From IMG/VR virus record IMGVR_UViG_3300042922_000982, positions 93,407-157,406 of that record: a stretch of 64,000 bases of DNA; one strand, given 5' to 3'. Positions 1 to 64,000 of the stretch are shown in pieces (within the stretch, counting starts at the first letter, position 1; each line of letters begins with the position of its first letter). The position numbers and the translations under genes were made by a program. The notes under the pieces are model-generated. The model was not told the origin of the DNA and made no database searches. It saw only the letters and a program-made list of their open reading frames with translations. This DNA is from a virus.

Positions 1-159
1 ATCGTGGACCGCCTGTTCGGCGTCGTCGAGGCTTGATCTGGCGATGGTGATCTGCAAGGTGCGGGGCCTGGGAAGATCCTTCAAGTGCAGGGTGGTGGTG
101 CGCTCCGCTGATACGAAGCGCACCCCCGACACCGTCACCTGGAAGGTCGTCTGTTCCAT
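1..159 (-). CDS. hypothetical protein, runs off left edge (MEQTTFQVTVSGVRF...)
   Basis: ATG at 159 just downstream of the giant gene stop; open to window edge. Confidence 0.5.
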   Translation of the reverse strand, partial: MEQTTFQVTVSGVRFVSAERTTTLHLKDLPRPRTLQITIARSSLDDAEQAVHD

Positions 160-180
160 GGCCCCGGCCCTGCCGATCGC

Positions 181-3100
181 CTACTCCAGATCCGGCTCGG
201 CGTGCCCGGCGGTACGGCCGGGCGCGCGATCGCTGCGTTTCTTGCCCATGAACTGGGCCTTCACGCGAGCGGGAGCCGCCTCGGCACCTTCCACCCGGCC
301 GAAGCGCGCCGCCTGGCGCACCTCGCCTGCCAGCTTCTGCTTGCGGGCAACCGCGATCCCCTTCTTCTCGTCCAGGGTCGAGACCCCGGCCGTGTGCGAG
401 CGGGTGATGACGCGGTGCACGATCGCCTTCGGCACCGAGCCGGTGAGGCGGGCGTGACGCCCGTAGAGCTGCTCCAGGTTGGCCTGGTTGTAGTCGCCGT
501 CCAGGTCGATCAGGTGCGTGCCGCGACCCAGGTTGACACCCGAGGCCGCGATGTTCGAGCTGACGACCAGGATCTTGTGCGCCTCGTTCTCGTTGAAGCT
601 CTTGACCGTATCGTTGCGCGAGGCGCTGATGCGGGTGTCGTGCTTCTCGACAGGCGACGTCTCCTCGTCCTCCGCGCCCGGCTCGGGCGTGAAGTCCTCG
701 TCGGTGCCGCCCGCCTCCTCGTGCGCCGCCTTCAGCTCGTCTTGCGACGCGCGGATGACGCCGTACTTGTAGCCCAGGCGATCGGCATCGGCGCCGCCCG
801 CCATCTTCTGCACGTCGGCATGGGCCCGCTTGAGGCGTTCGTACGTGTTGGACGTCTCGGGGAAGGTGCTGAGGCGATCGCGGGTGTCCGCGTGCGCCCG
901 CGCCACCGCCTTGAGGTTGCGGTGCTCGACCTCCTCCTCGTGCGTCAGACCGCCCGCCGCCGCCTTGGCGGACAGGTGGTTGTGGCGCTCGTAGGCGTGC
1001 TTCGTGTTGTCGTGGGTGTCTTGCAGGCTGGCCTTGAGGGCCTGGTGCTTGGTCGCCTCTTCGTGCATCTGGCGCTCGATCGGCTCCAGGCTGCTCTCGA
1101 GGTGGCGCTTGGCGTTGGCGCCCGAGTACTCGCCCATCACGCGCTTGGCCACCCCTTCGAGGTGGTTCTGGCCGTTGACGCGCTTGGAGGCGAGGATGAT
1201 CTTGGCGTGGGGGTCGTTGCGCATGATCTCGCGCACCTTGTCCTCCACGGCCTTGATCTTGTGAGCGTGAAGCTCCTCCTCCGAGTGGGCGATCGCCGCC
1301 AGGGCGCCCTTGCCGATCTTGCCGTCCTTGCCGCCGCCCTCGATCGCGCTCATGGCGCCAGAGCTGTGAAGCTCCTCGTGGTGGCGTTGGATCATGGCGT
1401 CGTGCTCGGGGCCGAGATCGACGTGCATGTCCTGCAACTGGGCCGACGGGGGACGCATCTCGGCGTCGAGGTCCTCGTTGGTGGAGGTCACCATGTAGCG
1501 GCTGAGCTTGTTACCCAGCTCGGCCTTCTTCTCCTCGTTGATGCCGATCAGGTGGCCGGTCGACTCGTCCTTGATGCCGTAGTTCTTGATGAACTGCTTC
1601 TCGGTGCCGAGATCGTGCTGGCCACGGTGCGTCATGTTGACGAGGTTGAGCTGCTCGCCCAGGTGGTTCTGGATCGGCGTGCCCGTGAGCGCCATGACGC
1701 CCTTGGCCCGGCCGTGCTGCGACGCCTTCAAGCCCGCGTCCTCGTGGTCGAGGCCGTGGATGTAGGCGTCCACCACCCGGCGCTGGCCGCCCTGCGTGCC
1801 CGCGCGGTTGAGCGTGTGCGCCTCGTCGACGATCACGCCGTCGAAGCCCTGCTCTTTCAGGTGCTGGGCGATCGGCTTGCCGCCCACCTTCTTGTTGCCG
1901 TGCACCGGGGCGCCGTCCTCGCCGAACAGCTCGTGCGCCTTGATGTTGTGCTCCGCCTCCAGGGCCGCCTGGACCTCGGGCCGGTGCAGATCATCGTGCG
2001 TGAGCCCCTTGTCGCGCATCACGTCCGCGAGCTTGACCGCCCCGATGCGGGTGGCCTTGTTCGCGAGCATGGAGCGCGTGACGACGTGGTACTTCGCGTT
2101 CGGGCTGATGTCCTTGCCGAACGAGATCTCGCCGCCCTCGTGGTGATCACCGGCGCCGGGCAGGTGCGGCTTCATGCCGAAGAAGGCCGCCGCGTCGTCT
2201 TTCCAGGCTTTCGCCTGGGTGGTGGAGGGCACCACGACCAGGTGCTTCTGCGCCGCGTCCGGGTTCTTCACCTTGGCAAGCTCGGCCGCCGCGAGCGCGG
2301 AGCTGGTCTTGCCGTTGCCGACGCCGAGCGCGCTGATGGTGCGCTGCCCGCCGTTGACGTAGTGGTGAATCATCTTCTGCTGGTGCTTGGTGAACCCGAT
2401 CTGACGGCCGTTGGTGTCGCCGTTGATGTGGCTCAACAGGCCAGGGATCGCCGTGGTCGCCTTGCCCTCGGGGCCGTAGACGTGAGAGCCCAGCTCGTCG
2501 AAGCCGTTGATCTGGTCGGCTGCGAGGGCCGCTTTTTGGCGGACCTGCTGCAAGCGCGGCAGGATGTCGCCGCGCAGCTTGACGCCGCCGAGCAGGTGCG
2601 TGATGCGGTCGACCGCCTCCATGGGCACGACCAGCCCGCGCTTGCCGCCCTTGGCGTTGGCCAGCTGGCCGTAGCCTTCCTCTTTCAGCATGCCGAGCAC
2701 CTGGGCGATCGCGTGCGCCTTGCGGATCGCCTGCGATTGCTCGGTGGTGGTGCCGAGGTTGGCGTCTTCCAGCCCGCCGAGGCCGTGCTTCTCGCCCAGC
2801 TCCTTGATGATGGCCTGCTCTTGCGCCTGGGTGGGCGTGCCCTTCCAGAACATCTTGTGCTTGACCATCGCGTTGGCCAGCTCGATCAGCTTGCCCTCGG
2901 GATCGGTGGGGTCCGACGGCAGGCTCAGAATGGCGCGCGGCTCGGGCGCGTCGATCTCGGGCAGGCCGTCCTTGACGCGCTGCTTGTTCGCCTTCAGGCG
3001 CGCCTTGCGCTCGTCGGCGGACTCGGGCTGCTCCATCTGGATGGTGGGCACGTCGGCGTGGGCCTTGCGGTCCGCGTCGGCGAGCTTGGCGTCGACGATC

Positions 3101-6100
3101 GCCTTCTCCTCGGGCGTGTGGGCCTCGAAGTAGGCGTGGGCCTTCTCGCGGCTCCAGTTGCCCAGGGCGGTCATCTTGTCCTGCTTGGCGTCGTAGCCCG
3201 CGAAGAGCTGCTTGCCGTTGTGCTCCACCGGCCCCTGGTGCTGGGCCAGGCCGCCGGTCTCGCCGATGATCTCGTGCAGGCGCTTGCCCGCCAGGTTGCC
3301 CTGGGTGATCACGGGCGACCCCTTGTGGTCGTACGTGACATGCATGAGCCAGTGGCTGTTGCCGTTGGAGAGGTGCACCACCGAGCTGGTGCCCGCCAGC
3401 GCGCGCAGCTTGCGGTTGAGGTCGTCGGCGGTGTGGATCACGGTGTCGCCGAGCAAGCCGCCCCAGTACTGATCCTTCACGCGGCCGTCGGCGCCGATGT
3501 GAATGTCGATGTCGTGGCCGTCGTGCGTGCGCGCGGTGAACGTGCGCGTGCCGTCGTCTTGCTGGGCGCCTTCCTTGAAGTCGACCGGGGCGTCCTCTGC
3601 CGCCGCCTTCGCCTTCTCGCCCTTGGTGGCCGTCTTGCGCACCTTGCCGTCGGCGACGGTGCGCTTGTGGCCCGCGATCTGCTTGGCGACGTGCTCGCTC
3701 AGGTCGTTGCCCGAGCTGTTCTGAATGGCCGCGTCGAGCTCCTTGTTGAAGTCGACCGCCAGGTTCTTGTTGTCGAGCCCCAGGTGGCGGTACAGCGCGG
3801 CGGCCGGGATGGTCCCGTCCTTCTTGCTGCCGGGCACCTGCGTCCCGTGCTCCGTCTCCGCGAACAGCTCGGTCTTGTGACCCTTCTTGCTCTTGGCGTC
3901 GTAGCTCTGGCGGACGTGAACGTGGACCGTCTTGCCCTCGTGCTGGATGGTGAACTTGTGCTCTTTCGCCGCCTTCTCGTCATCCGCGTGGCTGTGATCG
4001 CCGAAGTCGCCGCCGCCCGACAGGTGCGCGTGAAGCTCGGAGATGTGCTTGCCCACGAAGGCCGAGGGACCGGCGGCAATCTGGCCGCCCTTGGTGATGT
4101 ACACGGCGCGCCCGTGCATGGTGATCCAGCGCCCGCCGGGGTACTTCGAGAGCATCTCGGCGCCGATCCCCTTGAGGATCAGGTCGTCGAAGGGCTCGTC
4201 AACGCCCGCGACCAGCGCGTCGGCCACCCGGTAGGTCAGGCTGCCGGTGTAGCTCTTGGCGATCGCCTCGTCCACCTGGGACAGAGAACCCGGCCCGGCA
4301 AACGCCGCCATCTGGAAGATGAGGCCGTTGGCGCGGTCGACCACGGTCCAGACGCGATCGTCGCCGCCCAGGCTCTTGACCAGGCCGGTGTCGGCCAGCC
4401 ACATCTTCACCGTGCGCTGCGGCTCGGCGTCGAGGGGCCGATCCTCGAACACGAAGGCCATCAAGCGGCCCTCGGCGGTGTAGGGCATCAGCCCCTTGGT
4501 CAGCTCGGTGCCGTGGAAGTCCTGGAGGTCGCCCGCCAGCTGGAGGTGCTGCTTGGCGTTCATGAGCATCTTGCGGCCGGTGCCGGGGTGGTAGCCCAGG
4601 CGCTCGAACACGTCCGACACCGCGATCCAGCTCTTCTTGCCGCCCACCACGTCCTTGGTGGACTTGGGGGTGGTCAGCATGGCCATGTAGTCGCCCTTCC
4701 ACTTGAGGAGGTTGAGCGCCAGCTGGTACTTCTGGCCGTTCGGGTTGACCTTCGAGGGCTTGACGCCGCCGTTGACCAGCATGCGATTGACGATCATGTG
4801 ATCGTTAATGGCCACGGGCTCGCGATCGGCGGCTTGCAGGAGCGCCTTGTACTCCTTGCCCTTGCGCTGATCCTTGGGCACCTTGCGCACCGCGCTCTTG
4901 GCCGCCTGGATCTCGGCGTTCTGCGCGTTCAGGTCGTCCTTGGCGCGCTTGAGGCCCTCGGCCATGGCCGGAACGTGCTCGTGCTTGAGCATGTCCTTGA
5001 GCGCCTTGCCGCCGTCCTCGAGGCCCGCCGACACGACCACGGCGTAGCGCGCGCGGGGGTCGGGAATTTGCGCGATCGCCGCGCCCATGAGGGCCTGCAA
5101 CCGCTCCGAGTGATCGGCTTGCGCCACCTGGGCGAGCGGGTCGACGCCCTTGCCCTCGACCAGATCGCCGAGCGTGCCCGCTTGATCATCGTCGCCCGCC
5201 GGGGCGTCGAGGTGGGCGGCCACGACCTCGTGGGCCAGGCGCGACAGGCGCTTGACCTCGGCCGTTTCGACCTGCATGGCGTGAGCCAGCTCGGTGTCGG
5301 TGGCCGGGCGGCCAAGCTCCGTCTCCAGGGCGCCGCGCACGCGGCTCATCTGGGTCAGGCTGGTGTTGTCGGCCTGCGACACGCGAATGGGGCTGACGCC
5401 CATGATGTCGCGCCACTTGCGGCTCAACTCCTGATCGACGGTGCCCGCCACCTGATCGTGCAGGCTGGTGATGCGCTCGGTGGGGTCGTGGCGACCGATC
5501 ACCTGCCACGCGCTCATGCGGGCGTGCTGCGCCATGTCGGCGAAGAACGAATTGCTCGCCGGGCGGCCCTTCTCGTCGACGGAGGCCGTCATGCCGAGCT
5601 TGCGCATCCAGTTACCGGCGATCGCCACGATCTTCGGCTCCATGTTGCGCAGGGTCGCTTCTTTCACCCGGCGCTCCAGCTCCGGGGTGTAGTCCTTGTA
5701 GCCCTTGAGCTTCTCGCGGATCCGCTGCTTCGCCTCGTCGCCGTCGGCGAGGAAGAGCTGGCCTTCGAGCTTCTTCTTCTCGGCGAACTTGCCGAGGTGC
5801 TCCTCGAACACCGCCTGCTTCTGCACGCGGGCCGCCGCGCCCTCGGCGCTGTCCTTCTTGAGGCCCGGAATGTCGAACAGGGGGGCGGGCTTGCCGAGCG
5901 TCACCTTGGCCGGGGCCGCCGCCGTGTTCACCTTCGCGCGCACGTCGGGCTCGGCCCAGGCAAGCGAGCCCTGCGGGCCCACGCCGGGGAGCGTCTTGGG
6001 GGTCTTGGGCTTGGCGGCGGCCTTCGTCGCCTTCGTTTTCTTGCCGCCCGCCTCGCCGTGGGTGCCCACGGTCAGGACCGGCTGCTTGGCGTGCGCCTTG

Positions 6101-6567
6101 ACCTTGCCGCCCACATGGACGCCGGTCTTGCCCGCCTTGGCGGCAGCCTTGGTGGCCGGGGCGATCGCCGCCGCCTTCTTGGGCGATTGCGCCTTGAGGG
6201 CCGTGCTGGCCTTGCCCGTGGTGGGCTTGGTCGGCGCCTTGGCGACGGCCTTGGCCTTCACCTTGGCCTTCGGCGCGGCCACGGTGGCCGCCTTGCCCGC
6301 CTTCTTCGCGGGCTGGGCGCCCACGGGCTTGGCCTTGGGCACCGCCGCGCTGGCCTTGCCCTTGGTGCCCTTGACGGCCGCCTTGGTGGCCTTGGGGGCC
6401 GCGCCCGCTTTCGCGTCCTTCTTCTTGAGCTTCGCTTCCTCCAGAAGCTTGGCCGCGAGCGCGCTCACGACCTTTTTCTTGTTGACGTTGCGGGTGGTCT
6501 CGCGCACCTGGTAGACCGTGCCCGTTTTGGTGTGGCTCTGGTGAGCCTTCACCCTTTCGGTACTCAT
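181..6567 (-). CDS. giant polyvalent protein: N-terminal shared motif, Lys/Ala-rich region, sigma-70-like domain, linker, SNF2-type SF2 helicase
   Basis: AGGAGG 9 nt before ATG 6567; sigma-like NMEPKIVAIA, FADMAQ..RHDP, ELGRPATDTELA..HLDAPAGDDDQAGTLGDLV; helicase motifs GVGNGKT, IVDEAH, LTGTP, SGVNL, QLYGRHAR. Confidence 0.85.
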   Translation of the reverse strand: MSTERVKAHQSHTKTGTVYQVRETTRNVNKKKVVSALAAKLLEEAKLKKKDAKAGAAPKATKAAVKGTKGKASAAVPKAKPVGAQPAKKAGKAATVAAPKAKVKAKAVAKAPTKPTTGKASTALKAQSPKKAAAIAPATKAAAKAGKTGVHVGGKVKAHAKQPVLTVGTHGEAGGKKTKATKAAAKPKTPKTLPGVGPQGSLAWAEPDVRAKVNTAAAPAKVTLGKPAPLFDIPGLKKDSAEGAAARVQKQAVFEEHLGKFAEKKKLEGQLFLADGDEAKQRIREKLKGYKDYTPELERRVKEATLRNMEPKIVAIAGNWMRKLGMTASVDEKGRPASNSFFADMAQHARMSAWQVIGRHDPTERITSLHDQVAGTVDQELSRKWRDIMGVSPIRVSQADNTSLTQMSRVRGALETELGRPATDTELAHAMQVETAEVKRLSRLAHEVVAAHLDAPAGDDDQAGTLGDLVEGKGVDPLAQVAQADHSERLQALMGAAIAQIPDPRARYAVVVSAGLEDGGKALKDMLKHEHVPAMAEGLKRAKDDLNAQNAEIQAAKSAVRKVPKDQRKGKEYKALLQAADREPVAINDHMIVNRMLVNGGVKPSKVNPNGQKYQLALNLLKWKGDYMAMLTTPKSTKDVVGGKKSWIAVSDVFERLGYHPGTGRKMLMNAKQHLQLAGDLQDFHGTELTKGLMPYTAEGRLMAFVFEDRPLDAEPQRTVKMWLADTGLVKSLGGDDRVWTVVDRANGLIFQMAAFAGPGSLSQVDEAIAKSYTGSLTYRVADALVAGVDEPFDDLILKGIGAEMLSKYPGGRWITMHGRAVYITKGGQIAAGPSAFVGKHISELHAHLSGGGDFGDHSHADDEKAAKEHKFTIQHEGKTVHVHVRQSYDAKSKKGHKTELFAETEHGTQVPGSKKDGTIPAAALYRHLGLDNKNLAVDFNKELDAAIQNSSGNDLSEHVAKQIAGHKRTVADGKVRKTATKGEKAKAAAEDAPVDFKEGAQQDDGTRTFTARTHDGHDIDIHIGADGRVKDQYWGGLLGDTVIHTADDLNRKLRALAGTSSVVHLSNGNSHWLMHVTYDHKGSPVITQGNLAGKRLHEIIGETGGLAQHQGPVEHNGKQLFAGYDAKQDKMTALGNWSREKAHAYFEAHTPEEKAIVDAKLADADRKAHADVPTIQMEQPESADERKARLKANKQRVKDGLPEIDAPEPRAILSLPSDPTDPEGKLIELANAMVKHKMFWKGTPTQAQEQAIIKELGEKHGLGGLEDANLGTTTEQSQAIRKAHAIAQVLGMLKEEGYGQLANAKGGKRGLVVPMEAVDRITHLLGGVKLRGDILPRLQQVRQKAALAADQINGFDELGSHVYGPEGKATTAIPGLLSHINGDTNGRQIGFTKHQQKMIHHYVNGGQRTISALGVGNGKTSSALAAAELAKVKNPDAAQKHLVVVPSTTQAKAWKDDAAAFFGMKPHLPGAGDHHEGGEISFGKDISPNAKYHVVTRSMLANKATRIGAVKLADVMRDKGLTHDDLHRPEVQAALEAEHNIKAHELFGEDGAPVHGNKKVGGKPIAQHLKEQGFDGVIVDEAHTLNRAGTQGGQRRVVDAYIHGLDHEDAGLKASQHGRAKGVMALTGTPIQNHLGEQLNLVNMTHRGQHDLGTEKQFIKNYGIKDESTGHLIGINEEKKAELGNKLSRYMVTSTNEDLDAEMRPPSAQLQDMHVDLGPEHDAMIQRHHEELHSSGAMSAIEGGGKDGKIGKGALAAIAHSEEELHAHKIKAVEDKVREIMRNDPHAKIILASKRVNGQNHLEGVAKRVMGEYSGANAKRHLESSLEPIERQMHEEATKHQALKASLQDTHDNTKHAYERHNHLSAKAAAGGLTHEEEVEHRNLKAVARAHADTRDRLSTFPETSNTYERLKRAHADVQKMAGGADADRLGYKYGVIRASQDELKAAHEEAGGTDEDFTPEPGAEDEETSPVEKHDTRISASRNDTVKSFNENEAHKILVVSSNIAASGVNLGRGTHLIDLDGDYNQANLEQLYGRHARLTGSVPKAIVHRVITRSHTAGVSTLDEKKGIAVARKQKLAGEVRQAARFGRVEGAEAAPARVKAQFMGKKRSDRAPGRTAGHAEPDLE

Positions 6568-6658
6568 ACGCTCCATCCTCCTATTGGCATGGGATTGGCG
6601 TTCCGAGCGTAGCACGGGCAAGCAGCCGAAAAGGCACCATTTGACACCTTAGACGCAA

Positions 6659-6699
6659 TTATCCCCGAGGTGGGCCTGTTGGGCCTTCCTCGGGGATAA
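6659..6699 (-). terminator. 12-bp stem hairpin downstream of the tRNA-like RNA
   Basis: TTATCCCCGAGG ... CCTCGGGGATAA inverted repeat. Confidence 0.5.
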
Positions 6700-6722
6700 C
6701 TGCGGACTCCCGCCATGGGAGA

Positions 6723-6872
6723 TGGCGCCGTGGCAGGAATCGAACCTGCGATCTGAGGCTTCTCTGTTCCCGGCCGCCTGGGGGAGGTACTCCCGAACCG
6801 GGCGATATGGCCCCTCTCTCTACCTGGGTCGGGGTCTTGCAGGCACCCCTTCCGCCTGATGGTCATCACGGC
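6723..6872 (-). ncRNA. tRNA-like structured RNA, ~150 nt
   Basis: 5' GCCGTG pairs with 3' CACGGC followed by G-CCA; T arm GCAGG-TTCGATT-CCTGC; body too long for a standard tRNA. Confidence 0.7.
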
Positions 6873-6876
6873 GGGA

Positions 6877-6887
6877 CCAGTATACCC
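6877..6887 (-). promoter_or_regulatory. -10 box (GGGTATACTGG) for the tRNA-like RNA
   Basis: TATACT at 6884-6879, predicted 5' G lies 7 nt downstream; same 11-mer at 14313-14323. Confidence 0.6.
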
Positions 6888-7256
6888 TCATGCGTAATCG
6901 ATCGCCACCACGCGATCGCCCCAGCGGCCCACGTTGCTGTCGTCGAGGTCCTCGGTGAGCCCCGCGAACATGGCCGGGCACCATACCCATCCCTCCGGCA
7001 GCGGCTCGGCGCGGGCCATCACGTTGAGCCACCCGCCGGGGGACGCCCAGAGGGTCGGGCACAGCCGGAAGTGCCCCCGGTGCTGGGCCCACACCGACGC
7101 CTCGTTCATGTTGGACAAGAGCCCCCACAGGAACGCGTACCACCCGGCCGTCACGATGGGCACCTTCACCACCACGCCCCCGATCAAGAGGGCATGGCGG
7201 GTGGCGCCGGTGGCGATCGCCAACCGGCCGGGCAAGCGGCGCGCCAGGCCCCTCAC
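6888..7256 (-). CDS. minimal protein-kinase-like fold protein
   Basis: GTGA overlap with upstream stop; VVVKVP, NMNE, DLDDSNVG, VAIDY in kinase motif order. Confidence 0.55.
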   Translation of the reverse strand: MRGLARRLPGRLAIATGATRHALLIGGVVVKVPIVTAGWYAFLWGLLSNMNEASVWAQHRGHFRLCPTLWASPGGWLNVMARAEPLPEGWVWCPAMFAGLTEDLDDSNVGRWGDRVVAIDYA

Positions 7257-9163
7257 CACAGCAGGGGCGCCTCGGTGTCGCGCGGCACGGTAACGACCGC
7301 GTCGCGATCGCCGCGCCAATCGCCCACGCTCTTGGCGAGCCCGCCGCCGTGAATCTCGGCGTAGGTCAGCTGGGTCTCCTTCACCCCCTTGAACTCCTTG
7401 TGCGCCTTCACCTTGGCCGACATGTCGTAGGTGGTGCCCGGCTTGAGGCCGGTCGGCTTGGGGCTGAACCAGGAGGCCAAGTTGCCCTGCTCGTCGGTGA
7501 ACTTGTGCAGGTAGCTGGTGCCCCAGGCGTTGGTGATGGGGCGCGGCTCCTCGAGCAGCTTGAACTTGCCGGTCACGGGCGCGCCCGGCACGCCGATGTG
7601 GCCCGAGCGCTTCGGCGCGTTGACCATGCCGTTGGCGCGGGCGTCTTTCGCCGCCGTATTGGCCGCCTTGATGGCCGTGCGCTCCGCCTGCTCGGGGTCG
7701 ACGGGCGCGGGCCTCGGCGCCGCCGCCTTGAGGGGCCGCCCGGTGCCGACCAGCTTGTGCGCGAGCGCCACGTCGCGCGGCGACGGGTTCTGCTTGACCA
7801 GGTGGAAGCCGTCGTAGTCGAAGCCCGCGTCCATGAGGATGCGCCGCAGCCCCCTGGAGGTCTGCGGGAAGGTCAGATTGACGCCCAGGCCCCGCTTATT
7901 GGGGCCCTCGCCGTGCCGGACGGCGCCGTTGTAGCCGTCGTAGGTGCCGGGCGTGCCCATGTCGGGGCTGACGCCGTGATCGAGCCCGGTCACGCTGTAA
8001 CCCGCGTGATCGACCTGCGAATTGCCGATGATCACATGGCCGAACGGGCCCAGCACGACATGGTGGCCCTGCGTGCCGGGGCCGAGGTAGACGTGGTGGT
8101 CGTCGCCGAGCTTGACCACGTCGCCGGGGCTCAGGGGCGCCTGGGCGCCGTCCTTGCCCGCCTTGTCGTTGGCGATCGCCCCGGTGTGGGTGATGCCGCG
8201 CTGCCTCAACTCGTAGTCGACGTCCGGCGGCAGGGCCGGGCCTGCGGGTGGCTTGCTCATCTTCTTCGGTTCCCCGGGCGTTTTGTCCACCTTCACGGCC
8301 AGCCTTGGCTCGCGTTCGGTGGGCTTGGCGGTCGCCCGCTTCACTTTACCCTCCGCCGGGGCCTTCGCGCCAGATGCCTCGGGCTTGAGCGTGTGCGCCT
8401 TCGGCTTGACGAGCTTGGGCGCCTTGCCGGGCGCGGCGTCCTTCTTGACGGCCGCCTTCGGCGGCGCCTTGTCCGCCTTGACGGTCGCCTTCGGCTCGGG
8501 GGCGGGCTTGGGCGCCTGCTTCTTCACCGTGGCGATCGCCGCCTTGGTGGTCTTGGGCTTGGCGGCGGCCTTGGTCGCCTTGGGGGCCGCGCCCGCCTTC
8601 GCGTCCGGCTTGACCTTCTTGGCGGGGGCCTGCTTCGCCACGGCGGCCTTCGGCTTGGCGGCCGGTTTCACCGGGGTCGCCTTGACGGCGGGCTTCGGGG
8701 CCCTGACGGCGGGCTTGGGGCGGTTGACGCGCAGGTGATCGTGCGCCGCTTTCACCCAGGCCGCCGTGGCCGTGTCGACCGGGTGGGTCGTGTCGTTGGT
8801 GAAGGTGTACTTGTCGCGGGCCGTGGCGATCGCCGCCTTGATGTCGGGGATGGCCATGCCCTGGAAGTGCGCCCGGTGCTCCAGATAGACCTTGTCCGCG
8901 AGCGCCTTGAGCCGGGGGTCGGTCAGCCGATCAATGAAATCGCTGGCCTCCTTGGCCGTGATCGGCGCCGAGGCCGGGGCCGTCGCCGCGCGCGCCTCGA
9001 TAGCCATCTGGCTCGCCATGGCGGCCACCAGCGCCCGCTTGTTGACGTTGGCGGTGTGTGCGCGCACCTGCGCCACCTTGCCGCCCTTGGTGCGGCGCTG
9101 GTGCGCCCGCACGTTGACCAGGGCCTTGTTCAGCCCGTCGATCGCCTGATCCACCTGTCCCAT
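7253..9163 (-). CDS. probable head-packaged protein; shared N-terminal motif, Lys/Ala/Pro-rich middle, C-terminal OB-fold-like domain
   Basis: LNKA-LVNVRAHQRRTKGGKVAQVRAH; C-terminal SGHIG..FTDEQGN..WF..KVKAHKEFKGVKETQLT. Confidence 0.65.
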   Translation of the reverse strand: MGQVDQAIDGLNKALVNVRAHQRRTKGGKVAQVRAHTANVNKRALVAAMASQMAIEARAATAPASAPITAKEASDFIDRLTDPRLKALADKVYLEHRAHFQGMAIPDIKAAIATARDKYTFTNDTTHPVDTATAAWVKAAHDHLRVNRPKPAVRAPKPAVKATPVKPAAKPKAAVAKQAPAKKVKPDAKAGAAPKATKAAAKPKTTKAAIATVKKQAPKPAPEPKATVKADKAPPKAAVKKDAAPGKAPKLVKPKAHTLKPEASGAKAPAEGKVKRATAKPTEREPRLAVKVDKTPGEPKKMSKPPAGPALPPDVDYELRQRGITHTGAIANDKAGKDGAQAPLSPGDVVKLGDDHHVYLGPGTQGHHVVLGPFGHVIIGNSQVDHAGYSVTGLDHGVSPDMGTPGTYDGYNGAVRHGEGPNKRGLGVNLTFPQTSRGLRRILMDAGFDYDGFHLVKQNPSPRDVALAHKLVGTGRPLKAAAPRPAPVDPEQAERTAIKAANTAAKDARANGMVNAPKRSGHIGVPGAPVTGKFKLLEEPRPITNAWGTSYLHKFTDEQGNLASWFSPKPTGLKPGTTYDMSAKVKAHKEFKGVKETQLTYAEIHGGGLAKSVGDWRGDRDAVVTVPRDTEAPLLW

Positions 9164-9191
9164 GGTGCCCTCCTGCCCCTATGCCCGAGCC

Positions 9192-10817
9192 CTACTGCTC
9201 GTGGCCCTCCTGCGCGCGCTCGTGAAGGATGCTCGTGTACACGTCCGCCGCCGTACCCAGCGCGTGCAGCGGGTTGAGGCCGTGGCCCTTCTTGCCGTGC
9301 CCCTTGCCCTGTTTCTTGCCGTCGGCGTCGTGCGGCCCCTCGGGCAACTCGGGCGCCGTGCCGGGGAGGTCGTCCGCGTGATCGTGCGGATCCGAATCGT
9401 CGGCCACCGGGGGCTCGGCGCTCGCGCCGTCGGCCGCCGGGGCCTCGGCGGGTTCCGGGGCGCCCTCCTGGCCATCCTGGGCGCCCTCCGTGGGGGTGTC
9501 CGGGGCGGGGGTTGTGCCCTTCTTCTTGCCGCCCTGCTGCTCGCCGGTGTTGGCGTCCGTGACCGGCCATTCGCGCGTGGGGCGATCGCCGTCGCCCTCC
9601 GCGTCGGGCGCGGGGGCGCTGGGCGGCTCGGGCTCGGCCACCCCCGGCATGGGGGCCATGCGAGGCGCGTGCGGCGCCGCCGGAATGACCTCGTCGGCCG
9701 GAACCTGGGCCTGATCGGCCTCCGCCGTGGCGCGCTCCTCGTAATTGCCGACCCGCTCGGTGTGGGCGTCCTCGAGGGCCGCGTGCTGCTCGGTGGCGGT
9801 GGTGCCCGCAGGCGCCTTGGGGGGCGCCTTGCCCTCGGCCTTCGCCTTTTGGGCGGCCTTGTCGTGCTCGGCTTGCGCCTGCGTGGCCTCCTTGTCGGCG
9901 GCGGCGGCCAGGTCGGCCTTGGCCTTGACCTCGGCCTCGGTGGGCAGGGTGTTCACGGCCTGGCGAATGTCGGCCCAGGCGGTGTCCCACGCCGGGCCCT
10001 CGTGGCCGTTCGATTCGGTGTGGGCGTTGAAGTGGTGACCGAGGGCGATCGCCTCCTCTTTGGTGCTGGCCTGCATGGCCGCCACCTCGAAGTGGCCGGG
10101 GGTCTTGAGCTTGTCCGCCCCGCCGCGCACGAATCCGGGCACCGACGTGGGCGTCTTGGCCTCGCCGCTGCGCAGGCCGTCCGGGCTGGCCTGGCGCGCC
10201 TTGACCTTCACGCTGGAGCGCACGTCCGACGAGTCCCAGCCGCTCGCGGCCTGGCGGACCGCCTCGTACTGGCCGAGGACGTGGCCGTGCTCCGGGCTGC
10301 CCGGCGGCAGGGCGCGCAGGTGCGCGAGCATCTGGCTGCCCGCCTCGTGGAGGTGGTGCGGCGCGTCCGTGCCCATGGCCTGCTTGGAGGCCGCCTTCGG
10401 CTTGCCCTTGCCCTCGGCGCGCTTGGCGTTGGATGTTTTACCGGCGGCCGGGCCGGGGGCGGGGGCGTCGTGCGCCACCCGCTTGGCGCCGAGCTTGCTC
10501 AGGCGATCGGCGTGCGCGGCGCTGCCCGCGACGTGGAATTGGCCCCGGTGCGCGAAGATGGCCGCGCCGGGGGTCTTATTGGCGTGGGCTACCGCCTTTT
10601 TCTTGGAGGCGAAGGTGGTCACCTCGCCGCCCGCGCGCATCTTGGCGATCGCATCCACCATGGCCGTCTTGTTGACGGTCATCTGGTGCTGCTTGACCTG
10701 GATGACGTGCCCGTCTTTCGCGTGGGACTCGTGCGCCCGAACGTCGGTCATGCCCTTGACCATGTCCTCCAGCGCGGCGAGCGCCGTGTTCAGCTTGCCC
10801 CCGTTCGACGTGCCCAT
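9192..10817 (-). CDS. probable head-packaged protein with shared N-terminal motif and helical module shared with the MuF protein
   Basis: MVKG-MTDVRAHESHAKDGHVIQVKQH; acidic/Pro-rich C-terminus. Confidence 0.65.
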   Translation of the reverse strand: MGTSNGGKLNTALAALEDMVKGMTDVRAHESHAKDGHVIQVKQHQMTVNKTAMVDAIAKMRAGGEVTTFASKKKAVAHANKTPGAAIFAHRGQFHVAGSAAHADRLSKLGAKRVAHDAPAPGPAAGKTSNAKRAEGKGKPKAASKQAMGTDAPHHLHEAGSQMLAHLRALPPGSPEHGHVLGQYEAVRQAASGWDSSDVRSSVKVKARQASPDGLRSGEAKTPTSVPGFVRGGADKLKTPGHFEVAAMQASTKEEAIALGHHFNAHTESNGHEGPAWDTAWADIRQAVNTLPTEAEVKAKADLAAAADKEATQAQAEHDKAAQKAKAEGKAPPKAPAGTTATEQHAALEDAHTERVGNYEERATAEADQAQVPADEVIPAAPHAPRMAPMPGVAEPEPPSAPAPDAEGDGDRPTREWPVTDANTGEQQGGKKKGTTPAPDTPTEGAQDGQEGAPEPAEAPAADGASAEPPVADDSDPHDHADDLPGTAPELPEGPHDADGKKQGKGHGKKGHGLNPLHALGTAADVYTSILHERAQEGHEQ

Positions 10818-10818
10818 G

Positions 10819-12663
10819 CTACTTGCCCCCCTTCGCGGCCCGGATGGCCGCCTTCAACTCGCTCCACACCCGGTCCCACTCGGGCCCCGTCACCCTGGCA
10901 TGCGCCTTGTAGGACTCCATGTAGTGCGCCAAATCGACAAGCTCGTCGCGATCGCCCGCCATGTGGATGGCCAGCTCGAATTGGCGCGGGCTCTTCAGGT
11001 GCGCCGCGCCCCCCGTGACGAACGCGGGGGCATCCCCGAGCGGATCCGGCTTGGGCGGGGTGCGCCGGGCATGCCAATCGCTCACCGCGCCGCGCAGGGC
11101 CTCGTACTGCTTATGGACGTGCGCGTGGGCCTCGGAGCCGGGCCTTAGCGTGCGCAGGTGAGTGAGCGTCTGCATGGCGGCGGCGTGCAGGTGATCGGGG
11201 TGCTTGAGCCCCACCGCCTGCGGCATGGTCATGCGCGGGGCGTGCGCGGTGCCCTCCTCGAGATCCGCCTCGGCGGGCTTGCCCTTCTTGGCCGGTTTCG
11301 GCTTGGGTTTCGGCTTGGCGATCGCCTTCTCCATGGCCCACAGGGCGCCCTTGGCGATCGCGTCCATGCTCGGCGGCGCGGGCTCGGGCGCGATGGTCGC
11401 GACCAGGGCGGTGAGCGCCCCTAGCTCGTAGGTGTAGGGATTGGCGCCCGGCACGCGGCGCGCGGCCAGGCTCTTGACGATCTTGCCCACGGGTTTGGCC
11501 CTCCAGTTGTCGGGTTCTTTGGCCGCCACCGGGCTGGTGTGCGGGTAGCAGCGGCAGCGGGGATGCAGGGGTAGCAAATTGAGGATCTGGAGCAGGGAGT
11601 ACTTGCGCCCCTCGTGCGGCGCGCAGTGCTTGCAGACCTTGTCGTCGCCCATGGTGCGCAAGTAGACGTATTTATAGCCGTGCGCGCGCAGCACGTCGGC
11701 CACGCCGTGCGCGTAGCCCGCCGCCACCATGCACTCGGCGATCAGCTTGCTGCGGTGCATGCTATAGAGCTTGGAGAGCAGCGTGTCGACGTCGGCGGCC
11801 TCCCCGCGCGCGGCGATCATGGCCAGTTGGGTCTCGGTGGTGGCGCGGATGCGCCGCACGTTGCGCCGGGCGATCGCCTCCAGGCGCTTCTTGGTGGCGC
11901 CCCTGAACCCGCGCGTGCGATCGGGCGGCAGCTTGCCCCCTTTCGCGTCGTTGAGGATGGCGCGCGCGGCCTCGGCGCGGCCGAGCTTGGCGGCGCGCTC
12001 CAGGGCGTGCATGGTGAGGTCCGCGCCCTCCGCGTCGGAGCCCTTGTAGCGCGGCCGGGCCAAGTCCGAGAGCACCGGCCGGGCCTTGGGGTGCCCCTTG
12101 GGGTAGGGGGTGCCGATGGCCTTGGACAGCGTGAGGCCCTTCTCGCTCGCGATCGCCCGGACGTGCGCTTCGAGCCACGGCGCGAAGGCGTCTGCGAGCA
12201 CCCGCTCGACGCGCAGGCGCTCGTCGGTGAGGTCCAGCTCCTGCATGAGCCCGCGCGCCTTCTGCCCGACGAGCGCGCGGATGATCTCGCGGGTGGGCGG
12301 CATCAGCTTGGCCGGTAGCTGATCGGGGTAGACCCAGCGGGCCTCGTCGCTCTCGCGCTCGGCGATGCGGAGGGCGCCCTCGGGGTGGCGCATCAGGAAC
12401 GCCTTACCCACGCCGCCGGGGAAGGTGTAGTCCTGCGAGATGCCGGTATACGTGGCCGTGAGCCCGGTTTCCTCGAGTAGCTCGCGGTGCGCGCCCGCCA
12501 AAAACGACTCGCCGGGCTCCTTGCCGCCGCCGGGCAGGTTCCAGTGATCGCCGAACAACTCCTCGGTGGCGGGGCGGTGAAGCAGCAGCACGCGGCCCTG
12601 CGGGTCGACGACAACCGCGCGGGTGCCGGGCTTGAATTTCCAGGCGTCAGAAGCTTCGGGCAT
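10819..12663 (-). CDS. Nudix hydrolase fused to MuF/SPP1 gp7-like head morphogenesis protein
   Basis: Nudix box GGGKEPGESFLAGAHRELLEETGL; MuF motif DDKVCKHC..PLHPRCRC; GAGG before ATG 12663; close to portal. Confidence 0.85.
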   Translation of the reverse strand: MPEASDAWKFKPGTRAVVVDPQGRVLLLHRPATEELFGDHWNLPGGGKEPGESFLAGAHRELLEETGLTATYTGISQDYTFPGGVGKAFLMRHPEGALRIAERESDEARWVYPDQLPAKLMPPTREIIRALVGQKARGLMQELDLTDERLRVERVLADAFAPWLEAHVRAIASEKGLTLSKAIGTPYPKGHPKARPVLSDLARPRYKGSDAEGADLTMHALERAAKLGRAEAARAILNDAKGGKLPPDRTRGFRGATKKRLEAIARRNVRRIRATTETQLAMIAARGEAADVDTLLSKLYSMHRSKLIAECMVAAGYAHGVADVLRAHGYKYVYLRTMGDDKVCKHCAPHEGRKYSLLQILNLLPLHPRCRCYPHTSPVAAKEPDNWRAKPVGKIVKSLAARRVPGANPYTYELGALTALVATIAPEPAPPSMDAIAKGALWAMEKAIAKPKPKPKPAKKGKPAEADLEEGTAHAPRMTMPQAVGLKHPDHLHAAAMQTLTHLRTLRPGSEAHAHVHKQYEALRGAVSDWHARRTPPKPDPLGDAPAFVTGGAAHLKSPRQFELAIHMAGDRDELVDLAHYMESYKAHARVTGPEWDRVWSELKAAIRAAKGGK

Positions 12664-12696
12664 GGGCATCCTCGGGGAAACGGGCGATCGGACCTC

Positions 12697-12707
12697 CATT
12701 GTAGCGG
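12697..12707 (-). promoter_or_regulatory. -10 box motif CCGCTACAATG
   Basis: TACAAT upstream of MuF gene; repeated at 19379-19389 and, as GCTACAATG, at 46274-46282. Confidence 0.55.
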
Positions 12708-12725
12708 CAGATGCGTCCGAAAGGG

Positions 12726-12764
12726 CCGAAACCGCCAGGCCGCTTGTGGGCCTGGCGGTTTCGG
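12726..12764 (-). terminator. 16-bp perfect hairpin
   Basis: CCGAAACCGCCAGGCC / GGCCTGGCGGTTTCGG just after the 12786 stop. Confidence 0.6.
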
Positions 12765-12785
12765 GATAACGGGCGATCGCCGCAC

Positions 12786-13220
12786 TTACGCCTGGGCGGG
12801 CGATTCCGGGGCGGGGTCGCCCGCGATAGCGAGCAGGAGCTTGCGGTAGCCGTCGTCCTGGGCGATCGCCAGGTTGTCGCGCTCGCCGCTGCCGGGCTGC
12901 GCCAGCACATGGGACGTGGCGATGGCGAACCCGAGCAGGACGTGCATCCGCTGGGGGAGCGTCTCCGGATTCGGCGGCATCGCGATCGCCTCGTACTCGG
13001 CGGCCAACGCGGCCAGGGCCGGTTTGTCGAGCGCGAGGGTCATCTGCAAGGGCAGGAGCGCCGCCTTGCACTCGGCGACCACCTCCGCTCGGTGCGACGC
13101 CGGGAAGCGGTCCAGGGCGGTGAATAGCGAGCGGTAGCCCGCGCGCAGAGCGTCGAGGGCCGTAGCCATGGCCGCAGCGGCGGCGATCGTGGCCGGATCG
13201 TTGGCGTCAAGCGTCTCCAT
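12786..13220 (-). CDS. hypothetical protein
   Basis: start overlaps upstream stop. Confidence 0.65.
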   Translation of the reverse strand: METLDANDPATIAAAAAMATALDALRAGYRSLFTALDRFPASHRAEVVAECKAALLPLQMTLALDKPALAALAAEYEAIAMPPNPETLPQRMHVLLGFAIATSHVLAQPGSGERDNLAIAQDDGYRKLLLAIAGDPAPESPAQA

Positions 13221-14218
13221 TACAGCTTACCCGCCTTGTCGGCCTTGGCGACCCGCTTGGCCTTGGTGCCGGGAACCCTGGAGAACAGGTCGTCGGCCAC
13301 CGAGGCTGGCAGATCGGTGCTTTTGGGAATGGGCGCCACCTTCTTCTCGGGCGCGGCGGCCTCGGCCTCGCGCAATCGGGCAATCAGGGTCGCCTTCTCG
13401 TCGGCGGTGAGGGTGTGCCCGTCGATCGTCACATCCTTGGCGCCCTCGTACAGCGCCGCCATGCCGACCAGCCCGGTCAGGTCGTAGGTGGCGGCATCGA
13501 ACGGCCCGTCGTCATCCTGCTCGTCGTCCTGCTCGGCGGCGGCGATCGCCGCGCCCAAAGGCGTCTCCGAGAAGGGCTTGGCGCCCTGGGCCTTGTCGGC
13601 TTCTTTTTGTTTGACCCAATCGGGGGCCGTGCGAATGGCCACGCGGTAGGCGTCCATGAGCTCGAATTCCTCGATCAGGTACGCGCCCTCCGCCTGTACC
13701 TGCAAGCCGCAACTCATGACGTCGCCGTGGCCGAACTCCATCTTCTCGTCGTCGTAGAGCCCGAAGCCCAAGAGGGCCACGCGATCGCCCTCCTTGCGCT
13801 GCGGGCGGCCGGTGCCGATGCTGGCCGACTCGAGGATGATGCTGACCTTCTCCTCGTCGAGGCGGATGTTGCCGGTGCGGCCGTCGGGCAAGATGGGCGC
13901 CGAGCGCAGGACCAATTCGTAGAGGCCGCGCACCTTGAACGTGCGGTCGAGGAAATCGCCGTGGGCCTTGATGCGGAACTTGAGCTTGATGCCCTCCTCG
14001 TAGCCCGCATGCTTGAACTTGGCGACCGTCACGACGCCGTCGTCGGCGTCCTCGTCCTGGCCGACGTGCACGCAGCGGACGACGCAATTGAAGCGGTTAT
14101 TGAACTTGTCGGGGTCGTAGTTGGCGCCGTCGGCGGCCAGCGAGCCGTCGGTGAGGTCGAGCCCCGGCGGCAGGCCGTCGAGGTTGGGGTCGGGCGCGGC
14201 AGATTCGATGATGGCCAT
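13220..14218 (-). CDS. hypothetical acidic protein
   Basis: ACCGAAAGGA leader; 332 aa. Confidence 0.75.
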   Translation of the reverse strand: MAIIESAAPDPNLDGLPPGLDLTDGSLAADGANYDPDKFNNRFNCVVRCVHVGQDEDADDGVVTVAKFKHAGYEEGIKLKFRIKAHGDFLDRTFKVRGLYELVLRSAPILPDGRTGNIRLDEEKVSIILESASIGTGRPQRKEGDRVALLGFGLYDDEKMEFGHGDVMSCGLQVQAEGAYLIEEFELMDAYRVAIRTAPDWVKQKEADKAQGAKPFSETPLGAAIAAAEQDDEQDDDGPFDAATYDLTGLVGMAALYEGAKDVTIDGHTLTADEKATLIARLREAEAAAPEKKVAPIPKSTDLPASVADDLFSRVPGTKAKRVAKADKAGKL

Positions 14219-14282
14219 GGCGGTGGTGTCCTTTCGGTGGTGGCGGAGGCGATCGCCCCCGGCTATGGGGGTGTAAACGGGT

Positions 14283-14323
14283 AAACCCGGCGCCGCAGGG
14301 TCGGCGCCGGGTCCAGTATACCC
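14283..14323 (-). promoter_or_regulatory. TATACT -10 box followed directly by a GC hairpin
   Basis: GGGTATACTGG then CCCGGCGCCG..CGGCGCCGGG-TTT. Confidence 0.45.
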
Positions 14324-14443
14324 CGTCGGGGCGGTTGCTTGCTACCGGGGCGGGTAGTACAGGATCACCGGCCGGATGATCCCGACGCGCGGCGGCTCGG
14401 GAGCGATCGCCGGAAGGGGCATGGGCTTGTGGGCGATCGCCAT

Positions 14444-14668
14444 CTACGCCTCCGGCTCGGCGTCGGGGGCGTCGAGATCCTCGATCGTCACGCGGTAGCG
14501 GTGCCCGAAGGTGTAGGTGGCGGCGGTGGCCTGGGCGTCGACCAGGGTGACGGCCTGGTGCGCGCTCACGAGGCCGACCCGGAAGGCGTCCGCGCCGAGC
14601 GGGCCCTCGCCGGGGTGGCGCTCCAGGCGATCGCAGGTGCCGGTGTACTGGGTGATGATGCGGGGCAT
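14444..14668 (-). CDS. hypothetical protein
   Basis: ACCGAAAGGA leader. Confidence 0.6.
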   Translation of the reverse strand: MPRIITQYTGTCDRLERHPGEGPLGADAFRVGLVSAHQAVTLVDAQATAATYTFGHRYRVTIEDLDAPDAEPEA

Positions 14669-14954
14669 GGGTGTCCTTTCGGTGGTGGGGTCAGCGGCGG
14701 CCCCGTGGGGCCTGGTGCGAGCGGTTGGGGATGTGGTCCGGCTTGCGGCGGCGCCGCTTGCGGAAGCCTTTCGGCTTGGGCTTGGGGTTGGGGATGTGCA
14801 TCAAGAGGGGGCTATCGTCGTCCTCGAGGACCTCGAAGACGTGAACGAACACGCCGTCGAGGCGGAAGCCCTCGCGGGTGTTGCGGAAGTTGAGCGGCAC
14901 GAAGGCGCCGTCGTCCGGCGATCGCCCATGGCCCTGCACACCCCCCACGACCCG

Positions 14955-15107
14955 CTACGCCTCGGCCGTCTGTTCGGCGGGCTTTTCCTCGTCCTCATCC
15001 GGCTTCACCGCGCCGGGCCACACGCCCTGCAAGTGCGGGGCGATCGCCTTTTCGAGGTCCGGGTCGAGCACGTCGTTCATGCCCTTGCGCAGATCGTTGT
15101 CGAACAT
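14955..15107 (-). CDS. 50-aa acidic peptide not in the ORF track (MFDNDLRKGMNDVLDPDLEKAIAPH...)
   Basis: AAGGAG before ATG 15107, TAG at 14955; directly downstream of portal. Confidence 0.65.
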   Translation of the reverse strand: MFDNDLRKGMNDVLDPDLEKAIAPHLQGVWPGAVKPDEDEEKPAEQTAEA

Positions 15108-15153
15108 GGGGTTTCTCCTTGTGCTTGAACGGCTCGCGCCGTTCGTTGGGGGG

Positions 15154-16809
15154 TTACGCGGGCTCCTCGCTGCCGTCGGGGTTCACCTTGGGCAAGCTGG
15201 GGGGCGCTGCGCCCTGCGGGGCGCCTTGATCGCCCTGGGCGGCCTGCTGGCCACCGGGGGCGCCTTGCTGGGCATCCTGGCCGCCGTCCTGGCCGCCTTG
15301 ATCGCCATCGTCGCCGTTCATCATGCCCTGCGCTTGCAGGTCGGCCTGCTTGTACATCTGCCACGCCTGGAACAGGGTCGGATCCTTGGGGATGTCGCCC
15401 CAGAATTGCTCCTCGGGGACGGCTTTCAGGTCGAATTCGGCGCGCACCTCGTTGACGGTCTTGATGCCCGCCTGCATGAACTTGGTGGCGGTGTCGACCT
15501 TGGTGCTGACCTGATCGGGGTCGAGGCCGGTCCAGGCGAATTCCAGCTCGCCTGAAGGGTCGAGCCGCGACATGATGTCGTCGTTGATGCCCGATTGCAG
15601 GCGGTTGAGCAGGGGGATCAGGCCCTTCGATTGGCTGTGAACGAGCGTGGCCTCGTTGTTGCCCTGGTTGCCGAGCCCGCCCGGCTCGCCCGCGCCCTTG
15701 GCGCCGAAGCCGATCTCCTCGCGATCGCACTGGTAGAGCGCGCAGATGATCGTGATCAAGAAATCGAGCCACTCGTGGAACTCCATGTCCTTGTTGCTGT
15801 TCTTGATGCTCGTCCAGTTGACGCCCTTGCCCTCCTTGAAGGCCATGACCGGCACGCGGTGGCTGTTGCCGACGCCGGAGACCATGGCGTTCCAGTAGCG
15901 CGTGAAGTTCTCAAGCTGCTCGGAGGTGTACTGGCCCATCAGGCTCAAGACGCCCTCGGGGATGTTGCCGTGGGTGAAGTAACGGCTGTTGTAGGTCATG
16001 GAATTCAAGAAGCCGGTCACGGTCTCGATCATGCCCTCGACCTCGCTGAAGCCGTAGCCGTTGGCCGTCAGGTCGGTGCGCGGGTTGCGGATCCAGTAGG
16101 CCAGCTCGCGATCGGTGAAATCGGCGTAGGGCTGGCCGTTGACGATCTGCACGAAGGCGATCTCGTCGGATTCGTCGTGGGGGACGCCGCCGTACCCGGC
16201 GCCGCGCATGCCGACCACCGACGCCATGTTGGCGTTCAAGAATCCGGCGTTGGCGCGGTAGCCGGGCGCGGCGATCTCGATGGTCGCGCCGTCGACCGCG
16301 AACCAATCGAACAGGGCGCCCTTGGCATCGTCGCGAATTTCGATGGCCATGGCGTCCAGGTTGAGCGTGTCGCGGACGATCGCGCGCAGGAACGGATCCA
16401 GGCTGGGCCGCTTGCCCTTCTCGGGGGGCGCCACGCCGCACTTGAGGATGGTCTCCTCGTAGGCGCGCATCAGCTTCTTGGCCGCCGGGCCCGTGCGCTG
16501 ATCGCGGTCCTTCATGCGCACCTCGAAGCCCATGTCGCCTTCGTAGTGCGGGCGGCGGGCGAAGCGGGCCACCTGGTTCTGGCGGGTCAGGATCACCGCG
16601 CCGATCGGCTGGCAGGCGCGGGCCACCTCGCGCAGGGTGTGCAGGCTGAGGCTGTTGGCCTGGCGCGGGCGCGTGCCCATCACCTGCCACATGACGTTGG
16701 TGGGGTCGTAGAGGTGCGCGTGCAGGGGGTTGATCGCGCCCGGCTGGGCCTGCGCCTGCGTCTGCGCCGCCTTGCCGCGTGCCAGCTTGTCCTTGTGCTT
16801 CTTCGCCAT
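15154..16809 (-). CDS. portal protein (Twort/SPO1-like)
   Basis: NGYGFSEVE, YFTHGNIPEGVL, DMEFHEWLDFLITIICALY..EEIGF, SQSKGLIPLL; GGAGG RBS. Confidence 0.92.
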   Translation of the reverse strand: MAKKHKDKLARGKAAQTQAQAQPGAINPLHAHLYDPTNVMWQVMGTRPRQANSLSLHTLREVARACQPIGAVILTRQNQVARFARRPHYEGDMGFEVRMKDRDQRTGPAAKKLMRAYEETILKCGVAPPEKGKRPSLDPFLRAIVRDTLNLDAMAIEIRDDAKGALFDWFAVDGATIEIAAPGYRANAGFLNANMASVVGMRGAGYGGVPHDESDEIAFVQIVNGQPYADFTDRELAYWIRNPRTDLTANGYGFSEVEGMIETVTGFLNSMTYNSRYFTHGNIPEGVLSLMGQYTSEQLENFTRYWNAMVSGVGNSHRVPVMAFKEGKGVNWTSIKNSNKDMEFHEWLDFLITIICALYQCDREEIGFGAKGAGEPGGLGNQGNNEATLVHSQSKGLIPLLNRLQSGINDDIMSRLDPSGELEFAWTGLDPDQVSTKVDTATKFMQAGIKTVNEVRAEFDLKAVPEEQFWGDIPKDPTLFQAWQMYKQADLQAQGMMNGDDGDQGGQDGGQDAQQGAPGGQQAAQGDQGAPQGAAPPSLPKVNPDGSEEPA

Positions 16810-16831
16810 GGGGCCTCCGGTGATCAAAACG

Positions 16832-16871
16832 GCTGGGGGTGGGAATGCCAAGCAAGCACCCCACCCCCAGC
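16832..16871 (-). terminator. hairpin with T tract upstream of portal
   Basis: GCTGGGGGTGGG / CCCACCCCCAGC followed by CGTTTT. Confidence 0.5.
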
Positions 16872-16914
16872 TTACCTCTACCCGCTGGCACCCAGCGGGC
16901 GTTTCGCCACCGAC

Positions 16915-18099
16915 TTACTCGGCGATCGCCCCGCTCTCGTCGGTGGGGGCCGCCGCCGGGGCGTCCGGGGCGTCCGGCGCCTCGCCCTTGGCCGCGCGGG
17001 CGCGGCGCTTCTCCTCGAGGGTGAGCGGGCGCTCGTGCCCCTTGCGGATCAAGCAGGTGTAACAGGCGTTGCAGCGCTGGCGCGCCACCACCTTGTCGTG
17101 CCCGCAATTGCCGCACACCACCCCGGCCGCCGATTGGCGCGGCGCCTTCGGCTCCTTGGCCGCCTTCGGCTCCTTGGCGGGCTTGGGTTCCTTGGCCGCC
17201 TTGGGCGCCTTCTCCTTCTTGGGGGCGGGCGCGGTGCCGTCGGGCGTGGTCCAGGTGGCCTTGCCCTTGGCCGGGGCGGGCGCGGTGAAGGGCTGTTCGA
17301 TGACCGGCACCATCTCGCCGGTCGCTGCGTAGGGGCCGCTGGCCTTCTTCGGCTCGGCGATCGCCGCTTCGGCCGCCTCGCGGGTGGGGTAGAAGTTGTG
17401 GGGGCCGGGCACCTCGGCGTTCACGTACAGCGGCACCACGATCGTCTGGCCGTCGACCTCGTCGTGGCAGTAGCCGATCGGCTCGCGCTCCACCACGCCC
17501 ATGTCGGTGGCGATCGCCTCAAGGGCCGGGCCCTCGGCGGTGGCCAGGTGGGCATCCTGGGCGGCCTGGTGCGACGCGATCGCCAGGTCGGCGCCCGCCT
17601 GCTCGGCCGGGGTGGGGAAGGCGTCGGCCTGCAACTCGGCCTCGGAGAGCGTGGTGTCCTCGGCGTGGGGCGGGGTCGCCATGGCCGCGAGGGCCGCCTT
17701 GTTCTTCTTGCTGCGCACGGCCACCGGCTCATCGGCCGCCGGGGCCGCCTCGGGCTCGGCGATCGCCGCCTTGGCCTTCTTGGCCTTGGGGGCCGGGGCC
17801 TCGGTGTCGGCGGGCTCGTCGGCGTCGGTGTAGGCGGGCAGGTCGAGCACGTCGGCGAGATCCGGGTGCTTCTCGGCCATGATCACGCCGTAGGCGGTCG
17901 CGTAGGTGTTGTCGATGCTGACGTTGTAGTGCGTGCGCAGGTGCTTGAAGATGCCGCGCGGGGAGAGCTTCTGGCCCTCGGAGGCGGCCTGGATGGCGCA
18001 TTGGGTGAACTGGTTGGCGACCTTGGGGTTGCGGTCGTTGTAGCGCGCCACGTAGGCGCGGGATTCCTTGGTGATGGTGATGGCGTTCTGGGTGACCAT
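16915..18099 (-). CDS. protein with low-complexity middle and C-terminal GATA-like Zn finger
   Basis: CGNC-x9-RCNACY..RKGHERPL; KAAKEPK repeats; GAGGAG RBS. Confidence 0.7.
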   Translation of the reverse strand: MVTQNAITITKESRAYVARYNDRNPKVANQFTQCAIQAASEGQKLSPRGIFKHLRTHYNVSIDNTYATAYGVIMAEKHPDLADVLDLPAYTDADEPADTEAPAPKAKKAKAAIAEPEAAPAADEPVAVRSKKNKAALAAMATPPHAEDTTLSEAELQADAFPTPAEQAGADLAIASHQAAQDAHLATAEGPALEAIATDMGVVEREPIGYCHDEVDGQTIVVPLYVNAEVPGPHNFYPTREAAEAAIAEPKKASGPYAATGEMVPVIEQPFTAPAPAKGKATWTTPDGTAPAPKKEKAPKAAKEPKPAKEPKAAKEPKAPRQSAAGVVCGNCGHDKVVARQRCNACYTCLIRKGHERPLTLEEKRRARAAKGEAPDAPDAPAAAPTDESGAIAE

Positions 18100-18221
18100 T
18101 GACGGGGTTCTCCTCTCGGTGTATAGTGGGGCCTTGCAACCTTTCCATGGCGGAAAGGCAGCGGTTCTCCGTAGGGCCTGGGATCTTGGCGGTTCCCTTG
18201 CCCGAAGAAGATGGGTCGGTT

Positions 18222-18488
18222 TCACCGGCCCTTTTTCTTTGACCATTTCCTGATGCGGCGCTCCGCGCGCTCGCGGCGCGCCGCCTCCCGCTTCTCGGCC
18301 CGGCGCTCGGCCCGATTGCGTGCGGCGCGGCGCGCAGCCTTCGTGGGCGGCTTGGGGAGGGCGATCGCCGGGGGCGTGAGCACATAGCTCGCAGGCACCG
18401 CCAGCGCCTGCGTCACCACCCGCTCGACCCAGGCCATCGCGGCCTTGAAATCGAGGCCCAGCGCGGCGGCGTCCGGCCGGTGGCTCAC
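18222..18488 (-). CDS. small basic hypothetical protein
   Basis: overlapping start/stop in operon. Confidence 0.5.
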   Translation of the reverse strand: MSHRPDAAALGLDFKAAMAWVERVVTQALAVPASYVLTPPAIALPKPPTKAARRAARNRAERRAEKREAARRERAERRIRKWSKKKGR

Positions 18489-18709
18489 TTCTTCTTGCCG
18501 CGCTGGCTGGCGCGGGCCTTGCGGGCGCGCTTGCCCGCCTGTCGTGCCTTGCCCTTACCGCGCGGCACACCCGCCCCGGCGCTGGGGGCCCGGCGCTCAG
18601 CGTAGACCGGGCGGCTGGCCAACGGATCGCCCATGGCCAGCGCGAGCGTGCCGAGCACGGCCAGCGACAAGGTGGGGCTCTGCTGGTAGGCGGGGGGCGT
18701 GTTCATCAT
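18485..18709 (-). CDS. small hypothetical protein with basic tail
   Basis: ATGA overlap, GGAG RBS. Confidence 0.55.
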   Translation of the reverse strand: MMNTPPAYQQSPTLSLAVLGTLALAMGDPLASRPVYAERRAPSAGAGVPRGKGKARQAGKRARKARASQRGKKK

Positions 18710-18945
18710 GGCGTGTTCTCCAGGCCGTTGTAGGCGATCGCTATCGGGAAGGTCTGGTCGGGGGCGCCGGTATGGCTGAAGTAGGGCACCTCGCGGTGGC
18801 CGATGCGCACCACCCCGCGCTCGCTGCACGAGCCGTCCGGGTGCACGCGGCGCTCACGGCACTCGACGGCGATCGCGGGCGGCAGGGTGAAGGCTGGCGC
18901 GCCGGGAATCACCGGCTCGTCGTGCACGGCGGGCCCACTACGCAT
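18706..18945 (-). CDS. hypothetical protein
   Basis: operon packing. Confidence 0.5.
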   Translation of the reverse strand: MRSGPAVHDEPVIPGAPAFTLPPAIAVECRERRVHPDGSCSERGVVRIGHREVPYFSHTGAPDQTFPIAIAYNGLENTP

Positions 18946-19339
18946 AGGGGCCGTCCTTCTCCATCGGCAAGCTGGCTATGAGCGCCTGCGCGATCGCCAT
19001 GGCCTCCATGGCCGCCATGCGGGCCAGGCGCGGGTTGCCGCGCATCCCGCTTTCAAGCAACGTCTGAACGGAGGGGTGCAGCGACACCAGCGGCTCGCCG
19101 TGCATCATGGCGTGGAGCGTGGTGCCCGCCTCCACCTTCAGCGGAATGATGGGCATCTGCTGCATCTGCCGGGCCATCTCGGCCGTGTGGCCCGGCGGCG
19201 TGGGCAGGGGCAGCGAGAAGGGGGCGCGGCGCACCGTCAAGGGGCGCGAGATGTGCGGGTGCTCGGTGAGCATGTGCGTCTCGTAGTCGGCGGCCGAATC
19301 GGCCACCTGCTTGCAAGACGGGCACCGGAAGCTTGGCAT
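18938..19339 (-). CDS. C2H2-type Zn finger protein
   Basis: FRCPSC-x12-HMLTEH; AAGGAG RBS. Confidence 0.6.
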   Translation of the reverse strand: MPSFRCPSCKQVADSAADYETHMLTEHPHISRPLTVRRAPFSLPLPTPPGHTAEMARQMQQMPIIPLKVEAGTTLHAMMHGEPLVSLHPSVQTLLESGMRGNPRLARMAAMEAMAIAQALIASLPMEKDGPYA

Positions 19340-19496
19340 GGCGGTTCTCCTTGGCGGTGGGGTTGTCGAATTGACGAGCATTGTAGCGGAAAGACGAGCC
19401 GCCGGGAAGTCCCTGCGGTGAGGGTTTCCCGGCGGCGGCGCCTTCGTTCTAGTCGTTGCGGGCGATCGCCCGATTGTGACGAATTAGTCCGTCAGA

Positions 19497-19991
19497 TCAG
19501 GTGCCGGGGGGCGTCTGGGGGACGCCCCCGCGCCGATCGGCATCGAACACCCAGTCCGGGGTGCTATCGAGCCGCAGCCGGGGCGCCTCGCGGTACGGGT
19601 CGGCCTCGTGGAGCGCCTGCACCTGGAAGTCGATGTTGCGCCGGTAGCGGTTGGACAACTGGCGCGATTGCTTGAGGTTGTCGTAGGCCCGGCGGTGCTC
19701 CCACGCCTCGGAATCGTTGGCGGCGCTCGTGATGGCCGAGCGCACGCGCACGTCCGTCACGCCGGGGATCCCGTAGAAGCGGGCCATCTCGTCGTCCTCG
19801 AGGACGACGCGTATGTCGAAATCGCGCGGCTGGGCGTCGGTGAGCGCCCCGCCGACCAGGTACACGGGCGCGCCGTAGCGCGCGGCGATGCTGTTCGCCT
19901 GGCGCCGGAACTTGAGGGCGAACCAGGTGTGGGCGGGGATGCCCTCGTCGGGGGCGGCGGGGGCGGCGGGGGTTGTCGTCTGGGGGTCCAT
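19497..19991 (-). CDS. minimal nucleotidyltransferase (pol-beta superfamily)
   Basis: VYLVGGAL..PRDFDIRVVL, later IDFQVQ. Confidence 0.65.
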   Translation of the reverse strand: MDPQTTTPAAPAAPDEGIPAHTWFALKFRRQANSIAARYGAPVYLVGGALTDAQPRDFDIRVVLEDDEMARFYGIPGVTDVRVRSAITSAANDSEAWEHRRAYDNLKQSRQLSNRYRRNIDFQVQALHEADPYREAPRLRLDSTPDWVFDADRRGGVPQTPPGT

Positions 19992-19995
19992 GGGG

Positions 19996-20223
19996 CTACC
20001 TCCGGATCAAGCGAATGGCCAGGGCGGCGATATCGGCGCCGTAGGCCGCCAGGCTCAGCACGGTGTCTTTGTCCAGGGGGGCGTCGGCGCGGGCCATGGC
20101 GTCCGCGCGGGCGGCCACCGCCTTGGCGGCCGAGGCGATGCTGTTGAGCACCCCGCGCTGGGCGATCGTCGCGTTTCGGGCGTCCTCGGCGCGGGTGGTG
20201 GGGTCGTGGGGGTTACTGGGCAC
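19996..20223 (-). CDS. hypothetical protein
   Basis: AAGGAGG RBS, operon packing. Confidence 0.55.
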   Translation of the reverse strand: MPSNPHDPTTRAEDARNATIAQRGVLNSIASAAKAVAARADAMARADAPLDKDTVLSLAAYGADIAALAIRLIRR

Positions 20224-20785
20224 GGGCGGCCTCCTTGCGGCGTTGCATGAGGATGTCGGACACGGCCGTGGCGCACACGAAGGTCGCCTGGCCGCACTTG
20301 TGGGCGCGAATCTGGCCGCGCCGGATGCGGCAGTGAAGCCCGCTCTTGGTGTAGCCCAGCCGCTTGGCCGCCTCGGCGATCGGCAGCGCGGGCCACGGGG
20401 GCGGGGCGTACTCGGCGCGCAACTTGTCCGCGTCGGCGGGGTCGAGGAACAGGAACTTGCCCTCGCCCGTGAGCGTGAAGCCGCGCCGCTTGATCAGGCC
20501 GTTGAGCCCCCACGGATTCACACCCAGCTCGCGCGCCAGGTGCCGCACCGGGACGCCGTGGCGGTTGGCCTTGATGCCGTAGCGATCGCAGGCGCCGTAG
20601 AGCGCGCGCAGGTTGACCACGATGCCCCAGCGCTCGGCGAGCGTCTTGAGGATCACGCTGTAGTGCTCCAGCCCGTACACATCGGTCAGGTAGTCGCGGG
20701 CCTCCTGGCACCACGGCGCGCGCTTGCCCGTAGACTTGGGCCCGATCGCGCGCGGGCGGCTCGGGATGTTGTCCTTAACCGGCAT
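20213..20785 (-). CDS. multi-HTH DNA-binding protein, paralog 3 (excisionase-type C-terminal HTH)
   Basis: IAEAAKRLGYTKSGLHCRIRRGQIRAHKCG. Confidence 0.75.
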   Translation of the reverse strand: MPVKDNIPSRPRAIGPKSTGKRAPWCQEARDYLTDVYGLEHYSVILKTLAERWGIVVNLRALYGACDRYGIKANRHGVPVRHLARELGVNPWGLNGLIKRRGFTLTGEGKFLFLDPADADKLRAEYAPPPWPALPIAEAAKRLGYTKSGLHCRIRRGQIRAHKCGQATFVCATAVSDILMQRRKEAARAQ

Positions 20786-21416
20786 GGGATACCTCCTTGG
20801 CCTTCGCCCGCTTGCGCCGCATGTGCTCGCGGCCGATCTCGCGCGTGCGCGCCCGCTGAATTTCGGGATCGCGCTCGGCGTACGCCCGCTGGGCCGCGCG
20901 GTTGGCGATCGCCTTGTCGGACACCGCCGTGGCGCACACCACCCAGGCGAAGCCGACCTTCTGCCCCTTGAGCCGCCCCTGCCGCAGCATCAAGATGATC
21001 GCGGAGCGGGTGTAGCCCAGGCGGCGGGCGGCCTCTTCGGCCGTCATGTGCGGGTAGGTGGGTCGCGCGTACTTGGCGCGCAACATCTCGGCGACCTCGT
21101 GGGTGACGAAGCGGTACTTGCCGCTCCCCCGGACCTCGTGCCCATGGCGACCCAGCCAGTTGCGCAGCGCCGGGGCGGCCACCCCCAACTCGGCTGCGAG
21201 GTCGGCGACGCAGGGGCCGTGACGGCCGTGCGCCGTGATGCCGAACCGGCGGGCCGCGCCCTCGACCGAATCGCGCGTGGCGCGGATGCCGTAGAGCTGG
21301 CGCAGCGATCGCGCGATGTCCACGGCCAGGCGCAATCCGTAATGCTCGATCAGGTAGTCCTTGGCCTGCGGGTGATCATCCCACATGACGTGGCCCTTGG
21401 GGCGGTTGCCGGGCAT
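20775..21416 (-). CDS. multi-HTH DNA-binding protein, paralog 2
   Basis: TAEEAARRLGYTRSAIILMLRQGRLKGQKVG; AAGGAGG RBS. Confidence 0.75.
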   Translation of the reverse strand: MPGNRPKGHVMWDDHPQAKDYLIEHYGLRLAVDIARSLRQLYGIRATRDSVEGAARRFGITAHGRHGPCVADLAAELGVAAPALRNWLGRHGHEVRGSGKYRFVTHEVAEMLRAKYARPTYPHMTAEEAARRLGYTRSAIILMLRQGRLKGQKVGFAWVVCATAVSDKAIANRAAQRAYAERDPEIQRARTREIGREHMRRKRAKAKEVSHAG

Positions 21417-22027
21417 CAGCGGGCCTCCTTTCCTGCGATCGCCAGCTCGCGCTGCCGGGCCATGAGGATGTTCGACACGCCCGTCGCGCAGATGTGCACC
21501 GTGCGCCCCACCCGCGCGGCCTTCAACTCGCCGCGCGCCACCATGTTCATGATCGCGTCGCGGTGGTAGTGCAGCCGCTTGGCGGCCTCCTTGAGCGGGA
21601 TGGTCGCGAAGGCGGGCTTGCGGTAGTGCGCGCGCACCTGCTCGGCCAACTCGTCCGGAATGATGCGGTGGCGCCGTTCGCTGCGCGTGGCGGCGGCCGG
21701 GCCCCCGAGCTTGAGCAGCGTGCGGTTCATGCACGGCACCGAAATGCCGCACTCGCGGGCCAGCATGGCGCCCGTCAGGCCGTAGCGCCGCGACTTGATG
21801 CCGTAGCGTTGCGCCACGCCGTTGAGCGAGGCCGTCTCGACGTGCAGGCCCCAGCGGGCCTTGATCTCGGCGCACAACTCCGGGCCGGGCCGCGTGCCGT
21901 ACTGGTCGATCACGAAATCGAGCAATCCGGGCACGCTGCGCCACCGGACGTAGGCGCAGGGCTTGCGCTTCTTCTTGGCGGCGGGCTCGCGCGTCTTTCG
22001 GGCGGGCTTGGCGGGGTTGGGGATCAC
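21416..22027 (-). CDS. multi-HTH DNA-binding protein, paralog 1
   Basis: LKEAAKRLHYHRDAIMNMVARGELKAARVG; GTG start with GAGGAG. Confidence 0.75.
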   Translation of the reverse strand: MIPNPAKPARKTREPAAKKKRKPCAYVRWRSVPGLLDFVIDQYGTRPGPELCAEIKARWGLHVETASLNGVAQRYGIKSRRYGLTGAMLARECGISVPCMNRTLLKLGGPAAATRSERRHRIIPDELAEQVRAHYRKPAFATIPLKEAAKRLHYHRDAIMNMVARGELKAARVGRTVHICATGVSNILMARQRELAIAGKEAR

Positions 22028-22512
22028 TTGGCGGTTCTCCTCTCGTACAGGTGCGCGGCGCCAAACGGGACGCACGCGCTGGCGTTGCGGCTGCACATGT
22101 AGCCGGTGTACGCCTCGGCGTAAGGGGTTGAATGGACACAGGTGGCGCACGGGGCCGCCACCTCGGGCTCGGCCTGCGCCTCGGCGGCGGCGATCGCCTC
22201 CATCTCGGCGAGGGACGGGGGCGGCGGGCCCACGTCGCGCAACTTCTTCCCGCGCGGCTCGTAGCGGGGGTCGGACACGTCGAGGACGTAGTACCCCGGC
22301 ACGCACGTCTCGCAGCGGTTCGCCCCGTAGTAGGGCGGCCAGAACCGCACGGCGCACTCCACGCACGAGACGCGCGTGCCGGGCGGCGGCGCACCCGGCG
22401 ATCGCCGCCGCCGGATCGCCTTCCCGCCCGGATTCTTCAGCGACGGCTTCGTCAGGGCCACGCCCCGGCCGATCGCCGCCGCCACGATGTAGTCCTTCGC
22501 GTCGCGCAGCAT
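22024..22512 (-). CDS. Cys-rich Zn-binding protein
   Basis: CVEC..CETC and C-terminal CATC..CSRNASAC module. Confidence 0.65.
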   Translation of the reverse strand: MLRDAKDYIVAAAIGRGVALTKPSLKNPGGKAIRRRRSPGAPPPGTRVSCVECAVRFWPPYYGANRCETCVPGYYVLDVSDPRYEPRGKKLRDVGPPPPSLAEMEAIAAAEAQAEPEVAAPCATCVHSTPYAEAYTGYMCSRNASACVPFGAAHLYERRTAK

Positions 22513-22515
22513 GGG

Positions 22516-25269
22516 CTACCGCCGCGTCACGCTCGGGGCGGGCGTGCCCGGCTCGTGGAGCAGGGCCGCCCCGCGCGGGCCGCACGCGCTCGCGTTGCGC
22601 AGGCACTCGAACCCGGTATAGGCGTCCGCGTTGACCCTGGCATTCGCGCAGGAGCCGCATTTCTCCACGGCGGGGTCGCCGGAGGACTGACGCCTCGGCC
22701 CGGCGGGCGCGCCGGGCTTGCTGGCCATCGTGGGGGCGTTGGCGGGGGTGTCTCGCAGCGGGGTGGTCTTGGGGTTCTCCCGATCGGCGATGCGGCAGGG
22801 CGTGCAGATGCGCTGGTTGGCGCTGCCCTTGCGCTCGAAGTCCTGCTCGCAGCGCAGGCACGGCGGCAGCGCCCGCTCCTTCTCGTCGGCCGCGCGGCAC
22901 TCCGGGCAGACCAGCTCGCGGCCGACCGGGGTGTAGGGCTTCTGGCAATCGCGGCGCTTGCAATTGCGCGGATCGAGCACCCGCTTGTAATTGTCCGCCG
23001 GGGCGCGCTTCGCCTGCACGGCGGGCACCACCGCCTCCACGACCGGATCCGGCGCGGCGATCGCCTTGTCACGGGCGGCGGCCTCCGCCGTGATCGTGTC
23101 GCGCGCCCGGCAGGCCAAGCACGGGCCGGGCGCCGCGACCGAGTTCTCGCACGTCGGCGTCGCGCACCCGTACCGCACCGGCTCCTTCGGCTCGGGGGCC
23201 GCCTTCGGCTCGGGATCGGGCGTCACCTTCGCGGGGGCCTCGGTGACCTGATCCTCCAGGCACGGGCCGCACACCGTCCGGCCGTCCGACGGCTGGGCGG
23301 GGAACGAGCCGCCGCACATGGCGCACTCAATCGCCACGAACACCTCGTACGCGGCGGGGAGCTTGCCGTCGGCTACCGCGCGGTCGTACGCCTCGGCCTT
23401 CGGCAGGTATTTTTTGAGCGCCCGGCCCTGCGCCTCGGCGTTGATCTCCAGGTTGGACACCTCGGTCTTGAGCGCGTCACGCTCGGCGTTCGCCCGGCGG
23501 ATGCCCTCCTCGGTGGCCTCCACCCGGTCGGTCAGCACCCGGTACGCCTGGGACACGTTGTCGGCGATCGCCCCCTCGGCGCGCCACACCAGGCTGGGGT
23601 CGATGCGATCGATGGCGCCGCCCACCGCCGAGAGCGTCTGCGTGGCCTCCCGCCCCCGGTGCACCCCGGCCTCGAGGACCTGGATGACGTTGAGCACGTT
23701 GTCGGCGAACGAGGTCGTGTTGTCCCAGGGCTGCTGCGTGTTGGCGATGACGTAGGCGCGCACGCGGTCCTGATCGGCACCCAGCCGGGCCAGTTGCCCG
23801 CCCGCGACGATCGCCTTGATGTTGGCGAGGAAGCCCTGCTCGTCGTCCCACACGGCGCCCAACTCGCGGAACCAAGCCGACACCGCCTCGATCGCCTCGA
23901 TGCGCTCGGATAGGTACGCCTCGTCGGCCTCCACGGCGCGCAGCTTGACGTTGATCTCACGGGTGAGGCCCTCTAGCTCGGCGATCTTGGCCTCGGTTTC
24001 CGGGCTGGCGCCCGACGCCTTGAGCGCGGCCACCTGGCCGGACATGCGCTCGTAGTCGGCCGTTAGCTCGGTGTAGCCGATGATCAAGGTGTGCAGGTTG
24101 TCCCATAGTTCCTGCCCCTCGTCGTAGAACCCGGCCAGGCGCATGGAGGCCGCCACGTCGTTTCCGGCGTTGTGCAGCCGCTTGATGGTCTCCTCCTGGG
24201 CCAGGACCCGCTCGGCGTTGTGCTTGCCCTCGTCGCGGTAGCGCGCGCACTGAATCTTGAGGCTCTCCACGATCGGGAGCTTAGTGACGGGGTCGAGCTG
24301 CCCCTCGGGGTTCTCGGCGATCGCCTTGTGCGCGTCCGCCAACTGGAAGGTCAGGTCCTCGTTGAGCCCCTCCACCTCGCGCAGCCGCACCTTGGCGCGC
24401 TCGCACTGGTCGACGACCGCGTGGTAGGCCCGCGTCTGCTCGGCGAGCGCGCGCTCAAGATCGTCGCGCTTGGCCTGGCTCTCCTTGAGCGATTCGCGCA
24501 GCCCGTCCTCGCGGGTGATCGGGCCGGGGAAGCCGCCCTCCACGAGCCCCGCGAGGCGATCGCCGTGCGCCTGCTTGGCCCGCTCGGCCTCCAACTGGGC
24601 CTGCACGTCGGATAGCTCCATGCGCAGGTGCGCCAGGTCCTTGGCGCCCGGCGTGTGCCCCCAAATTTGCAGGCGCATATCGAGGTCCTTGCACTCGCGC
24701 CGCGCGGCCTCGAGATCCTGGTGCAGCCGGGTGATGGCCGCCACCGCCGCCGCCGTGGGCGTGACGCCCAGGTTGTCCACGAGCCCGGCGCCTGCGATCG
24801 CCCGGTGAATGGCCGCCGTGATGCCGGGCAGGGCCGCCTCCTCGGCCGCGCGCAACTCGTCGTGGCAAATGGCCAGCTCATGGCGCAGGAGCGCGATCGC
24901 CTCGGTCTCGTCGGCGGCCAGGGCCGCGCCCGCGATCGCCAGCTCGTCGATCAGGCTGCGCAGGGCGTGCAGGGTGGCCTCGATGGGCCCCTCGGCGGTG
25001 GCGTCGGGCGCCCATGGGATGTCGTGCGCCGCGCAGAGCGCCCCGATCCGCTTGAATCCCTCGTCGAGGGTGGCGATCGTCTGGCGGGCGGCGGTGGTGA
25101 GGGAATCGTCGGGCTTGTGGCGCGCGTTGCGGCGCAGCACCTCGACCTCTTTTTCACGCAGGGCCAGCTCGGCGGTGAGATCCGCGATCGATTGGGCCTG
25201 ATGGACGGCGAGATCACGCCAGCGGGGCGTGAGGACGCCCTCGCGATCGGTAGGGACCAGATGGGACAT
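22516..25269 (-). CDS. long coiled-coil protein with C-terminal array of Cys4 clusters
   Basis: about 600 aa heptad-rich helix, then five Cys clusters. Confidence 0.75.
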   Translation of the reverse strand: MSHLVPTDREGVLTPRWRDLAVHQAQSIADLTAELALREKEVEVLRRNARHKPDDSLTTAARQTIATLDEGFKRIGALCAAHDIPWAPDATAEGPIEATLHALRSLIDELAIAGAALAADETEAIALLRHELAICHDELRAAEEAALPGITAAIHRAIAGAGLVDNLGVTPTAAAVAAITRLHQDLEAARRECKDLDMRLQIWGHTPGAKDLAHLRMELSDVQAQLEAERAKQAHGDRLAGLVEGGFPGPITREDGLRESLKESQAKRDDLERALAEQTRAYHAVVDQCERAKVRLREVEGLNEDLTFQLADAHKAIAENPEGQLDPVTKLPIVESLKIQCARYRDEGKHNAERVLAQEETIKRLHNAGNDVAASMRLAGFYDEGQELWDNLHTLIIGYTELTADYERMSGQVAALKASGASPETEAKIAELEGLTREINVKLRAVEADEAYLSERIEAIEAVSAWFRELGAVWDDEQGFLANIKAIVAGGQLARLGADQDRVRAYVIANTQQPWDNTTSFADNVLNVIQVLEAGVHRGREATQTLSAVGGAIDRIDPSLVWRAEGAIADNVSQAYRVLTDRVEATEEGIRRANAERDALKTEVSNLEINAEAQGRALKKYLPKAEAYDRAVADGKLPAAYEVFVAIECAMCGGSFPAQPSDGRTVCGPCLEDQVTEAPAKVTPDPEPKAAPEPKEPVRYGCATPTCENSVAAPGPCLACRARDTITAEAAARDKAIAAPDPVVEAVVPAVQAKRAPADNYKRVLDPRNCKRRDCQKPYTPVGRELVCPECRAADEKERALPPCLRCEQDFERKGSANQRICTPCRIADRENPKTTPLRDTPANAPTMASKPGAPAGPRRQSSGDPAVEKCGSCANARVNADAYTGFECLRNASACGPRGAALLHEPGTPAPSVTRR

Positions 25270-25460
25270 GCTTGGATGGGGCTCCTGCGACGGTGCCCCG
25301 GTTGCTACGCGGGACACAGGGGGAGGGGACAACGCCCGGCGATCGCGGAGGTGGGCCGCGATGGGGGCCGGGCAACGGGGTCAACATGGTAGCACAAACC
25401 AGCCCCCGCGCCCGTTAAGCGTTATAAACCGACACCGGGCAAGCGGGCTATGCGATGGGC

Positions 25461-26537
25461 CTATGCGTCGAAGGCCGTCCGCGTCCCGTACATGGTCGCG
25501 TCCCGCTCCTGCGCCTCGGCCTGCGCCTGGATATCGGCGAGCTTGGCCTTCATCTCGTCCCAGGCGGTGGCCCCGGTGCGATCGCGCACGGCTTCCACGC
25601 TCTCGACCGCTGCGCGCACCTTCTCGATGGTCATGCCGGGCTGCCGGGCGATCGCGAAGACCCGCTCCTCGCTGAGCGTCATTCCGGCGGGCTGGGGCGC
25701 CACCGACACCGCCTTGGCCATGGCCGCCGCGTACCCGTCCGCGCCCTTCTGGTACGCCGTGATCACGGCCTCGAACATGCGAAAGAACGCCTCGCGCGCC
25801 TCATCACCGATCGCCGCCGGTTGAGACTGTGTCTCCTGCGCCGGGGGCTTCGAGCGCTCCCCGACCATGCGCGCGCGGTTGGCCTCGTGGATGCGGGCCT
25901 CGGTGTGATCGATGAGCGCGAAAAACGCCGAGTGCCGGTGCCGGGGCTCGGCAGGCGGCGCGGCCACGGGCTCGGCGATCGCCTGCGCGCGATCATCGGC
26001 GATTCGCCCCACCATGCCGCCGGGCACGGGCTCGTCGGCGCCGCGCTCGACCGTGGTGCCGTCGTAGGTGTAGACGAAGCCCGCCACGAGCCCCATGCTG
26101 TCGAGCGAGGCGGCCAGGGGCGTCGGCATGACGGTGTAGCCCCGGTTCGTGGCCTCGTGCCATTGGCCCAGGTGGAAGCCGCCCGCCGTGGTGTGCGCGC
26201 GCACCCCCACCTGCGGCTCGGGCCAATCGATCAGCACCGAGCGCCGCGTGGCGATCGCCGCCTTGCGCCCCCACCAGGCCGGGCGCCTGAATTGCGGCCA
26301 GCGGGGAGCCGGGAGCCTGAGCGCCCAGCCGAGCGCGCCCCTGAGCTTGCCGTCCAGCTTGCCCTCGACGCCCCACTGGATGCCCCAGGCGAGCGCGATG
26401 ATCACGCCGTTGATCGCCATGTTGGCGACGAGCGTCGGCGGGTGGATCTTGAGCACGGTCGGCAGGGCGATCAACGTGCCTGCGGTGATGCCGATGGTGA
26501 CGGGCCAGCCGATGTTGGGGACGAATTTCTTGGCCAT
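25461..26537 (-). CDS. membrane protein, two N-terminal hydrophobic segments
   Basis: IGWPVTIGITAGTLIAL, MAINGVIIALAWG; GAGGAG RBS. Confidence 0.65.
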   Translation of the reverse strand: MAKKFVPNIGWPVTIGITAGTLIALPTVLKIHPPTLVANMAINGVIIALAWGIQWGVEGKLDGKLRGALGWALRLPAPRWPQFRRPAWWGRKAAIATRRSVLIDWPEPQVGVRAHTTAGGFHLGQWHEATNRGYTVMPTPLAASLDSMGLVAGFVYTYDGTTVERGADEPVPGGMVGRIADDRAQAIAEPVAAPPAEPRHRHSAFFALIDHTEARIHEANRARMVGERSKPPAQETQSQPAAIGDEAREAFFRMFEAVITAYQKGADGYAAAMAKAVSVAPQPAGMTLSEERVFAIARQPGMTIEKVRAAVESVEAVRDRTGATAWDEMKAKLADIQAQAEAQERDATMYGTRTAFDA

Positions 26538-26606
26538 GGCGCGGTTCTCCTCTGGGGCGGGGCCCCCTGGTTGGCGGTGGAGTGCGGTTGCTTGCAGGCG
26601 ATGGTA

Positions 26607-26930
26607 CTACAGGCGGATCTGGATGGGCAAGTTGCACGCCGGGCACGGCGCCACCTTGGCGGTCACCTCGACCGTGACGTAGCCCTTGTGGTGCGGGCAA
26701 TACACGTCGCGGGTGCGGGGCATCGCCGTGGCGGGCGCCTCCTCGCGCCGCTTGGCGATCGCCCGGCGGGTGTAGTCGACCATCATGTCGGCGGTGTGCT
26801 GCGCGTCGAGCCGCACGGGGTCCATGGCCGGGCCCGGCGGCAGGCCCTCGATGACGTCCGCGCCGCCCTGCTCGTAGCCGATCACGAACGCGTCTAGTTG
26901 ATCCAGGGTGTAGTCGGGGGGAATTTGCAT
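26607..26930 (-). CDS. small protein ending in a copy of the terminase C-terminal Zn-ribbon tail
   Basis: TRDVYCPHHKG..VAPCPACNLPIQIRL; AGGAG RBS. Confidence 0.75.
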   Translation of the reverse strand: MQIPPDYTLDQLDAFVIGYEQGGADVIEGLPPGPAMDPVRLDAQHTADMMVDYTRRAIAKRREEAPATAMPRTRDVYCPHHKGYVTVEVTAKVAPCPACNLPIQIRL

Positions 26931-26954
26931 GGGGGTCTCCTGCTATGCCGGGCC

Positions 26955-28970
26955 CTAGAGCCGGGACTGGATGGGCAAGTCGCACACGGGGCACGGCGCC
27001 ACCTTCTCGGTCGCGTCGATCTCGACGTGCCCCTTGTGGTGGGGGCACCACACGTCGCGGGTGTTCTTGGGGCGATCGTCTTGCGGGTGGCGATCGCCGT
27101 CTTGCACCGAGCCCGCCCCGCGCGGCAGGTCGAAGAACACGGACGCGCCTCCCGAGCGGGTGATCGCCTGGTGCGCGACCACCATGACCGCATCGAGCGC
27201 GTCGTCGGTCTGCACCGGGCCCGCCGTGGGGGCGTGGGCTGCGATCAGGCGCTTCTTTTTGGTGTTGCGGCCCTTGAGGCTCTTGAGCGCGGCCATCATT
27301 TCGCGTTTGAGCAGCATGATCGAGTAGATCGGCCACTTGGTCTCGTCGTCGTCCCAGCCGTCTTTCTCAAGCTCCTTGTCGGCCATGGCCCACAATTCCG
27401 GCGGCGTCTCGGGCAGGGCCAGGCGCTCCTCGAACACCAGCTGCTTGAAGTTGGTGGCCAGCTCGTCGTTGAAGACGTCCGTGAAGGTCGTCTTGATCGC
27501 GTTGATGCCCATGTCCTCGAGGTCCTGGATCATCTGGATGCTGCTGAATTGGTCGAAGGATACCTGCGTCACCGTGACCCGCTTGGCGATCCGCTTGATG
27601 AACGGCAGCAGCTCCTTGGTGTAACCCACCTCGCGGTTGAACGCGCGAATCAGGTCGATCACGACCACGCCCTTGCGGACGTGCCCGACGGCCACCACGA
27701 GGCGATCGCCGCCTTCGGAGGTGTCGACGTGCACCACGCGCTCGTACTTGCGCGCGTCCTTGACGAACGCCTCTTCAAGCTCCCGATCCGAGATGGTGCC
27801 GAGCGGCATGGCCGCCGTGCGCCCGGTCAGGGCGGTGTAGAGCTTGACCATGGCCTCGAATTGGCTCGCCACGTTGGGCAGCAGGTTCTTGGCGCCGGTG
27901 AAGAATTGCGCGCCGTACTCGGTCTCGGCGACGTCGGGGTCCTTGCGGTACTCGGCGGCGTAGTCGTCTTTCGTCTCGCCGGGGATCATCTCCCACGAGG
28001 CCAGCTGCACCACGAGCGCGTTCTCGAACGTGCCCGCGATCGCCTGGCAGTACAACTCGTAGAGCACGCCGTCGGCCTCGGCGGGCGAGGACAGGATCAG
28101 CACGATGCCCTTCCCCTTGGCGCGGGTCTTGACCGCGCTTCGGATGGCGGTGTAGAGCGCGCGATCCGATCGAGGCCCCGACGTCTTCTCGGCGAAGGCG
28201 ATCTCGTCGTGGATGTAAACGACCGTGTCACGGCCACGGCCCGACTTGGAGTTAGACGAGCCCCGCTCCGCCCACAGGTGCTTGCCGAACTTCATCATGC
28301 CTTTGATCGGCGGGCTATACCGGCCGTTGAACCACTTGACGCGCTCGATGAAGCTGACGAACGCATCGAAGAACTCGCCCGCCTGCGCGGCCGAGGTGGC
28401 CACGTTCTGGATGCGCAGCGCCTTCAAGGCGGCCAGGTTGAACAGGGCGTGCGGGTTCGGCTGACTCAGGATGCGGTGGCCCTGGTGCCCGGCCGTGCCT
28501 GCCGCGAAGGTGGTCTTACCGCCGCCACGGCCGATGATCAGCACGATCGTCCGGGGCTCCGAGCTATTGTCGTCCAGGCTCTCGAAGACCTGGGCGTACG
28601 GGTTTTTGCGGCTCTTCAGGTACGCCCAATCGGCCACCTCGTCGTACCAGTAGACGCCCGCGTCGTCCTGCTCGACGCAATGGCCCATGGTGCGCATCAG
28701 CTTCTCGCCGTCGAAGCCCAAGCACATGGTCGCGGCATCGAACGGGTAGCGCGCCAGGCGCGTGTCGAGCGGCCGGTGATTGGCGGCGTTGTCGATCACC
28801 TTGGCGAGCAGCCGCTGGCGCGGGCGCAGGATCATGTGCGCCCAGTCCTCGTGCTCCAGAAACACGTCGAGCGGCACGACCTCACCCGATTGATCTGTGC
28901 CCTCTTCGAGCATCGAGATCATGCGGGTGTAGGCGTCGTCCGCCAGGATGGTCTTGCTCGCCACCGCCAT
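26955..28970 (-). CDS. terL: terminase large subunit
   Basis: Walker A GRGGGKT, Walker B YIHDEIAF, ILSSP, EYGAQF, nuclease VHVDTS..D and TDDALDA. Confidence 0.9.
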   Translation of the reverse strand: MAVASKTILADDAYTRMISMLEEGTDQSGEVVPLDVFLEHEDWAHMILRPRQRLLAKVIDNAANHRPLDTRLARYPFDAATMCLGFDGEKLMRTMGHCVEQDDAGVYWYDEVADWAYLKSRKNPYAQVFESLDDNSSEPRTIVLIIGRGGGKTTFAAGTAGHQGHRILSQPNPHALFNLAALKALRIQNVATSAAQAGEFFDAFVSFIERVKWFNGRYSPPIKGMMKFGKHLWAERGSSNSKSGRGRDTVVYIHDEIAFAEKTSGPRSDRALYTAIRSAVKTRAKGKGIVLILSSPAEADGVLYELYCQAIAGTFENALVVQLASWEMIPGETKDDYAAEYRKDPDVAETEYGAQFFTGAKNLLPNVASQFEAMVKLYTALTGRTAAMPLGTISDRELEEAFVKDARKYERVVHVDTSEGGDRLVVAVGHVRKGVVVIDLIRAFNREVGYTKELLPFIKRIAKRVTVTQVSFDQFSSIQMIQDLEDMGINAIKTTFTDVFNDELATNFKQLVFEERLALPETPPELWAMADKELEKDGWDDDETKWPIYSIMLLKREMMAALKSLKGRNTKKKRLIAAHAPTAGPVQTDDALDAVMVVAHQAITRSGGASVFFDLPRGAGSVQDGDRHPQDDRPKNTRDVWCPHHKGHVEIDATEKVAPCPVCDLPIQSRL

Positions 28971-28973
28971 GGG

Positions 28974-29372
28974 TCAGTCCTGCCGTTTCTGGGTGCGCGG
29001 CGCGTGCTGCGCCTCGATGGCGTGATCGGCGGCCAGGCTGCGCAAGTTGGCCGCGATCGCCGCCGCGCCGGGGTCGCCTAGCGCCTCCACCTGCCGGGCG
29101 ATCGCGCTCAATTGCCGGTTCATGCGCATGAGCCGATCGGTGCTACCGGCCAGGGCCCGCAAATCCGCCAGGGCGGGCAGGAGGCCGTTGAGCGCACGGT
29201 GCGCGTCAAGCTCGGCCTGCCGGGCGCGGCCGTCGGGTGGAATCTCGACCATGTACGTGCCCGTCACATGGCACACCTCGAAGCGCGCTTCCGGGTCGTG
29301 CCGCTGGGCGATCTCCTCCGGGGTGGCCACCCGGTACAGGGGCTCGCCCTGGTGCGCGGTGGGGTTAGGCAT
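28974..29372 (-). CDS. hypothetical protein
   Basis: operon packing, GGAGG RBS. Confidence 0.55.
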   Translation of the reverse strand: MPNPTAHQGEPLYRVATPEEIAQRHDPEARFEVCHVTGTYMVEIPPDGRARQAELDAHRALNGLLPALADLRALAGSTDRLMRMNRQLSAIARQVEALGDPGAAAIAANLRSLAADHAIEAQHAPRTQKRQD

Positions 29373-29763
29373 CGCTTGCGCCCTCCGAGGCCCCTTGCCG
29401 GGCATCGTGGGGGCCGCGCTGGGCCATCGCGCGCCGCTCATCCTGGGCCGCATGGACGGCGCGGAGGACCTGGGTCTCCAGGTGGCGCAGCGCGGCGATC
29501 GCCACCTCGCCCAGCGGGGTGTCCGGGTCGGCGATCATGTGGTCCTTGTAGATGCCGGGGTAGTGCGATCGCAGGTAGTCCCGCAGCCGCTCGGGGTCGC
29601 CCAAGACGGCGACGCCTGTGCGGTCGGGGCCGAGCGCGTAGTCGATCCCGATCAGGACGTGTTCGCCCTGGGCCTGCTCGCCCTGCCACCGCTGGCCGGG
29701 GTCGGTGAAGGCGCGCGGGTTGGGGGTGGCGTTGAGGGCCTGCTCGGCGTGGGTGTCGTGCAT
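29365..29763 (-). CDS. hypothetical protein
   Basis: operon packing. Confidence 0.6.
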   Translation of the reverse strand: MHDTHAEQALNATPNPRAFTDPGQRWQGEQAQGEHVLIGIDYALGPDRTGVAVLGDPERLRDYLRSHYPGIYKDHMIADPDTPLGEVAIAALRHLETQVLRAVHAAQDERRAMAQRGPHDARQGASEGASDA

Positions 29764-29766
29764 GGG

Positions 29767-30465
29767 TTAGCTCCCTTGGCTCTGGAGGCGGGCGAGTTCC
29801 TTGGCGATCGCCCGCGCGTTTTCGGGACAGACGGTGTTGATGGCGCTCTGCACGTTGGTCATGAACCGTTCGAGCGCCTGGTAGTTGTAGAAGGTGCCGA
29901 CCACGTTGTTGTACTTGTCCACGATGTCGGACACGGCCTTCTCGGCTTTCAGTGCCTCGCCCTCCAGCCGGGCGACGTCGCCGTAGCCCACCTGTAGCAG
30001 CGCGGGCTTGTGGCGCACCGTGATCTCGGACACCTCCTCGGCGCCGCAGCGCGTGCACAATCCGGGGTACTGGTGCCCGTCGGGGCTGCCGAGCACAAAG
30101 TAGCGCGCGTGGCGGGCATCGAGCTCGATGCGCTTGGCGATCGCCTTCACGCGGCCGATCGCGTTGGTCAGCTCGGTTATCATGTCCAGGCCGCCGACCA
30201 GGGCGCCGACGCGGGTGGTGCTATCCGCCTGGGGCGGCAAGCCGCCTGCGGGCATGGCGCGCCCCACGCTACCCGCCACCTTGGCCGCGATCGCCGCCTC
30301 GGCCTTCTTGCGCAGCGCGATCGCCGTCGGCTTCGACACGCCGGTCACGGCCTTGACCTCCTCGAGCGTCACCTTGCGCCCGATCATGGCCGCCGCCTCG
30401 AGCAAGTCGATCACGGCGGGCAGTTGTTTGTCCTTCGGCAGCTTGCCGGGGCTAGTTTCCGACAC
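29767..30465 (-). CDS. HTH plus helical protein, candidate terminase small subunit
   Basis: N-terminal TLEEVKAVTGVSKPTA; lies shortly upstream of terL. Confidence 0.4.
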   Translation of the reverse strand: MSETSPGKLPKDKQLPAVIDLLEAAAMIGRKVTLEEVKAVTGVSKPTAIALRKKAEAAIAAKVAGSVGRAMPAGGLPPQADSTTRVGALVGGLDMITELTNAIGRVKAIAKRIELDARHARYFVLGSPDGHQYPGLCTRCGAEEVSEITVRHKPALLQVGYGDVARLEGEALKAEKAVSDIVDKYNNVVGTFYNYQALERFMTNVQSAINTVCPENARAIAKELARLQSQGS

Positions 30466-31333
30466 GGGCGGCCTCCTTTCGGCGTGGGCGGGCGTAGATG
30501 GGGCGGTTGCACAGCGCGGCGGGGCGATCGGCGCCGCCGTGGTGCTTGGCGTACTGGTGGCAGGCCGGGCAGCGGCCCCGCACGAAGCCCTTCCCGGTGC
30601 GATCGCACGGCGGGTTCACGCACACGGCGCCCCGGCGGGCGATCGCCTCGCGCCAGGCGACAAGCTCCTGCGCCGTGCGATCGCGATCGTGCTGCTCGTG
30701 GAATCGGGTGCACCCGGCGCAGCGCCCGTAGCGCGTCCGCCCCGCGATCGTCGGCCCGGCGCACACGATGCACGCGGGTCGGACGCCCGCGAGCCTGCTC
30801 TCCAGCGCGGCGATCGCCTCGCGCGTGATGTCCTCGCCATGCTTGCGCCGGTACACGTAGCACCTCACGCAGCGGCCCTTGCGCGGCTTCTCGGTGGGGG
30901 CCGTGCAGTTGACGCACTCGGACACGATCACCCGTTTCTGGCGCGGGCCCGTTTTCTCGTAGCCGGGCCCCCAGCCGCGCCGCTCGACGCCGTCGGTCGA
31001 GCCGCGCTGGTAGCCCGTGGGCGGGCGATCGACGCTGCGCAGGCGCCGGTACTCGTAGCACGCATGGCAGCGGCCCTTGCGGGGCTGCTCGGTGAGGCGC
31101 TTGCAGTTGCCGCAACAGACGGCGGGCTTGGGGGGGACGCCACTCGCGCGGCGCCGGGGCGCCCGGTCCGGATCGCGCTCGGTGCCGTAGCGGCGTATGT
31201 GGTTGTAGCACCTCACGCACCGCCCGGCGACCAGCTTGACGATCGCCCGGCCGTCGGGGCAGATGGCGTTGGCGCACACGCCGGGTGGGATCGGCTTCCG
31301 GCCGCCGCGCTGCGGGGCGAACACGCTACTCAT
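30452..31333 (-). CDS. protein with five tandem GATA-like Cys4 Zn fingers
   Basis: five repeats of C-x2/4-C..GRCxxC..R[DPT]. Confidence 0.75.
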   Translation of the reverse strand: MSSVFAPQRGGRKPIPPGVCANAICPDGRAIVKLVAGRCVRCYNHIRRYGTERDPDRAPRRRASGVPPKPAVCCGNCKRLTEQPRKGRCHACYEYRRLRSVDRPPTGYQRGSTDGVERRGWGPGYEKTGPRQKRVIVSECVNCTAPTEKPRKGRCVRCYVYRRKHGEDITREAIAALESRLAGVRPACIVCAGPTIAGRTRYGRCAGCTRFHEQHDRDRTAQELVAWREAIARRGAVCVNPPCDRTGKGFVRGRCPACHQYAKHHGGADRPAALCNRPIYARPRRKEAARVGN

Positions 31334-31432
31334 GCGACACCTCGCGCGCGCCGGTGAACGCGCAGACGGCCAGGTGGGCGATCGCGTAGACGGCCACGGC
31401 CCCCAAAGACACGATCAACGGGTGGGCCTGGA

Positions 31433-31798
31433 TCACGACGCGCCCTCCGCCGTGCCCGCAGGCGCGGGCATCTCGGCCGTGGTGGCGTCAATCACCGCCA
31501 TGGCGTCATCGAAGGTGAGCTTGTAGCCGCAATTCGGGCAGCATCCGGGCTTGCCGCCGCCGAAGGTCAGCCGGATGGCGCGGTTGCGCAGCGACCCCGA
31601 CACCACGATCAAGCCCTTGGCCGCCAGGCTCTTGAGGTGGTAGTCCACGGTGCTGGTGCTGCGCATGCCGAGCGCCTGGCCGATCTCGCGCACGGTGGGC
31701 GGGTAGCCCTCGGTGCTGAAGTACTCCTGAATGAACGCGAGCACGTCCAGGTGGCGGTCGGTCTGCGCCCGGTTGCGGGTCTTGACGGGGAGGGTCAT
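31433..31798 (-). CDS. LexA-type DNA-binding domain without peptidase domain
   Basis: VLAFIQEYFSTEGYPPTVREIGQALGMRSTSTVDYHLKSLAAKGLI..RAI; short CCPNC tail. Confidence 0.8.
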   Translation of the reverse strand: MTLPVKTRNRAQTDRHLDVLAFIQEYFSTEGYPPTVREIGQALGMRSTSTVDYHLKSLAAKGLIVVSGSLRNRAIRLTFGGGKPGCCPNCGYKLTFDDAMAVIDATTAEMPAPAGTAEGAS

Positions 31799-31815
31799 GG
31801 CGGATTCCTCGGGTT

Positions 31816-32160
31816 CTAGAGGCGGAAGGACAACCGGCGGTCGGTGCCGAGCAGGGGGTGGCGGGTTTCGAGCAGCATGGCCGGGCGATCGCCGAGCTTC
31901 CAGCCGCCGTAGGACGGCGTGGGGTAGGTGTGCGCCACGCGGATGTCCTCGTACGCGAACCAGACGCGGTAGGCCGTCGGGACGTGGCGCGTGCGCGGGA
32001 TCATGATCTTGCCGCAGGGCACGTAGTACGTCTCGGTGTGGGCGGGCACCACGTCGCGGTAGGTCACGACCGCCTCCACCGGCTCGATGTCTCGGCCGCA
32101 CCCGCTCAGGGCCAACAGGGCAAGCTGGGCGATCGCCCAGCGCGCGACGACCCTACCCAC
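31816..32160 (-). CDS. putative lipoprotein
   Basis: LALLALSGC lipobox; start uncertain. Confidence 0.55.
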   Translation of the reverse strand: MGRVVARWAIAQLALLALSGCGRDIEPVEAVVTYRDVVPAHTETYYVPCGKIMIPRTRHVPTAYRVWFAYEDIRVAHTYPTPSYGGWKLGDRPAMLLETRHPLLGTDRRLSFRL

Positions 32161-32276
32161 GGGGGATGACCAGGCCAAGCGGGAGCCTGTGGCGCCGGGG
32201 CTCGAGGGCGCGCACCGGGCACCCGGCCAGCAAGGAGAGCGAGAGCGTGCCCGCGAGCAAGTAGAGCAGGCCGGAC

Positions 32277-32744
32277 CTAGTCGGCATGGGCGGCCTCCTG
32301 CTTGATCAGCACCTGGCGATCGCGGCTCTCGCGCACGATCCAGGCGTTGGCGTGCGGGAACCAGCCATCGAAGAAGGCCACGGCCGCCTCCACGGTGGGA
32401 AACACCGCATCTTTGATCCAATCGGCGGTGGGGTGGTAGTAGTTGTCGCAGAAGGTGCCGCGCTTGGTGAGCACCTGATCGTCGAGGGCGTAGGTGATCA
32501 CCCAGCCCTCGTACGGCTTGCGCATGGTCTCGCCCTCGACCCTTGTAAGGAAGAACTCCTTGTACGCGCCGGGGGCGTGGAGCCGGAAGGCGATCGCCAT
32601 CGCGAGCAAACGATCAGCGCGCTCCAGCGGGGTCTCGGGCGCGCGCGGCGGCGCGGGGCGGGCCGTGGCGCGGACGGTGGCCATCTGGGAGGCCGGGGGC
32701 TCGGGGGGCACGTAGGACGGGCTCTTCTTGGTGCGGTGATCCAT
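32277..32744 (-). CDS. hypothetical protein
   Basis: GGAGGA RBS. Confidence 0.65.
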   Translation of the reverse strand: MDHRTKKSPSYVPPEPPASQMATVRATARPAPPRAPETPLERADRLLAMAIAFRLHAPGAYKEFFLTRVEGETMRKPYEGWVITYALDDQVLTKRGTFCDNYYHPTADWIKDAVFPTVEAAVAFFDGWFPHANAWIVRESRDRQVLIKQEAAHAD

Positions 32745-32761
32745 GGGGTATCCTCCGGGGG

Positions 32762-33169
32762 TTAGAACGGGGCGATGGGCAGCGGCTTCTTGCGGGTGTA
32801 GGTGACGGAGAAGGTCTCGTCAACCGCCGGGGTGAAGGCGAACAGGCCCTTGTAGGTGTGGTCGATCGCCCGGTAGAACGTGGTGGCCGCCACGCGGTAG
32901 GCGTAGGCCACCATGAGGCGCTCGGGGTTGTCGGGGTGCTTCCAGATGCTGAACACGCACTCGGTGGCGGGCACGTAACACAGCCAATTCGGCCCCATGC
33001 GGATCACGTCGTCGAGCGCCTGGAACGCGGGCATCTCGACCCAGAGCGCCATGGCCGCCGTCGCCTCCGCCCCCTGCGCGGGGTCCACCACCAGGCGCAA
33101 GAAGCCGGGGGCGATCGAGTCGCCGCGCAGCGGCGCGACCAGCTCGGGGATCTCTTTTTTGGGCTCCAT
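32762..33169 (-). CDS. hypothetical protein
   Basis: AGGAGA RBS before MEPKKE. Confidence 0.65.
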   Translation of the reverse strand: MEPKKEIPELVAPLRGDSIAPGFLRLVVDPAQGAEATAAMALWVEMPAFQALDDVIRMGPNWLCYVPATECVFSIWKHPDNPERLMVAYAYRVAATTFYRAIDHTYKGLFAFTPAVDETFSVTYTRKKPLPIAPF

Positions 33170-33216
33170 GGGGCTCTCCTGTTGACATGCGCCACCGGCC
33201 GGGTAGGCGCGCCGTG

Positions 33217-33552
33217 TCATACCTCGTATGGGGTGTAACGCGGGGGCTCGATGGGCGAAACCGGCGCCGCGCCGCTATCCGTGGGCGGCTCCACGATCGC
33301 CATGCGCTTGACGAACCCGCGAATGACGGCCACCTGCTCGTCGTGCGCGCGCCGGTAGCGGCGAACCTGGCGCTGCGCACGCGACACCGCCCCGCCCATG
33401 AGCACCGCGCCGAGGAACAGGCCGACCCCCACGCCGGACAGCCCGGTCGTGAACACCAGCACCAGCGCCTGGTCGGCGGCGAGCGTGGCGCCCACCCCCA
33501 CCCCGGCGATCGCCGAGGCGCCCAGCAGCACCTGCGCCGTCACGGGCGCCAC
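33217..33552 (-). CDS. small membrane protein
   Basis: two hydrophobic segments. Confidence 0.55.
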   Translation of the reverse strand: MAPVTAQVLLGASAIAGVGVGATLAADQALVLVFTTGLSGVGVGLFLGAVLMGGAVSRAQRQVRRYRRAHDEQVAVIRGFVKRMAIVEPPTDSGAAPVSPIEPPRYTPYEV

Positions 33553-33770
33553 CGCCGCTCAACGCGCTCGAACACGCCATGGGCCCTCACGGGGGATTCG
33601 GGCGCCTTGTCGCCGAACGTGGCGGCGACCGTGGGGCTCACGGGCGCGCTCTTGGCGGGCGCGCAGCCGACGTGGTAGCCCCGGCGGGTGTCGGGCTGGA
33701 AGATCATGCCGTGGCCGTCGGGGATGGGCCCCCCGCACGCGGCGCACATGGTCACGGGCACGTCACTCAC
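33540..33770 (-). CDS. small CxxC..HxxC Zn-finger protein
   Basis: CAAC..YHVGC; GAGGAGG RBS. Confidence 0.55.
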   Translation of the reverse strand: MSDVPVTMCAACGGPIPDGHGMIFQPDTRRGYHVGCAPAKSAPVSPTVAATFGDKAPESPVRAHGVFERVERRWRP

Positions 33771-34335
33771 CGGGCACCTCCTCCTCGATGCGGGGCGCAC
33801 CGGGGCGCGCCTGGGCGAACTTGCGAAGCGACACGTCGAGCGGCAGCAGGTACTTGGCGCGCGCCTCGGCGATCGCCCGGCCCGCCACGTCGAGCGGCAG
33901 GTTGCACTTCTCGGCGACCGTCACCTCGTCCACATGGCGCAGCACCATGTACATGGTGCCGTGCAGGAAGCTGAGCAGGTAGTCCCAGGGCTCGCCGGGC
34001 AGGTCCTCGCCGCCGTACAGGGTGGAGCCCTCCTCCTTGGCGAGCGCCTGCATGCCCTTCCAGCCCACGGCACACGCCTCCTCGAGCGGCAGGTGCAAGT
34101 CGGCCAGCAACTCGGAGAACCCGATGCCCTCCACCCCGCCGGGCTTGCGGTTCTCGCGGATCCGGTGCTTGGCGATCGCCACCAAGCGGTCCCGATCGGC
34201 GAACAGGGCGGGCGGCTCACACGCGGCGTGGTAGGCCACGCGGTGGTACGGATCGAACACCAGGGGCTCGGTGCCCGCGATGGGCACCTCGCACCCGGCG
34301 CACGCGCACGCGGGGGTGGTGGACACGGCGAGCAT
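33763..34335 (-). CDS. protein with N-terminal CxxC..HxxC finger
   Basis: CAGC..YHAAC; AGGAGG RBS. Confidence 0.6.
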   Translation of the reverse strand: MLAVSTTPACACAGCEVPIAGTEPLVFDPYHRVAYHAACEPPALFADRDRLVAIAKHRIRENRKPGGVEGIGFSELLADLHLPLEEACAVGWKGMQALAKEEGSTLYGGEDLPGEPWDYLLSFLHGTMYMVLRHVDEVTVAEKCNLPLDVAGRAIAEARAKYLLPLDVSLRKFAQARPGAPRIEEEVPGE

Positions 34336-34337
34336 CC

Positions 34338-35081
34338 CTAGCCCTCCTGGCCGCCGAGCAGCACCGTCAGCGCGGGCGCCTCGTCGGGATCGGGGCCGCC
34401 GGGCAATTGGGCGTTGCCCGCCGCCTCGATGGCCTGCTCCAGCGTGGGGTAGTAGAACAACCGGCGCGTCTCGTCGGTGCGGTTGGAGCCCTTGACCTCG
34501 GTCATCCACTGGCCGTCCGGGCGCAGGGCCGACCCGAAGCCGTCGGTGATGGCCCACCAGTAGGCATCCGCGCCCTCGGGGCCCTTGCGCGCCTCGACGC
34601 CGTACTTGCCGATGCGGAACGCGGTCGCCAGCGTCAGCATGCGCGCCATCACCTGCAAGCGGGTCTGGGCGAATTCAAGCTCGTTGATCGCCGCTTGCGG
34701 GTGCTCCTGGTAGTGGAGCAAGGTGCGCAGGCGCTCGTTCTCGGCCAGGGCGCCGCTCAACTTCTGGAACGACCCGACGATGTGCGCCATGGCGTCCTCG
34801 GGAATCTGGGCGAATTGCATCACGGGGCTCGTCAGGTGCTCGATCAGGACCTGCGCGTGCCGCTTGGCCTCGGGCAGGGTCACGTCGGCGTCGCGGATGT
34901 CGTGCAAGAAGGCGATCGCCGCGACCAGATCGGCCTGCGCCGGGTTGGTGGGCGCGCCCGCCACGTCCTCGAGGCCCGGCAGGGGGGATTGCTCGGTGTC
35001 GGCGGCGATCGCCTGCGCGGCCTCGGCGGAGGCGGCGTCGGGAATGATGGCCTGGGGCTGCTGGTCGTCGGTGTTGGGCAT
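34338..35081 (-). CDS. hypothetical protein
   Basis: ACCGAAAGGA leader. Confidence 0.7.
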   Translation of the reverse strand: MPNTDDQQPQAIIPDAASAEAAQAIAADTEQSPLPGLEDVAGAPTNPAQADLVAAIAFLHDIRDADVTLPEAKRHAQVLIEHLTSPVMQFAQIPEDAMAHIVGSFQKLSGALAENERLRTLLHYQEHPQAAINELEFAQTRLQVMARMLTLATAFRIGKYGVEARKGPEGADAYWWAITDGFGSALRPDGQWMTEVKGSNRTDETRRLFYYPTLEQAIEAAGNAQLPGGPDPDEAPALTVLLGGQEG

Positions 35082-35137
35082 CGGGGGATCCTTTCGGTAG
35101 GGGGTAGACGGGTATAGGGCTGTCCCTATAGGGGGGA

Positions 35138-35560
35138 TTACAACTTCTCGGCCGCTTCGATGAGCTTGCCCAGGGCGATCGCCGCCTCTTGCGGGCTGCT
35201 CGAATCCTTGGCCATGCGCGCCAGCTTGAGCACGCGCGCCACCTCCATCGGGCGATCGGCGTCGCGCATGCGCTTATAGCCGTGCTCGATCAGGTACTCC
35301 TCGGCGATCCGCTTGCTGTTCGCCAGCACCGCCTGGCGCACCGTGGCGTCGTAGTCGCGGCCGATCCTGTGCAGCCGGGCGCGGGCGTCGAGCCAGAACC
35401 AGGTGAGCACCAGGCACACCACCATGGCGGCCAGGTAGCCGATCAGGTACGTCATCGCCGAATTGTTGGCGCTCACGGTGGCGGCCTTGGCGGCCTCGAA
35501 GGCGGCCTGCAACGCCACGGGGTCGAGGCTCGGAGTGGGGACAGGGGTCGGAATGAGCAT
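35138..35560 (-). CDS. membrane-anchored hypothetical protein
   Basis: one hydrophobic segment. Confidence 0.6.
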   Translation of the reverse strand: MLIPTPVPTPSLDPVALQAAFEAAKAATVSANNSAMTYLIGYLAAMVVCLVLTWFWLDARARLHRIGRDYDATVRQAVLANSKRIAEEYLIEHGYKRMRDADRPMEVARVLKLARMAKDSSSPQEAAIALGKLIEAAEKL

Positions 35561-35927
35561 CGGTGGGGCCTTTACACATGTACGGGGCTGGTCAAAAGCC
35601 CTTGGTCGGTAGTCTATAGGAAAAGAAGCGCCGAATGTGGCGTTTTGCCACGTCAGGTAAAAAAATGGTCAGGGTCAAGTGCCCCCGCCGCCGCTTGCCG
35701 ATCGCCTAGTCTTTTCACAAGTCGCGGGCCAGGCGAAACCGATCGCCTCGTCTTTCAAGTGGGTCGCTGGCGCGGCGATCGCCCGGTCTTGCGCATGGGT
35801 AGCCCGTGGGGTTCGACGAGCGCGATCGCCGTGCGTGTCGTGTGCTACTACCCCTATATAGCGTCCCCTATACGGTGGGACACTACCGCTTAGGTGCTAC
35901 CCCCTTGTGGGGCACCCGTGGGCGTGG

Positions 35928-36377
35928 CTATTCCCAGGCCAGGTAGTGGTTGTGGGCCCAGCCGCCTTCACGGATCACCATGGGGGCGGTGTCGCCCTTC
36001 TGACGGCCGCAGTAGTCGGGGCCGCAGGCTTGGTTGAGCGTGAGGTCCTCGTAACGCCAGATGACGTGGAATTCGGCGGGGTGGTAGTCGCTGTCGGTGC
36101 GCGTGGTGTAGCCGACCGTGGTGGTGGTGCGGTTGCCCTTGCTGTCCGTGGTGGTCCGGGTGATGGGCACCTGGCGCGTGGTGATCTCGGTGCGCGGCGG
36201 GACGTAGTGAAGGGCCGTGACGGTGGCGGTCACGTCGGCGACGATCTTGCTGGTGGCGGCGTTGCCGACGGCGAAGGCGATCAGGCCGACCGTGGCGACG
36301 GCGACGGCTATCACGCAGACGTCGAAGGCGGTGGGCCGATCGCCGGGGCGGCGGCGGGGGCGGGGTTGGTGTCCCAT
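35928..36377 (-). CDS. membrane-anchored protein, probable paralog of 31816-32160
   Basis: hydrophobic segment, then VTATVT..VPPRTE..FHVIWRYED..GD. Confidence 0.6.
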   Translation of the reverse strand: MGHQPRPRRRPGDRPTAFDVCVIAVAVATVGLIAFAVGNAATSKIVADVTATVTALHYVPPRTEITTRQVPITRTTTDSKGNRTTTTVGYTTRTDSDYHPAEFHVIWRYEDLTLNQACGPDYCGRQKGDTAPMVIREGGWAHNHYLAWE

Positions 36378-36410
36378 GGCGGCGGTTCTCCGGGGGGGTG
36401 AGGGGGCGAT

Positions 36411-36758
36411 CTAGTGGACGTGGGGGGCGCCGACGGCGTACTGGGCGATGCGCTCGCCGCTCAGGGTGTGGGGGCCTTCGCCTTTGAGCAAGCACAGGCC
36501 GTTCTCCAGGCGCCGGACGATCGCATCGATGCCGTCAAGCTCGGAGCCGACCTCGTGCACCACCTGGGATACCGACGGGGTGGGCCGGGGGGCGACGGCC
36601 TCGAGCGTCTTGCTGAGCATGGGGCCGAACAGGGCGCTCTCGATGGCGCCCAGGCGGTCGTGAATGTTGGCGGCCTTGCGCAAGTTGTCCTCGGCGGCGA
36701 TCGGCAGGGCCTGGAGGGTGGGCAGGCCGCTCACGGTGGCCATGGGGAGGTTGCTCAT
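36411..36758 (-). CDS. hypothetical helical protein
   Basis: CCGAAAGGACGAGA leader. Confidence 0.6.
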   Translation of the reverse strand: MSNLPMATVSGLPTLQALPIAAEDNLRKAANIHDRLGAIESALFGPMLSKTLEAVAPRPTPSVSQVVHEVGSELDGIDAIVRRLENGLCLLKGEGPHTLSGERIAQYAVGAPHVH

Positions 36759-36787
36759 GGTGGTGTCTCGTCCTTTCGGGGTGGGGG

Positions 36788-37060
36788 TTACTTGTGGGAG
36801 GTCGGGGTCAATTCGAGCGCCGCCTCGATGCGCGACAAGGTGGCCTCGGTCATGCGGAGCAGGTCGCGGGTCTCGCACAGCCCGCCGTAGAGCGTGGCGT
36901 CGTAGCTCTTGGCGCAATCGTCGCCCTTCTGGCCGCCGACCATGGCCGTTTCGATGCGGTGGGCCATGGTGTTGAGGCGCTGGGCTGCGACCGCGATGGC
37001 CGCCGCGAGCGAGGGGATACCGGGCTGGCTGGGGGTGTCGGGCTTGGCGGGCAGGTTCAT
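36788..37060 (-). CDS. hypothetical helical protein
   Basis: CCGAAAGGACGAGA leader. Confidence 0.6.
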   Translation of the reverse strand: MNLPAKPDTPSQPGIPSLAAAIAVAAQRLNTMAHRIETAMVGGQKGDDCAKSYDATLYGGLCETRDLLRMTEATLSRIEAALELTPTSHK

Positions 37061-37422
37061 GACGGGTTCTCGTCCTTTCGGGGCTTGGGGGGCTTCTTGC
37101 GGTTGCGGCGCCGCCGCTTGCGCAAAATTCGGGGGTCCTCGGGGCTCTTCAAGCCGGGCATCTGCACGCGGGTGGGCGCCCCGCACGCCCGGCACACGCT
37201 CGCCGGGAACATGCTGTTGTCGAGGCGGCGGCAGGCGTCGCAGTACCGGCTCGGCGGGTAGTCGTATTTCGGCACGTACGGCGCGGGCGGCTTGGGCGGG
37301 TTGTAGTACGCCTGCTCGCATTTCCGGTGCATGGTGTTGTTCTTGCTACGGAGCCGCTGCTTGCAATACTCGCACTTCTTCGCCGTACCGGCAGGCGTAT
37401 GGGGCGGGGCCTCGTGTTCCAT
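37057..37422 (-). CDS. basic Zn-finger protein
   Basis: CEYC..HRKC, CDAC..CRAC. Confidence 0.6.
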   Translation of the reverse strand: MEHEAPPHTPAGTAKKCEYCKQRLRSKNNTMHRKCEQAYYNPPKPPAPYVPKYDYPPSRYCDACRRLDNSMFPASVCRACGAPTRVQMPGLKSPEDPRILRKRRRRNRKKPPKPRKDENPS

Positions 37423-37428
37423 GGGCCC

Positions 37429-38100
37429 TCAATCGATCGGGGACATCAGCTTGCGCTCGACGAGGTGGGCGCGCAGGTGCTCGATGATCTCGGCGCGGAC
37501 CGCCACCTGGCTCTGCGAGGCGTCGATCACCCGGAACCGGGTGTGCCGCGCGGCCAACGCCAAGTACCCTCGGCGCACCTTCTCGAAGAAGACCCGGCTC
37601 TCCGAATCCAGCCGATCCGCCTTGGACGCCATCTTCATCCGCTCGGAGGCGATCGCCGGATCGATGTCCAGCACGAACGTCAGGTCCGGCAGCGTGCCCT
37701 GGGTCGCCCACGCGTTCATCTGCTCCACCATCCCCAGGTCGTGGTGACGGCCATAAGCCTGATAGGCGGTCGAGCTATCGATGTAGCGATCGCACACCAC
37801 CACCTGCCCGTCTTGAATGGCGGGCTTGATGACCGTGTGGTAGTGCTGCGCCCGCGAGGCCATGTACAGGTACAACTCGGCCGTGGGCGTCCACAGGCAC
37901 TCGGGGTCGAGCAGGAGCGTGCGCACCTTGTCGGATAACACGGTCCCGCCGGGCTCGCGCGTGCCGGTGAACAGGATGCCCTGCACCGCCAGGTAATGCC
38001 CGACCCCCCGGATGGCGTCGGTCTTGCCCGCCCCGTCGATGCCCTCGAAGGTGATCAAGGTGCCGGGCCGGGGGCCGCGAACGTGAGGGTGACTACCCAT
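37429..38100 (-). CDS. tmk: thymidylate kinase
   Basis: ITFEGIDGAGKT, TREPGG, VVCDRYIDSSTAYQ, PDLT. Confidence 0.93.
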   Translation of the reverse strand: MGSHPHVRGPRPGTLITFEGIDGAGKTDAIRGVGHYLAVQGILFTGTREPGGTVLSDKVRTLLLDPECLWTPTAELYLYMASRAQHYHTVIKPAIQDGQVVVCDRYIDSSTAYQAYGRHHDLGMVEQMNAWATQGTLPDLTFVLDIDPAIASERMKMASKADRLDSESRVFFEKVRRGYLALAARHTRFRVIDASQSQVAVRAEIIEHLRAHLVERKLMSPID

Positions 38101-38395
38101 GGGGGGCCTCCTGGGGGGTGAGCGTGTGCATGCGCCAACTGTTGTCCGAGCGGCGCGTGAGCACCAGGCGCGTGCCCTCGACGATCTCGTCGTGAATACG
38201 GATGCAGCCCTGGCACCGCTGGCCGTCGGTGAACGGCATGGCGATGAGCGTGCCTGCGATGTTGCGCTGCGCGCTGCACACCCCCTGGCCGCCCCGCAGG
38301 TGGATGCCGCCGATCTTGACCTCGCAGACCGCCACCAGGTGGGCCTTGCCCGTCCGGCCGACGCGCCACGCCAGGTGCGGGATCGCCACGCTCAT
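38093..38395 (-). CDS. hypothetical protein
   Basis: operon packing; AHL..C..CQGC. Confidence 0.55.
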   Translation of the reverse strand: MSVAIPHLAWRVGRTGKAHLVAVCEVKIGGIHLRGGQGVCSAQRNIAGTLIAMPFTDGQRCQGCIRIHDEIVEGTRLVLTRRSDNSWRMHTLTPQEAPHG

Positions 38396-38985
38396 CCCCC
38401 GGTGACCTCGGGCTCGCCCTTGTCCATCAGCATCGTCATGGCCGTCGCCCAGGCGTAGTAGTCGGCGATCACGACGACCGAGATGTGCGCGAACAGGGCC
38501 CGCTCGCGGTCCTCTAGCTCGTCGAAGTGCCGGTATTCGGGCTTCACGTAGCGATCCTGCGCCACCATGCCCTCCCTCCAGGCCGCGTGCACCCGGCGGG
38601 CGCCCTCGACCCGGCAGTAGGCCCCGAGCATCACGTCGAGGCCCTGGGGCTCGAACGGCACCACGTAGGACGGCGCCAGGTAGGCGGGCTGCGTGAGCGG
38701 GAACGTGATCAGCCGCTTAGCGGTGAGCCGGTCGCACAGGGCGTCAAGGTCGACCAGCCAGCCGTTCATGGCCTCGAAGGCGATGTGCGCGTCCAGCTTC
38801 TGATCGAGCTTGTCGAGCTTGCCCCACTCGCGCCGCTCGGGGGCCACGACGCGCTCTTGAAGCGCCATGGCCGCAAGCCAGGCCGTGTGCACCACCCGCC
38901 CGCCGTGATCGGCGGCATAGCGCAGGTGCACGATCCGATCCGCCATCGAGAGCGGGCTCTTGGCGGTGTGCGTCACCTTCTCCAC
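38392..38985 (-). CDS. protein with two internal RyR-like repeats
   Basis: VHTAW..WGKLDKLDQKLD and VHAAW..FDELEDRERALF. Confidence 0.55.
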   Translation of the reverse strand: MEKVTHTAKSPLSMADRIVHLRYAADHGGRVVHTAWLAAMALQERVVAPERREWGKLDKLDQKLDAHIAFEAMNGWLVDLDALCDRLTAKRLITFPLTQPAYLAPSYVVPFEPQGLDVMLGAYCRVEGARRVHAAWREGMVAQDRYVKPEYRHFDELEDRERALFAHISVVVIADYYAWATAMTMLMDKGEPEVTGG

Positions 38986-38988
38986 GGC

Positions 38989-39576
38989 CTACGCCTCCGG
39001 GCGGGCGTAGTGGTTGGCCGCGTGCGCGATCGCCACCGGCGGCAGGGCCGGGGCCTTGCGCGAATCCGCGCGGCGCACGGCCACCTCGGCGTCGGGGGCG
39101 CCCTGCGGCGGGCGCGCGCCCGCGTGCGCCCAGTTGAGCGCGATCGCCAGCACGGCGGCGGCCACGGCGGCGGGATCCCAGGCGTTGCCGGTGTAGGTGT
39201 AGGTCCGCACCATCGGGTGGTGGTACAGCGGCATCACGCAATCGCTCGGGTGCGCCGGGGCCCCATTCGGGAGCGCCACCAGCTCACCCTCGCGGGCAAT
39301 CAGCAGCACGCGGCGCTGGTACGCCACCGCCATGCCAATTTCCGAGTGCGTGCCCTTGCCGCCGCCGGGCAAGTAGACGAACACGACGTCCGCGTCGCGC
39401 ACACCCGCCTCTTCGGCCAGGGCGATCTCGGCGGGCGTCATCGCCGGGCGATCCGGGTGATCCGGGTGGTGAATCGACCAATCGTAGGTGTTGACGTGCC
39501 CGGCGTCGACCAGGGCCTTGTTGACGGCCGCCACGATCTCGACGTTGGCGAACCCGGTGGCGAAGTAGTACTTCAC
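38989..39576 (-). CDS. nucleoside 2-deoxyribosyltransferase-like protein
   Basis: MKYYFA..TYDW..GVRDADVVFVYLPGGGKGTHSEIGMA. Confidence 0.75.
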   Translation of the reverse strand: MKYYFATGFANVEIVAAVNKALVDAGHVNTYDWSIHHPDHPDRPAMTPAEIALAEEAGVRDADVVFVYLPGGGKGTHSEIGMAVAYQRRVLLIAREGELVALPNGAPAHPSDCVMPLYHHPMVRTYTYTGNAWDPAAVAAAVLAIALNWAHAGARPPQGAPDAEVAVRRADSRKAPALPPVAIAHAANHYARPEA

Positions 39577-39628
39577 GACGGCTCCTTTCGGTACGGCAAA
39601 ACCCCAGACACACGCCTGGGGTTTTGCC

Positions 39629-39643
39629 AGGTGGAAAAGCCAG
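39629..39643. promoter_or_regulatory. 15-bp intergenic motif AGGTGGAAAAGCCAG, copy 1
   Basis: exact copy at 60188-60202. Confidence 0.5.
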
Positions 39644-39883
39644 CCCGCTGCCTGTGATGCGCTAGGGACGCGGCAATCGGGCGGCTATTGAAAAATTGTT
39701 GTCCGGGTGCTAATCCGGCAATCGAGGGCTATCTTAGCTCGCGCCATGAACGCGCACGAGTGATCACGGTCATAAACAGGGCGATTCGTAACATGAAAGT
39801 GCTCGTCAAGGTGTCGCCCCGCTTTACCCAACGCGCGGCCCCGGATGTGGTATGATGGGCTCACTTGTTCGGTGCTGAGACAA

Positions 39884-39921
39884 CAAGGGGGGCGGGGACC
39901 ACACGGTCCCCGCCCCCCTTG
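39884..39921. terminator. 17-bp perfect hairpin
   Basis: CAAGGGGGGCGGGGACC-ACAC-GGTCCCCGCCCCCCTTG. Confidence 0.7.
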
Positions 39922-39972
39922 CCTGCGCCTTCTCTTGCACAACTCTATCGGTTCTCTGCGGCTACTCCGACC

Positions 39973-40170
39973 TCATCTGTGCAGGTAGAGCCACGCCACG
40001 GCCGCGATCGCCACCCAGAACCAGCCCGGCCCGATGCCGCCGTCCTCCCAGAGCCACACGTCGGCCCACCATTGGCGAAGCGCCTCGGCGCGCGTCGCGC
40101 AATGGGCGCATGGCGAGTCAAGATCCGCGCTTTCCCGGTGGCAGCGGTCACAGTACCTCACGACCCCCAT
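39973..40170 (-). CDS. small Zn-ribbon/membrane protein
   Basis: CDRC..CAHC, hydrophobic tail. Confidence 0.5.
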   Translation of the reverse strand: MGVVRYCDRCHRESADLDSPCAHCATRAEALRQWWADVWLWEDGGIGPGWFWVAIAAVAWLYLHR

Positions 40171-40173
40171 GCC

Positions 40174-40542
40174 CTACCGCCTCGCGGCCAGGGCAGCCCG
40201 CGCGCAGCGGTGCGAGCAGAGCATCTGCGGCCGGTTCTCGGTGTAGCACGCCGAGCCGTTCTCCAGGACGACCTGGCTCTTGTCGAGCAGGATCACGGGC
40301 TTGCCCACCGCGATGTGCTTGTCGCACACGGCGCACACGATCCGGGGCTCGGTGTGCGCCGTGATGCCCACCACCTCCGCCGGGCAATCCGGACAGAGGT
40401 CCTCGTCCAGGCTATCGATTCTCGCCTTCTTGATCGTCCGCCATCCCGGCCGCCGCGTGAGGTTCGGCTCGCCCTTGCGGCACCTGTGGCAGTAGATGTA
40501 CACCTGCGACCCCTCGGGCGTGATGACCAGGGTCTTGCTCAT
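40174..40542 (-). CDS. Cys-rich Zn-finger protein
   Basis: CHRC, CPDC, CAVC, CSHRC. Confidence 0.6.
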   Translation of the reverse strand: MSKTLVITPEGSQVYIYCHRCRKGEPNLTRRPGWRTIKKARIDSLDEDLCPDCPAEVVGITAHTEPRIVCAVCDKHIAVGKPVILLDKSQVVLENGSACYTENRPQMLCSHRCARAALAARR

Positions 40543-40931
40543 GCCTCCTCCTCGGGGATCATGTCCAGGTAGCGCCGGGGGGTGCGGGTGCCATGGTAGG
40601 CGTCGTACGCCTCCTCGAACACCGACGGCGCCCACCCGGCCGCGACCAACAGGTCGAAGGCGGCGGCCACCTCGGCCTTGGTAGGTTTGCCCGGCGGCTC
40701 GTCGGGCTCGAGGGGCTCGGCCCACACGTTGACGCTACTGTGGTGAAAGCCTTGCTTGGCGGCGTCCTCGCGCGCCGCTGCGTCCGTGCGAAAGGGGCCG
40801 CCCTGGGCGAGCTTGGCGATCGTCGTGCCGGGCGCGGCCCCCGGCTGCGTGGGCTGCCGGGTGCGGCACCAGGACGTGTAGGTCTGCCGCCACCACCATT
40901 CGAGGGTCATGTCGGATTCGTCGTTTTTCAT
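40539..40931 (-). CDS. hypothetical protein
   Basis: AAGGAG RBS. Confidence 0.6.
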   Translation of the reverse strand: MKNDESDMTLEWWWRQTYTSWCRTRQPTQPGAAPGTTIAKLAQGGPFRTDAAAREDAAKQGFHHSSVNVWAEPLEPDEPPGKPTKAEVAAAFDLLVAAGWAPSVFEEAYDAYHGTRTPRRYLDMIPEEEA

Positions 40932-41104
40932 GGGGCTCCTTGCTGTTCGTGATGCATCACGCTGACAACGATGCCGAAATACAGCCAGCCGACCAGGTGG
41001 GCCCGGCCACCCGGATTCCACGGGCGCTCTTGAATCTGGGGCCATGGCCAGAAATCGCCGCCGACCTGGACGCCCAGCGTGATGGTGCTCAATCGGGGCA
41101 TGAT

Positions 41105-41407
41105 CTACGACCCCTCCGGATTCGCCGCCGGGGCGGCCATCTGCTTGAGGACGGCCTCCACGCTGTACGTGGCCTCCTCGGCGTCGCGCAGGGCCCATTT
41201 TTGAAAGGGGTGTAGCTCGGGGGTGCCGTCCCGCTGCAACGTCGCGGCGAGCTTGCGCACGAGGTCGACCAGCTCCCGCGAGGTGTGGGCAAGCTCCATG
41301 GCGCGCTCGTTGGAGAGCCCGCGCACGTCGGCCACGAACTCGCGAATTTGCGCCGCGCGCTTCTCCAGGTCGTCCGCTAGAATATCGCCCAGCCGGGCGA
41401 TGGTCAC
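41105..41407 (-). CDS. hypothetical helical protein
   Basis: GTGA overlap. Confidence 0.5.
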   Translation of the reverse strand: MTIARLGDILADDLEKRAAQIREFVADVRGLSNERAMELAHTSRELVDLVRKLAATLQRDGTPELHPFQKWALRDAEEATYSVEAVLKQMAAPAANPEGS

Positions 41408-41820
41408 GTCGTCTCGCAAGGTTGCCCCTCCGTTGTACCCGCCGCACCCGGCACCTCGAACGGCTCGCCTACCGGCTCGAACGAGTACGTAGGCGTCCGG
41501 CTGATCAGCCCCATCCGGATGTCCGTGACCCGGACCAGGCGGTAGCGTCCCGCCGGGGCCGCGTCGCAGGTGGGCGAGCCCAGCGCGATCATGTCGCCCA
41601 CCTGGGGATCGCGGCGGAAGGGCGGGTAGCACAGGAGCAGGGTGTTTTCAAATCGGTCCACCCAGCCGTCGTCGGGATGCTCGGCGGCGATCGCATGATT
41701 CTCGATGAGCCAGGCGGTGCAGTGCCGCTGGTTGGCGGCCTGATGGGCCTGGATGCGCTCGAACAGGGCCAGGAAGTTGTCCCCCGCCCGTGAGCCGTTG
41801 CTTCGTGCTTGAATGGTCAT
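41404..41820 (-). CDS. hypothetical protein
   Basis: ATGA overlap; AEHPDDGWVDR motif. Confidence 0.6.
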   Translation of the reverse strand: MTIQARSNGSRAGDNFLALFERIQAHQAANQRHCTAWLIENHAIAAEHPDDGWVDRFENTLLLCYPPFRRDPQVGDMIALGSPTCDAAPAGRYRLVRVTDIRMGLISRTPTYSFEPVGEPFEVPGAAGTTEGQPCETT

Positions 41821-42387
41821 GAATCCTGCCTCTTCTCGGTGGCGGCCTTCTCGGCCTCCACAATGCGCATGAAGCGCACGATATAGGGCGTCAGGTCGTA
41901 TAGCCGGACCCCCATCGCCTCCGCGATCTGCCCCAGGTTCTTCGTACCCTCTCGCCAGTGGCCCAGGGCCTCGTCAAATTGCGCATCCGTCAGCATTGGT
42001 AGACTACTTCCTATCGGTGGCGGTTTTGAGGTGCGCCCAGGTCGGGGAGAGCTTAGCCGCCCACGCGGGCACCCTTCCCGTCTCTTGAAACTCGCGCATG
42101 GCTTCAAGGCTTTGCGCACTCGTCATGCCTGTGCAGTTGTTGGCCGTCACGTCCTGATACCTCTACAACTGCGAGCCGCGCGGGCGGGTCGAAAGCATCG
42201 GCCGCATGACCGGCGGCACCGGCTCGATGGGGTAGCCTTCCTCGTCCTGTTGGACCGGCGGCGACGGACAGCCGAGATCGTCGCAACGCCAGGCGCGGTC
42301 GGCGGCCTGATAGGTCATGGGATGCTGGTATAGCTCACACTTGGGCATGGCGCCCTCCCTTCGGATAAGCTCTGATCTGCGATGCGA

Positions 42388-42672
42388 CTAGTCCGTAGAG
42401 GCTGCGAGGTGGGCCTGCAACTCGGCAATGGTGTCCGTTTTGCCGACACACCCGGCGAACAGGCCGCCCGGCGTGCGCAGGTTGATCATGCCGTCTGCGG
42501 GGTCCACCTCGGCCATTTTCAGCCCCGCCCGCTCGATGATGCCGCACGCCTCGGCCTCGTACTGGCACCGGGCTTCATAAAGGTGCGGGGTGATCGACGG
42601 AACGAAGCGATCGCGATCGCCGGGCGCCACATCGAAGGCGTAAGTGACGGGCATGACGAACAGGTGAATCAT
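42388..42672 (-). CDS. hypothetical protein
   Basis: GAGG RBS. Confidence 0.5.
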   Translation of the reverse strand: MIHLFVMPVTYAFDVAPGDRDRFVPSITPHLYEARCQYEAEACGIIERAGLKMAEVDPADGMINLRTPGGLFAGCVGKTDTIAELQAHLAASTD

Positions 42673-42682
42673 GTGCGCGCCC

Positions 42683-42958
42683 TCACCAATCGCCGCCGTC
42701 CCAGTTGCCGGGCAGGTATGGCGGAATGAACACCTGACAACCGCCGTCGGTGAGCATGCCGCTCGTATTCTTCTGGGCGCGGGGGTCGAGCTCGTTCTGT
42801 CGGTCGGCATCGATCACGCACGGCGACCCCGACGCCACGTAGATCGTCAGGCGCCGCCCCGAACGGTTACTCAGCGCGTCGAGTGCGCGGCCCGCCATGC
42901 GCATCCCGCGCAGAAACTCTTTCAATTCGGGTGCGTTTTCCATTTCCTCGTCGGTCAT
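42683..42958 (-). CDS. hypothetical protein ending WDGGDW
   Basis: GGAGGT RBS. Confidence 0.6.
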   Translation of the reverse strand: MTDEEMENAPELKEFLRGMRMAGRALDALSNRSGRRLTIYVASGSPCVIDADRQNELDPRAQKNTSGMLTDGGCQVFIPPYLPGNWDGGDW

Positions 42959-42976
42959 GCCGATACCTCCGCTTAC

Positions 42977-43192
42977 CTACTGGCCGGGGAACCGGAACCA
43001 GGGTTGCCAGAATTCCGGGTGCGTGCCGTTGCAAGCCGGGCACACGTCCTGCATCTTGCCGTCGTCGCCCATCACGTAGGTCCAGCCGTGCGCCTTGGCC
43101 GCCCGCCGGTGCTGGGGGAACGCGGAGTAATCCCCCACGTTCTCCCATTGGAGGCACCGATCGCACCATATATCGATCGTTCGGCGAAGCAC
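42977..43192 (-). CDS. small Zn-ribbon protein
   Basis: CDRC..GW..DVCPAC. Confidence 0.55.
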   Translation of the reverse strand: MLRRTIDIWCDRCLQWENVGDYSAFPQHRRAAKAHGWTYVMGDDGKMQDVCPACNGTHPEFWQPWFRFPGQ

Positions 43193-43350
43193 CCGCTACA
43201 CCCAGCCGATGAAGTTGGGCCGCGCCTCGATCCGCTTGCGCATGCAGCGCGTGTGCAGGACCTCGCCGTTGTGGCGGACGTGATCGCCCTTGATCAGGTG
43301 CGGGCAATCGGCGCAGATGGTGGTGCCGTCGACCGGCTTGTCCGGAGTGC

Positions 43351-43605
43351 TCATCGGGTAATCGTCCTTTCGAGGATCACGCCCTTGATCTGACCCATGT
43401 TGCGCCAATCGTACATGACGGTGTGGACGTGGGTGGTGTAGCGGGGGTCGGCGCAGTACACGTTCGCCTCGGCAATCGTGCTGACGTACAGGTACTGGGC
43501 ATAGGTGCGCGACGGCGCGGCCTGGGCGGGGCGTGGGTTTACCCACGCCGCCACCACGATCGCCAGCGACACCATGCAGGCAAGCCAGAAGGCGGCGAAG
43601 CGCAT
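43351..43605 (-). CDS. small secreted or membrane protein
   Basis: MRFAAFWLACMVSLAIVVAAW. Confidence 0.5.
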   Translation of the reverse strand: MRFAAFWLACMVSLAIVVAAWVNPRPAQAAPSRTYAQYLYVSTIAEANVYCADPRYTTHVHTVMYDWRNMGQIKGVILERTITR

Positions 43606-44147
43606 CAGGGGGCGTCCCCCGCCTCGCCCTTGGGCGCGCGCGAGAGCCCGGCCTCCACGCGCGCCAGGAGCGCGCGCCAGAGGGTGTCGGTCGGATCGCC
43701 GGGCAGGCCGCCCGTCAGGCCGTTGCGCACCACCTCGTTCTTGATCTCGGTGCGGCACGCCTCAAGCGCCGCGCGCAGGCGCTCGTTCTCGGCGCCCATG
43801 CACCCGGCGCAAATGTAGCCGTCCTCGTCGTCGCGCCAGGGCGTGTGCTTGAACACCAGGCACCGGGCGCACGTCGTCGCCTGCTGCGTGGCCGTGGCCC
43901 AGCCCGAGCGCAGCCCGTGGACCTCGTTCAAGAGCGCCGGGATGTCCTGCTTGGCGTGCGCGATAAAGCGCGCCTTGGCGTGATCCGACGCCCGGATGGG
44001 GTCGCCGCAATCCGCCGCCATGATGACCTTGCCCTGGGCGTAGACGCCCTTCGTCTCGGCCGTCCATTCGTCCGGCCCGGCATCCGCGTGCCGCTTGGCG
44101 ATCGCCTCCAGGTCGAGGGGCACCCGCCGCTTGAGCATGAACGGCAT
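43605..44147 (-). CDS. Ead/Ea22-like phage protein
   Basis: LDLEAIAKR..ARFIAHAKQDIPALLNEV. Confidence 0.6.
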   Translation of the reverse strand: MPFMLKRRVPLDLEAIAKRHADAGPDEWTAETKGVYAQGKVIMAADCGDPIRASDHAKARFIAHAKQDIPALLNEVHGLRSGWATATQQATTCARCLVFKHTPWRDDEDGYICAGCMGAENERLRAALEACRTEIKNEVVRNGLTGGLPGDPTDTLWRALLARVEAGLSRAPKGEAGDAP

Positions 44148-44677
44148 TAGTCGCCACCTCCGCCGCCGCCGCCATCGCCGCCGCCGCAGCCCGAGTCCGA
44201 GCTACCCGCGTCGTAGCCGCCCGAATCGTGGTGGCTGCCGTGGCTGTGGCCGTAGCCGCCCGAGGGCGCGTGCCCGCCGTGGTGGTCGGCGTGGGTGTGC
44301 TTGGGCGCGTAGCTCGGCACCTCGTAGGCGGGAGACTCGTACGCCGGGGCCGCGTGAATGGGTGTCATATAGCTCGGATCGTAGGTGCTCGTGGCGTACT
44401 CGCCGCCGCCGGTGGCGGTGTCGCGGCGCCGGGAGGGCGCGGAGCCCTGCGGGTTGCCGCCGACCGGCTTGGTGGTGCGGTTGCGGCTCACGCGCCCGGT
44501 CGAGGTCTGGTAGGCGGCGTCGCGCACGGCGTCTTGAGATTCGGCCATGCGGCGCGCGGTCGCGGCGCGGCGCTGGTACTCCTGCTCCTCGGCGTCCTCT
44601 TTGGCGCGCCTGGAGATCAAGATGGCGGCGACGCACGCCAGCACGAATACGGCCAGCAGGCCCAGAAGAATGTTCAT
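44147..44677 (-). CDS. membrane-anchored protein with Gly/His/Ser-rich tail
   Basis: MNILLGLLAVFVLACVAAILI; tail GGGDGGGGGGGD. Confidence 0.7.
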   Translation of the reverse strand: MNILLGLLAVFVLACVAAILISRRAKEDAEEQEYQRRAATARRMAESQDAVRDAAYQTSTGRVSRNRTTKPVGGNPQGSAPSRRRDTATGGGEYATSTYDPSYMTPIHAAPAYESPAYEVPSYAPKHTHADHHGGHAPSGGYGHSHGSHHDSGGYDAGSSDSGCGGGDGGGGGGGD

Positions 44678-44747
44678 GGTGGTGGATCCTTTCGGTGGTA
44701 AGGGGGTGGGGTACGTTCGGGGGTTATTCGGCCGTAGGGTTCGGCCG

Positions 44748-45143
44748 TCACGACGGAGAGTAGTCGGCCTCGAACACGTTGGGGAGCAAGGGGCGACCGG
44801 CGATCGCCCGATCGATGTTGCCGTGGGCGATGCTCGCCATGCGATCCCAGTCGCTGTGCGGCAGGGCGCCATGCTTCACCTGCCGATCGAACACCTCGCG
44901 GGCACCCTCGAGCGCCTTGGTCAGATGCGCGATCCGCTTCGCGTCCTCGGTCATGGGCGTGTCCGGCGGCGCCCCGGCCCCCTTCTCGGCCTGCCACTCG
45001 AAGAAGCGGCGCGCCTGGCGGACCATCTGGTTGTGCACGTAGGCGGCCTCCTGCTCGTGCACGGGGAGGTTTCCGTCAAGGCGCGGCAGCACGTCGGGCA
45101 GGCTCATGGCCATGGCCTTGATGGGGAAACAGTGCGCGCACAC
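44748..45143 (-). CDS. hypothetical protein
   Basis: operon packing. Confidence 0.5.
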   Translation of the reverse strand: MCAHCFPIKAMAMSLPDVLPRLDGNLPVHEQEAAYVHNQMVRQARRFFEWQAEKGAGAPPDTPMTEDAKRIAHLTKALEGAREVFDRQVKHGALPHSDWDRMASIAHGNIDRAIAGRPLLPNVFEADYSPS

Positions 45144-45147
45144 GGGC

Positions 45148-45732
45148 CTAGTACCCGTCGAACTCGCGCAGCGAGTAGTACTTCCGCCAGGTCATGGGCT
45201 CGGGCTTGACCGTGAAATCAGCCCGCGTGGGCGGCTCGTCGGGGTCGGCCGGGTTCTCGATCTCGGCCTGAATGAACGCGTCGACCTCTTCTTGCGAGGG
45301 CAGCGTCGGCCCGCCGTGACCGTCGAAATCCACCCGCAAGAACGGGTGAAGGGTGCTGGCGCACGCCTCGTGGGCGTAGGCGTCCTGGTTAGGGAAGAAA
45401 GCCTGCGGCTCGTGCCAGTCGTCCATCACCTTGTCGCACACCGCGCAGGTGTTGGCCGCGCGCTCCCCGCCGTTGTGCGCGACGCCGTGCGCGTTGCGCA
45501 ACTCGATCAGCAGCGCCTGAACCGCGCCGCTATCGCCCAGGAGGGTCTGGGCATCGGCGCCCGCCGCGAAGTGGGCGTCCATCTGCGAGTGCCAGTAGCC
45601 CTCGACCGCCTTGACGATGTGCGGATCCGTCTCGGAGATCGTGATCGCCCCGCCCTGGCGCACGAACGGCAGCTCCGGGCGGTAGAACGGAACGGGGGGC
45701 GGCGCGGCGGGGCCGCCGGGCTGGGTGGTCAT
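45148..45732 (-). CDS. hypothetical protein with CxxC..HxxC finger
   Basis: CAVC..HEAC; AAGGAG RBS. Confidence 0.6.
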   Translation of the reverse strand: MTTQPGGPAAPPPVPFYRPELPFVRQGGAITISETDPHIVKAVEGYWHSQMDAHFAAGADAQTLLGDSGAVQALLIELRNAHGVAHNGGERAANTCAVCDKVMDDWHEPQAFFPNQDAYAHEACASTLHPFLRVDFDGHGGPTLPSQEEVDAFIQAEIENPADPDEPPTRADFTVKPEPMTWRKYYSLREFDGY

Positions 45733-45976
45733 GGGGTCTCCTTCTCGGCCGCTTGGCCGGGCTCGATGGAGCGGAATCCGCCCCGGATCATGGTGTAGCC
45801 GGTGGCGGGCAGGCGCGTGCCGTCGGACAAGACGTAGCCGCCCGTCCGCGTGCGCGAGCGGATGGTGACCGCCAGGCTCTTCTCCTGGGGGCCGTAGGTG
45901 TCGATGAGCGTGACGGCCGCGCCGTCGTGCAAGGTGGCGAGCCAATCGGCGCGCGCCATGCCGGACAGACGCACCG

Positions 45977-46234
45977 TCACGCGGCCCCGCCATTCGCGGC
46001 GGCCATCTCGGATTCGGCGACGCGCACCTCGCGCTTGAGGCGCCAGGTGATCGGCCACCCGGCCTTCGCGGTCGGGTCGTTGCCCCAGGCCCAGTTGGAG
46101 GTGCCCCGGCTGGACAAGTAGAGCATCAGCTCGATCACGCGCAGGCGCTGCGGCTGCGTGTCGGGGCTCAGGGTGTAGCGCCGCGCGGGGGCGGCGGGCC
46201 GCTTGAGGCGGGCCAGGGCGGATCGTTTGGTCAT
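45977..46234 (-). CDS. hypothetical protein
   Basis: GGAG RBS, TACAAT upstream. Confidence 0.55.
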   Translation of the reverse strand: MTKRSALARLKRPAAPARRYTLSPDTQPQRLRVIELMLYLSSRGTSNWAWGNDPTAKAGWPITWRLKREVRVAESEMAAANGGAA

Positions 46235-46307
46235 GGCGGTTCTCCGGGGCGCCCGCTTGGCTCGGGGCGCCCCCATTGTAGCTGCTCAGGGGGGTAAAGC
46301 GCCAGCG

Positions 46308-47303
46308 TCAAGCAGGGCGCGCGGCCTCCTTGTGGCGCTCGGCCACCAGGGCCATGTCCATGGCGTCGCTCATGGGCGTGTCGTGGAAGACGACCCGCTT
46401 GGCCGCGCGGGTGGTGACCCGCTCGATCTCGGCGAACGACAAGCCCGCGAGCTTGGGGTCGTAGAGGTCGCGCGCCTTGTCCGTCGGCGCCATGGCGAGC
46501 AAGTCCATGGCCACCCGCGTGAAGTAGGCCCACGCCGCGTCGGGCGTGGGGGCCGGGAAGTAGAGCGCCTCATCGAAGCGGCGCCACACGGCCGGGTCGA
46601 CCACCGTGTCGAGGTTGGTGGTCGCCAGGATCAAGCTGTGCCCGTCGTAGGCGTCGAGCATGGCCAAGAGGCTGTTGGTGACCCGCTTGATCTCGCCTAG
46701 CTCGGTGTGCGTGCCGCTGCCCGCGCGATTCGATGCGATCGCGTCGAACTCGTCGAAGAGCAAGACGCAGCGGGGCGCCTTATCCAGAAAGTCGAAAATC
46801 TTCCGCAAGTTGCGCGCCGTGCCGCCCAGGTGGCTCTCGAGGATGGCGTCCATGCGCGCCACCAGGAACGGCAGGCCCATCTCCTTGGCGATCGCCTCGG
46901 CGGTGGCCGTCTTGCCCGTGCCCGGCGGGCCCATCATGATCAGGCGGTTGGCGGGGCGGAACCCGTGATCGAGGTAGGTCTTCGGGTCGGTGTTCTCCTC
47001 GATCACGCGCGTCACCACCTCGATGGCCGCCGCATCGAGCGCCACGTCCGCGAGCCCCCGCCGGGTGACGCGCCGTTCGAGCAAGTCGAGCGTCCCGTCC
47101 TTCGGCAATAGCTGCATGAGCTGCCGGTCCTCGTCCATAAACCCGCACTTCTCGGCATGCGAGAGCGCCTGGGTCAGCCGCTTGGCGAGCCCCGTGCCCG
47201 CGCACTCGCCCGCCAGCCGCTTGATCGTGGCGGCGACCGCCTTGCGATCGCCGCGCAGGCCCTCGGTGGCGAGGGCGAGGGCGCTGTTGTCGTCGATGGG
47301 CAT
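46308..47303 (-). CDS. AAA+ ATPase, IetA-like
   Basis: GPPGTGKT, LLFDEFD, GEIKRVTNSLL, ATTN..DPAVWRRFD. Confidence 0.88.
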   Translation of the reverse strand: MPIDDNSALALATEGLRGDRKAVAATIKRLAGECAGTGLAKRLTQALSHAEKCGFMDEDRQLMQLLPKDGTLDLLERRVTRRGLADVALDAAAIEVVTRVIEENTDPKTYLDHGFRPANRLIMMGPPGTGKTATAEAIAKEMGLPFLVARMDAILESHLGGTARNLRKIFDFLDKAPRCVLLFDEFDAIASNRAGSGTHTELGEIKRVTNSLLAMLDAYDGHSLILATTNLDTVVDPAVWRRFDEALYFPAPTPDAAWAYFTRVAMDLLAMAPTDKARDLYDPKLAGLSFAEIERVTTRAAKRVVFHDTPMSDAMDMALVAERHKEAARPA

Positions 47304-47999
47304 TTAGCGCCCTCCCCGCGTGCGGAACTCGACCACCTTGGCCTGCACGACCGAGTCCGCCGGGCAGTAGAGCACGCCCACGACCTCGCCGCCCTCCGAG
47401 AGCACCTCGTAGACGCCGGGGTGATCGAGGAACTCGGGGCCCATGCGCAAGTTGCGGCAGCGGAACAACTCCTGCACCACCTCGGGGCGAAGCGCGGCCT
47501 CGGCGATCGCGGGGCCTGCGGCGCTGTCGCCGAATTGATCCGCGTGGTGGCCGTAGAACGCGGCGAGGTCCTTGCGGTGCGCCCGGATGACCATGGTGCC
47601 GAACGCCGATTCGGGCTCGTCCGCCGGATCGATGGCGTCCGACGCCTCGCCGTGCAAGGGGGCCTCGTCGGGCGCGGCCTGCGGAATGGTCGAGGTCTTC
47701 TCGCTGTACCCGTACATGGTCTCGGTCACGGCGTCCTCGGGGTCGGTGCCGCCCTCGATGCGGCGGGCCACTTCGAGCGCCTGGGCCGCCATGGTCAGGC
47801 TGCCCTTGCGGGCATGGCGCCAGGCCAGAAACGCGAACCAGATGGCCGTGCCGCGCACATGGGTCCAGGTGCGCTTGCAGGGGGCGTAGATCAAGCCGGT
47901 CACCATGTAGGCGGCCCAGGCGGCCCCGGCGAAGGTGCTCAGGTAGATGATCAGGTAGCCGATGAACACGGCGACCTCGTGGGTGGTGGGGAAGTGCAT
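47304..47999 (-). CDS. membrane protein
   Basis: N-terminal hydrophobic segment; ACCGAAAGGA leader. Confidence 0.65.
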   Translation of the reverse strand: MHFPTTHEVAVFIGYLIIYLSTFAGAAWAAYMVTGLIYAPCKRTWTHVRGTAIWFAFLAWRHARKGSLTMAAQALEVARRIEGGTDPEDAVTETMYGYSEKTSTIPQAAPDEAPLHGEASDAIDPADEPESAFGTMVIRAHRKDLAAFYGHHADQFGDSAAGPAIAEAALRPEVVQELFRCRNLRMGPEFLDHPGVYEVLSEGGEVVGVLYCPADSVVQAKVVEFRTRGGR

Positions 48000-48067
48000 G
48001 GTGGTCCTTTCGGTGGGGGTGGAAAAATGGCCGTTAGGGCGGCCCTGCGGGGTGTGGTGCGGGGTGT

Positions 48068-48421
48068 TTAGCCGGGGAGCTTGCGCTTGACGGCCGCCAC
48101 GCCCGCCATCTGGAGCGTGCGCATGATGGCGGGCATCAGGCCGTCCTTGGCGATCACCTCCTGGGCGATCGAGGCGGCCACCCCGGTGGCGGCATCGAAC
48201 AGGCGCACGCCAGCGGGCGTGTGGATCAAGGCGACGCCGGACGGCAGCGCCGGATCGGGCCGGACCGGGGTGCCGCCGCGCGTGAGCGTGGGCTTGTAGA
48301 GCGCCGCGTGCACGCTAAGCGACATGGTGATCGTGGCGCCCGTGGCCGCGACCGGGTTGCCCCAGATGAGCTTGTCCATGGCGAGCAACATGCGCTCGCA
48401 GCGGGCGTGAGACGTCAGCAT
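48068..48421 (-). CDS. hypothetical protein
   Basis: GAGGAGG RBS. Confidence 0.55.
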   Translation of the reverse strand: MLTSHARCERMLLAMDKLIWGNPVAATGATITMSLSVHAALYKPTLTRGGTPVRPDPALPSGVALIHTPAGVRLFDAATGVAASIAQEVIAKDGLMPAIMRTLQMAGVAAVKRKLPG

Positions 48422-48843
48422 GGGCGCGTGGCCTCCTCGCGGGCCACCAGGATCATGGCGCAGCGGGCGATCGCCTCGGCCATGGTGGCGCCCGTGCCGC
48501 ACACATCGCCGATCTCGCAGATGTAGCCGTCGCGCAGGCACTTGATCACGGCGCCGACCACGCCGACATCGTCGCCACCCTGCGACAACTCGCTCAGCCG
48601 CTTGGCCTCGCGCGCCCGCGCGCGGGCGAGCAGGTGCTGGGAGGCGGTCGGGTCGACGCTGTAGAGCGGCACGTCGGCTGTCTGACCGGCGGGGCGCATG
48701 CCGATCAGGCGGTAGAACGGCACACCGGCCCCGTCCCACTCGACCACCATGCCGAAGTATCGCTCGGCGAGCTGCGCGTCGAGGACGCGCAGCGACATGG
48801 CATGGGCGGAGGCGGTGAGCCGCGCCATCGAGATGGCCGCCAT
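48415..48843 (-). CDS. phage ABA-sandwich (BC1872-like) domain protein
   Basis: LDAQLAERYFG..PLYSVD..TMAEAIARCA. Confidence 0.5.
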   Translation of the reverse strand: MAAISMARLTASAHAMSLRVLDAQLAERYFGMVVEWDGAGVPFYRLIGMRPAGQTADVPLYSVDPTASQHLLARARAREAKRLSELSQGGDDVGVVGAVIKCLRDGYICEIGDVCGTGATMAEAIARCAMILVAREEATRPC

Positions 48844-49752
48844 TTACGCCACCACGTACAAAGGGGAGAAGGCGATCCAGTTGTAGCCGTCCCAGAAGTG
48901 CCAGGTGTTGTAGCCGCCCTGGTGAATGTAGACGCCGCCGTTGATCCAGTAGCGGCTGAAATCGCGCCCCAGCTTGTTCAACTCGGTCAGGTTCGTCGCC
49001 TGGAAGCCCCAGGCGCCGTCGGTCGAGCCGTACCAGCACACGCTGTCCGCCTTGACGCCGTACTTTTTCGCCATCGCCAGGGTCTCGGGCATCAGGAGCT
49101 GCATCTTGCGCCAATTCGGGCACGCGGCCGGATCGCGGAAGCCGGGCAAGACCGGGTCCTGGGCGTTGTTCGAGCTGCCGCGCGTGCTATCGGTGCCGAA
49201 GTTGCAGCGGTAGGCGTTGGCGTACTGCTCGCGCCCGTCCTCGGTGCCGCCGCCCGACTTGAGCCAGGGGCTGTAATTCGGGTTGTAAATGGTGTGGTTC
49301 TGCGACACCTCGCGCTCCCAGAAGTAGCGGAAGGGCAAGAGCGCCGGATCCTCGAACAATCCGGTCTTGAAGTGGTGCGCGTGCCCGACCTCGTGGCTGA
49401 GCGCGTTGGGGTAGCGGTTGGGGGTCGCCCCCGACGTGGGGAACGGCCGGATCACGATCTCGATGATGCCCGCGCTGTTCGGCGGGCGGCAGTAGGTGTC
49501 GGCGTTGGGGGGGCAATCCGGCGGGCTGGGCACCTGGAAGTCGAGGACGTGAACCTCGATCTTGCGCCAGATCTTGTTGGTGCCGTCCGCCTGGTTGTAG
49601 TACTCGTGGCTCTGGGCCATCAGTTGCTGGAACCAGGCGGTGTGCTGGGCCAGGGTCAAGCAGCGGCTGTCGGCCGTGCCGTTGTGATCGTAGTAGCGCA
49701 CCAGGCGCGGGCCGTACGGGACCGGACGGCAATCATGGGTCAGGGTCGTCAC
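48844..49752 (-). CDS. zincin metallopeptidase
   Basis: ALSHEVGHAHH plus downstream EQYA. Confidence 0.65.
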   Translation of the reverse strand: MTTLTHDCRPVPYGPRLVRYYDHNGTADSRCLTLAQHTAWFQQLMAQSHEYYNQADGTNKIWRKIEVHVLDFQVPSPPDCPPNADTYCRPPNSAGIIEIVIRPFPTSGATPNRYPNALSHEVGHAHHFKTGLFEDPALLPFRYFWEREVSQNHTIYNPNYSPWLKSGGGTEDGREQYANAYRCNFGTDSTRGSSNNAQDPVLPGFRDPAACPNWRKMQLLMPETLAMAKKYGVKADSVCWYGSTDGAWGFQATNLTELNKLGRDFSRYWINGGVYIHQGGYNTWHFWDGYNWIAFSPLYVVA

Positions 49753-49765
49753 GTCTGGGGGCTCC

Positions 49766-50158
49766 TTATAGCAAGATGGGGGCGGGGGCGGGGAGGGTCT
49801 CGTCGTCCGGCAGGGCGCCGAACACCTCCATGAGCGTCTTGGGGCGGCGGGCCTCGGCGTTGGCCGCGCGGGTGCGCGCGGCCTTGGCCCGGTTGAAGGG
49901 GGCGTCGGTGGCGAAGTGACACCGCTGGCACATGGCCTTCAGGTTGGCGTCGTAGTGATTGGCGGGGTCTTGATCCAGGTGCGCGATGGTGAGGACCACC
50001 TTCGAGCCCGTCACCGGATGCGCCTGCCGGTCGGCCGCCCGGCAATCCGGATAACTGGCGCTGCCCTCGCAGGCGTGTCCGGCCCGCGTGAGGATACGTT
50101 GCCGGATAGCCTTCCATTCGGGGCCGTACTTGGCCCGGTTCTCGGGCTTAATGGGCAT
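49766..50158 (-). CDS. HNH endonuclease-like protein
   Basis: YGPEWKAIR..CEG..VVLTIAHLD..NLKAMCQRCH. Confidence 0.75.
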   Translation of the reverse strand: MPIKPENRAKYGPEWKAIRQRILTRAGHACEGSASYPDCRAADRQAHPVTGSKVVLTIAHLDQDPANHYDANLKAMCQRCHFATDAPFNRAKAARTRAANAEARRPKTLMEVFGALPDDETLPAPAPILL

Positions 50159-50328
50159 CCTTGCGGCCATCCTTCCAGTACTCGTAGCCCAGGCTCGCGA
50201 CCCACGCGGCGATGACGATCGTGGTGAACAGCGTGGCCGCGTCGGGGCCGCAGAAGGCGCGCACGACGTAGCTCATCACGAAGGCCAGCAACATGGCCTT
50301 CTGGCGGGTCGAGGCGCCCGCCAACACA

Positions 50329-50949
50329 TCACGCAGCATCGTCGTCGCCCTCCGTGCCCTCGGCCTGGGCCATCAGGGCCATGCGGGCGTCCTGGACGGC
50401 CACGCGCTGGGCGTACTCGATCGCCGCGCGGCAGACGGCGAGCGGCAGCGTGGCGGCCGACGCCGATCCGATCGTGGTGCGCGCGCTCAAGAAGCCGTCC
50501 GAGAACACCTCCTCGATGCGCGCCTCCCAGCCCTGCGCCCCCTGGTCGGTCAGGACCCAGTGGGTGTACTCGGTGGGCGTGTTCTCCTCCGCCCAGCGCG
50601 CCTTGAGCGCGTCGACCAGCCGCATGGCACAATCGACGTACGTGCTGAACCAGGGGGTGGCGTAGTAGGGCCGTTTGAACCGCTTGCCCGAGCCGTCGTT
50701 CCGGAAGACCTCGTTGCCCCAGCGGGCGTGGGCGCCGGGGTTGTCGCCGTGGCTCCAGACGGTGTGCGGGACGCGCTTCCAGTGGTCGTCGTAGCCGAGG
50801 ACCTGCATGTAGCCGTCAAGCTGGCCGGTGTAGCGCAGCACATGCACGGCCACCGCCACGTCCGTCTCGTGCCCGGCCGCCATGGTGGCCGGGTCGAGCG
50901 CGATCAACGCCTCGGAGGCGGGCTTGGGTTCAGGCTTAGCGGTGGGCAT
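50329..50949 (-). CDS. phage ABA-sandwich (BC1872-like) domain protein
   Basis: AGHETDVAVA..PWFSTYVDCAMRLV..TLPLAVCRAA. Confidence 0.6.
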   Translation of the reverse strand: MPTAKPEPKPASEALIALDPATMAAGHETDVAVAVHVLRYTGQLDGYMQVLGYDDHWKRVPHTVWSHGDNPGAHARWGNEVFRNDGSGKRFKRPYYATPWFSTYVDCAMRLVDALKARWAEENTPTEYTHWVLTDQGAQGWEARIEEVFSDGFLSARTTIGSASAATLPLAVCRAAIEYAQRVAVQDARMALMAQAEGTEGDDDAA

Positions 50950-51532
50950 CGAGGGCCTCCTTGGCGATCTCGGCGCGGTGGCTGGCCGCCTGCACCGTCA
51001 TGAGGTGGTGGGTCACCGCCGATTGAAAGGCCAGATCGGCGGGGTCCGCGCCCGTGATGCCCGCCGTTGCGTAGGCGTCGCGGCGAATTTGCATCATCTC
51101 GACCATGCCGCGAATGAGGCCCATGGTGCAGTGCTGGTAGCGGCCGACGCCCTTCCAGACGCCGTGCTGCTGGTAGAATTGCAGCTCGCCGTCAGCGTCG
51201 AGGCTGCGCCCGCGCGGGTGGAAGGCGTTGTCCCAGACCAGGATGTCCTTGCGCGCTTGGAAGTTGGCGGTGACGCTGTTGAGCGCGATGGCGCAACCGC
51301 TCGTCACGTCGAGCAGGCTCGGGCGCGCCTCCTCGTCGGGCTCGGGAATGAGCGTAATCACCACGTCGGCCTCGCGCACCGCCGCCAAGTCCGGCTTCGG
51401 GCAGCCCGATTTGTCCACGGGCCGAAAGACCGTGGTGCGGTTCACGGTCAAGCCGCCCAGGCCCATCAAGTTGGCGGCCAACTCGTCCGCGAAGGCCGCG
51501 TTCGTGCGGCCGGAAAGCAAGTAGATGTTCAT
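50936..51532 (-). CDS. hypothetical protein
   Basis: GGAGG RBS. Confidence 0.6.
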   Translation of the reverse strand: MNIYLLSGRTNAAFADELAANLMGLGGLTVNRTTVFRPVDKSGCPKPDLAAVREADVVITLIPEPDEEARPSLLDVTSGCAIALNSVTANFQARKDILVWDNAFHPRGRSLDADGELQFYQQHGVWKGVGRYQHCTMGLIRGMVEMMQIRRDAYATAGITGADPADLAFQSAVTHHLMTVQAASHRAEIAKEALDAHR

Positions 51533-51535
51533 GGC

Positions 51536-52819
51536 TTAGCCCTCCGCATCCGACGAGGTCAGGGCCGCCAGCAGCGACAACTGGGTCGGGCGGGTCTGCT
51601 TGAGGCAATGGGGGCTGAACCAGATGCGCTCGCGCTTGGCGTTCTCCTTGCCGCGTGCGTCCTCGCTCTTGCCCTGCACACCGTAGCCACCGGCCGCCTT
51701 CCAGGCAAACGTCTCCCAGGTGTCGGGCATCGGGTGCTCGCCCTCGTAGCCGCACAGCGCGATCCTGAACTTGGGGTTGTCGCCGTTGGCGATCGCCCAC
51801 TCGCGCACCTTCGCGCTCACGCCCGAATCGTTCTGGGCGTACACACCCTGATCGCAATCCGCGTCCTCGCCGTAGGGCGGGTCGAGGAACACGGCCGTCA
51901 CGCCGTTGCCGGTGGTGACGGCGGGGCCGAGGATGCGATCCCACTCGCCGCAGGTGACCCGCACGTTGCGCAGGCGATCGCACAGGTCGCGCATCATCTC
52001 CATGGTGAAGGCCAGGCGCGCCTCCATCGACCCTTCGAGCGCCTCGACCAGGCCGGGCGCGCTGGCCTTGCGGTTGACCCCCTTGCCGAAGCCGCCCAGG
52101 AACGGCATCACGCGGCTCACGCCCCGGCCGGTGTTGATGGCCTCGTCAATCGAGAGCGCGCCGCCCTTGTTCACGCCCTGCCCCTGCCCGGTCAGGTGGG
52201 GCATCTGGCGGTGGATGCCGTTGACGCCCTCGGCGACCTTGGGCATCACATGGCCGAGGCCGGGCAAGAGGCCCTGGTTGACCCCCTGGCCGATGCTCGA
52301 CATGTAGGGCATGGGGCGGTTGACGCCCGATTCGCCCTCGGTGGCCTCGGGGCGCTTGTGCGGGCCGTTGCCCGAGCAGAAGCCGCCGCCGATCCAGCAA
52401 CTGATGCCCCACAGCCACCAGCCCGCGACCATCGGGTCGTAGAAGTGGGGGTCGACCTTGAGCCGGTCGGTGATCACCTTGCCCTCGTTGACCAGCCAGA
52501 GGTGGCGGGCGTGGAGGTCGAACTCGTTGACGGGGTTGCAGGCGTAGTACGCCACCAGGTCGGGGTCGTGCTGGACCGCGCGCCAGAAGTTGGCCAGGTA
52601 GCCGTCGAGGTCGTTGACGGTCTCGATCTTGGGGCGGTGCGGCCGGGCGAGCAAGACGGCGCCCGAGCCGAAGAAGGGCTCGATGAAGTTGGGGACGTTG
52701 CCGAACCGCTTCCAGACGTCCTCGGTGACGCGGCGCTTGCCGCCGAACCAGGGGAAGGGGGCCGTCAAGGGCGTGACGATCAGGTCGTCGGTGTGGTCGG
52801 TGGTGCTTTCGGTGGACAC
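51536..52819 (-). CDS. D12-class N6-adenine DNA methyltransferase with repeat insertion
   Basis: PFPWFGGK, EPFFGSGA, NDLD, VFLDPPY. Confidence 0.9.
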   Translation of the reverse strand: MSTESTTDHTDDLIVTPLTAPFPWFGGKRRVTEDVWKRFGNVPNFIEPFFGSGAVLLARPHRPKIETVNDLDGYLANFWRAVQHDPDLVAYYACNPVNEFDLHARHLWLVNEGKVITDRLKVDPHFYDPMVAGWWLWGISCWIGGGFCSGNGPHKRPEATEGESGVNRPMPYMSSIGQGVNQGLLPGLGHVMPKVAEGVNGIHRQMPHLTGQGQGVNKGGALSIDEAINTGRGVSRVMPFLGGFGKGVNRKASAPGLVEALEGSMEARLAFTMEMMRDLCDRLRNVRVTCGEWDRILGPAVTTGNGVTAVFLDPPYGEDADCDQGVYAQNDSGVSAKVREWAIANGDNPKFRIALCGYEGEHPMPDTWETFAWKAAGGYGVQGKSEDARGKENAKRERIWFSPHCLKQTRPTQLSLLAALTSSDAEG

Positions 52820-52884
52820 GGGATTCTCCTTGGTAGCCCGGTTAGGGATCGGGCGGGGTGTGTTGGCTTCGGGGGCCGGGGGCT

Positions 52885-53358
52885 CTAGGCGCCCTGGGCG
52901 ACGCGCGCGGCGCGCTCGAGATCGGCGTTATTCAGAAACACGCTGCGCAAAGGCGGCGCGTCGGGAGAGTAGAGCGCGGCGAAGGGGGCGAGCGCCGCTT
53001 TCAAGTCGGCGATCTCGGTGGCGTGTTGGCTGTTCGCCTTGCCGCGCGCGGGCTTGACGCTATTTTCGGCCATCTCGCTTGCCTGGGGTAGTGCGTCGGT
53101 CACATCCCACGCCACCGCCTCGCGCTCGGACACGGTGCAAAACCGCTCCCCCGCCTCGGCGACGACGCCCAGGCGCACCAGCTCCTTCATGCGCGGGCTG
53201 ATCGAGTCGCGCTCGGCGCCGAGCCGCTTGGCCACCTCCTTGGCGGTGAGCGGCCCGTGGTGGAACAACTCCTGGTAAACGGCGAGCTTGAGCTTGGACA
53301 AGAGGCCCTCGGCCTCGATCTGGTGGTAGGCTTGCGCGCTGGTGCGGCGGGTCGTCAT
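52885..53358 (-). CDS. winged-HTH protein
   Basis: GPLTAKEVAKRLG..SISPRMKELVRLGVV. Confidence 0.65.
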   Translation of the reverse strand: MTTRRTSAQAYHQIEAEGLLSKLKLAVYQELFHHGPLTAKEVAKRLGAERDSISPRMKELVRLGVVAEAGERFCTVSEREAVAWDVTDALPQASEMAENSVKPARGKANSQHATEIADLKAALAPFAALYSPDAPPLRSVFLNNADLERAARVAQGA

Positions 53359-53369
53359 GGCGGATTCTC

Positions 53370-54377
53370 CTACTGGGGGTCGGTGAGGGCGGCGAACAGG
53401 CTAACAGCGGTGGGCTTGTTGGCGGCTGGGTCGATGCAATGGGGGCTGAACCAGATGCGCTCGCGCTTGGCGTTCTCCTTGCCCGCGCCGTCGCCGAGGT
53501 TGCCGTAGCCGCCCTGGGTCTTCCAGGGGATCTCGATCCAGGTGTCGGGCATCACGTAGTCGCCTTCATAGCCGCACAGCGCGATCCTGAGCTTGGGGTT
53601 GTCGCCGTTGGCGATGCACCACTCGATCGCCTCGCGGGCCGGATCCTCGGTGTCGTTGTTGTAGACGCCCGCCGCGCGCCCGGCGAGCAGGTACGGCGGG
53701 TCGAGAAACACGGCCGTCACGCCGAGATCCGTGCTGATCGACTCGCCCATGAGCCGCTTCCAATCGCCGCAGCTGACGCGCACCTCGCGCAGGCGATCGC
53801 CGAGCAATTGCATCATTTCGCGCAGGTAAGCCGATCGCTCGGCCTCGAAGCCGGGCGTCCCGGCGGGCACGTTCGGCACCTTGCGGAACACGCCCCGGCC
53901 GGGGCCCATGTGCGGGATTTGCGGGTGCACGCCCTTGATGCCCGCCTCCGCGTCGAGGCCGTACTTGCCCTCGCCGTCACACCAGCCGTTGCCGAGCCAG
54001 AGGCACATGCCCCACAGCCACCAACCGGCCACCTGGGCGTCGTAGCGGTTCGGGTTGTCACTGAGCCCCTCGATGCGCTTGGCGCCCTCGTTGACCAGCC
54101 AGTGGTGGCGGGCAAGCAGGTCCTGCTCGGATATGATCCAATCGGCGTGGGCGGCCACGGCCATCGGGTCGCTCTTGACGGCGCGCCAGAAGTTGACGAG
54201 GAACCCGTCGATGTCGTTAATCATCTCCTTGCCGGGCAGGTGCGGCCGGGCGAGCAGCATGGCGCCCGAGCCGAAGAAGGGCTCGACGTAGACCGCCGGG
54301 TTGCCGAAGCGGGCCCACACAAGCTCGGCGACGCGGCGCTTGCCGCCGAAGTAGGGGTAGGGGGCCTTCAGGCTCAT
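53370..54377 (-). CDS. D12-class N6-adenine DNA methyltransferase
   Basis: PYPYFGGK, EPFFGSGA, NDID, VFLDPPY; ATGA overlap with thyX. Confidence 0.9.
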   Translation of the reverse strand: MSLKAPYPYFGGKRRVAELVWARFGNPAVYVEPFFGSGAMLLARPHLPGKEMINDIDGFLVNFWRAVKSDPMAVAAHADWIISEQDLLARHHWLVNEGAKRIEGLSDNPNRYDAQVAGWWLWGMCLWLGNGWCDGEGKYGLDAEAGIKGVHPQIPHMGPGRGVFRKVPNVPAGTPGFEAERSAYLREMMQLLGDRLREVRVSCGDWKRLMGESISTDLGVTAVFLDPPYLLAGRAAGVYNNDTEDPAREAIEWCIANGDNPKLRIALCGYEGDYVMPDTWIEIPWKTQGGYGNLGDGAGKENAKRERIWFSPHCIDPAANKPTAVSLFAALTDPQ

Positions 54378-55348
54378 CGAGCACCCTCCTGGGCGCCCTG
54401 GGCGCTGAACATGGCCACGAACTCGGCGCGCTCGGTCGGGTTCTCGATGGCCTCGGCCGCAGCCTGGAGCCGATCGGCGAGGACGTGGGTCTGCACCAGG
54501 GCCTTGAGCACCTCGTAGCCGGTTTTCGACACCGTCTTGGCGCCGATCACCCAGTCGTCGGCCGCCTTCATGGCCAGCGGCGCGACGGCCTTGGCCGCTT
54601 CGTACATGGCCTCGGCGTAGACGCGAATTTCCTTCTGGGCGTGCCAGTCGAGGCGCAGGCGCAAGAAGTGGGCCAGGTTGTGCAGGTCGATCTGCCAATA
54701 GATCATGGTGTACAGGTTCTGCGGCAGCACCATGCGCGCCTGCTCGCGGGCCACGCCGTCACGCGGGCCCTCCGGCTTCTCGGGGTCGACGGGATCGCCG
54801 AGCAGGGTGTTGTAAGACCCGTAGCCGATGCCGCAGACGGCCTTGAACACGCTCAGGGCTTCCTCGCGGGTTGCCATGGGCAAGTCGCCGTCGCCCACCT
54901 GCTTGTTGACGGCCGACTGGCCGCGCACGTCGTCCAGCTCGGGGATGTAGAACTCGTCTTCCATGACCGAGTACCTGGCCGAAAGCGAATTCAGCCGGGC
55001 CATGCGGTGCCGGACGAGCTGGGCGAACACGAACAGCGGCAGCTTGATGCGGAAGGTCATCACGACCTGCTCGAACGGGCTGGTGTGCTTGTTGCGCATC
55101 AAGTAGCGGATCAGGCCCTCGGGGGGCCGCGTGGCGGTGGTGCCGCCGCCGTAGCTCACGCGGGCCGCCTCGACGATGCGATCGTCGCCGCCCATGTAAT
55201 CGATCAACTGAACGAAGCCCTTATCGAGCACCGGACGGCTCGCGCCGACGATCGCCTCGGCCGTGTCGACCGTCATGCGCCTCGTCCAGCGCCAGCCCTT
55301 GACCGAGTGGGGGATTTCGGGGATTTCGTTGGGGGTGAAGGTGCTCAT
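54374..55348 (-). CDS. thyX: FAD-dependent thymidylate synthase
   Basis: AARVSY, HTSPFEQ, RHRMARLNSLSARY, REQARMVLP, HAQKEIR. Confidence 0.95.
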   Translation of the reverse strand: MSTFTPNEIPEIPHSVKGWRWTRRMTVDTAEAIVGASRPVLDKGFVQLIDYMGGDDRIVEAARVSYGGGTTATRPPEGLIRYLMRNKHTSPFEQVVMTFRIKLPLFVFAQLVRHRMARLNSLSARYSVMEDEFYIPELDDVRGQSAVNKQVGDGDLPMATREEALSVFKAVCGIGYGSYNTLLGDPVDPEKPEGPRDGVAREQARMVLPQNLYTMIYWQIDLHNLAHFLRLRLDWHAQKEIRVYAEAMYEAAKAVAPLAMKAADDWVIGAKTVSKTGYEVLKALVQTHVLADRLQAAAEAIENPTERAEFVAMFSAQGAQEGAR

Positions 55349-55349
55349 T

Positions 55350-55919
55350 CTATACGTCTCCGCGCTCGGCCAGCTTGGCCTGGGTCTTGGCCTGGACGGC
55401 CTTGTTGAACGCCTCACGGGCATCGTGGGACAACTGGGGCAGCAATCGCTCGGCGACCACCTCGATGTACGCCTCGAAAAACAGCATCTGGCTATCCACC
55501 ACGGCCAGCTGCATCTCGGTGTAGCTCGCCGTCGCCCACATCGTCGTCATGGTGCCGTCGGCCATGACCGGGATGCCGGTCGTGGGGTGCGGGCTCATCA
55601 CCGAGGGCGCGCGGCCCCGGCGCTTGCGGGCGCGCAGCCGTTCGAGCACGGTGGGCGGGACGCCGTTTTGCGGGCAGAGCAGCCGGGCCAAGCGGGCGTT
55701 CTCGGTGCCCTCGTGGGGGTGGGCGTCGCCCACGGCCAGCTTGTAGCGCGCGCGGCTCTGGTAGTCGCGGGTGCACTGGCGGCACTTCCCCTGGCGGCCG
55801 TCGGCGGCGTGCCGGTTGCGGTAGAAGAAGTCCATCGGCTTGTCGGTCTTGCAAGCCGGGCAATATTTGAGGTCCGGCGATCGCGGAATGTAGTCCAGGG
55901 GCACGGCGAGAGCGCTCAT
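55350..55919 (-). CDS. protein with N-terminal Cys4 finger of the HNH/EndoVII-associated type
   Basis: KYCPACKTDKPMDFFY..DGRQGKCRQC. Confidence 0.6.
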   Translation of the reverse strand: MSALAVPLDYIPRSPDLKYCPACKTDKPMDFFYRNRHAADGRQGKCRQCTRDYQSRARYKLAVGDAHPHEGTENARLARLLCPQNGVPPTVLERLRARKRRGRAPSVMSPHPTTGIPVMADGTMTTMWATASYTEMQLAVVDSQMLFFEAYIEVVAERLLPQLSHDAREAFNKAVQAKTQAKLAERGDV

Positions 55920-56137
55920 GGGGGCGGATCCTTTCGGTCGGTGGTCGAATGTGACGCGGTGGGCGGCGTTAGGGCGCCTGGAGGCCGGTGGCGTCGGAGT
56001 GGGTCTCGGGCTTCATGGGCGTCGTGACGGCGATTGCTAGTCGCCTGGACTCCCAGCGCGCGTGCCGGTTCAGCACGCCGTAGGTCAGCTTTGCGATCCG
56101 GCGGCGGAGCCACCACCGCCGGATCGCGTGGGCAATC

Positions 56138-56620
56138 TTACTCGGGGTGGGCACTACCGGCCTCCCGAAGCTCCCGGTGCCGCTCTCCGTGGTGCTTTGG
56201 GCAAAGCCACAACACGTCGAGGTGTCGGGTGTAATCGTCGTGATGGGCCTGCACTTTATCCTCTACGCCACAGCGTTCACACGGCTGCTTTACAAGGGCT
56301 CCCGATCGAATCGCCAGCGTCACCGCTTGGTGCGCCGCACGTTTCTCGGGGTGGCTCGCTATCCAGCGAGCCGAGTAATCCCGGTGCGCGACCCTGTACC
56401 GGGGCGCGCGCTGCCGGGCATTCGCCTGGCGCTCAGGGGAGAGCCCCCGCTGGCGGTCGTAAGCCTTTACGCGCTCCAGGTTGTCGGCGCGGTGCTTGTT
56501 CGCGTCGCCCCGCTTGCAGTCCTTGCAAATGCTGAGGTGACCGTCGGCCATCTGCTTGTGGGTGTAGTAGTCGGATAACGGCTTGTCAACCTTGCAACGC
56601 TTACACTGTTTCGACATCAA
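56138..56620 (-). CDS. HNH-type endonuclease-like protein
   Basis: CKRC..CKDC; PCERCG..QAHHDDY..VLWLCPKHH; lower GC than flanks. Confidence 0.7.
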   Translation of the reverse strand: MMSKQCKRCKVDKPLSDYYTHKQMADGHLSICKDCKRGDANKHRADNLERVKAYDRQRGLSPERQANARQRAPRYRVAHRDYSARWIASHPEKRAAHQAVTLAIRSGALVKQPCERCGVEDKVQAHHDDYTRHLDVLWLCPKHHGERHRELREAGSAHPE

Positions 56621-57498
56621 AAAGGAATTTCTTCGTCGAGGTCGGCCACCTGCTTCGAGCCGGTGCCGCCCTTGGGCTCAAGGAACCGGGGGTCGGGGGT
56701 GTAGGCACCCGAGCCCGGCTCGGCGCGGCCTTCCTCGAGGGCCCGCTCGTAGTCACCGTAGCCGTCGTCGGGGATGTCCCAGGCGTCGTTGGCGCTCATG
56801 TCGCCGCCGCCCTGCGAGTTTCCGCCGCCACCCGGCGCGAAGGACCAGTCGAAGGTCTTGACGTAGGTGCGCGGGTACTTCTTGCCGTCGACGTCCTCTT
56901 TTTCGTAGGTTTCGAGCTTGCCGATGATGATCACGCCCTTGCCGCTCTTGAGGTACTCGGCGGCCGACTCGGCGCGCTTGCCGTAGAGCACCACGTCGGT
57001 CCAGACGGCCACCTCGGCGCCCTTGCCGTCGTTGGCGGTCGGATCCCAGCGATCGGTGGCCACCGAGAAGTAGGTCCGGGCGCTGCCGGTCTCGCCGTTG
57101 AACTTGATTTCGACCCGCTTGCCGACGCGGCCGACCAGCCGGACCTCGTTCTCGTTGTCGGCGCCGCCCGCGCGCGGCGTGTTGGCGCGCACCACCAGCA
57201 TCGAGCGGTTGTGCTTCTGGCCGTTGGCGTCTTGCAGGACGTACTTCACCACGTCCAGCTCGCCGTTGACCATGACGCGATCGCCCTCCTTGAGGGCCTG
57301 CGCCTTCATTTGGGCGCTCTCCTTGCCGTAGTAGTACACATACACCGGGTTCTTGACCCACTCGCCGCCCTCGGGGTGGCCGGGATCCTTGCGGAAATCG
57401 GGGCTGTTCACCAGGACGCGGGTCACGGCGCCCCGCGCCTTCGGGGTGCCGACGACCTTGCCGACGAGCGTGACTGAATTGAGGCTGTTACGGCCCAT
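56617..57498 (-). CDS. ssb: single-stranded DNA-binding protein with two OB folds
   Basis: LNSVTLVGKV and NEVRLVGRVG; YLKSGKGVIIIGKL; tail DLDEEIPF. Confidence 0.88.
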   Translation of the reverse strand: MGRNSLNSVTLVGKVVGTPKARGAVTRVLVNSPDFRKDPGHPEGGEWVKNPVYVYYYGKESAQMKAQALKEGDRVMVNGELDVVKYVLQDANGQKHNRSMLVVRANTPRAGGADNENEVRLVGRVGKRVEIKFNGETGSARTYFSVATDRWDPTANDGKGAEVAVWTDVVLYGKRAESAAEYLKSGKGVIIIGKLETYEKEDVDGKKYPRTYVKTFDWSFAPGGGGNSQGGGDMSANDAWDIPDDGYGDYERALEEGRAEPGSGAYTPDPRFLEPKGGTGSKQVADLDEEIPF

Positions 57499-57508
57499 GA
57501 GGGTCTCC

Positions 57509-58432
57509 TTAATCGATCTCGGGGCCCCACGAGCTACGCTCGCGGAGCCGCATGTCGGGGCCGTTGAACGGAACCCGGCGGTAGCTGGGGGGCTGCAAGC
57601 GCGACAGGAACCGGCCGACCATCTCGGCCGACGCCTCCGCGCTGTTTTCGCGGCCGAGCACCGTCAGCAGGTGCTGCTGGATGTAGGCCACGTCAAAGTT
57701 GCTCGTGATGAAGGTCGATCGCTCGGACAAGTAGCGCACGTCCACCAGGCGCATGAACTCGCGCAGGCTGGCGGCGGTGTCTTTTTCGCCGACCAGCTCG
57801 TCGAGGACCAGGATGTCCGCTGCGGCGATCGCATCCAAGATGGCCACCCGGCGCTCGATGTTGCACAGCCGGTCGTAAAGCCCTTTGATCTGGGTCCAGA
57901 CGGCGTAGTAGCCGCGATCCCTGGCCTCGTTCACGATCGCCGCCGTGATCATGGTCTTGGCCGTGCCGCGCTTGCCGTGCAGCAGGGCGCCGTAGCCCTC
58001 GGCGATCGCCACATCCAGGTTGTCCACGTACCAGCGGGCGACCGCCAGGCCCTTCACCGAGCCCACGTAGTCGGCCTCGGGGTCATCCTCGGTGCCCGGC
58101 GCCGGGACCTTCACGTCGGACAGCTTGACGCCCGAGAACTTCTTGGGCACCGGCCAGGCCCCATGCTTGGCCTCAAGCCGTCCCAACGAGGCCAGGCGGG
58201 CCTCCAGGCTGGTCGTGGCGTTGAAGGCGACCACCTGGTGCTCGCAGGCCACCCAGACCCGCGTCGGCTTGCCCGCCAGGTCGATCACCTGGGAGGTAGG
58301 CTCCGAGCCGCACTCCGGGCAATCGGCGGGCTTGGGTAGGTTGATCATCTTCACATCCCTCAACGCGCTCGGATCGGCGCCAGCAGCCTCTTGCAGGACC
58401 GCCTTGGGCAAAATGATGGGGTATTCCGTCAT
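57509..58432 (-). CDS. DnaC/IstB-like ATPase (helicase loader)
   Basis: CPEC finger, GKRGTAKT, LVLDEL, TFITSN, GPDMR. Confidence 0.85.
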   Translation of the reverse strand: MTEYPIILPKAVLQEAAGADPSALRDVKMINLPKPADCPECGSEPTSQVIDLAGKPTRVWVACEHQVVAFNATTSLEARLASLGRLEAKHGAWPVPKKFSGVKLSDVKVPAPGTEDDPEADYVGSVKGLAVARWYVDNLDVAIAEGYGALLHGKRGTAKTMITAAIVNEARDRGYYAVWTQIKGLYDRLCNIERRVAILDAIAAADILVLDELVGEKDTAASLREFMRLVDVRYLSERSTFITSNFDVAYIQQHLLTVLGRENSAEASAEMVGRFLSRLQPPSYRRVPFNGPDMRLRERSSWGPEID

Positions 58433-59658
58433 TACAGGTACTCCGAGAAGCTCGTGGCCCCGGTGGGCTTGGGTTGCATTTCAAGGGCCGCGTCGGCCCC
58501 CACGTACCCCTTGAACACGGCTCCGAAGTAGCTGGCGGGAGCCTGTACCGTTTGCGTCTTGCCGGTGGCCTTGTAGCGGGCCAGGTAGCCCATGGCCTGC
58601 TCGCAGGTGATGCCGAGGTCGAGCACCATCTGGCGCGTTGCGTTGACGGCCCACTCGGGCGGCGTGAGCCCCCAGGGCTTCATCGCGTAGCCACCGATCG
58701 CCACCGTCAGAGCCCCCAGGCCAGCGAGCGGCGCTGGCCGCTCGGCGATCGGCTGCGAATCGGCGACCATCCTCCGGGCCACCCCGATCGGCACATGGGC
58801 CGGAACCTCGTCGAGCGATCCAAACCCCGAAGCGAAAGTCTCATCGCCGCCGCCGCTCACATGCGCGGGCTCGCGCGTGACGACGACGTCGTTCCTACTT
58901 CCTACTTCCTGATTCCTACTTCCTACTTCCTGCCGGATCTTTTTCATGAGTGGCTCACTGATTTCCTCGCTGGACTCAGTGATTTGGTTCGCGGATTCAC
59001 TGATTCGAGCGGCCGGATTCAGTGAGCCGGTAAATTCAGTGAGTCCATCAGTGATGGGGTTCGTGAGCGCGTCCGTGAACGGCTCACTGAAGCCTCCGTG
59101 ATCACTGTGCTGAGGGCTCAGTGATCCCCCGTGAAGCGCCGCATGCAAAAGCCGCTCGTGGCTCACGGAGGGGTGGCACATGTAGAGGGCCGCGAACCGA
59201 TCGATCATCTCCTTGGTCGCCTTCTGATCGCCCTTCCACCCGTGAAGGTCGAGCGCGTCGAGCGTGATGCGCAGGCGATCGATAAACGGCTTCCCCGCCT
59301 GGAACATGGCCCGGCATCCGGGGCAATTCTCGAGGGTCGGGTGCGGCAGCTTGGAGCGGGTCGGCCGGTTCGGCTTCTGGTACTTGTACCAGGTCGGCGA
59401 GTGGTAGTAGCTCGCGTCCTTGTCGGTGTAGACATGGATGCGCCCCAGCTCGACCAGGTGGTTGAAGTAGGGCCGCACGTTGACCTCGTCGTCGTGCGGG
59501 AAGATGAACCCGGCCAGCTCGCGCATGATGGCGCGACCGCGACCGAAGTCGTCGGCGAAGCACCAGGTCCCCTGGAAGAACAGGCGCTCCCAGGGATCGA
59601 GCAGCTTGATCAAGGGATCCGAGAAAAACTCGGAGTGGAGCGTGCGCATGCGAGCCAT
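58432..59658 (-). CDS. phage replication initiator protein
   Basis: MARMRTLHSEFFSD..ADDFGR..WYKYQKPNRP; internal repeats; followed by loader. Confidence 0.8.
   Translation of the reverse strand: MARMRTLHSEFFSDPLIKLLDPWERLFFQGTWCFADDFGRGRAIMRELAGFIFPHDDEVNVRPYFNHLVELGRIHVYTDKDASYYHSPTWYKYQKPNRPTRSKLPHPTLENCPGCRAMFQAGKPFIDRLRITLDALDLHGWKGDQKATKEMIDRFAALYMCHPSVSHERLLHAALHGGSLSPQHSDHGGFSEPFTDALTNPITDGLTEFTGSLNPAARISESANQITESSEEISEPLMKKIRQEVGSRNQEVGSRNDVVVTREPAHVSGGGDETFASGFGSLDEVPAHVPIGVARRMVADSQPIAERPAPLAGLGALTVAIGGYAMKPWGLTPPEWAVNATRQMVLDLGITCEQAMGYLARYKATGKTQTVQAPASYFGAVFKGYVGADAALEMQPKPTGATSFSEYL
58892..59124. repeat. candidate replication origin: TTCCTAC-type heptamer x6 plus eight TCA(C/G)TGA sites
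   Basis: heptamers 58892-58933; sites start at 58955, 58976, 58997, 59019, 59036, 59048, 59084, 59118. Confidence 0.75.
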
Positions 59659-59722
59659 CAGCGGCCCCCTGCGCGGCGCATCGCGCGGTTAACGGTGGAT
59701 ATCACGGCGGTTCTCCTTCGCT

Positions 59723-60148
59723 CTATGCCTGCTCCTGCTGTTGCAGGAAGGCTCGAACGCGAGCATAGGGAACCTTCGCGTGCGTTGATATGTTCCGGAT
59801 CCCACGAATCCCGGCCGCCAAAGCGTCCTGGATGGCCAGGGTCTCCGAATCGCAAGCGTCAAGCGAGGCTGGGGCGACGGCCGTGCCGCCGACCAGCATG
59901 TCGCGCCAGGTGGCGTAGTCCGAGCGCAGCTTGTCGAAGTCGTAACCGGCTTCTTTGAACCCGGCGCGCATGTCCTCCTTGAGGTGCATGGCGCGCCCGC
60001 ACTCGATGTTCATCAGCTCGTGGTACTTCAGCCCCACCGTGGGGGCGAACGCCTCGGCCTTCATGCCCTTCATGAACCGCAGCATCCGGATCGGATTCGG
60101 CCCGGCCGTGTGGCCGTCGTTGGGCGTGATTCGCATGGAATGGGTCAT
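59723..60148 (-). CDS. XRE-family HTH regulator
   Basis: NPIRMLRFMKGMKAEAFAPTVGLKYHELMNIECG. Confidence 0.7.
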   Translation of the reverse strand: MTHSMRITPNDGHTAGPNPIRMLRFMKGMKAEAFAPTVGLKYHELMNIECGRAMHLKEDMRAGFKEAGYDFDKLRSDYATWRDMLVGGTAVAPASLDACDSETLAIQDALAAGIRGIRNISTHAKVPYARVRAFLQQQEQA

Positions 60149-60161
60149 GTATTGCTTCTCA

Positions 60162-60230
60162 GCCCATCTACATGTTATAAATGGGCAAGGTGGAAAAGCC
60201 AGAAGGGCTGCTAACCCATATTTCTGGCTT
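60162..60230. promoter_or_regulatory. AT-richer control region with inverted repeats and copy 2 of AGGTGGAAAAGCCAG
   Basis: GCCCAT..ATGGGC; AAGCCAGAA..TTCTGGCTT. Confidence 0.5.
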
Positions 60231-60441
60231 CTTTCGGTACAGATTTGCCTCTCGCGCTTGGATTAGGGACCAGAGCGAGGGGCATTTCTTTGTCCGTGCG
60301 TGGCGTTAAATTCCGCGCCCCGAGGGCGTTATACGGTGCGGCGTTGCTAAGCGCCCTCCGCACTATCCAAGTTACCACAGCCCCTGCGGATTGCCCAATT
60401 AATTAAGGTTGCGCGACACACGCTTGCTTGCTAAAGGATTG

Positions 60442-60915
60442 TTAAGCCGTTGGCGTAGCATATGGGGCGTCGTACAGGTAGATCGTCACCAGCGCGCCGG
60501 GCTCGTCAGACTCCTTGACGCGCGTAGGCGTGCCGTTCTTGGTCAGCGTTCGATTGGGAAAACCGATTGACCACGCAACGACTTGACAATCATCTTTGTA
60601 GGCCACCCCAATCAGCGCATCCTCAATCTCTTTACCAATGTTTAGAATGTCGGCGCTTGAACCGTAAACTTCCACTTCGAACCCGACGCGGCCCAAATAC
60701 TCGCCGTCCTGCGGAAAGTCGCGCGCCGTCTTGCTTTCGCGGACCGTGGCCTTGTATTCGGTGACAATAGCATCCCGCCATGCCCGGATATTATCGGGCA
60801 TATGTCCGCCATTTCTGCCGCTCTTACGCCGAAGATGCGACAGGACCGCCGTCTCGCGGGAGAAGGCGGCCGGTTTGTACTCGACGCGGAAGGTGTGAGT
60901 GCGCGGTTCGCTCAA
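60442..60915 (-). CDS. RusA-like Holliday junction resolvase
   Basis: ADILNIGKEIEDALIGVAYKDDCQVV. Confidence 0.75.
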   Translation of the reverse strand: MSEPRTHTFRVEYKPAAFSRETAVLSHLRRKSGRNGGHMPDNIRAWRDAIVTEYKATVRESKTARDFPQDGEYLGRVGFEVEVYGSSADILNIGKEIEDALIGVAYKDDCQVVAWSIGFPNRTLTKNGTPTRVKESDEPGALVTIYLYDAPYATPTA

Positions 60916-60945
60916 CGGTGGGGCCTCGACGAAAAAAGGCCCGGA

Positions 60946-61299
60946 CTAGGGGCCGGGCGGGGGGGCGATGTTGCCGGTGGGGGGCTTGGTGATCATCGAG
61001 GCCAGCTGGTGCACCTCGACCTTGGTGGCGTAGCCGGTGGCGAGCGAGAGGTGCAGGCTGTGGAGCGCCTCGGTCAGGTCGCTTTTCAGGCCGTCGAGCT
61101 TGTCGTTGATCGCCTTCAATTCCTTGTCCTTGAAGGCGTCGAACTTGTCTTTGTGCTCTTTAAGCTCGGCCTTCTGCTCCTTCATCTGCTCGCGAAGGCC
61201 GTTGTAGAGGTGGCCCAAAAGCGCGTTGACCAGGGCGAAGGCGGTCAGGATGAACGGGGTGTACGCGGCGAGATCGTTGCCGCCTCCGCCCGCCGCCAT
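60946..61299 (-). CDS. small membrane protein with coiled coil
   Basis: PFILTAFALVNALLG followed by charged helix and YATKVEV. Confidence 0.6.
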   Translation of the reverse strand: MAAGGGGNDLAAYTPFILTAFALVNALLGHLYNGLREQMKEQKAELKEHKDKFDAFKDKELKAINDKLDGLKSDLTEALHSLHLSLATGYATKVEVHQLASMITKPPTGNIAPPPGP

Positions 61300-61670
61300 T
61301 ACAGGCGCCCCTCGACGTAGATCGCGCCCGTGCCGGTCACGGCCTTGAAGTGGACCTCGTCGTAGTACCACGGCAGCTCGATGCGCGTGTTGGCCGGAAT
61401 GAACAACCGGCCCGTGGCGCTCTGGCCGTCGGCCGGGATATCCAGCTCGGCGGCGCTCTTGGCGACCCAGGTGGGGGTCGTGGCGTAGAAGTAGGCCGTG
61501 CGGACCGGCTCCTTGAAGGTCACCGACGCGGCCCCCGCCGCCACCGCGCCCTCGGCGCCGTAGACGTACATGTCGCCGTTGACGCACATATCGAGGCCGA
61601 TCTCGTGCTGGTTGACGAGGCGCCGACCCGCGCTGATGTGCAGATGCCGCGTGACGTAAGTCTTGGCCAT
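61299..61670 (-). CDS. hypothetical beta-rich protein
   Basis: AGGAGG RBS. Confidence 0.65.
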   Translation of the reverse strand: MAKTYVTRHLHISAGRRLVNQHEIGLDMCVNGDMYVYGAEGAVAAGAASVTFKEPVRTAYFYATTPTWVAKSAAELDIPADGQSATGRLFIPANTRIELPWYYDEVHFKAVTGTGAIYVEGRL

Positions 61671-61683
61671 GGGGACGATCCTC

Positions 61684-62406
61684 CTAGAAACGCCAGCCGA
61701 CCCCCGCGAACGGGACGGCCTTCAACGCTGGCAACGCCTGAAACTCCTGGGCTGCGCCCACCTCCAAGTATAGATGGGGGCTCCACTTTGACAGGGCGAT
61801 AGTGCCTGCCGCCCCCGCCATTTGCGTGTTAAGAATTATGGAGGGCCCCACGTCCGCCCGTCCGTACGGCCCGAGCGGGATCGGCACGTAGATCGGCCGG
61901 TAGGACAGGGCGACGTGCCCCTTGAACGTCCCCACGCTCACGCCGAGCGCGCCGGGGCCCGCAGGCTCCGGGCTCGGCGGCGGCGTGGGCGTCACGACGG
62001 TGGCGGTGCCGCCGCCCGAGCTCTCGGTCTCGATCACGATCGTCTCGTAGGGGCCGGTGGCCGGGGGCAGATGGCCCTGCGTGCCGTCCGGGCCGGTCGG
62101 AGTGGGCGCCGGGCCCAGTTGGGCGTTCGGGGTGGGCCCGGCGCCCTGTGGCGCCACGTAGGGGGCGCCGTTGGGCACCGGCCGCGTGATCGTGATCCGG
62201 GTCTTGGCCGTGGCCGCAGCCTCGGCCTTGGCGGCGGGGGCCGGGCTCGCAACCTCGATCGGGAGCTTGGGCAGGGTCAGCACGCCGCCCGGCTTGGGCG
62301 GCGGCGCGGGCCGGGCGAACAGCCCGATCAAGATGCCCACCGCCAGCGCGACGAGCAGCCAGGCCGCCGTCCAGCGGGCCTTCGTGACCTCCTCGGCGGC
62401 CCCCAT
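61684..62406 (-). CDS. membrane-anchored Pro-rich protein with C-terminal beta strands; spanin-like candidate
   Basis: WLLVALAVGILIGLF; ends PFAGVGWRF; directly after endolysin. Confidence 0.55.
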   Translation of the reverse strand: MGAAEEVTKARWTAAWLLVALAVGILIGLFARPAPPPKPGGVLTLPKLPIEVASPAPAAKAEAAATAKTRITITRPVPNGAPYVAPQGAGPTPNAQLGPAPTPTGPDGTQGHLPPATGPYETIVIETESSGGGTATVVTPTPPPSPEPAGPGALGVSVGTFKGHVALSYRPIYVPIPLGPYGRADVGPSIILNTQMAGAAGTIALSKWSPHLYLEVGAAQEFQALPALKAVPFAGVGWRF

Positions 62407-63119
62407 CACAGGATCTCCTCGAACTCGAAGGCGCGCGTGGTGCCGTCCGGCTTCTTCTGGCCCTTCAGCTCGCGGTAGATCACCTGGACGCGGTCGTAGA
62501 GCTTGGGGTAGAACGGCCCGATGTCCCAGCGCGCCTTGGGGTACTCCATGCGCGCGAACAAGGCATGATCCGAGATGGTCGGCACCTGGACGCTCTTGCC
62601 GGTCGGCACCAGCCGCTTCTGGTCGGGCGTCATCTTCAGCTCGGGCACCGTCACCTTGACCGCCGGGTTGATGCCCTTCCACGCGCACAGCTCGGCGATC
62701 AATTGGGCTGCCAGCTCCATCTGCTCGGGCGTGACCGGGTACTTGCCATGGTGCTGCTCGGACGCGCCGCGCATGGCCGCGAAGCTCACGGCGAAGAAGC
62801 CGCTGTTGCGGCCCCACAGGTGCTGGCCCTTGGCCGTGGTCGGCAGGCATTTCACCACGTACGCCTTCTTCGTGACCGGGTTGTAGACGATCTGGAAGTG
62901 GTAGCCGTTGAACGCCTGGGCGTAGGTGCCCGCCGACCAGTGCGGCACCACGCCGATCGCCTTGCCGAGCGGCTCGTGATCCTGGTCGTTGTCGTCGATC
63001 AGCTGGACGGTCATGTCGCCGACCGGGAAGGTCAGATCACCGCGCTTGAACGCGGCCGACGCGTCCGCGTAACGCTTGGGCTCGGCCTTGTCGGCGCCCT
63101 TGGGGGTCTTGGTAGCCAT
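62406..63119 (-). CDS. endolysin, Amidase_2-like N-acetylmuramoyl-L-alanine amidase
   Basis: PHWSAG..YHF..QHLWGRNS..TPEQ..SDH; next to holin. Confidence 0.78.
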   Translation of the reverse strand: MATKTPKGADKAEPKRYADASAAFKRGDLTFPVGDMTVQLIDDNDQDHEPLGKAIGVVPHWSAGTYAQAFNGYHFQIVYNPVTKKAYVVKCLPTTAKGQHLWGRNSGFFAVSFAAMRGASEQHHGKYPVTPEQMELAAQLIAELCAWKGINPAVKVTVPELKMTPDQKRLVPTGKSVQVPTISDHALFARMEYPKARWDIGPFYPKLYDRVQVIYRELKGQKKPDGTTRAFEFEEIL

Positions 63120-63155
63120 GGGGGGGTCTCCTTGCCGCGTGGGCACTTGACGGGA

Positions 63156-63695
63156 CTAGCCGTTGTCGGGAATCGAGGGGGCGGGCTCTGCCGCCGGGGC
63201 GGAATCCGCCGGGGTGGGATCGGCCGCCGAGGCAGGCTCGGCAGCGGGCTGCACGGCGGCCACGGCAGGCTGAAGGGACGCCAGGGTGCTGTTGACGCCG
63301 GTGTTGGGCATGGCCTTCAAGAAGCCGCTCACCTTGTCGAGCCAGTCCGGGGCGGGCTCGCCCATGGCCTGGCAGATGGCCGCCCAGTTGCGCGTGATGC
63401 TGAGCAAGTCCGCGCCCACCACGCCGATCAAGATGGCGCCGCAAATCAGGCTGAAGTCCGAGCTGATGGCCATCAGGCACAGGCACAGGAACACGACCGC
63501 GATGTGCAGGAACACGTCGAGCGGGCCCTTGCGCAAGGCGCCCGGATCCAGTTGCCGGGTGGCGATCGCCTTCACCACCCCGAAGGCGATGTCGGTGCTC
63601 TTGACGCCGAGCAGCCCCCACAGGGGCGGGTAGGTGTGCAAGGTGGCGGCCACGGCGCCTGCGGCGGCCACCAGCGTGTCAACGGTCAGGGGCAC
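63156..63695 (-). CDS. holin (holin-4-like)
   Basis: TDIAFGVVKAIATRQLDPGALRKG plus hydrophobic segments. Confidence 0.7.
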   Translation of the reverse strand: MPLTVDTLVAAAGAVAATLHTYPPLWGLLGVKSTDIAFGVVKAIATRQLDPGALRKGPLDVFLHIAVVFLCLCLMAISSDFSLICGAILIGVVGADLLSITRNWAAICQAMGEPAPDWLDKVSGFLKAMPNTGVNSTLASLQPAVAAVQPAAEPASAADPTPADSAPAAEPAPSIPDNG

Positions 63696-63957
63696 GGTTT
63701 ACCTCCTTGAGCCGCGCCTGCATGGCGGCCCAATCGGCCTCCAGACGGCTTGCGGCGTCGATGATGGGATGCTTGCTTGTGTCCAGACTAGCCAAATTCG
63801 GCGCCCCCAGGTCGGAAAGTGCCTGGAGGATGGCCGCCTGATTAGCCAAAATGGCCACAATCGCGCTCAGGCCGTGCGCGTCGAGAACGGCGCGCTCCAG
63901 CTCGGAACGCTCGGGCACGCGCTCGACGAACCCGTTGGGGTGGATGTATTGCTCCAT
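63679..63957 (-). CDS. hypothetical protein
   Basis: GGAG RBS before MEQYIHP. Confidence 0.55.
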   Translation of the reverse strand: MEQYIHPNGFVERVPERSELERAVLDAHGLSAIVAILANQAAILQALSDLGAPNLASLDTSKHPIIDAASRLEADWAAMQARLKEVNRAPDR

Positions 63958-64000
63958 GGCGGAATCTCCCACAAAAAAGGGCCGGGCCACGCCCTGGGGC

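Follow-up and report, generated by a model that had tools for sequence, protein, structure and literature searches.

Extended HIP1 sites in an SPO1-like high-GC phage and its relatives, with Sericytochromatia as candidate hosts

Introduction

The octamer GCGATCGC, known as HIP1, ranks first or near the top among the 8-mers of the cyanobacterial genomes that carry it, at 300–2700 sites per Mb (PMC4390886) and with an over-representation of 15- to 300-fold (PMC5861425). In Synechocystis PCC 6803, Synechococcus PCC 7002 and Leptolyngbya PCC 7376, 69–88% of the sites have the extended form GGCGATCGCC (Elhai 2015, PMC4390886; Xu, Lawrence and Durand 2018, PMC5861425). The spacing of the sites is periodic, with periods of 10–90 kb, and they outlast control palindromes between related genomes, which is evidence of selection (PMC5861425). 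The word is associated with DNA methyltransferases specific for GATC (DmtA-type) and CGATCG (DmtC-type), and its function has lacked an explanation ever since its description in 1995 (PMC4390886). Two processes have been proposed to account for it, biased methyl-directed repair in Elhai's model (PMC4390886) and selection for site density by Xu and co-workers (PMC5861425). In the searchable literature, HIP1 appears as a trait of photosynthetic cyanobacteria.

For phages, our literature search returned passing mentions of HIP1 and no analysis. Phage genomes avoid restriction sites, and HIP1 contains GATC, CGATCG (PvuI-type) and GCGATCGC (AsiSI/SgfI-type) sites. Public sequences provide precedent for HIP1 in phages of HIP1-bearing hosts, since by our count the cultured cyanophages Nostoc A1 (KU234533) and N1 (KU234532) and Planktothrix PaV-LD (HQ683709) carry 480–650 HIP1 per Mb. 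On the other hand, six of the nine cultured cyanophages counted (S-2L, A-4L, Pf-WMP4, PP, Ma-LMM01 and Mic1) have 0–1 sites, and a HIP1-bearing host alone thus does not impose the word.

HIP1 in the phage genome

The DNA analyzed here (the window, 64,000 nucleotides) corresponds to positions 93,407–157,406 of IMGVR_UViG_3300042922_000982, a virus record of 157,406 bp with a GC content of 0.69 that is rated 100% complete. Portal, large terminase and baseplate genes identify the source as a phage, and the roughly 157-kb virus is an SPO1-like tailed phage. The features relevant to HIP1 are the following, in window coordinates:

1–64000: 114 HIP1 copies, 61 of them as GGCGATCGCC; 99 within called genes, 15 non-coding or at gene edges
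181–6621, minus strand: giant open reading frame of 2146 aa with sigma-70 region 3 and SNF2/helicase domains; 8 HIP1 sites (1.2 per kb)
6600–35600, minus strand: HIP1-dense block of head and packaging genes; 81 sites (2.8 per kb), 47 of them as the 10-mer
14403–14440: intergenic HIP1 pair, copies 30 nt apart
15154–16851: portal gene, inside the HIP1-dense block
26955–28970: large terminase gene, inside the HIP1-dense block
35775–35829: intergenic HIP1 pair, with partial copies (GGCGATCGG) just downstream, minus strand
51536–52819, minus strand: D12-class (Dam-like, DPPY motif) putative N6-adenine DNA methyltransferase, paralogue 1
52885–53358, minus strand: winged-helix (TrmB/MarR-like) DNA-binding protein, between the two methyltransferase genes
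53370–54698, minus strand: D12-class putative N6-adenine DNA methyltransferase, paralogue 2, 47% identical to paralogue 1

The 114 sites in the window (1781 per Mb) compare with 6.28 ± 2.4 (largest 14) in 100 dinucleotide-preserving shuffles. The whole record has 191 sites (1213 per Mb), 93 of which are the 10-mer GGCGATCGCC (591 per Mb), and GCGATCGC is the most frequent octamer in both. [quoted passage not shown] Measured against a third-order model, the octamer stands at 8–10 in genome and window. G..C flanks occur on 49% of the genomic sites versus about 12% expected, and one-off variants mostly differ at one or other end position. The non-coding DNA of the genome holds 24 sites where composition predicts 0.97, a 25-fold excess.

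The preliminary description of this DNA had counted about 44 copies by eye in the first 20 kb, where the exact number is 44, and had placed copies in intergenic DNA near 14400–14440 and 35770–35830, where the two listed pairs lie. The mutually complementary copies at 14403–14440 could form a hairpin. The description's expectation of about one copy holds for a base-composition null (0.8 per 20 kb), but real high-GC coding DNA gives more. The composition null overstates the effect in the phage, because ordinary high-GC bacteria are already rich in CGATCG (5-fold; 5.3 times composition in generic high-GC loci) and in HIP1 (150–400 per Mb in about 25 diverse high-GC genomes among the scan matches listed). 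Copies do continue through most of the window, as had been claimed, but unevenly, with 2.8 per kb at 6.6–35.6 kb and 0.9 per kb beyond.

How does this compare with cyanobacterial HIP1? The phage shares the octamer itself, the GG..CC extension (49%), the top-octamer rank and a density within the published range, as well as enrichment in all frames and in non-coding DNA, a codon usage that does not explain the excess, and variants at the end positions (PMC4390886). It differs in being a virus with a GC content far above that of published HIP1-rich genomes, and its composition O/E of 30 lies below Elhai's typical 55–228, since high GC raises the expectation. In the phage, HIP1 peaks in head genes, whose expression is presumably high, whereas cyanobacterial HIP1 is anti-correlated with expression (PMC5861425). 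A cytosine methyltransferase family of the CGATCG type was not detected in the phage (no match to PF00145 or PF01555). Nostoc A1, N1 and PaV-LD differ from this phage in their low GC, their photosynthetic hosts and about half the HIP1 density. Restriction-site avoidance is also evident: GCCGGC, CCGCGG, CTGCAG, ACCGGT, GGTACC and CCCGGG are purged to 0–1 copies in the phage, while HIP1 shows the opposite and is amplified.

A DNA-level signal

Two codon-aware nulls were applied to the whole genome, with 200 replicates each. Shuffling codons within genes gave 38 ± 3.5 sites versus the 191 observed (z = 43). Permuting synonymous codons within genes, which keeps both the proteins and the codon usage, gave 74 ± 5.6 (z = 20.7), and 24 of these 74 are the unchanged non-coding sites. 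The preliminary description had suggested a codon-aware model as a check on the excess, and the excess survives it, with a z of about 20.

The sites fall into the three reading frames in the numbers 103, 52 and 13, each 2.5- to 15-fold above the prediction from codon usage. Ala-Ile-Ala is spelled GCG-ATC-GCN in 103 of 115 cases (90% vs 36% expected), including 44 of 44 in the 6600–35600 block. [C/S/R/G]-Asp-Arg is spelled NGC-GAT-CGC, with the minor Asp codon, in 52 of 74 (70% vs 14%), and the rare CGA codon is used at 13 of 41 x-Arg-Ser-x sites (32% vs 2%). The Ala-Ile-Ala tripeptide is itself fourfold enriched, at 2.57 per 1000 residues versus 0.65 expected. The HIP1 excess is a DNA-level signal, not a by-product of protein sequence or codon usage.

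Relatives and site turnover

The two nearest relatives (G078 and G077) have terminases 52–53% identical to that of this phage and about 41% protein identity. G078 has a GC content of 0.664, 960 HIP1 per Mb and a 10-mer O/E of 140, and G077 a GC content of 0.711 and 569 HIP1 per Mb; HIP1 is among the top octamers of each. Since it is present in relatives with so diverged a terminase, the excess is old, in line with the earlier suggestion that the phage has lived with its host long enough to acquire HIP1.

The individual sites, however, lie mostly at different positions in the relatives. HIP1 is shared at orthologous positions in 2 of 23 cases with G078 and 1 of 24 with G077 (0.02 expected for each), the relatives being too distant for the published test; most of the remainder of these 47 sites (3 orthologous) lie opposite a different peptide in the relative. 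Each lineage gains HIP1 sites of its own, in many cases by accepting rare codons or amino acid changes.

The probable host

From the word and its statistics, frames and turnover, its presence throughout the phage clade and the genomes that share the pattern, we infer both a host and a mechanism of gain. The word is genuine HIP1 in the extended form GGCGATCGCC. With middling confidence, we propose that the phage clade acquired it through a host process and that this host most likely belongs to the Cyanobacteriota, with a high GC content and HIP1 of its own. Judging by genome signature, the best candidates are a non-photosynthetic clade of Sericytochromatia among the genomes compared, or else an unsampled relative with more HIP1.

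The HIP1-positive Sericytochromatia have GC contents of 0.60–0.71 and 320–918 HIP1 per Mb, 27–70% in the 10-mer form (49% in the phage), and they use the HIP1 spelling for 71–87% of Ala-Ile-Ala and 35–60% of Asp-Arg. In three high-GC controls the Asp-Arg frame stays at or below 20%, and in one HIP1-free high-GC Sericytochromatia genome it is 0%. No Photo_RC genes were found in the HIP1-positive clade. By tetranucleotide signature, with HIP1-derived 4-mers masked, three of its genomes (G042, G039 and G001) stand at the 93rd–97th percentile of 96 generic high-GC loci, and G042 is the top match for all three phages; this match is not exclusive, as a few unrelated high-GC loci equal it and several HIP1-positive Sericytochromatia score low. 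Among the genomes compared, only one Sericytochromatia clade unites the GC content, the extended word, the frame behavior and a similar tetranucleotide signature. Metagenome-assembled genomes (MAGs) such as "Candidatus Sericytochromatia bacterium LC083" (JAKFEW01; G001) resemble the phage in GC, GGCGATCGCC form and frames; in G001, the GATC density is 8.5 per kb versus 8.7 in the phage, and the tetranucleotide signature is similar. These MAGs differ in being cells with a HIP1 density 1.3–4 times below that of the phage. HIP1 is practically missing from sampled genomes of roughly 2 Mb that are apparently Vampirovibrionia, a class assignment inferred from the structure of the sample.

None of 47 Sericytochromatia genomes yielded the phage terminase, and host prediction by CRISPR, which had been suggested earlier, yielded no match when 20 kb of the window was searched as DNA against 23 of them. 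The cellular-type genes examined are taxonomically uninformative: no named cellular protein is more than 32% identical to DnaN, and searches with Tmk and the methyltransferases gave no host-lineage signal. No spacer, prophage or shared gene link was found, and the host call thus rests on signature. The earlier proposal of a high-GC, possibly non-photosynthetic host of the cyanobacterial lineage therefore stands insofar as the signature best fits Sericytochromatia, but it has gained no direct host link.

How could the phage have acquired the word? The host process that builds and keeps HIP1 would act on phage DNA as well, and might be either the biased repair of Elhai's model or selection for site density. 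The phage replication genes seen comprise a sliding clamp, SSB and a DnaC/IstB-like ATPase, and no recognizable DNA polymerase was found by a crude gene call and Pfam matches. The phage probably replicates via the host replisome and so would be exposed to host repair biases.

If these findings are upheld, extended HIP1 is hyper-abundant among non-photosynthetic bacteria too, in a high-GC clade of a class (Sericytochromatia) for which we found no paper that mentions GCGATCGC, and this bears on when the word originated. A phage clade with HIP1 at or above cellular densities, fast turnover, an amino acid cost and other palindromes purged would also offer a compact test of mutation bias versus selection. 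In addition, HIP1 load would be a cheap clue to the hosts of uncultured high-GC phages, provided that a codon-aware null is used, since ordinary high-GC DNA mimics a 5- to 10-fold "excess".

Alternative explanations

HIP1 density differs six-fold between the head and tail modules, both of which are ancestral to the phage clade, and G078 has the same bias toward the head and packaging module, so that two of the three phages show the concentration. This difference is left unexplained by a host-driven bias of uniform strength. HIP1 could be positively selected in the phage because host machinery (a repair or nicking enzyme, a recombination, nucleoid-organizing or self/non-self system) reads the word, an idea that we regard as unlikely overall. 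The surplus HIP1, especially in the head and packaging module, would then let the phage pass as host DNA or recruit the reader. If so, the small, fast-evolving clade would serve as a natural experiment in the search for the HIP1 reader and function, and HIP1 would not be tied to photosynthesis and may predate it.

The mechanism of gain might be the same and the host an unsampled photosynthetic, HIP1-rich member of the Cyanobacteriia with unusually high GC, which we consider unlikely. The Cyanobacteriia are the best-known HIP1 carriers (PMC4390886, PMC5861425), and some cultured cyanophages carry the word. Their densities, up to about 1170 10-mers and 3646 HIP1 per Mb (the latter in G251), bracket those of the phage, while the Sericytochromatia fall below. 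Fairly high-GC, HIP1-rich Cyanobacteriia do exist, G251 being photosynthetic with a GC content of 0.62. However, only 11% of the G251 sites are in the 10-mer form, and its tetranucleotide signature lies at the 1st–2nd percentile for all three phages. Among the Cyanobacteriia sampled, the 20 richest in the 10-mer span GC contents of 0.34–0.62, versus 0.66–0.71 for the three phages, and HIP1 is not in excess in the high-GC picocyanobacterium G006 (112 per Mb), as published for its group (PMC4390886). Furthermore, no photosynthesis gene emerged when 143 phage proteins were screened against Pfam.

It is quite unlikely that the phage keeps the word for a use of its own, with phage proteins such as the two adenine methyltransferases or a packaging or recombination factor reading or writing it and the identity with cellular HIP1 secondary. 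Such a use would fit the concentration in the head and packaging module of two of the three phages, a density (1213 per Mb, and 2800 per Mb in the head module) above that of every candidate host compared (918 per Mb at most in Sericytochromatia), the abundance of HIP1 next to the purging of five or more other 6-base palindromes, and the presence of two D12 methyltransferases with a DNA-binding protein encoded between them. Yet homologues of either methyltransferase are absent from the HIP1-rich relatives G078 and G077 (records 60% and 80% complete), and enzymes of this family are common among unrelated phage-like contigs (>8000 homologues, about 50% identity). Cellular genomes of equal GC, moreover, carry exactly this word with the same GG..CC extension, and the lack of PF00145 and PF01555 matches also counts against such a use. 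A sequence search with paralogue 1 gave no solved relative.

A host among high-GC bacteria outside the Cyanobacteriota, with or without a HIP1-like enrichment of its own, is rather improbable. A scan of the collection gave at least 120 matches, mostly non-cyanobacterial high-GC genomes, among them two with mild HIP1-like behavior, a Thermoanaerobaculia genome (G026) with 361 HIP1 per Mb, 20% in the Asp-Arg frame and Ala-Ile-Ala at 1.8 times expectation, and an alphaproteobacterial MAG (G015) with 156 10-mers per Mb; about 20 diverse high-GC genomes carry 30–156 10-mers per Mb. G026 and G015 had, however, been selected by the HIP1 scan in the first place, and G026 tops the sample of its class in 10-mer density. 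Across 454 evenly sampled genomes (81 Thermoanaerobaculia, 151 Actinomycetota, 151 Pseudomonadota and 71 Deinococcota), the maximum is about 100–128 10-mers per Mb, 5-fold below the phage. The nearest cultured terminases do come from Rhodococcus and Thermus phages, but with a similarity of 25–28%.

Finally, that high-GC codon usage and common peptides produce the excess with no HIP1-specific process is very improbable: the abundance of CGATCG and HIP1 in ordinary high-GC DNA, the GCG-ATC spelling of Ala-Ile-Ala in 67–83% of cases in controls and the drop of the O/E to 1.7 under a fifth-order Markov model (unusable as a null here, since it includes the word's own sub-words) speak for it, but it is refuted by the synonymous-permutation and frame tests, with their recruitment of rare GAT and CGA codons, and opposed by the non-coding excess and by a 10-mer density at least 5-fold above that of all sampled non-cyanobacterial genomes.

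HIP1 excess in the phage genome

HIP1, the highly iterated palindrome of cyanobacteria, is the commonest octamer of the whole phage genome, with 191 sites. In the window, GCGATCGC occurs 114 times against 6.3 ± 2.4 in dinucleotide shuffles, and the observed/expected ratio (O/E) is 44, 18, 7.8 and 9.8 for Markov orders 0, 1, 2 and 3. The preliminary description had counted about 44 copies by eye in the first 20 kb, and the recount is exactly 44; the strong enrichment that it claimed is real and survives codon-aware nulls. These were run on 193 genes called by GC3 periodicity. Permuting synonymous codons within each gene, which preserves all proteins, hence all dipeptides, as well as codon usage, left 74 ± 5.6 sites against the 191 observed (z = 20.7), 24 of the 74 being non-coding sites that were left unpermuted. 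Shuffling whole codons inside genes left 38 ± 3.5 (z = 43). The excess thus persists under the codon or dipeptide null that had been named as its check.

The codons themselves carry the same signal.

Peptide contexts in the phage whose codons spell HIP1
Ala-Ile-Ala as GCG-ATC-GCN: 103/115; 90% observed, 36% expected from codon usage
(C/S/R/G)-Asp-Arg as NGC-GAT-CGC: 52/74 (51-52 sites); 70% observed, 14% expected
x-Arg-Ser-x via CGA: 13/41; 32% observed, 2% expected

GAT is the minor Asp codon of this phage (23%), and CGA makes up 6% of its Arg codons. The Ala-Ile-Ala tripeptide is itself fourfold over-frequent (2.57 vs 0.65 per 1000 residues), and non-coding DNA holds 24 HIP1 sites where 0.97 would be expected.

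Is the octamer merely a side effect of GATC saturation? The excess is layered, with an O/E in the phage of 3.0 for GATC and 7.9 for CGATCG. G..C flanks are found on 45% of CGATCG sites and a further G..C pair on 49% of those, against about 12% per step by chance, each extra G..C layer raising the excess 3- to 4-fold. The 10-mer GGCGATCGCC, the G..C-flanked form of HIP1, accounts for 93 of the 191 genome sites (O/E 124 relative to composition). The saturation reading was rejected, since GATC and CGATCG stand at generic high-GC levels; the gain with each added layer also rules it out.

Ordinary high-GC bacteria mimic part of the HIP1 pattern. A set of 96 unrelated high-GC loci has 5.3 times as much CGATCG as composition predicts, HIP1 reaches 150-400 per Mb in about 25 diverse high-GC genomes (about 40 expected), and control genomes spell Ala-Ile-Ala with GCG-ATC in 67-83% of cases. 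Excess GATC and CGATCG are therefore generic, and only the 8-mer and the 10-mer set HIP1 apart. Two measures discriminate: how often the Asp-Arg frame spells HIP1, and how dense the 10-mer is. The first, at 70% in the phage, stands at 9% in Sphingomonas, 8% in Thermoleophilia and 20% in Thermoanaerobaculia, which served as controls, and at 0% in a HIP1-free high-GC genome of the Sericytochromatia, the non-photosynthetic sister class in the phylum Cyanobacteriota. The 10-mer occurs at 591 per Mb in the phage and about 950 per Mb in the window (61 copies in 64 kb). Maxima in even samples were about 128 per Mb in Thermoanaerobaculia (n=81), 100 in Actinomycetota (n=151), 94 in Pseudomonadota (n=151) and 67 in Deinococcota (n=71), with 10-50 per Mb typical across the four; the samples behind these maxima take in eight genomes marked as unpublished (G343, G420, G437, G467, G501, G507, G539 and G567). 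Controls were supplied by a search of the genome collection for 10-mers occurring in pairs between GC-rich flanks; it returned at least 120 entries, mostly ordinary high-GC genomes. Applied to viral contigs, the same search yielded 13 loci, most with a modest HIP1 density (0.3-1.3 per kb).

Gene content and distribution of sites

The source DNA is a tailed phage. The window is the final 64 kb of a 157,406-bp IMG/VR record with a GC content of 0.688, linear, without end repeats and 100% complete by CheckV.

Features of the phage
Window 10819-13071, strand -: single 750-aa ORF, NUDIX hydrolase plus MuF/minor-head-protein-like region
Window 15154-16851: portal, 34-36% identity to SPO1-group portals
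Window 26955-28970: large terminase, best identity 25-28%, to Rhodococcus and Thermus phage terminases
Window 37429-38100: thymidylate kinase (Tmk; Pfam screen)
Window 51536-54698, strand -: two D12-type adenine methyltransferase paralogues, winged-helix DNA-binding gene between them
G000 (the whole phage record), 38448-39632: full-length DnaN sliding clamp (Pfam screen)
Arm opposite the head genes, beyond the window: baseplate and tail-tube genes

A Pfam screen of 143 ORFs across the whole genome also identified SSB, an IstB/DnaC-like ATPase, a SpoVS homologue and a nucleoside 2-deoxyribosyltransferase-like protein, and detected no DNA polymerase, primase or replicative helicase families. No tRNA genes were found within the window, and megablast with a 24-kb query gave no near relative among cultured phages. 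After the HIP1 words, the commonest 12-mers are centred on AAGGAGAACCGCCATG (ribosome-binding site plus start codon), with 26-29 copies genome-wide, mostly in the small-gene arm beyond the window.

Along the phage, GATC keeps to an even 8-10 per kb, whereas HIP1 varies between regions.

HIP1 density along the phage
Tail/baseplate arm (genome 0-32 kb): 0.47 per kb
Small-gene arm: 1.0 per kb
Giant ORF: 1.2 per kb
Head and packaging block (window 6.6-35.6 kb): 2.8 per kb
Remainder of window: 0.9 per kb

In the dense head and packaging block, every Ala-Ile-Ala (44/44) is spelled as HIP1. Recent import of the HIP1-poor tail arm was considered and rejected, since two phage relatives (G078 and G077) share both its gene order and its orthologues, and the head-over-tail bias is also present in G078. 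In cyanobacteria, HIP1 is reported to be anti-correlated with expression (PMC5861425); its richness in the head genes of the phage would suggest the opposite.

Phage relatives and site turnover

When viral contigs were searched with one protein at a time, neither the terminase nor the portal gave a match above 28% identity, and the relatives were found only through an alignment of terminase homologues. Sixteen such homologues, 39-65% identical, are present in public assemblies; the closest are Logan contigs (60-65%), and two have retrievable genomes.

Relatives with retrievable genomes
G078 (L229-L233): 95.8 kb; GC 0.664; 92 HIP1, 960 per Mb; 56 10-mers, O/E 140
G077 (L234-L240): 121 kb; GC 0.711; 69 HIP1, 569 per Mb; 26 10-mers, O/E 40

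HIP1 words are the top octamers in both, and the frame tests gave 97% (Ala-Ile-Ala) and 87% (Asp-Arg) in G078, and 83% and 30% in G077. Across 25-28 orthologous genes, whose mean protein identity of 41% is too divergent for the published conservation test, only 2/23 and 1/24 of this phage's HIP1 sites lie at a matching position in a relative. Facing the phage's Ala-Ile-Ala sites, the relatives carry Ala-Leu-Ala, Ala-Val-Ala or Glu-Val-Ala; facing its Gly-Asp-Arg sites, they carry Gly-Asp-Glu or Gly-Lys-Met. Sites have thus been gained and lost in each lineage, together with changes in the proteins.

Which cells could be the host?

According to Elhai (PMC4390886), HIP1 is not in excess in Gloeobacter or the picocyanobacteria, the two cyanobacterial groups of high GC known at that time, and a picocyanobacterium of GC 0.71 counted here had 112 sites per Mb. 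In an even 301-genome sample of the phylum, the 10-mer density of Cyanobacteriia rises to about 1170 per Mb, in genomes with GC 0.34-0.56. A photosynthetic member of that class, G251 (six Photo_RC genes, GC 0.62), carries 14,949 HIP1 sites in its 4.1 Mb; the resulting 3646 per Mb exceeds the 300-2700 per Mb published for the word (PMC4390886). Its Ala-Ile-Ala frequency is 6.8 per 1000 residues, and the 10-mer makes up only 11% of its HIP1 sites. All eight genomes of its order (G251 with G333-G339; loci L253, L261-L277) have 1140-3650 HIP1 per Mb.

Starting from a pattern-scan match, the metagenome-assembled genome 'Candidatus Sericytochromatia bacterium LC083' (G001), HIP1 was counted in 47 Sericytochromatia genomes. 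About 20 of them, at GC 0.60-0.71, carry 320-918 HIP1 and 130-424 10-mers per Mb. In these HIP1-positive genomes the 10-mer makes up 27-70% of sites, and the frame tests give 71-87% for Ala-Ile-Ala and 35-60% for Asp-Arg. Photosystem reaction-centre genes were absent from all three that were tested (G001, G032 and G042). Another subgroup (G053-G056), at GC 0.67, shows no excess (about 48 per Mb), and low-GC members have essentially none (0-6 sites in total). In the 301-genome sample, the 10-mer occurs 0-1 times in each genome of about 2 Mb; these genomes, alternating with those of the other two classes, are apparently Vampirovibrionia, judging by the even draw across classes rather than by a given taxonomy. 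Taken with the three Sericytochromatia groups, this makes HIP1 patchy in the sister classes.

Genome signatures were compared as tetranucleotide usage deviations in equal 8-kb chunks, with HIP1-derived 4-mers masked. Measured against 96 generic high-GC loci, the match to this phage lies at the 93rd-97th percentile for three Sericytochromatia genomes (G042, G039 and G001), and G042 ranks first for this phage and both relatives. For HIP1-rich photosynthetic cyanobacteria the match is at the 1st-2nd percentile. A few unrelated loci match the phage equally well. The 47 Sericytochromatia genomes yielded no match to the phage terminase, and a DNA search of window 7001-27000 against 23 of the class gave only short, chance-like matches with no CRISPR context, the best being 29 nt in a coding context without CRISPR repeats nearby. 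The cyanobacterial-lineage host proposed from the sequence alone is thus upheld in part: signature, GC, 10-mer and frames fit the HIP1-positive, high-GC Sericytochromatia best, but neither a terminase nor a CRISPR-context match accompanies them, and the tie is a signature match short of proof. The HIP1 density of the phage is above that of every candidate host, and its actual host may be a HIP1-richer lineage outside those sampled.

Homology of individual genes was uninformative as a guide to the host: DnaN has at most 32% identity to cellular proteins, plus one 42% match, the methyltransferases have thousands of matches at about 50% identity on phage-like contigs, and the Tmk lookup returned mixed phyla. 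The sole recurrent nucleotide match to Sericytochromatia is the NUDIX box (in window 10819-13071), at 73-78% over about 90 nt, which most likely reflects conservation of the motif and not DNA held in common.

How does a phage acquire HIP1?

HIP1 has long been known and is already present in public cyanophage genomes; among open-access papers and preprints, none was found that analyses HIP1 in phages or pairs the word with Sericytochromatia or Melainabacteria. Among nine cultured cyanophages the load is all-or-nothing. Three have 480-650 HIP1 per Mb (Nostoc phages A1 and N1, with 39 and 42 sites, and PaV-LD, with 46), and six have 0-1 sites each (S-2L, A-4L, Pf-WMP4, PP, Ma-LMM01 and Mic1). A HIP1 host alone is thus not sufficient for gaining the word; something in the lifestyle or replication of a phage decides its uptake. 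The contrast could help to identify what makes a phage acquire HIP1.

The ratchet proposed by Elhai has near-misses turned into HIP1 by mismatch repair that takes its direction from methylated GC beside CGATCG (PMC4390886); Xu and co-workers propose selection for HIP1 site density (PMC5861425). Either could act on a phage replicated by host enzymes. From its gene content, this phage would depend on the host replisome, since it has no recognisable polymerase yet encodes a clamp, SSB, thymidylate kinase and a DnaC/IstB-like ATPase. One-off variants of HIP1 number 85 and 75 at the two end positions against 20-46 at inner positions, an excess that fits the prediction of the ratchet.

The phage's own D12 methyltransferases are unlikely drivers, because they are absent from both relatives and the family is common on unrelated phage-like contigs; they may instead protect GATC-type sites. 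The paralogues are 47% identical to each other and carry a DPPY motif. Their Pfam match covers only the first ~65 residues of the model, and no related solved structure was found by sequence.

Several other palindromes have been purged. In this phage, GCCGGC and CCGCGG are absent (each about 260 expected from composition; the generic high-GC O/E of GCCGGC is 1.55), as are CTGCAG, ACCGGT and GGTACC, and CCCGGG occurs once. All three phages lack CTGCAG, GGTACC, ACCGGT, GCTAGC and CCTAGG. Private absences are GGGCCC, GGCGCC, GTCGAC, GGATCC, GAATTC and AGATCT in G078, and GTCGAC, GAGCTC and AGATCT in G077. This avoidance is uninformative as a key to the host, since words purged by the phage are not avoided in the candidate genomes; it seems to be directed at many type II restriction systems, varying from host to host.

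Follow-up and report, generated by a model that had tools for sequence, protein, structure and literature searches.

A giant predicted head-cargo protein joining a divergent sigma-70 module to an SNF2 ATPase in an uncultured soil phage, and its possible role as an injected sigma factor

The window analyzed is a stretch of 64,000 nucleotides corresponding to positions 93,407 to 157,406 of the IMG/VR virus record IMGVR_UViG_3300042922_000982, which belongs to an uncultured soil phage with a genome of 157 kb. It contains a single stop-free ORF running on the minus strand from 6621/6567 to 181, whose ATG at 6567 is preceded by a GGAGG site. The annotation of this ORF, whose product is referred to as P0001 (its homologues in other phages bear numbers of the same kind), and of the neighboring genes is provided in the table. 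The NUDIX-MuF, portal and large terminase genes lie upstream on the same strand, whereas those of the protease, scaffold and capsid are about 60 kb away, across a block of putative early genes. A long ORF on the plus strand (202-6612) is the antisense shadow typical of high-GC DNA and was not pursued.

Table. Features of the sigma-SNF2 gene and of its upstream neighbors (window coordinates; residue numbers refer to each protein)
Position	Strand	Feature	Basis
181..6567	-	Whole ORF, 2128 aa (P0001), no cysteine, last gene of the head-cargo run	Five full-length homologues
6448..6567	-	N-terminal tag (VKAHxS..G..V..V..H type), shared with the two upstream cargo genes; inferred head-targeting signal	Same tag in homologues and their neighbors
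5848..6447	-	Lys/Ala-rich basic low-complexity arm (41-240; first 240 residues pI 10.7)	Poorly conserved
5401..5682	-	Sigma domain 2 (296-389); core-binding D344 and Q347 kept, region 2.3 aromatics and WW dyad replaced	Profile and structural alignments
5137..5352	-	Sigma domain 3 and acidic 3.2 linker (406-477)	Pfam PF04539, E 8e-9; alignments
5008..5130	-	Sigma region 4.1 (about 480-520)	Sequence alignment
4633..5007	-	Helical insertion inside region 4 (521-645), variable in length, much shorter in P0006	Alignment; predicted structure
4504..4632	-	Putative region 4.2 helix-turn-helix and C-terminal helix (646-688), non-canonical recognition helix	Alignment; predicted structure
4171..4497	-	Spacer with predicted prohead-protease sites after K691 (4495-4497), K731 (4375-4377) and K799 (4171-4173); a fourth, unconserved, at K771	Only motif sites conserved in 6 of 6 fusions; 12-fold denser than elsewhere
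4096..4137	-	Second conserved motif (GGxWxTxxGxxVxI, 811-824) just after the last predicted cut; inferred tag of the C-terminal product	Alignment of homologues
2413..4032	-	Middle region (846-1385) with a well conserved domain at 1001-1180; function and fold unassigned	Conservation
298..2412	-	SNF2-family ATPase (1386-2090): Walker A 2305-2325, DEAH 1816-1827, motif VI 448-474	Pfam and PDB profiles; motifs
7253..9163	-	Tagged, cysteine-free cargo protein (636 aa) with cut motifs at K13 and K611	Motif search
9192..10817	-	Tagged, cysteine-free cargo protein (541 aa) with cut motif at K21	Motif search
10819..12786	-	NUDIX plus weak MuF-like protein with several cut motifs	Pfam NUDIX, E 4e-19; Phage_Mu_F, E 0.025
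15154..16851	-	Portal protein	Pfam Phage_portal, E 5e-24
26955..28970	-	Large terminase	PHROG 2, E 1e-15

A preliminary description of the sequence had proposed that this ORF fuses a divergent sigma-70, with its regions in the correct order and region 4 split by a long insertion, to an SNF2 helicase within the head gene block, and this observation is confirmed, although part of the head genes lie elsewhere as indicated above. The sigma module extends over residues 255-691. The Pfam match to Sigma70_r3 was above the cut-off, NCBIfam sigma families matched with E values from 4e-9 to 1e-5, and a profile-profile comparison (hhalign) matched RpoD (97.6%, E 3.7e-12) over 175 columns, from region 2.2 to region 4.1. 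In addition, all 10 phage homologues hit Sigma70_r3. Failure to detect a sigma fold had been set beforehand as grounds for discarding the assignment, but in the AlphaFold model of the segment (pLDDT 80.7) residues 42-135, equivalent to residues 296-389 of P0001, matched the sigma2 domain of SigE (8b3z) with Z 11.9 and an rmsd of 1.6 Å over 78 of 78 residues, and the top Foldseek hits were all sigma factors. Region 4 is interrupted by about 125 residues; 4.1 aligns by sequence, while 4.2 is recognized only by predicted helices with an invariant R-x-G turn and by whole-chain alignments that reach the sigma C-terminus at an rmsd above 20 Å, with no Pfam region 4 hit, so that the presence of a sigma4 helix-turn-helix is left undecided by these data. 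The protein does not have the hallmarks of group 1/2 (RpoD-like) sigmas, since the region 2.3 aromatics are lost in all ten sigmas, the WW dyad is replaced by G-x in nine of them (S-A in P0007) and the recognition helix is unlike that of RpoD. A group-3 "IRG" register for region 2.4 was considered, but both profile tools prefer the register that puts G-x on the WW dyad.

Co-folding with the beta-prime subunit had likewise been suggested in advance as a test, and it was performed with residues 200-340 of B. subtilis beta-prime as a stand-in for the host subunit. The model scored 0.78, with 0.13 for the best control, the mark being reached by 58 of 80 solved complexes and by 2 of 110 mismatched pairs. 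Runs agreed in at least 78% of the contacts, the partner pLDDT was at least 77, and the contacts centered on D344, Q347, H348 and M351. Binding of region 2.2 to the beta-prime clamp helices is thus supported by a model only, and it must be considered that this is a textbook pair, so that the result may reflect likeness to solved holoenzymes.

With respect to the C-terminal half, Pfam searches identified SNF2-rel_dom (E 3.5e-8), Helicase_C (E 6.6e-8) and ResIII (E 5e-7), and motifs I, Ia, II (DEAH), III, V and VI, with both arginine fingers, are kept in six of six fusions, although neither DNA-stimulated ATPase activity nor translocation was assayed. The best solved match is an archaeal Rad54-like SNF2 (E 2e-10), and no RapA-specific N- or C-terminal domain was found in Pfam at E values up to 1. 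The middle region (residues 800-1390) was modeled with a pLDDT of 71.6, a best Z of 4.8, a TM of about 0.2 in a structure atlas search and no feature hit, which shows neither a fold nor novelty. No methylase was found in Pfam, NCBIfam or PHROGs, but as the middle region has no assigned fold, these searches do not settle whether a DarB-like adenine methylase precedes the SNF2 module. A search for a stand-alone gene of the C-terminal product among proteins of 730-2326 aa gave nothing apart from one weak SNF2 hit.

An assembly join between the two halves had been raised from the outset as a possible source of the fusion. The sequence comes from a single metagenome record, and the only sequencing run containing it, which covers positions 1-9000 of the window in one contig, may be its source and is therefore not independent; no RNA dataset was listed as containing it. 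However, five independent full-length homologues from phages of other samples, with 30-53% identity, carry the same fusion, and an assembly or frameshift artefact is refuted. Four other relatives keep the sigma without a working SNF2: P0006, which has lost the ATPase lobe but retains its promoters and an SNF2 relic, and P0007, P0010 and P0011, which have no SNF2. The whole protein had no match in 50,697 GenBank phages, the SNF2 part gave only weak partial helicase hits, and IMG/VR scans with the sigma part, the capsid protein and the promoter pattern described below returned nothing.

The three conserved sites of the spacer between sigma and SNF2 correspond to a hydrophobic-x-K/[SGA] motif that marks the scaffold, protease and capsid leader of this phage. 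In its capsid block, 13 such motifs were observed versus 4.2 expected, with 8 in the scaffold, 4 in the protease and one at K42 of the capsid protein. The protease, encoded at positions 31059-32066 of the genome, is a homologue of SPO1 gp3.2 (38%, E 3e-26; PHROG head maturation protease, E 2e-33), and the SPO1 scaffold has 11 such motifs and its capsid leader one. Cleavage at K/S in SPO1-like heads is reported to have been found experimentally (A511, phage K). A motif follows region 4.2 in 10 of 10 homologues, although it must be noted that the motif is not enriched across the cargo block as a whole (20 versus 21 expected). Other signs of a cargo protein are its position among portal, MuF and LPD1 genes, the shared tag and the absence of cysteine in 2128 aa, while 7 of the 9 cysteines of the homologues fall in the spacer or tail after the first predicted cut. 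P0001 agrees with a phage polyvalent protein in being a large protein with unrelated activities in a virion-gene context; the evidence for its packaging and delivery with the DNA is indirect, and no virion proteomics was available.

No other sigma factor and no beta or beta-prime gene were detected in the genome. There was no match to PF00562 or PF00623, for which the controls were recovered in 14 of 14 cases, nor any catalytic DFDGD/DYDGD motif of polymerase type in the six frames. PF00940 had no match either, but neither did its controls, and the search therefore says nothing on a T7-like single-subunit polymerase. Seventeen GGAACG-N16-GATA elements, all on the plus strand and with fixed spacing (0.14 expected), were found ahead of a 55-kb block of small genes, and only 2 weak sigma70-type sites were identified in that 60-kb block. 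The same element is present in the P0005 phage, while the P0008, P0009 and P0006 phages, which form a separate sigma clade with a different region 4.2 helix, have TTCTAC-N15/16-GATA (8 copies) instead. This match between promoter and sigma is one contrast between two clades, which may also differ in host (G+C of 57-62 versus 67-69%), and one match of the first type lies inside a gene of a locus of the second clade. No repeated promoter was seen in 10 kb next to the P0010 sigma gene, nor in the short flanks available for P0004 and P0003. The host is unknown, as genome scans with DnaN and SpoVS failed to identify it and the ranking of DnaN against the PDB was uninformative.

Taking into account all of the above, the explanation that we consider somewhat more likely than not is that the gene encodes a late-made head-cargo polyprotein that the N-terminal tag would bring into the prohead, where the SPO1-type maturation protease would cut after K691, K731 and K799 to give a basic sigma product of roughly 74 kDa and an SNF2 product of roughly 144 kDa with its own conserved N-terminal motif. 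Both would be ejected with the DNA, and the sigma product would bind the beta-prime clamp helices of the host core polymerase and direct it to the 17 elements, so that early transcription would start without a polymerase of the phage and without relying on host sigma. In this explanation, the sigma layout rests on profile and fold evidence (with the reservation made for region 4.2) and the SNF2 motifs on the sequence itself, and core binding is modeled, whereas head targeting, packaging, cleavage, ejection and promoter use are inferred; neither transcript data nor assays of promoter-specific initiation were at hand. The loss of the region 2.3 aromatics leaves promoter melting unexplained. The SNF2 product is a predicted active dsDNA translocase, dispensable for sigma function, and it can only be guessed that it clears or remodels proteins on incoming DNA or recycles polymerase. 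The interpretation initially given, that a packaged sigma plus translocase could redirect or jam host RNA polymerase right after injection, is therefore partly supported: redirection by a packaged sigma is now the best reading and gains a candidate cognate promoter, jamming is less likely, and the idea that both halves act as one fused machine is weakened by the conserved protease-type sites and by the relatives without a working SNF2.

Other explanations are unlikely but must be considered. Sigma and SNF2 could work as a coupled unit, joined or re-associated, in which the ATPase pumps DNA to open promoters that this melting-deficient sigma cannot open alone, as XPB does for RNA polymerase II. 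The conservation of the fusion in six phages, the loss of the aromatics and the WW dyad, the intact SNF2 motifs, the association of SNF2 helicases with phage RNA polymerases in jumbo phages (PMC7824862) and the packaging of a helicase with polymerase and sigma in Arash (PMC10585845) agree with it, but the conserved cut motifs between the halves do not, nor do the P0006 phage and the relatives lacking SNF2. The sigma could also be an ordinary one made after infection from a host-type promoter, switching on the plus-strand block as a middle class, with the tag and cut motifs being relics or serving only the SNF2 half. A TATACT -10-like box lies about 310 nt upstream of the gene, in the P0010 phage the sigma gene is separated from the cargo run by four opposite-strand genes, and SPO1-like phages normally make their sigmas de novo (PMC3601020). 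However, the tag and the cut motif after region 4.2 persist in the stand-alone forms, cysteine is avoided, a strong hairpin lies between that box and the gene, and the target block holds genes of the host-takeover type.

A decoy role, in which the module occupies host core polymerase and shuts off host transcription while the repeated element is read by a host alternative sigma, is slightly less likely still. Core-binding residues are kept while DNA-melting and canonical -35 residues are not, the host is not known and GGAAC resembles ECF -35 boxes, but a phage without its own polymerase needs the host core, regions 3, 3.2 and 4 are all retained, and the upstream part of the element changes with the phage sigma clade while GATA stays. 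Finally, it is not excluded, although improbable, that a family of SPO1-like soil phages starts infection by injecting only a sigma subunit, matured by the head protease, which reprograms host core polymerase onto private early promoters, and that the co-delivered SNF2 ATPase supplies the promoter opening that this aromatic-free sigma cannot carry out, that is, an ATP-driven, TFIIH-like initiation route for a sigma-70-type holoenzyme.

Known phages start early transcription with host holoenzyme, with a whole packaged polymerase or by modifying host polymerase. Delivery of just the specificity subunit would be a further, minimal route and would make early expression independent of which host sigma is active. 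Unlike most such predictions, it comes with a candidate promoter in two sequence variants matched to two sigma clades, which makes it amenable to in vitro testing, and it also offers an orthogonal sigma-promoter pair and a natural test of how a sigma melts DNA without the region 2.3 aromatics. No paper on a sigma-SNF2 fusion or on a sigma injected without polymerase was found in the literature searched, which left out most subscription journals.

Among known systems, a sigma factor (Gp10) and a helicase (Gp217) were detected by mass spectrometry in purified particles of Salmonella phage Arash (PMC10585845), but this phage packages its own beta and beta-prime (Gp206/Gp216) and encodes sigma and helicase as separate genes, whereas here no beta or beta-prime gene is detected, the sigma would need host core and it is fused to the ATPase in a predicted cleavable polyprotein. 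Phage polyvalent proteins, including P1 DarB (Iyer et al., 2017, PMC5512222), are also large multi-activity proteins in a portal/MuF/LPD context with a SWI2/SNF2 ATPase and are predicted to be injected with DNA, although sigma is never mentioned in that work and its SNF2 domains are coupled to adenine methylases, none of which was detected here; the comparison with DarB made in the preliminary description holds only for the SNF2 half. Phage sigma factors made after infection (SPO1 gp28/gp34, T4 gp55, Bc431v3 gp108/109 and the group 2 jumbo-phage sigmas) redirect host core polymerase to phage-specific promoters, and the head genes here are SPO1-like (capsid, 32%), but those sigmas are small stand-alone middle or late genes, while this one is tagged like head cargo, has the insertion in region 4 and seems to serve the earliest class. 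Virion RNA polymerases (N4 gp50, phiKZ vRNAP and crAss-like gp66) and T4 Alt have the same purpose, as a virion-delivered protein starts or biases early transcription, but they deliver a whole polymerase or a modifying enzyme and not the specificity subunit alone. RapA/HepA is likewise an SNF2-family ATPase linked to transcription (PMC5512222, PMC7824862), from which the protein studied here differs in lacking RapA-specific Pfam domains and in its best solved match.

The genome of the virus comprises 157,406 bases, of which the window is the last 64 kb, with a G+C content of 69%. It was estimated to be complete and was found in one soil metagenome run. The capsid protein is SPO1-like (32%, E 2e-45). 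The genes for the portal, a NUDIX-MuF protein and the large terminase lie upstream of the gene studied here on the same strand, while those for the protease, scaffold and capsid are located beyond a 60-kb opposite-strand block of small genes that includes DnaN and SpoVS. SpoVS is carried in the opposite-strand block of at least four phages of this family, and DnaN in at least two, which is a possible host clue. In addition, words containing GCGATCGC are strongly over-represented in the whole genome. This recalls the cyanobacterial HIP1 octamer and may be another clue to the host, which was not tested. The coordinates of the features are provided in the table below.

Coordinates of the fusion gene and of other features in this genome and in the loci of related phages
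Sequence	Position	Strand	Feature
Window	181-6567	-	ORF of the sigma-SNF2 fusion, 2128 aa
Window	2413-4032	-	Middle region of the fusion, containing residues 1001-1180
Window	6723-6870 (hairpin at 6651-6707)	-	tRNA-like RNA ahead of a strong hairpin, just upstream of the gene
Window; locus L002	7253-9163; 3-3305	 	Cargo proteins ending in a shared PHROG 2319 domain (E 3e-17) behind the same N-terminal tag
Window	46308-59658	-	Replication arm
Genome	28.8-32.1 kb	 	Protease, scaffold and capsid genes
Genome (outside the window; loci L009-L012)	32336-86591	+	17 copies of the GGAACG-N16-GATA element
Genome	4313, 16572, 32020, 129056	-	Second promoter-like class
Genome	46228	+	Second promoter-like class
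Genome; locus L015; locus L017; contig of the P0007 phage	46227-46610; 13337-13960; 16519-16827; 	 	SpoVS
Locus L001 (P0004 phage)	4820-9484	 	Second tagged cargo protein with its own SNF2 ATPase

The preliminary description had reported a divergent sigma-70 fused to a SNF2 helicase, and this observation is correct. A stop or an assembly join between the two domains had been named as grounds for rejecting it, but the gene is a single ORF in which Pfam finds Sigma70_r3 (residues 406-477), ResIII, SNF2 and Helicase_C, and our searches found five more full-length fusions (P0003, P0004, P0005, P0008, and P0009; 30-53% identity) as well as four shorter sigma homologues. Wherever the context was seen, the fusion is the last large gene of a run of cargo-type genes, followed by or near an opposite-strand block. 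In the P0004 phage, a second tagged cargo protein with its own, more canonical SNF2 ATPase lies directly upstream of the fusion. All SNF2 motifs are intact in six of six fusions. Residues 1001-1180 of the middle region are as conserved as the ATPase (56% identity, 26% invariant), although they have no assigned family or fold. Just upstream of the gene, a tRNA-like RNA with an acceptor stem ending in CCA and a canonical T arm lies behind a TATACT box; it was called by neither ARAGORN nor Rfam.

The absence of a sigma fold would likewise have counted against the preliminary description. However, a ten-sequence profile matches RpoD at 97.6% from region 2.2 to 4.1, and the model of residues 255-691 (pLDDT 80.7) retrieves only sigma factors at the top, with its sigma2 superposing on SigE sigma2 at 1.6 A over 78 of 78 residues. 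Region 4 is split by about 125 helical residues, in agreement with the long insertion proposed previously, and 4.2 is the least certain part. The core-binding D344 and Q347 are invariant in the fusions, whereas the region 2.3 aromatics, the WW dyad and the canonical 4.2 helix are replaced. Co-folding with beta-prime, also suggested beforehand as a test, was carried out with residues 200-340 of the B. subtilis protein. Given that this is a stand-in host and a textbook pair, the result shows likeness and not binding. Region 2.2 was placed on the clamp helices with a score of 0.78 (best control, 0.13; the mark of the test was reached by 58 of 80 solved and 2 of 110 mismatched pairs), with a contact agreement of at least 78% and a pLDDT of at least 77.

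The two halves are probably cut apart. The motif hydrophobic-x-K followed by S, G or A occurs 13 times in the capsid block against 4.2 expected, with 8 in the 267-aa scaffold, 4 in the protease and one at capsid K42. The protease is a homologue of SPO1 gp3.2, and the scaffold and capsid leader of SPO1 show the same motif, as do those of the P0006 phage. The capsid proteins of A511 and phage K are reported to be cut at such a K/S bond. In the six fusions, only three motif positions are shared by all (K691, K731, and K799), all of them in a spacer where almost nothing else is invariant and where the motif density is 12 times that elsewhere. It must be noted that the motif is not enriched over the whole cargo block, so the argument rests on position and conservation. 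All ten sigma homologues have a motif straight after region 4.2, and a second conserved motif follows K799. In L002, a locus of a related phage, an LPD1-like protein and the module formed by the tag and the PHROG 2319 domain are joined by a cut motif.

The protein and its two upstream neighbours share an N-terminal tag and contain no cysteine, against about 1.4% in non-structural proteins, while 7 of the 9 cysteines in the homologues fall after the first cut, in the spacer or tail. Cysteine avoidance is reportedly a mark of ejected proteins in N4, although the paper examined did not mention it. With respect to the second half, SNF2 is dispensable for the sigma. The shorter homologues P0007, P0010, and P0011 end soon after the cut site, and P0006 keeps a relic of the second ATPase lobe (E 4e-8) without the catalytic lobe. 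P0006 is sister to the fusions P0008 and P0009 (100/100), which points to secondary loss.

A candidate cognate promoter was revealed by an unbiased repeat count as a bipartite element, GGAACG, 16 bases and GATA[AG]. Its 17 copies are all on the plus strand, at gene boundaries and with invariant spacing, while 0.14 copies are expected. Most are followed by a GGGAGGG...CCCTCC leader hairpin and a near-identical ribosome site (27 copies of GGAGAACCGCCATG in the genome). The same block has only two weak sigma70-type sites. The P0005 phage has the same element, while the P0008, P0009, and P0006 phages have TTCTAC, 15 or 16 bases and GATA, in 2, 3, and 3 copies, respectively, in intergenic gaps of their opposite-strand blocks. 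These three form a separate sigma clade whose 4.2 helix and region 2.4 residue differ from clade A. It must be considered that this is one contrast between two clades, not many independent events, and that the hosts may differ too. A second promoter-like class, TGGCAAA about 27 bases before TAnnnT, is present at structural operons and spoVS, and a similar TGGCAAA precedes spoVS in L017, another locus of this family. No second sigma, and no beta or beta-prime gene, was detected in the genome. The replication arm encodes an SSB, an IstB/DnaC-like loader, ThyX, a D12 adenine methylase and an AAA ATPase; no DNA polymerase was noticed there, although it was not searched for systematically.

Taken together, the fusion is real and conserved. 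The ORF, the joining of the two modules, the sigma2 and sigma3 folds, the SNF2 motifs and the distributions of the cut and promoter motifs come directly from the analysis, whereas core binding has only been modelled, and packaging, cleavage, ejection, promoter recognition and early timing are inferences, which we jointly consider somewhat more likely than not. The interpretation in the preliminary description, in which a packaged sigma plus translocase could redirect or jam the host RNA polymerase, is supported in part: redirection is favoured, while jamming and the action of both halves as one fused machine are not. Promoter opening assisted by the ATPase and a middle sigma made de novo are both unlikely alternatives of similar weight, and a decoy sigma combined with a host alternative sigma seems slightly less likely still.

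We found no paper on a sigma-SNF2 fusion or on a sigma injected without polymerase. Virion cargo and phage sigma factors are both known themes, of which this protein is a variation, and the candidate promoter makes it directly testable. SNF2 modules have been described in injected polyvalent proteins, in a work that never mentions sigma (Iyer et al., 2017; PMC5512222). Phage Arash carries sigma, helicase and its own polymerase in its particles (PMC10585845), while the sigmas of SPO1-like and group 2 jumbo phages are stand-alone and act on the host core after infection.

Follow-up and report, generated by a model that had tools for sequence, protein, structure and literature searches.

It has been known since the 1970s that some phage RNAs are shaped like tRNAs without being tRNAs, among them the species 1 and species 2 RNAs of T4, and their purpose is unexplained. 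The species 1 RNA is T4 rnaC, whose neighbour is rnaD, and it is not known to have an assigned function. The acceptor/T-arm half of a tRNA is read by RNase P, by the enzymes of 3'-end trimming and CCA addition, by EF-Tu-like binders and by SmpB. YrlA has its tRNA-like module inside the molecule, the Ro-binding stem being made by the two RNA ends. Leaderless tRNAs were reportedly described by Randau and colleagues in 2008 from Nanoarchaeum equitans; their promoter spacing is said to be fixed, with transcription starting at the mature 5' end or beside it, so that no trimming by RNase P is needed. The sequence of T4 rnaC (AF158101, 70908-71046) comprises 139 nt and shows CCGGG-UUCGAAU-CCCGG directly before its 3' strand. 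In mycobacteriophage DS6A an RNA is found that is little more than the tRNA-like domain of a tmRNA, and titration of SmpB was proposed for it (Hudson, Lau, Williams 2014, PMC4131195).

Here, we describe RNA C, a tRNA-like gene from a 157-kb soil phage. The virus record comprises 157,406 bp with 68.8% G+C and is rated complete by CheckV. The window, i.e. the whole stretch of 64,000 nucleotides that was analysed, corresponds to its bases 93407-157406. RNA C is located on the window minus strand (6873-6723, with a length of 149-152 nt) in a 320-nt gap between two co-directional minus-strand genes, and the block around it consists of head morphogenesis genes. Judged from its sequence, this RNA gene with its tRNA frame is real, and it is the longest member of a family of three paralogous tRNA-like genes (RNAs A, B and C) in this phage. 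It adds a variant to a known, unexplained sort of phage RNA. The features of the locus, in window coordinates, are as follows.

6888-6890, minus strand: stop codon of the upstream neighbour, a 122-aa gene (phrog_4301)
6879-6884, minus strand: TATACT, a -10-type box inside the motif GGGTATACTGGTCCCG (6887-6872)
6867-6873, minus strand: 5' acceptor strand CGCCGUG; the predicted start G6872 is the 7th nt after the box
6850-6866, minus strand: D-region of 17 nt without a D stem, with A14 and G18G19 (numbered from C6873)
6831-6849, minus strand: hairpin of 5 bp at the anticodon position, GGGGU/ACCCC, whose loop GCCUGCAAG has 9 nt, present in the minimum free energy (MFE) and centroid folds
6750-6830, minus strand: 81-nt interior at the variable-region position, including the hairpin GGGAG-UAC-CUCCC at 6794-6782
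6733-6749, minus strand: T arm GCAGG-UUCGAUU-CCUGC (stem 6749-6745/6737-6733, loop 6744-6738)
6726-6732, minus strand: 3' acceptor strand CACGGCG
6723-6725, minus strand: CCA directly behind the 7-bp stem
6707-6721, minus strand: small hairpin CUCCC-AUGGC-GGGAG, 5 bp, 3' of RNA C
6654-6704, minus strand: strong hairpin with a 17-bp stem and inner 4 bp, no U tract (z = -6.59, 0/200 shuffles as stable)
6606-6614, minus strand: TGCTACGCT, extended -10-type box of the sigma-SNF2 gene
6567, minus strand: ATG of the downstream neighbour, the sigma-SNF2 gene (2128 aa, with Sigma70_r3 and SNF2 helicase domains)
10822-13071, minus strand: NUDIX/MuF-like head-module protein
15157-16851: portal gene

The ends of RNA C form an acceptor stem (CGCCGUG/CACGGCG) in which seven of seven pairs are Watson-Crick, as in a tRNA. 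Most of this had been recognised in the first-pass annotation of this DNA: GCCGTG (6872-6867) indeed starts at the 7th nt past TATACT and pairs with CACGGC-G-CCA (6732-6723), the terminal pairing being longer than claimed, namely 7 bp via C6873-G6726. Two readings of the 3' end follow the same letters. With 7 bp the CCA comes directly after the stem, position 73 is C and CCA would be added later; with 6 bp G6726 becomes the discriminator and the CCA is encoded. The T arm reported as canonical is so, its position being 6749-6733 on the minus strand, with a 5-bp stem, a loop of the UUCRANY type and the pair G53-C61. Between the acceptor strand and the T arm ~117 nt are found in total. In the D-region folding gives a CC/GG contact of 2 bp at most instead of a D stem of 3-4 bp, and at the anticodon position the 9-nt loop of the hairpin replaces the 7-nt loop with U33 of an anticodon arm, so that the annotation was right in seeing no clean 5-bp/7-nt arm there. 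The hairpins it proposed for the interior can form, although they are no more stable than those of shuffled sequences: the folding z is +0.85 for the 81-nt interior, which leaves the interior structure without statistical support, and -0.08 for the whole RNA C. The unconstrained MFE fold of delimited RNA C retains the acceptor and T-arm helices. If two upstream C residues are included, a competing 9-bp hairpin (CCGCC-G-UGAU/AUCA-GGCGG) replaces the acceptor stem, and with these additional 2 nt at the 5' end the acceptor-free fold is slightly more stable (-58.8 vs -56.3 kcal/mol). The position upstream of the sigma-SNF2 gene, with its ATG at 6567, was also given correctly. A hairpin does follow RNA C, yet it is larger than the 12 bp at 6659-6699 described before, with 17+4 bp at 6704-6654. 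An open reading frame across RNA C (6564-6869, minus strand, 101 aa) was considered and rejected as non-coding because of its GC3 of 0.64 as compared with a gene median of 0.91.

Perfect T arms are rare in this phage. The scan looked for five Watson-Crick base pairs around TTCRANN and for a closing 7-bp pairing 30-260 nt upstream. Exactly three perfect T arms are present on both strands of the 157-kb genome, those of RNAs A, B and C, and each of the three is closed by a 7-bp acceptor pairing 63-124 nt upstream. In the null model of 60 Markov-simulated genomes with matched dinucleotide content the mean number of T arms was 0.53; that of closed T arms was 0.07, and no genome exceeded 1. The tRNA-like frame of RNA C exceeds chance. 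Both paralogues are encoded outside the window.

Genome 92640-92553, minus strand: paralogue A, 88 nt
Genome 92836-92696, minus strand: paralogue B, 141 nt

When each of the three RNAs is cut to run from its first acceptor base up to position 73, its unconstrained MFE fold retains the acceptor helix and the T-arm helix. The three frames together have 36 base pairs (12 in each RNA), and every one of them is standard. Two-sided changes among the three are seen at acceptor pairs 1, 4 and 6 and at T-stem pair 3, the remaining stem differences are G-U, and no pair is broken. The similarity among the three interiors is not significant. Paralogue A ends with GCG-CCA-U, identical to the end of RNA C; read with a 6-bp acceptor, both would have an unusual GCCA end. 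Paralogues A and B possess Leu-like D arms (GGCGGAAU..). In A this arm is accompanied by a long variable arm and an odd anticodon loop, UGUGCGC, with G33. In B it is followed by an extended arm that has CCCAC-CUCAGAC-GUGGG at its end (anticodon CAG, U33, A37), by three small hairpins ahead of the T arm and by A73 without CCA. Neither of them was scored as tRNA by Rfam. Directly upstream of B lies an ORF-free stretch of ~420 nt (genome ~92868-93285, minus strand) with a promoter-like site, TTGCCA-N18-TAATAT, ahead of it and a 17-bp hairpin at its end; it has no Rfam match and a folding z of -1.6. The gene directly downstream of A encodes a DUF1643 protein (genome 91838-92470, minus strand, E = 1.4e-38).

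The surroundings of RNA C resemble those of a separate gene. TATACT ends 6 nt upstream of the first G of RNA C. Of its extended form TAYACTGG the genome has four copies, all of them in intergenic DNA and on the minus strand. Three of these end 5-7 nt ahead of the acceptor starts of RNAs A, B and C, so that, counted from the end of the box, the first G of each RNA is nucleotide 7 or 8. Upstream of RNA C no -35 hexamer was found; promoter function is thus suggested by a conserved and positioned motif. A 16-mer, GGGTATACTGGnCCCG, is common to the box of RNA C and the fourth TAYACTGG copy, which lies upstream of a 332-aa gene (13223-14218). Behind this second GGGTATACTGGnCCCG copy, at window 14320 on the minus strand (genome 107726), the leader of that gene contains a CCGGCGCC/GGCGCCGG hairpin, and judged by these motifs the leader probably carries the same type of promoter as found before RNA C. 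On the 3' side, the hairpin 6704-6654 is a probable terminator or 3' processing block; a consensus terminator scan reported no terminator there because a T run is missing. The sigma-SNF2 gene has, besides a ribosome-binding site of its own, the box TGCTACGCT and therefore likely a promoter of its own, apart from the gene of RNA C. The pattern TGCTAnnCT is present three times in the genome, i.e. before the sigma-SNF2 gene, paralogue A and paralogue B, with A and B carrying TGCTACACT. Among the boxes of the wider type TGnTAnnnT 19 of 34 are intergenic, although intergenic DNA accounts for ~15% of the genome.

RNA C is not a standard tRNA. ARAGORN (default threshold, introns allowed) reported no tRNA at RNA C and neither tRNA nor tmRNA anywhere in the window, and Rfam 15 gave no match at gathering score and no relevant one at E<=10 in the RNA C region. 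The suggestion of a tRNA with an unusual insertion, made in the first-pass annotation, finds no support in this; after shortening of the interior in silico only a sub-threshold 'Cys(gca)' was called by ARAGORN (90% threshold), at the price of discarding the perfect acceptor for a mismatched one. At an 80% threshold a 'tRNA-Ser(aga)' with a 120-nt intron was obtained and rejected: its 5' half lies inside the upstream gene, its acceptor has two mismatches, its D loop has no GG, the intron position is non-canonical and the model swallows the -10 box together with the perfect 5' strand. For tmRNA, ARAGORN -m on the region and the genome and Rfam at E<=10 remained without match. The AlaRS features of tmRNA, G3-U70 and A73, are missing as the annotation had remarked; RNA C has C3-G70 and a C at position 73, which becomes G if the stem is read as 6 bp. 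A tag frame was also sought, and the only one opened by GCA reads ARPRPR-stop. The idea of a Y-RNA-like scaffold found no support: Rfam shows no YrlA match, the topology is the opposite one and no Ro60/TROVE gene (PF05731) is present in the phage, with positive controls. More generally, no obvious partner gene (Ro60, CCA-adding enzyme, RtcB, RNA ligase) was found in the phage. No Rfam match was obtained for group I introns, ribozymes or recently described bacterial tRNA mimics (skipping-rope and others), and a search for antisense targets within the phage gave no complementarity better than E = 0.27. What stood of the earlier proposals was that of a tRNA mimic: frame, box and terminator-like hairpin recur in both paralogues, and RNA C has neither a D stem nor a 7-nt anticodon loop. 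A nuclease decoy or a packaged RNA, also proposed in the annotation, would be candidate roles for it. A recognisable standard tRNA was found nowhere in the phage genome. The 'tRNA-Ala(cgc)' which ARAGORN with introns calls at genome 70396-70608 (minus strand; 120-nt intron, 4-bp T stem with two G-U) is probably spurious.

Among the described systems T4 rnaC comes closest. Both RNAs are phage-encoded and of similar length (139 vs ~150 nt), both have acceptor-like paired ends with the T arm next to the 3' strand, and their interiors consist of non-tRNA hairpins. RNA C shows the paired ends, the T arm at the 3' strand, the non-tRNA interior and the size of ~120-150 nt by which "T4 rnaC-like tRNA-framed RNAs" can be described, this being a descriptive class and no curated family. 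In contrast with RNA C, T4 rnaC has two U-U mismatches in its acceptor, no encoded CCA and a position inside a tRNA gene cluster, and its fold is strongly stable (z = -4.6 vs -0.08), whereas a -10-type box of its own is a feature of RNA C only. In the alignment of both only the 11-nt T-loop motif matches (p = 0.12). On this comparison RNA C is to be regarded as analogous to T4 rnaC, without being shown to be homologous.

With class II tRNAs (Leu, Ser, Tyr, Sec) RNA C shares the order of acceptor, D region, 5-bp hairpin, variable region and T arm, but their variable region reaches ~25 nt at most and that of RNA C 81 nt, to our knowledge about three times any known one. RNA C further differs by the lack of a D stem, by the 9-nt loop, by its CCA, which in the 7-bp reading has no discriminator ahead of it, and by being negative with ARAGORN and Rfam. 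The tRNA-like domain of tmRNA and the DS6A RNA, the latter phage-borne as well, resemble it as non-decoding mimics of a tRNA end in which the T arm is present and the D region unpaired; RNA C in contrast has no G3-U70, A73, helix P2, tag frame or match to a tmRNA model. YrlA is likewise non-coding and contains a tRNA-like module without use in decoding, but only in RNA C do the RNA ends form the acceptor stem. With the leaderless tRNAs of N. equitans RNA C would share the fixed distance of the promoter element, but those are archaeal and canonical, and the spacing of RNA C is deduced from three loci only.

Searches for relatives had little success. In GenBank phages neither blastn nor tblastn detected a homologue. 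IMG/VR contains no close relative of the sigma-SNF2 protein. Only three distant relatives of this protein were found (37-45% identity), and relatives of the portal protein reach only 24-28%. In the three distant sigma-SNF2 phages the gap in the syntenic position measures 74-110 nt and a closed T arm is absent from +/-10 kb around it, and blastn of the RNA C gap against the loci of the relatives returned noise only. As no orthologue was found, conservation is measurable only across the three paralogues. For the exact T-arm/acceptor strings, 24 nt in C and 25 nt in B, there was no match in species genomes and viral contigs (for the 24-nt string of RNA C this means 185,579 species genomes and IMG/VR), and a degenerate 3' end of the A/C type gave none in viral contigs. 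In metagenomes the pattern GGTTCGANTCC-N7-GCGCCAT has >120 matches, which are due to chance, to ordinary tRNAs (Arg, Met, Leu, Ser) or to 3' tRNA fragments, and none among them resembles RNA C. A search of sequencing runs for the RNA C sequence found it in one soil metagenome DNA run, from which the virus record probably derives, and in no RNA run. One contig of the relatives encodes an 827-aa NUDIX protein (600-3083) adjoining the portal gene; in the present phage the head-module protein at 10822-13071 joins a NUDIX hydrolase domain to MuF/minor-head-like sequence.

RNA C is probably best described as a stand-alone phage gene of ~150 nt, with a tRNA frame round a non-tRNA interior, whose product would be a non-decoding mimic of the tRNA top half; we assign to this reading a probability of about 0.5. 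It is based on the fact that the acceptor/T-arm stack, the GG of the D region and the RCCA end are kept and the decoding parts are gone. Transcription would proceed from the -10-type box with G6872 as putative start, and with such a start the 5' end of the RNA would need little or no trimming by RNase P. The hairpin 6704-6654 may stop or protect the transcript, and host 3' trimming and CCA upkeep may set its ...GCCA end. The product would be a stable non-decoding mimic of acceptor and T-arm elbow, as T4 rnaC may be. It most likely would act in trans by occupying a host factor for the acceptor/T-arm half, candidate targets being an enzyme of processing, repair or defence, or else binders of the SmpB type. 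A more far-reaching version, in which A, B and C are all leaderless, RNase-P-independent top-half mimics that jam or bait a host enzyme reading the acceptor/T-arm half of tRNA and thereby represent a kind of RNA-based counter-defence not yet described, appears unlikely; its targets could be an anticodon-independent tRNA-directed defence nuclease, the machinery of CCA/3'-end repair, or SmpB.

The same anatomy can be read in other ways. A cis-acting role as "punctuation", by which RNase P and 3' tRNA nucleases would cut a read-through transcript of the head operon from the sigma-SNF2 mRNA with RNA C as by-product, would agree with the position between two co-directional genes, with the missing terminator ahead of RNA C and with the fact that only the parts of a minimal RNase P substrate (acceptor/T-arm stack and RCCA) are intact around a seemingly unconstrained interior. 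It is nevertheless improbable, since the conserved box is positioned for a start at the mature 5' end, a very strong hairpin is located 3' of RNA C, the sigma-SNF2 gene has a separate promoter-like box and the paralogues A and B share the stand-alone layout. The interior, with neither significant folding stability nor similarity among paralogues, and the lack of orthologues in related phages (the three distant sigma-SNF2 phages, +/-10 kb) could also indicate a decaying relic of a tRNA or tRNA-like gene, the interior of which drifted after loss of function. Decay is not expected to spare paired positions alone, but RNA C has retained all 12 frame pairs together with its 7-nt T loop, CCA, box and hairpin, and stem differences to the paralogues are two-sided or G-U with none breaking a pair. 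A relic is doubtful for this reason. More doubtful still is a working, chargeable tRNA of class II type with a giant variable arm and a 9-nt anticodon loop, used in unusual decoding or as a non-ribosomal donor of an amino acid. The order of elements and the 17-nt D region would fit to it, as would the tRNA-Leu-like D arms of A and B, the anticodon CAG with U33, A37 and A73 in B, the CU-GCA-AG contained in the loop of RNA C and the 'Cys(gca)' obtained at the 90% threshold after shortening. However, a D stem is absent, the loop has 9 nt, the variable region 81 nt, the end in its 7-bp reading has no normal discriminator with CCA, neither a default ARAGORN call nor an Rfam tRNA at E<=10 is found, and the sub-threshold call swaps the perfect acceptor for a mismatched one.

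Two further readings concern the acceptor/T-arm end itself. Acceptor and T arm, together with a D region that is unpaired and the lack of an anticodon arm, make up the architecture of the tRNA-like domain of tmRNA, and with DS6A (PMC4131195) there is a published phage precedent for a decoy titrating SmpB. This is very improbable for RNA C, which lacks G3-U70 and A73 and any tmRNA call by ARAGORN or Rfam; moreover a long helix linking the region after the D loop to that before the T arm is absent, and the sole GCA-opened frame (ARPRPR-stop) is unlike a degradation tag. The T arm, the 3' acceptor strand and CCA are also the usual content of tRNA-targeting att sites. That RNA C is what is left of attP or another att site, carrying a host tRNA's 3' half, or that it matches by chance, has hardly any probability: the 24-nt string has no exact copy in the species genomes or IMG/VR, tyrosine and serine recombinases (PF00589, PF00239) are absent from the phage, the 5' partner strand is complete, RNA C has an upstream box as well as two paralogues, and the 3 closed T arms observed compare with 0.07 per genome expected by chance.

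If the non-decoding reading applies, a phage without a recognisable standard tRNA has three mimics, each with a promoter-like box at its mature 5' end, and therefore is a clear example of a tRNA frame being kept while decoding is not. Should such RNAs bait or block host enzymes that handle or cleave tRNAs, they would form a new RNA class in phage counter-defence, and the old T4 puzzle would be explained. RNA C is a case from a single genome, and its value is that of a well-defined candidate rather than of a result.

The oligonucleotide composition of the genome gives a hint to the host. The most frequent 8-mer is the cyanobacterial-type palindrome HIP1 (GCGATCGC) with 191 copies vs 6.3 expected. 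Furthermore, GGCGATCGCC has 93 copies vs 0.7 expected, while GCGGCCGC has none vs 31 expected. The three distant relatives contain HIP1 at ~1 copy/kb, a richness equal to that of this phage. This abundance in the phage and its relatives suggests a high-GC cyanobacterium-like host.

Finally, a pattern scan of unrelated IMG/VR phage contigs revealed solitary tRNA-like genes that are missed by ARAGORN. They have C or U at position 1 paired with G72, and CCA follows directly after the 7-bp stem. Forms of 52-61 nt comprise a D arm or D-like hairpin and the T arm without an anticodon arm, and two of them are scored as tRNA by Rfam; forms of 95 nt and 117 nt contain foreign interiors. One element of 52 nt recurs in six contigs. 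Another gene of this kind is located at contig positions 865-925, and a further one (contig 5315-5374) has an acceptor stem identical to that of RNA C, CGCCGUG/CACGGCG.
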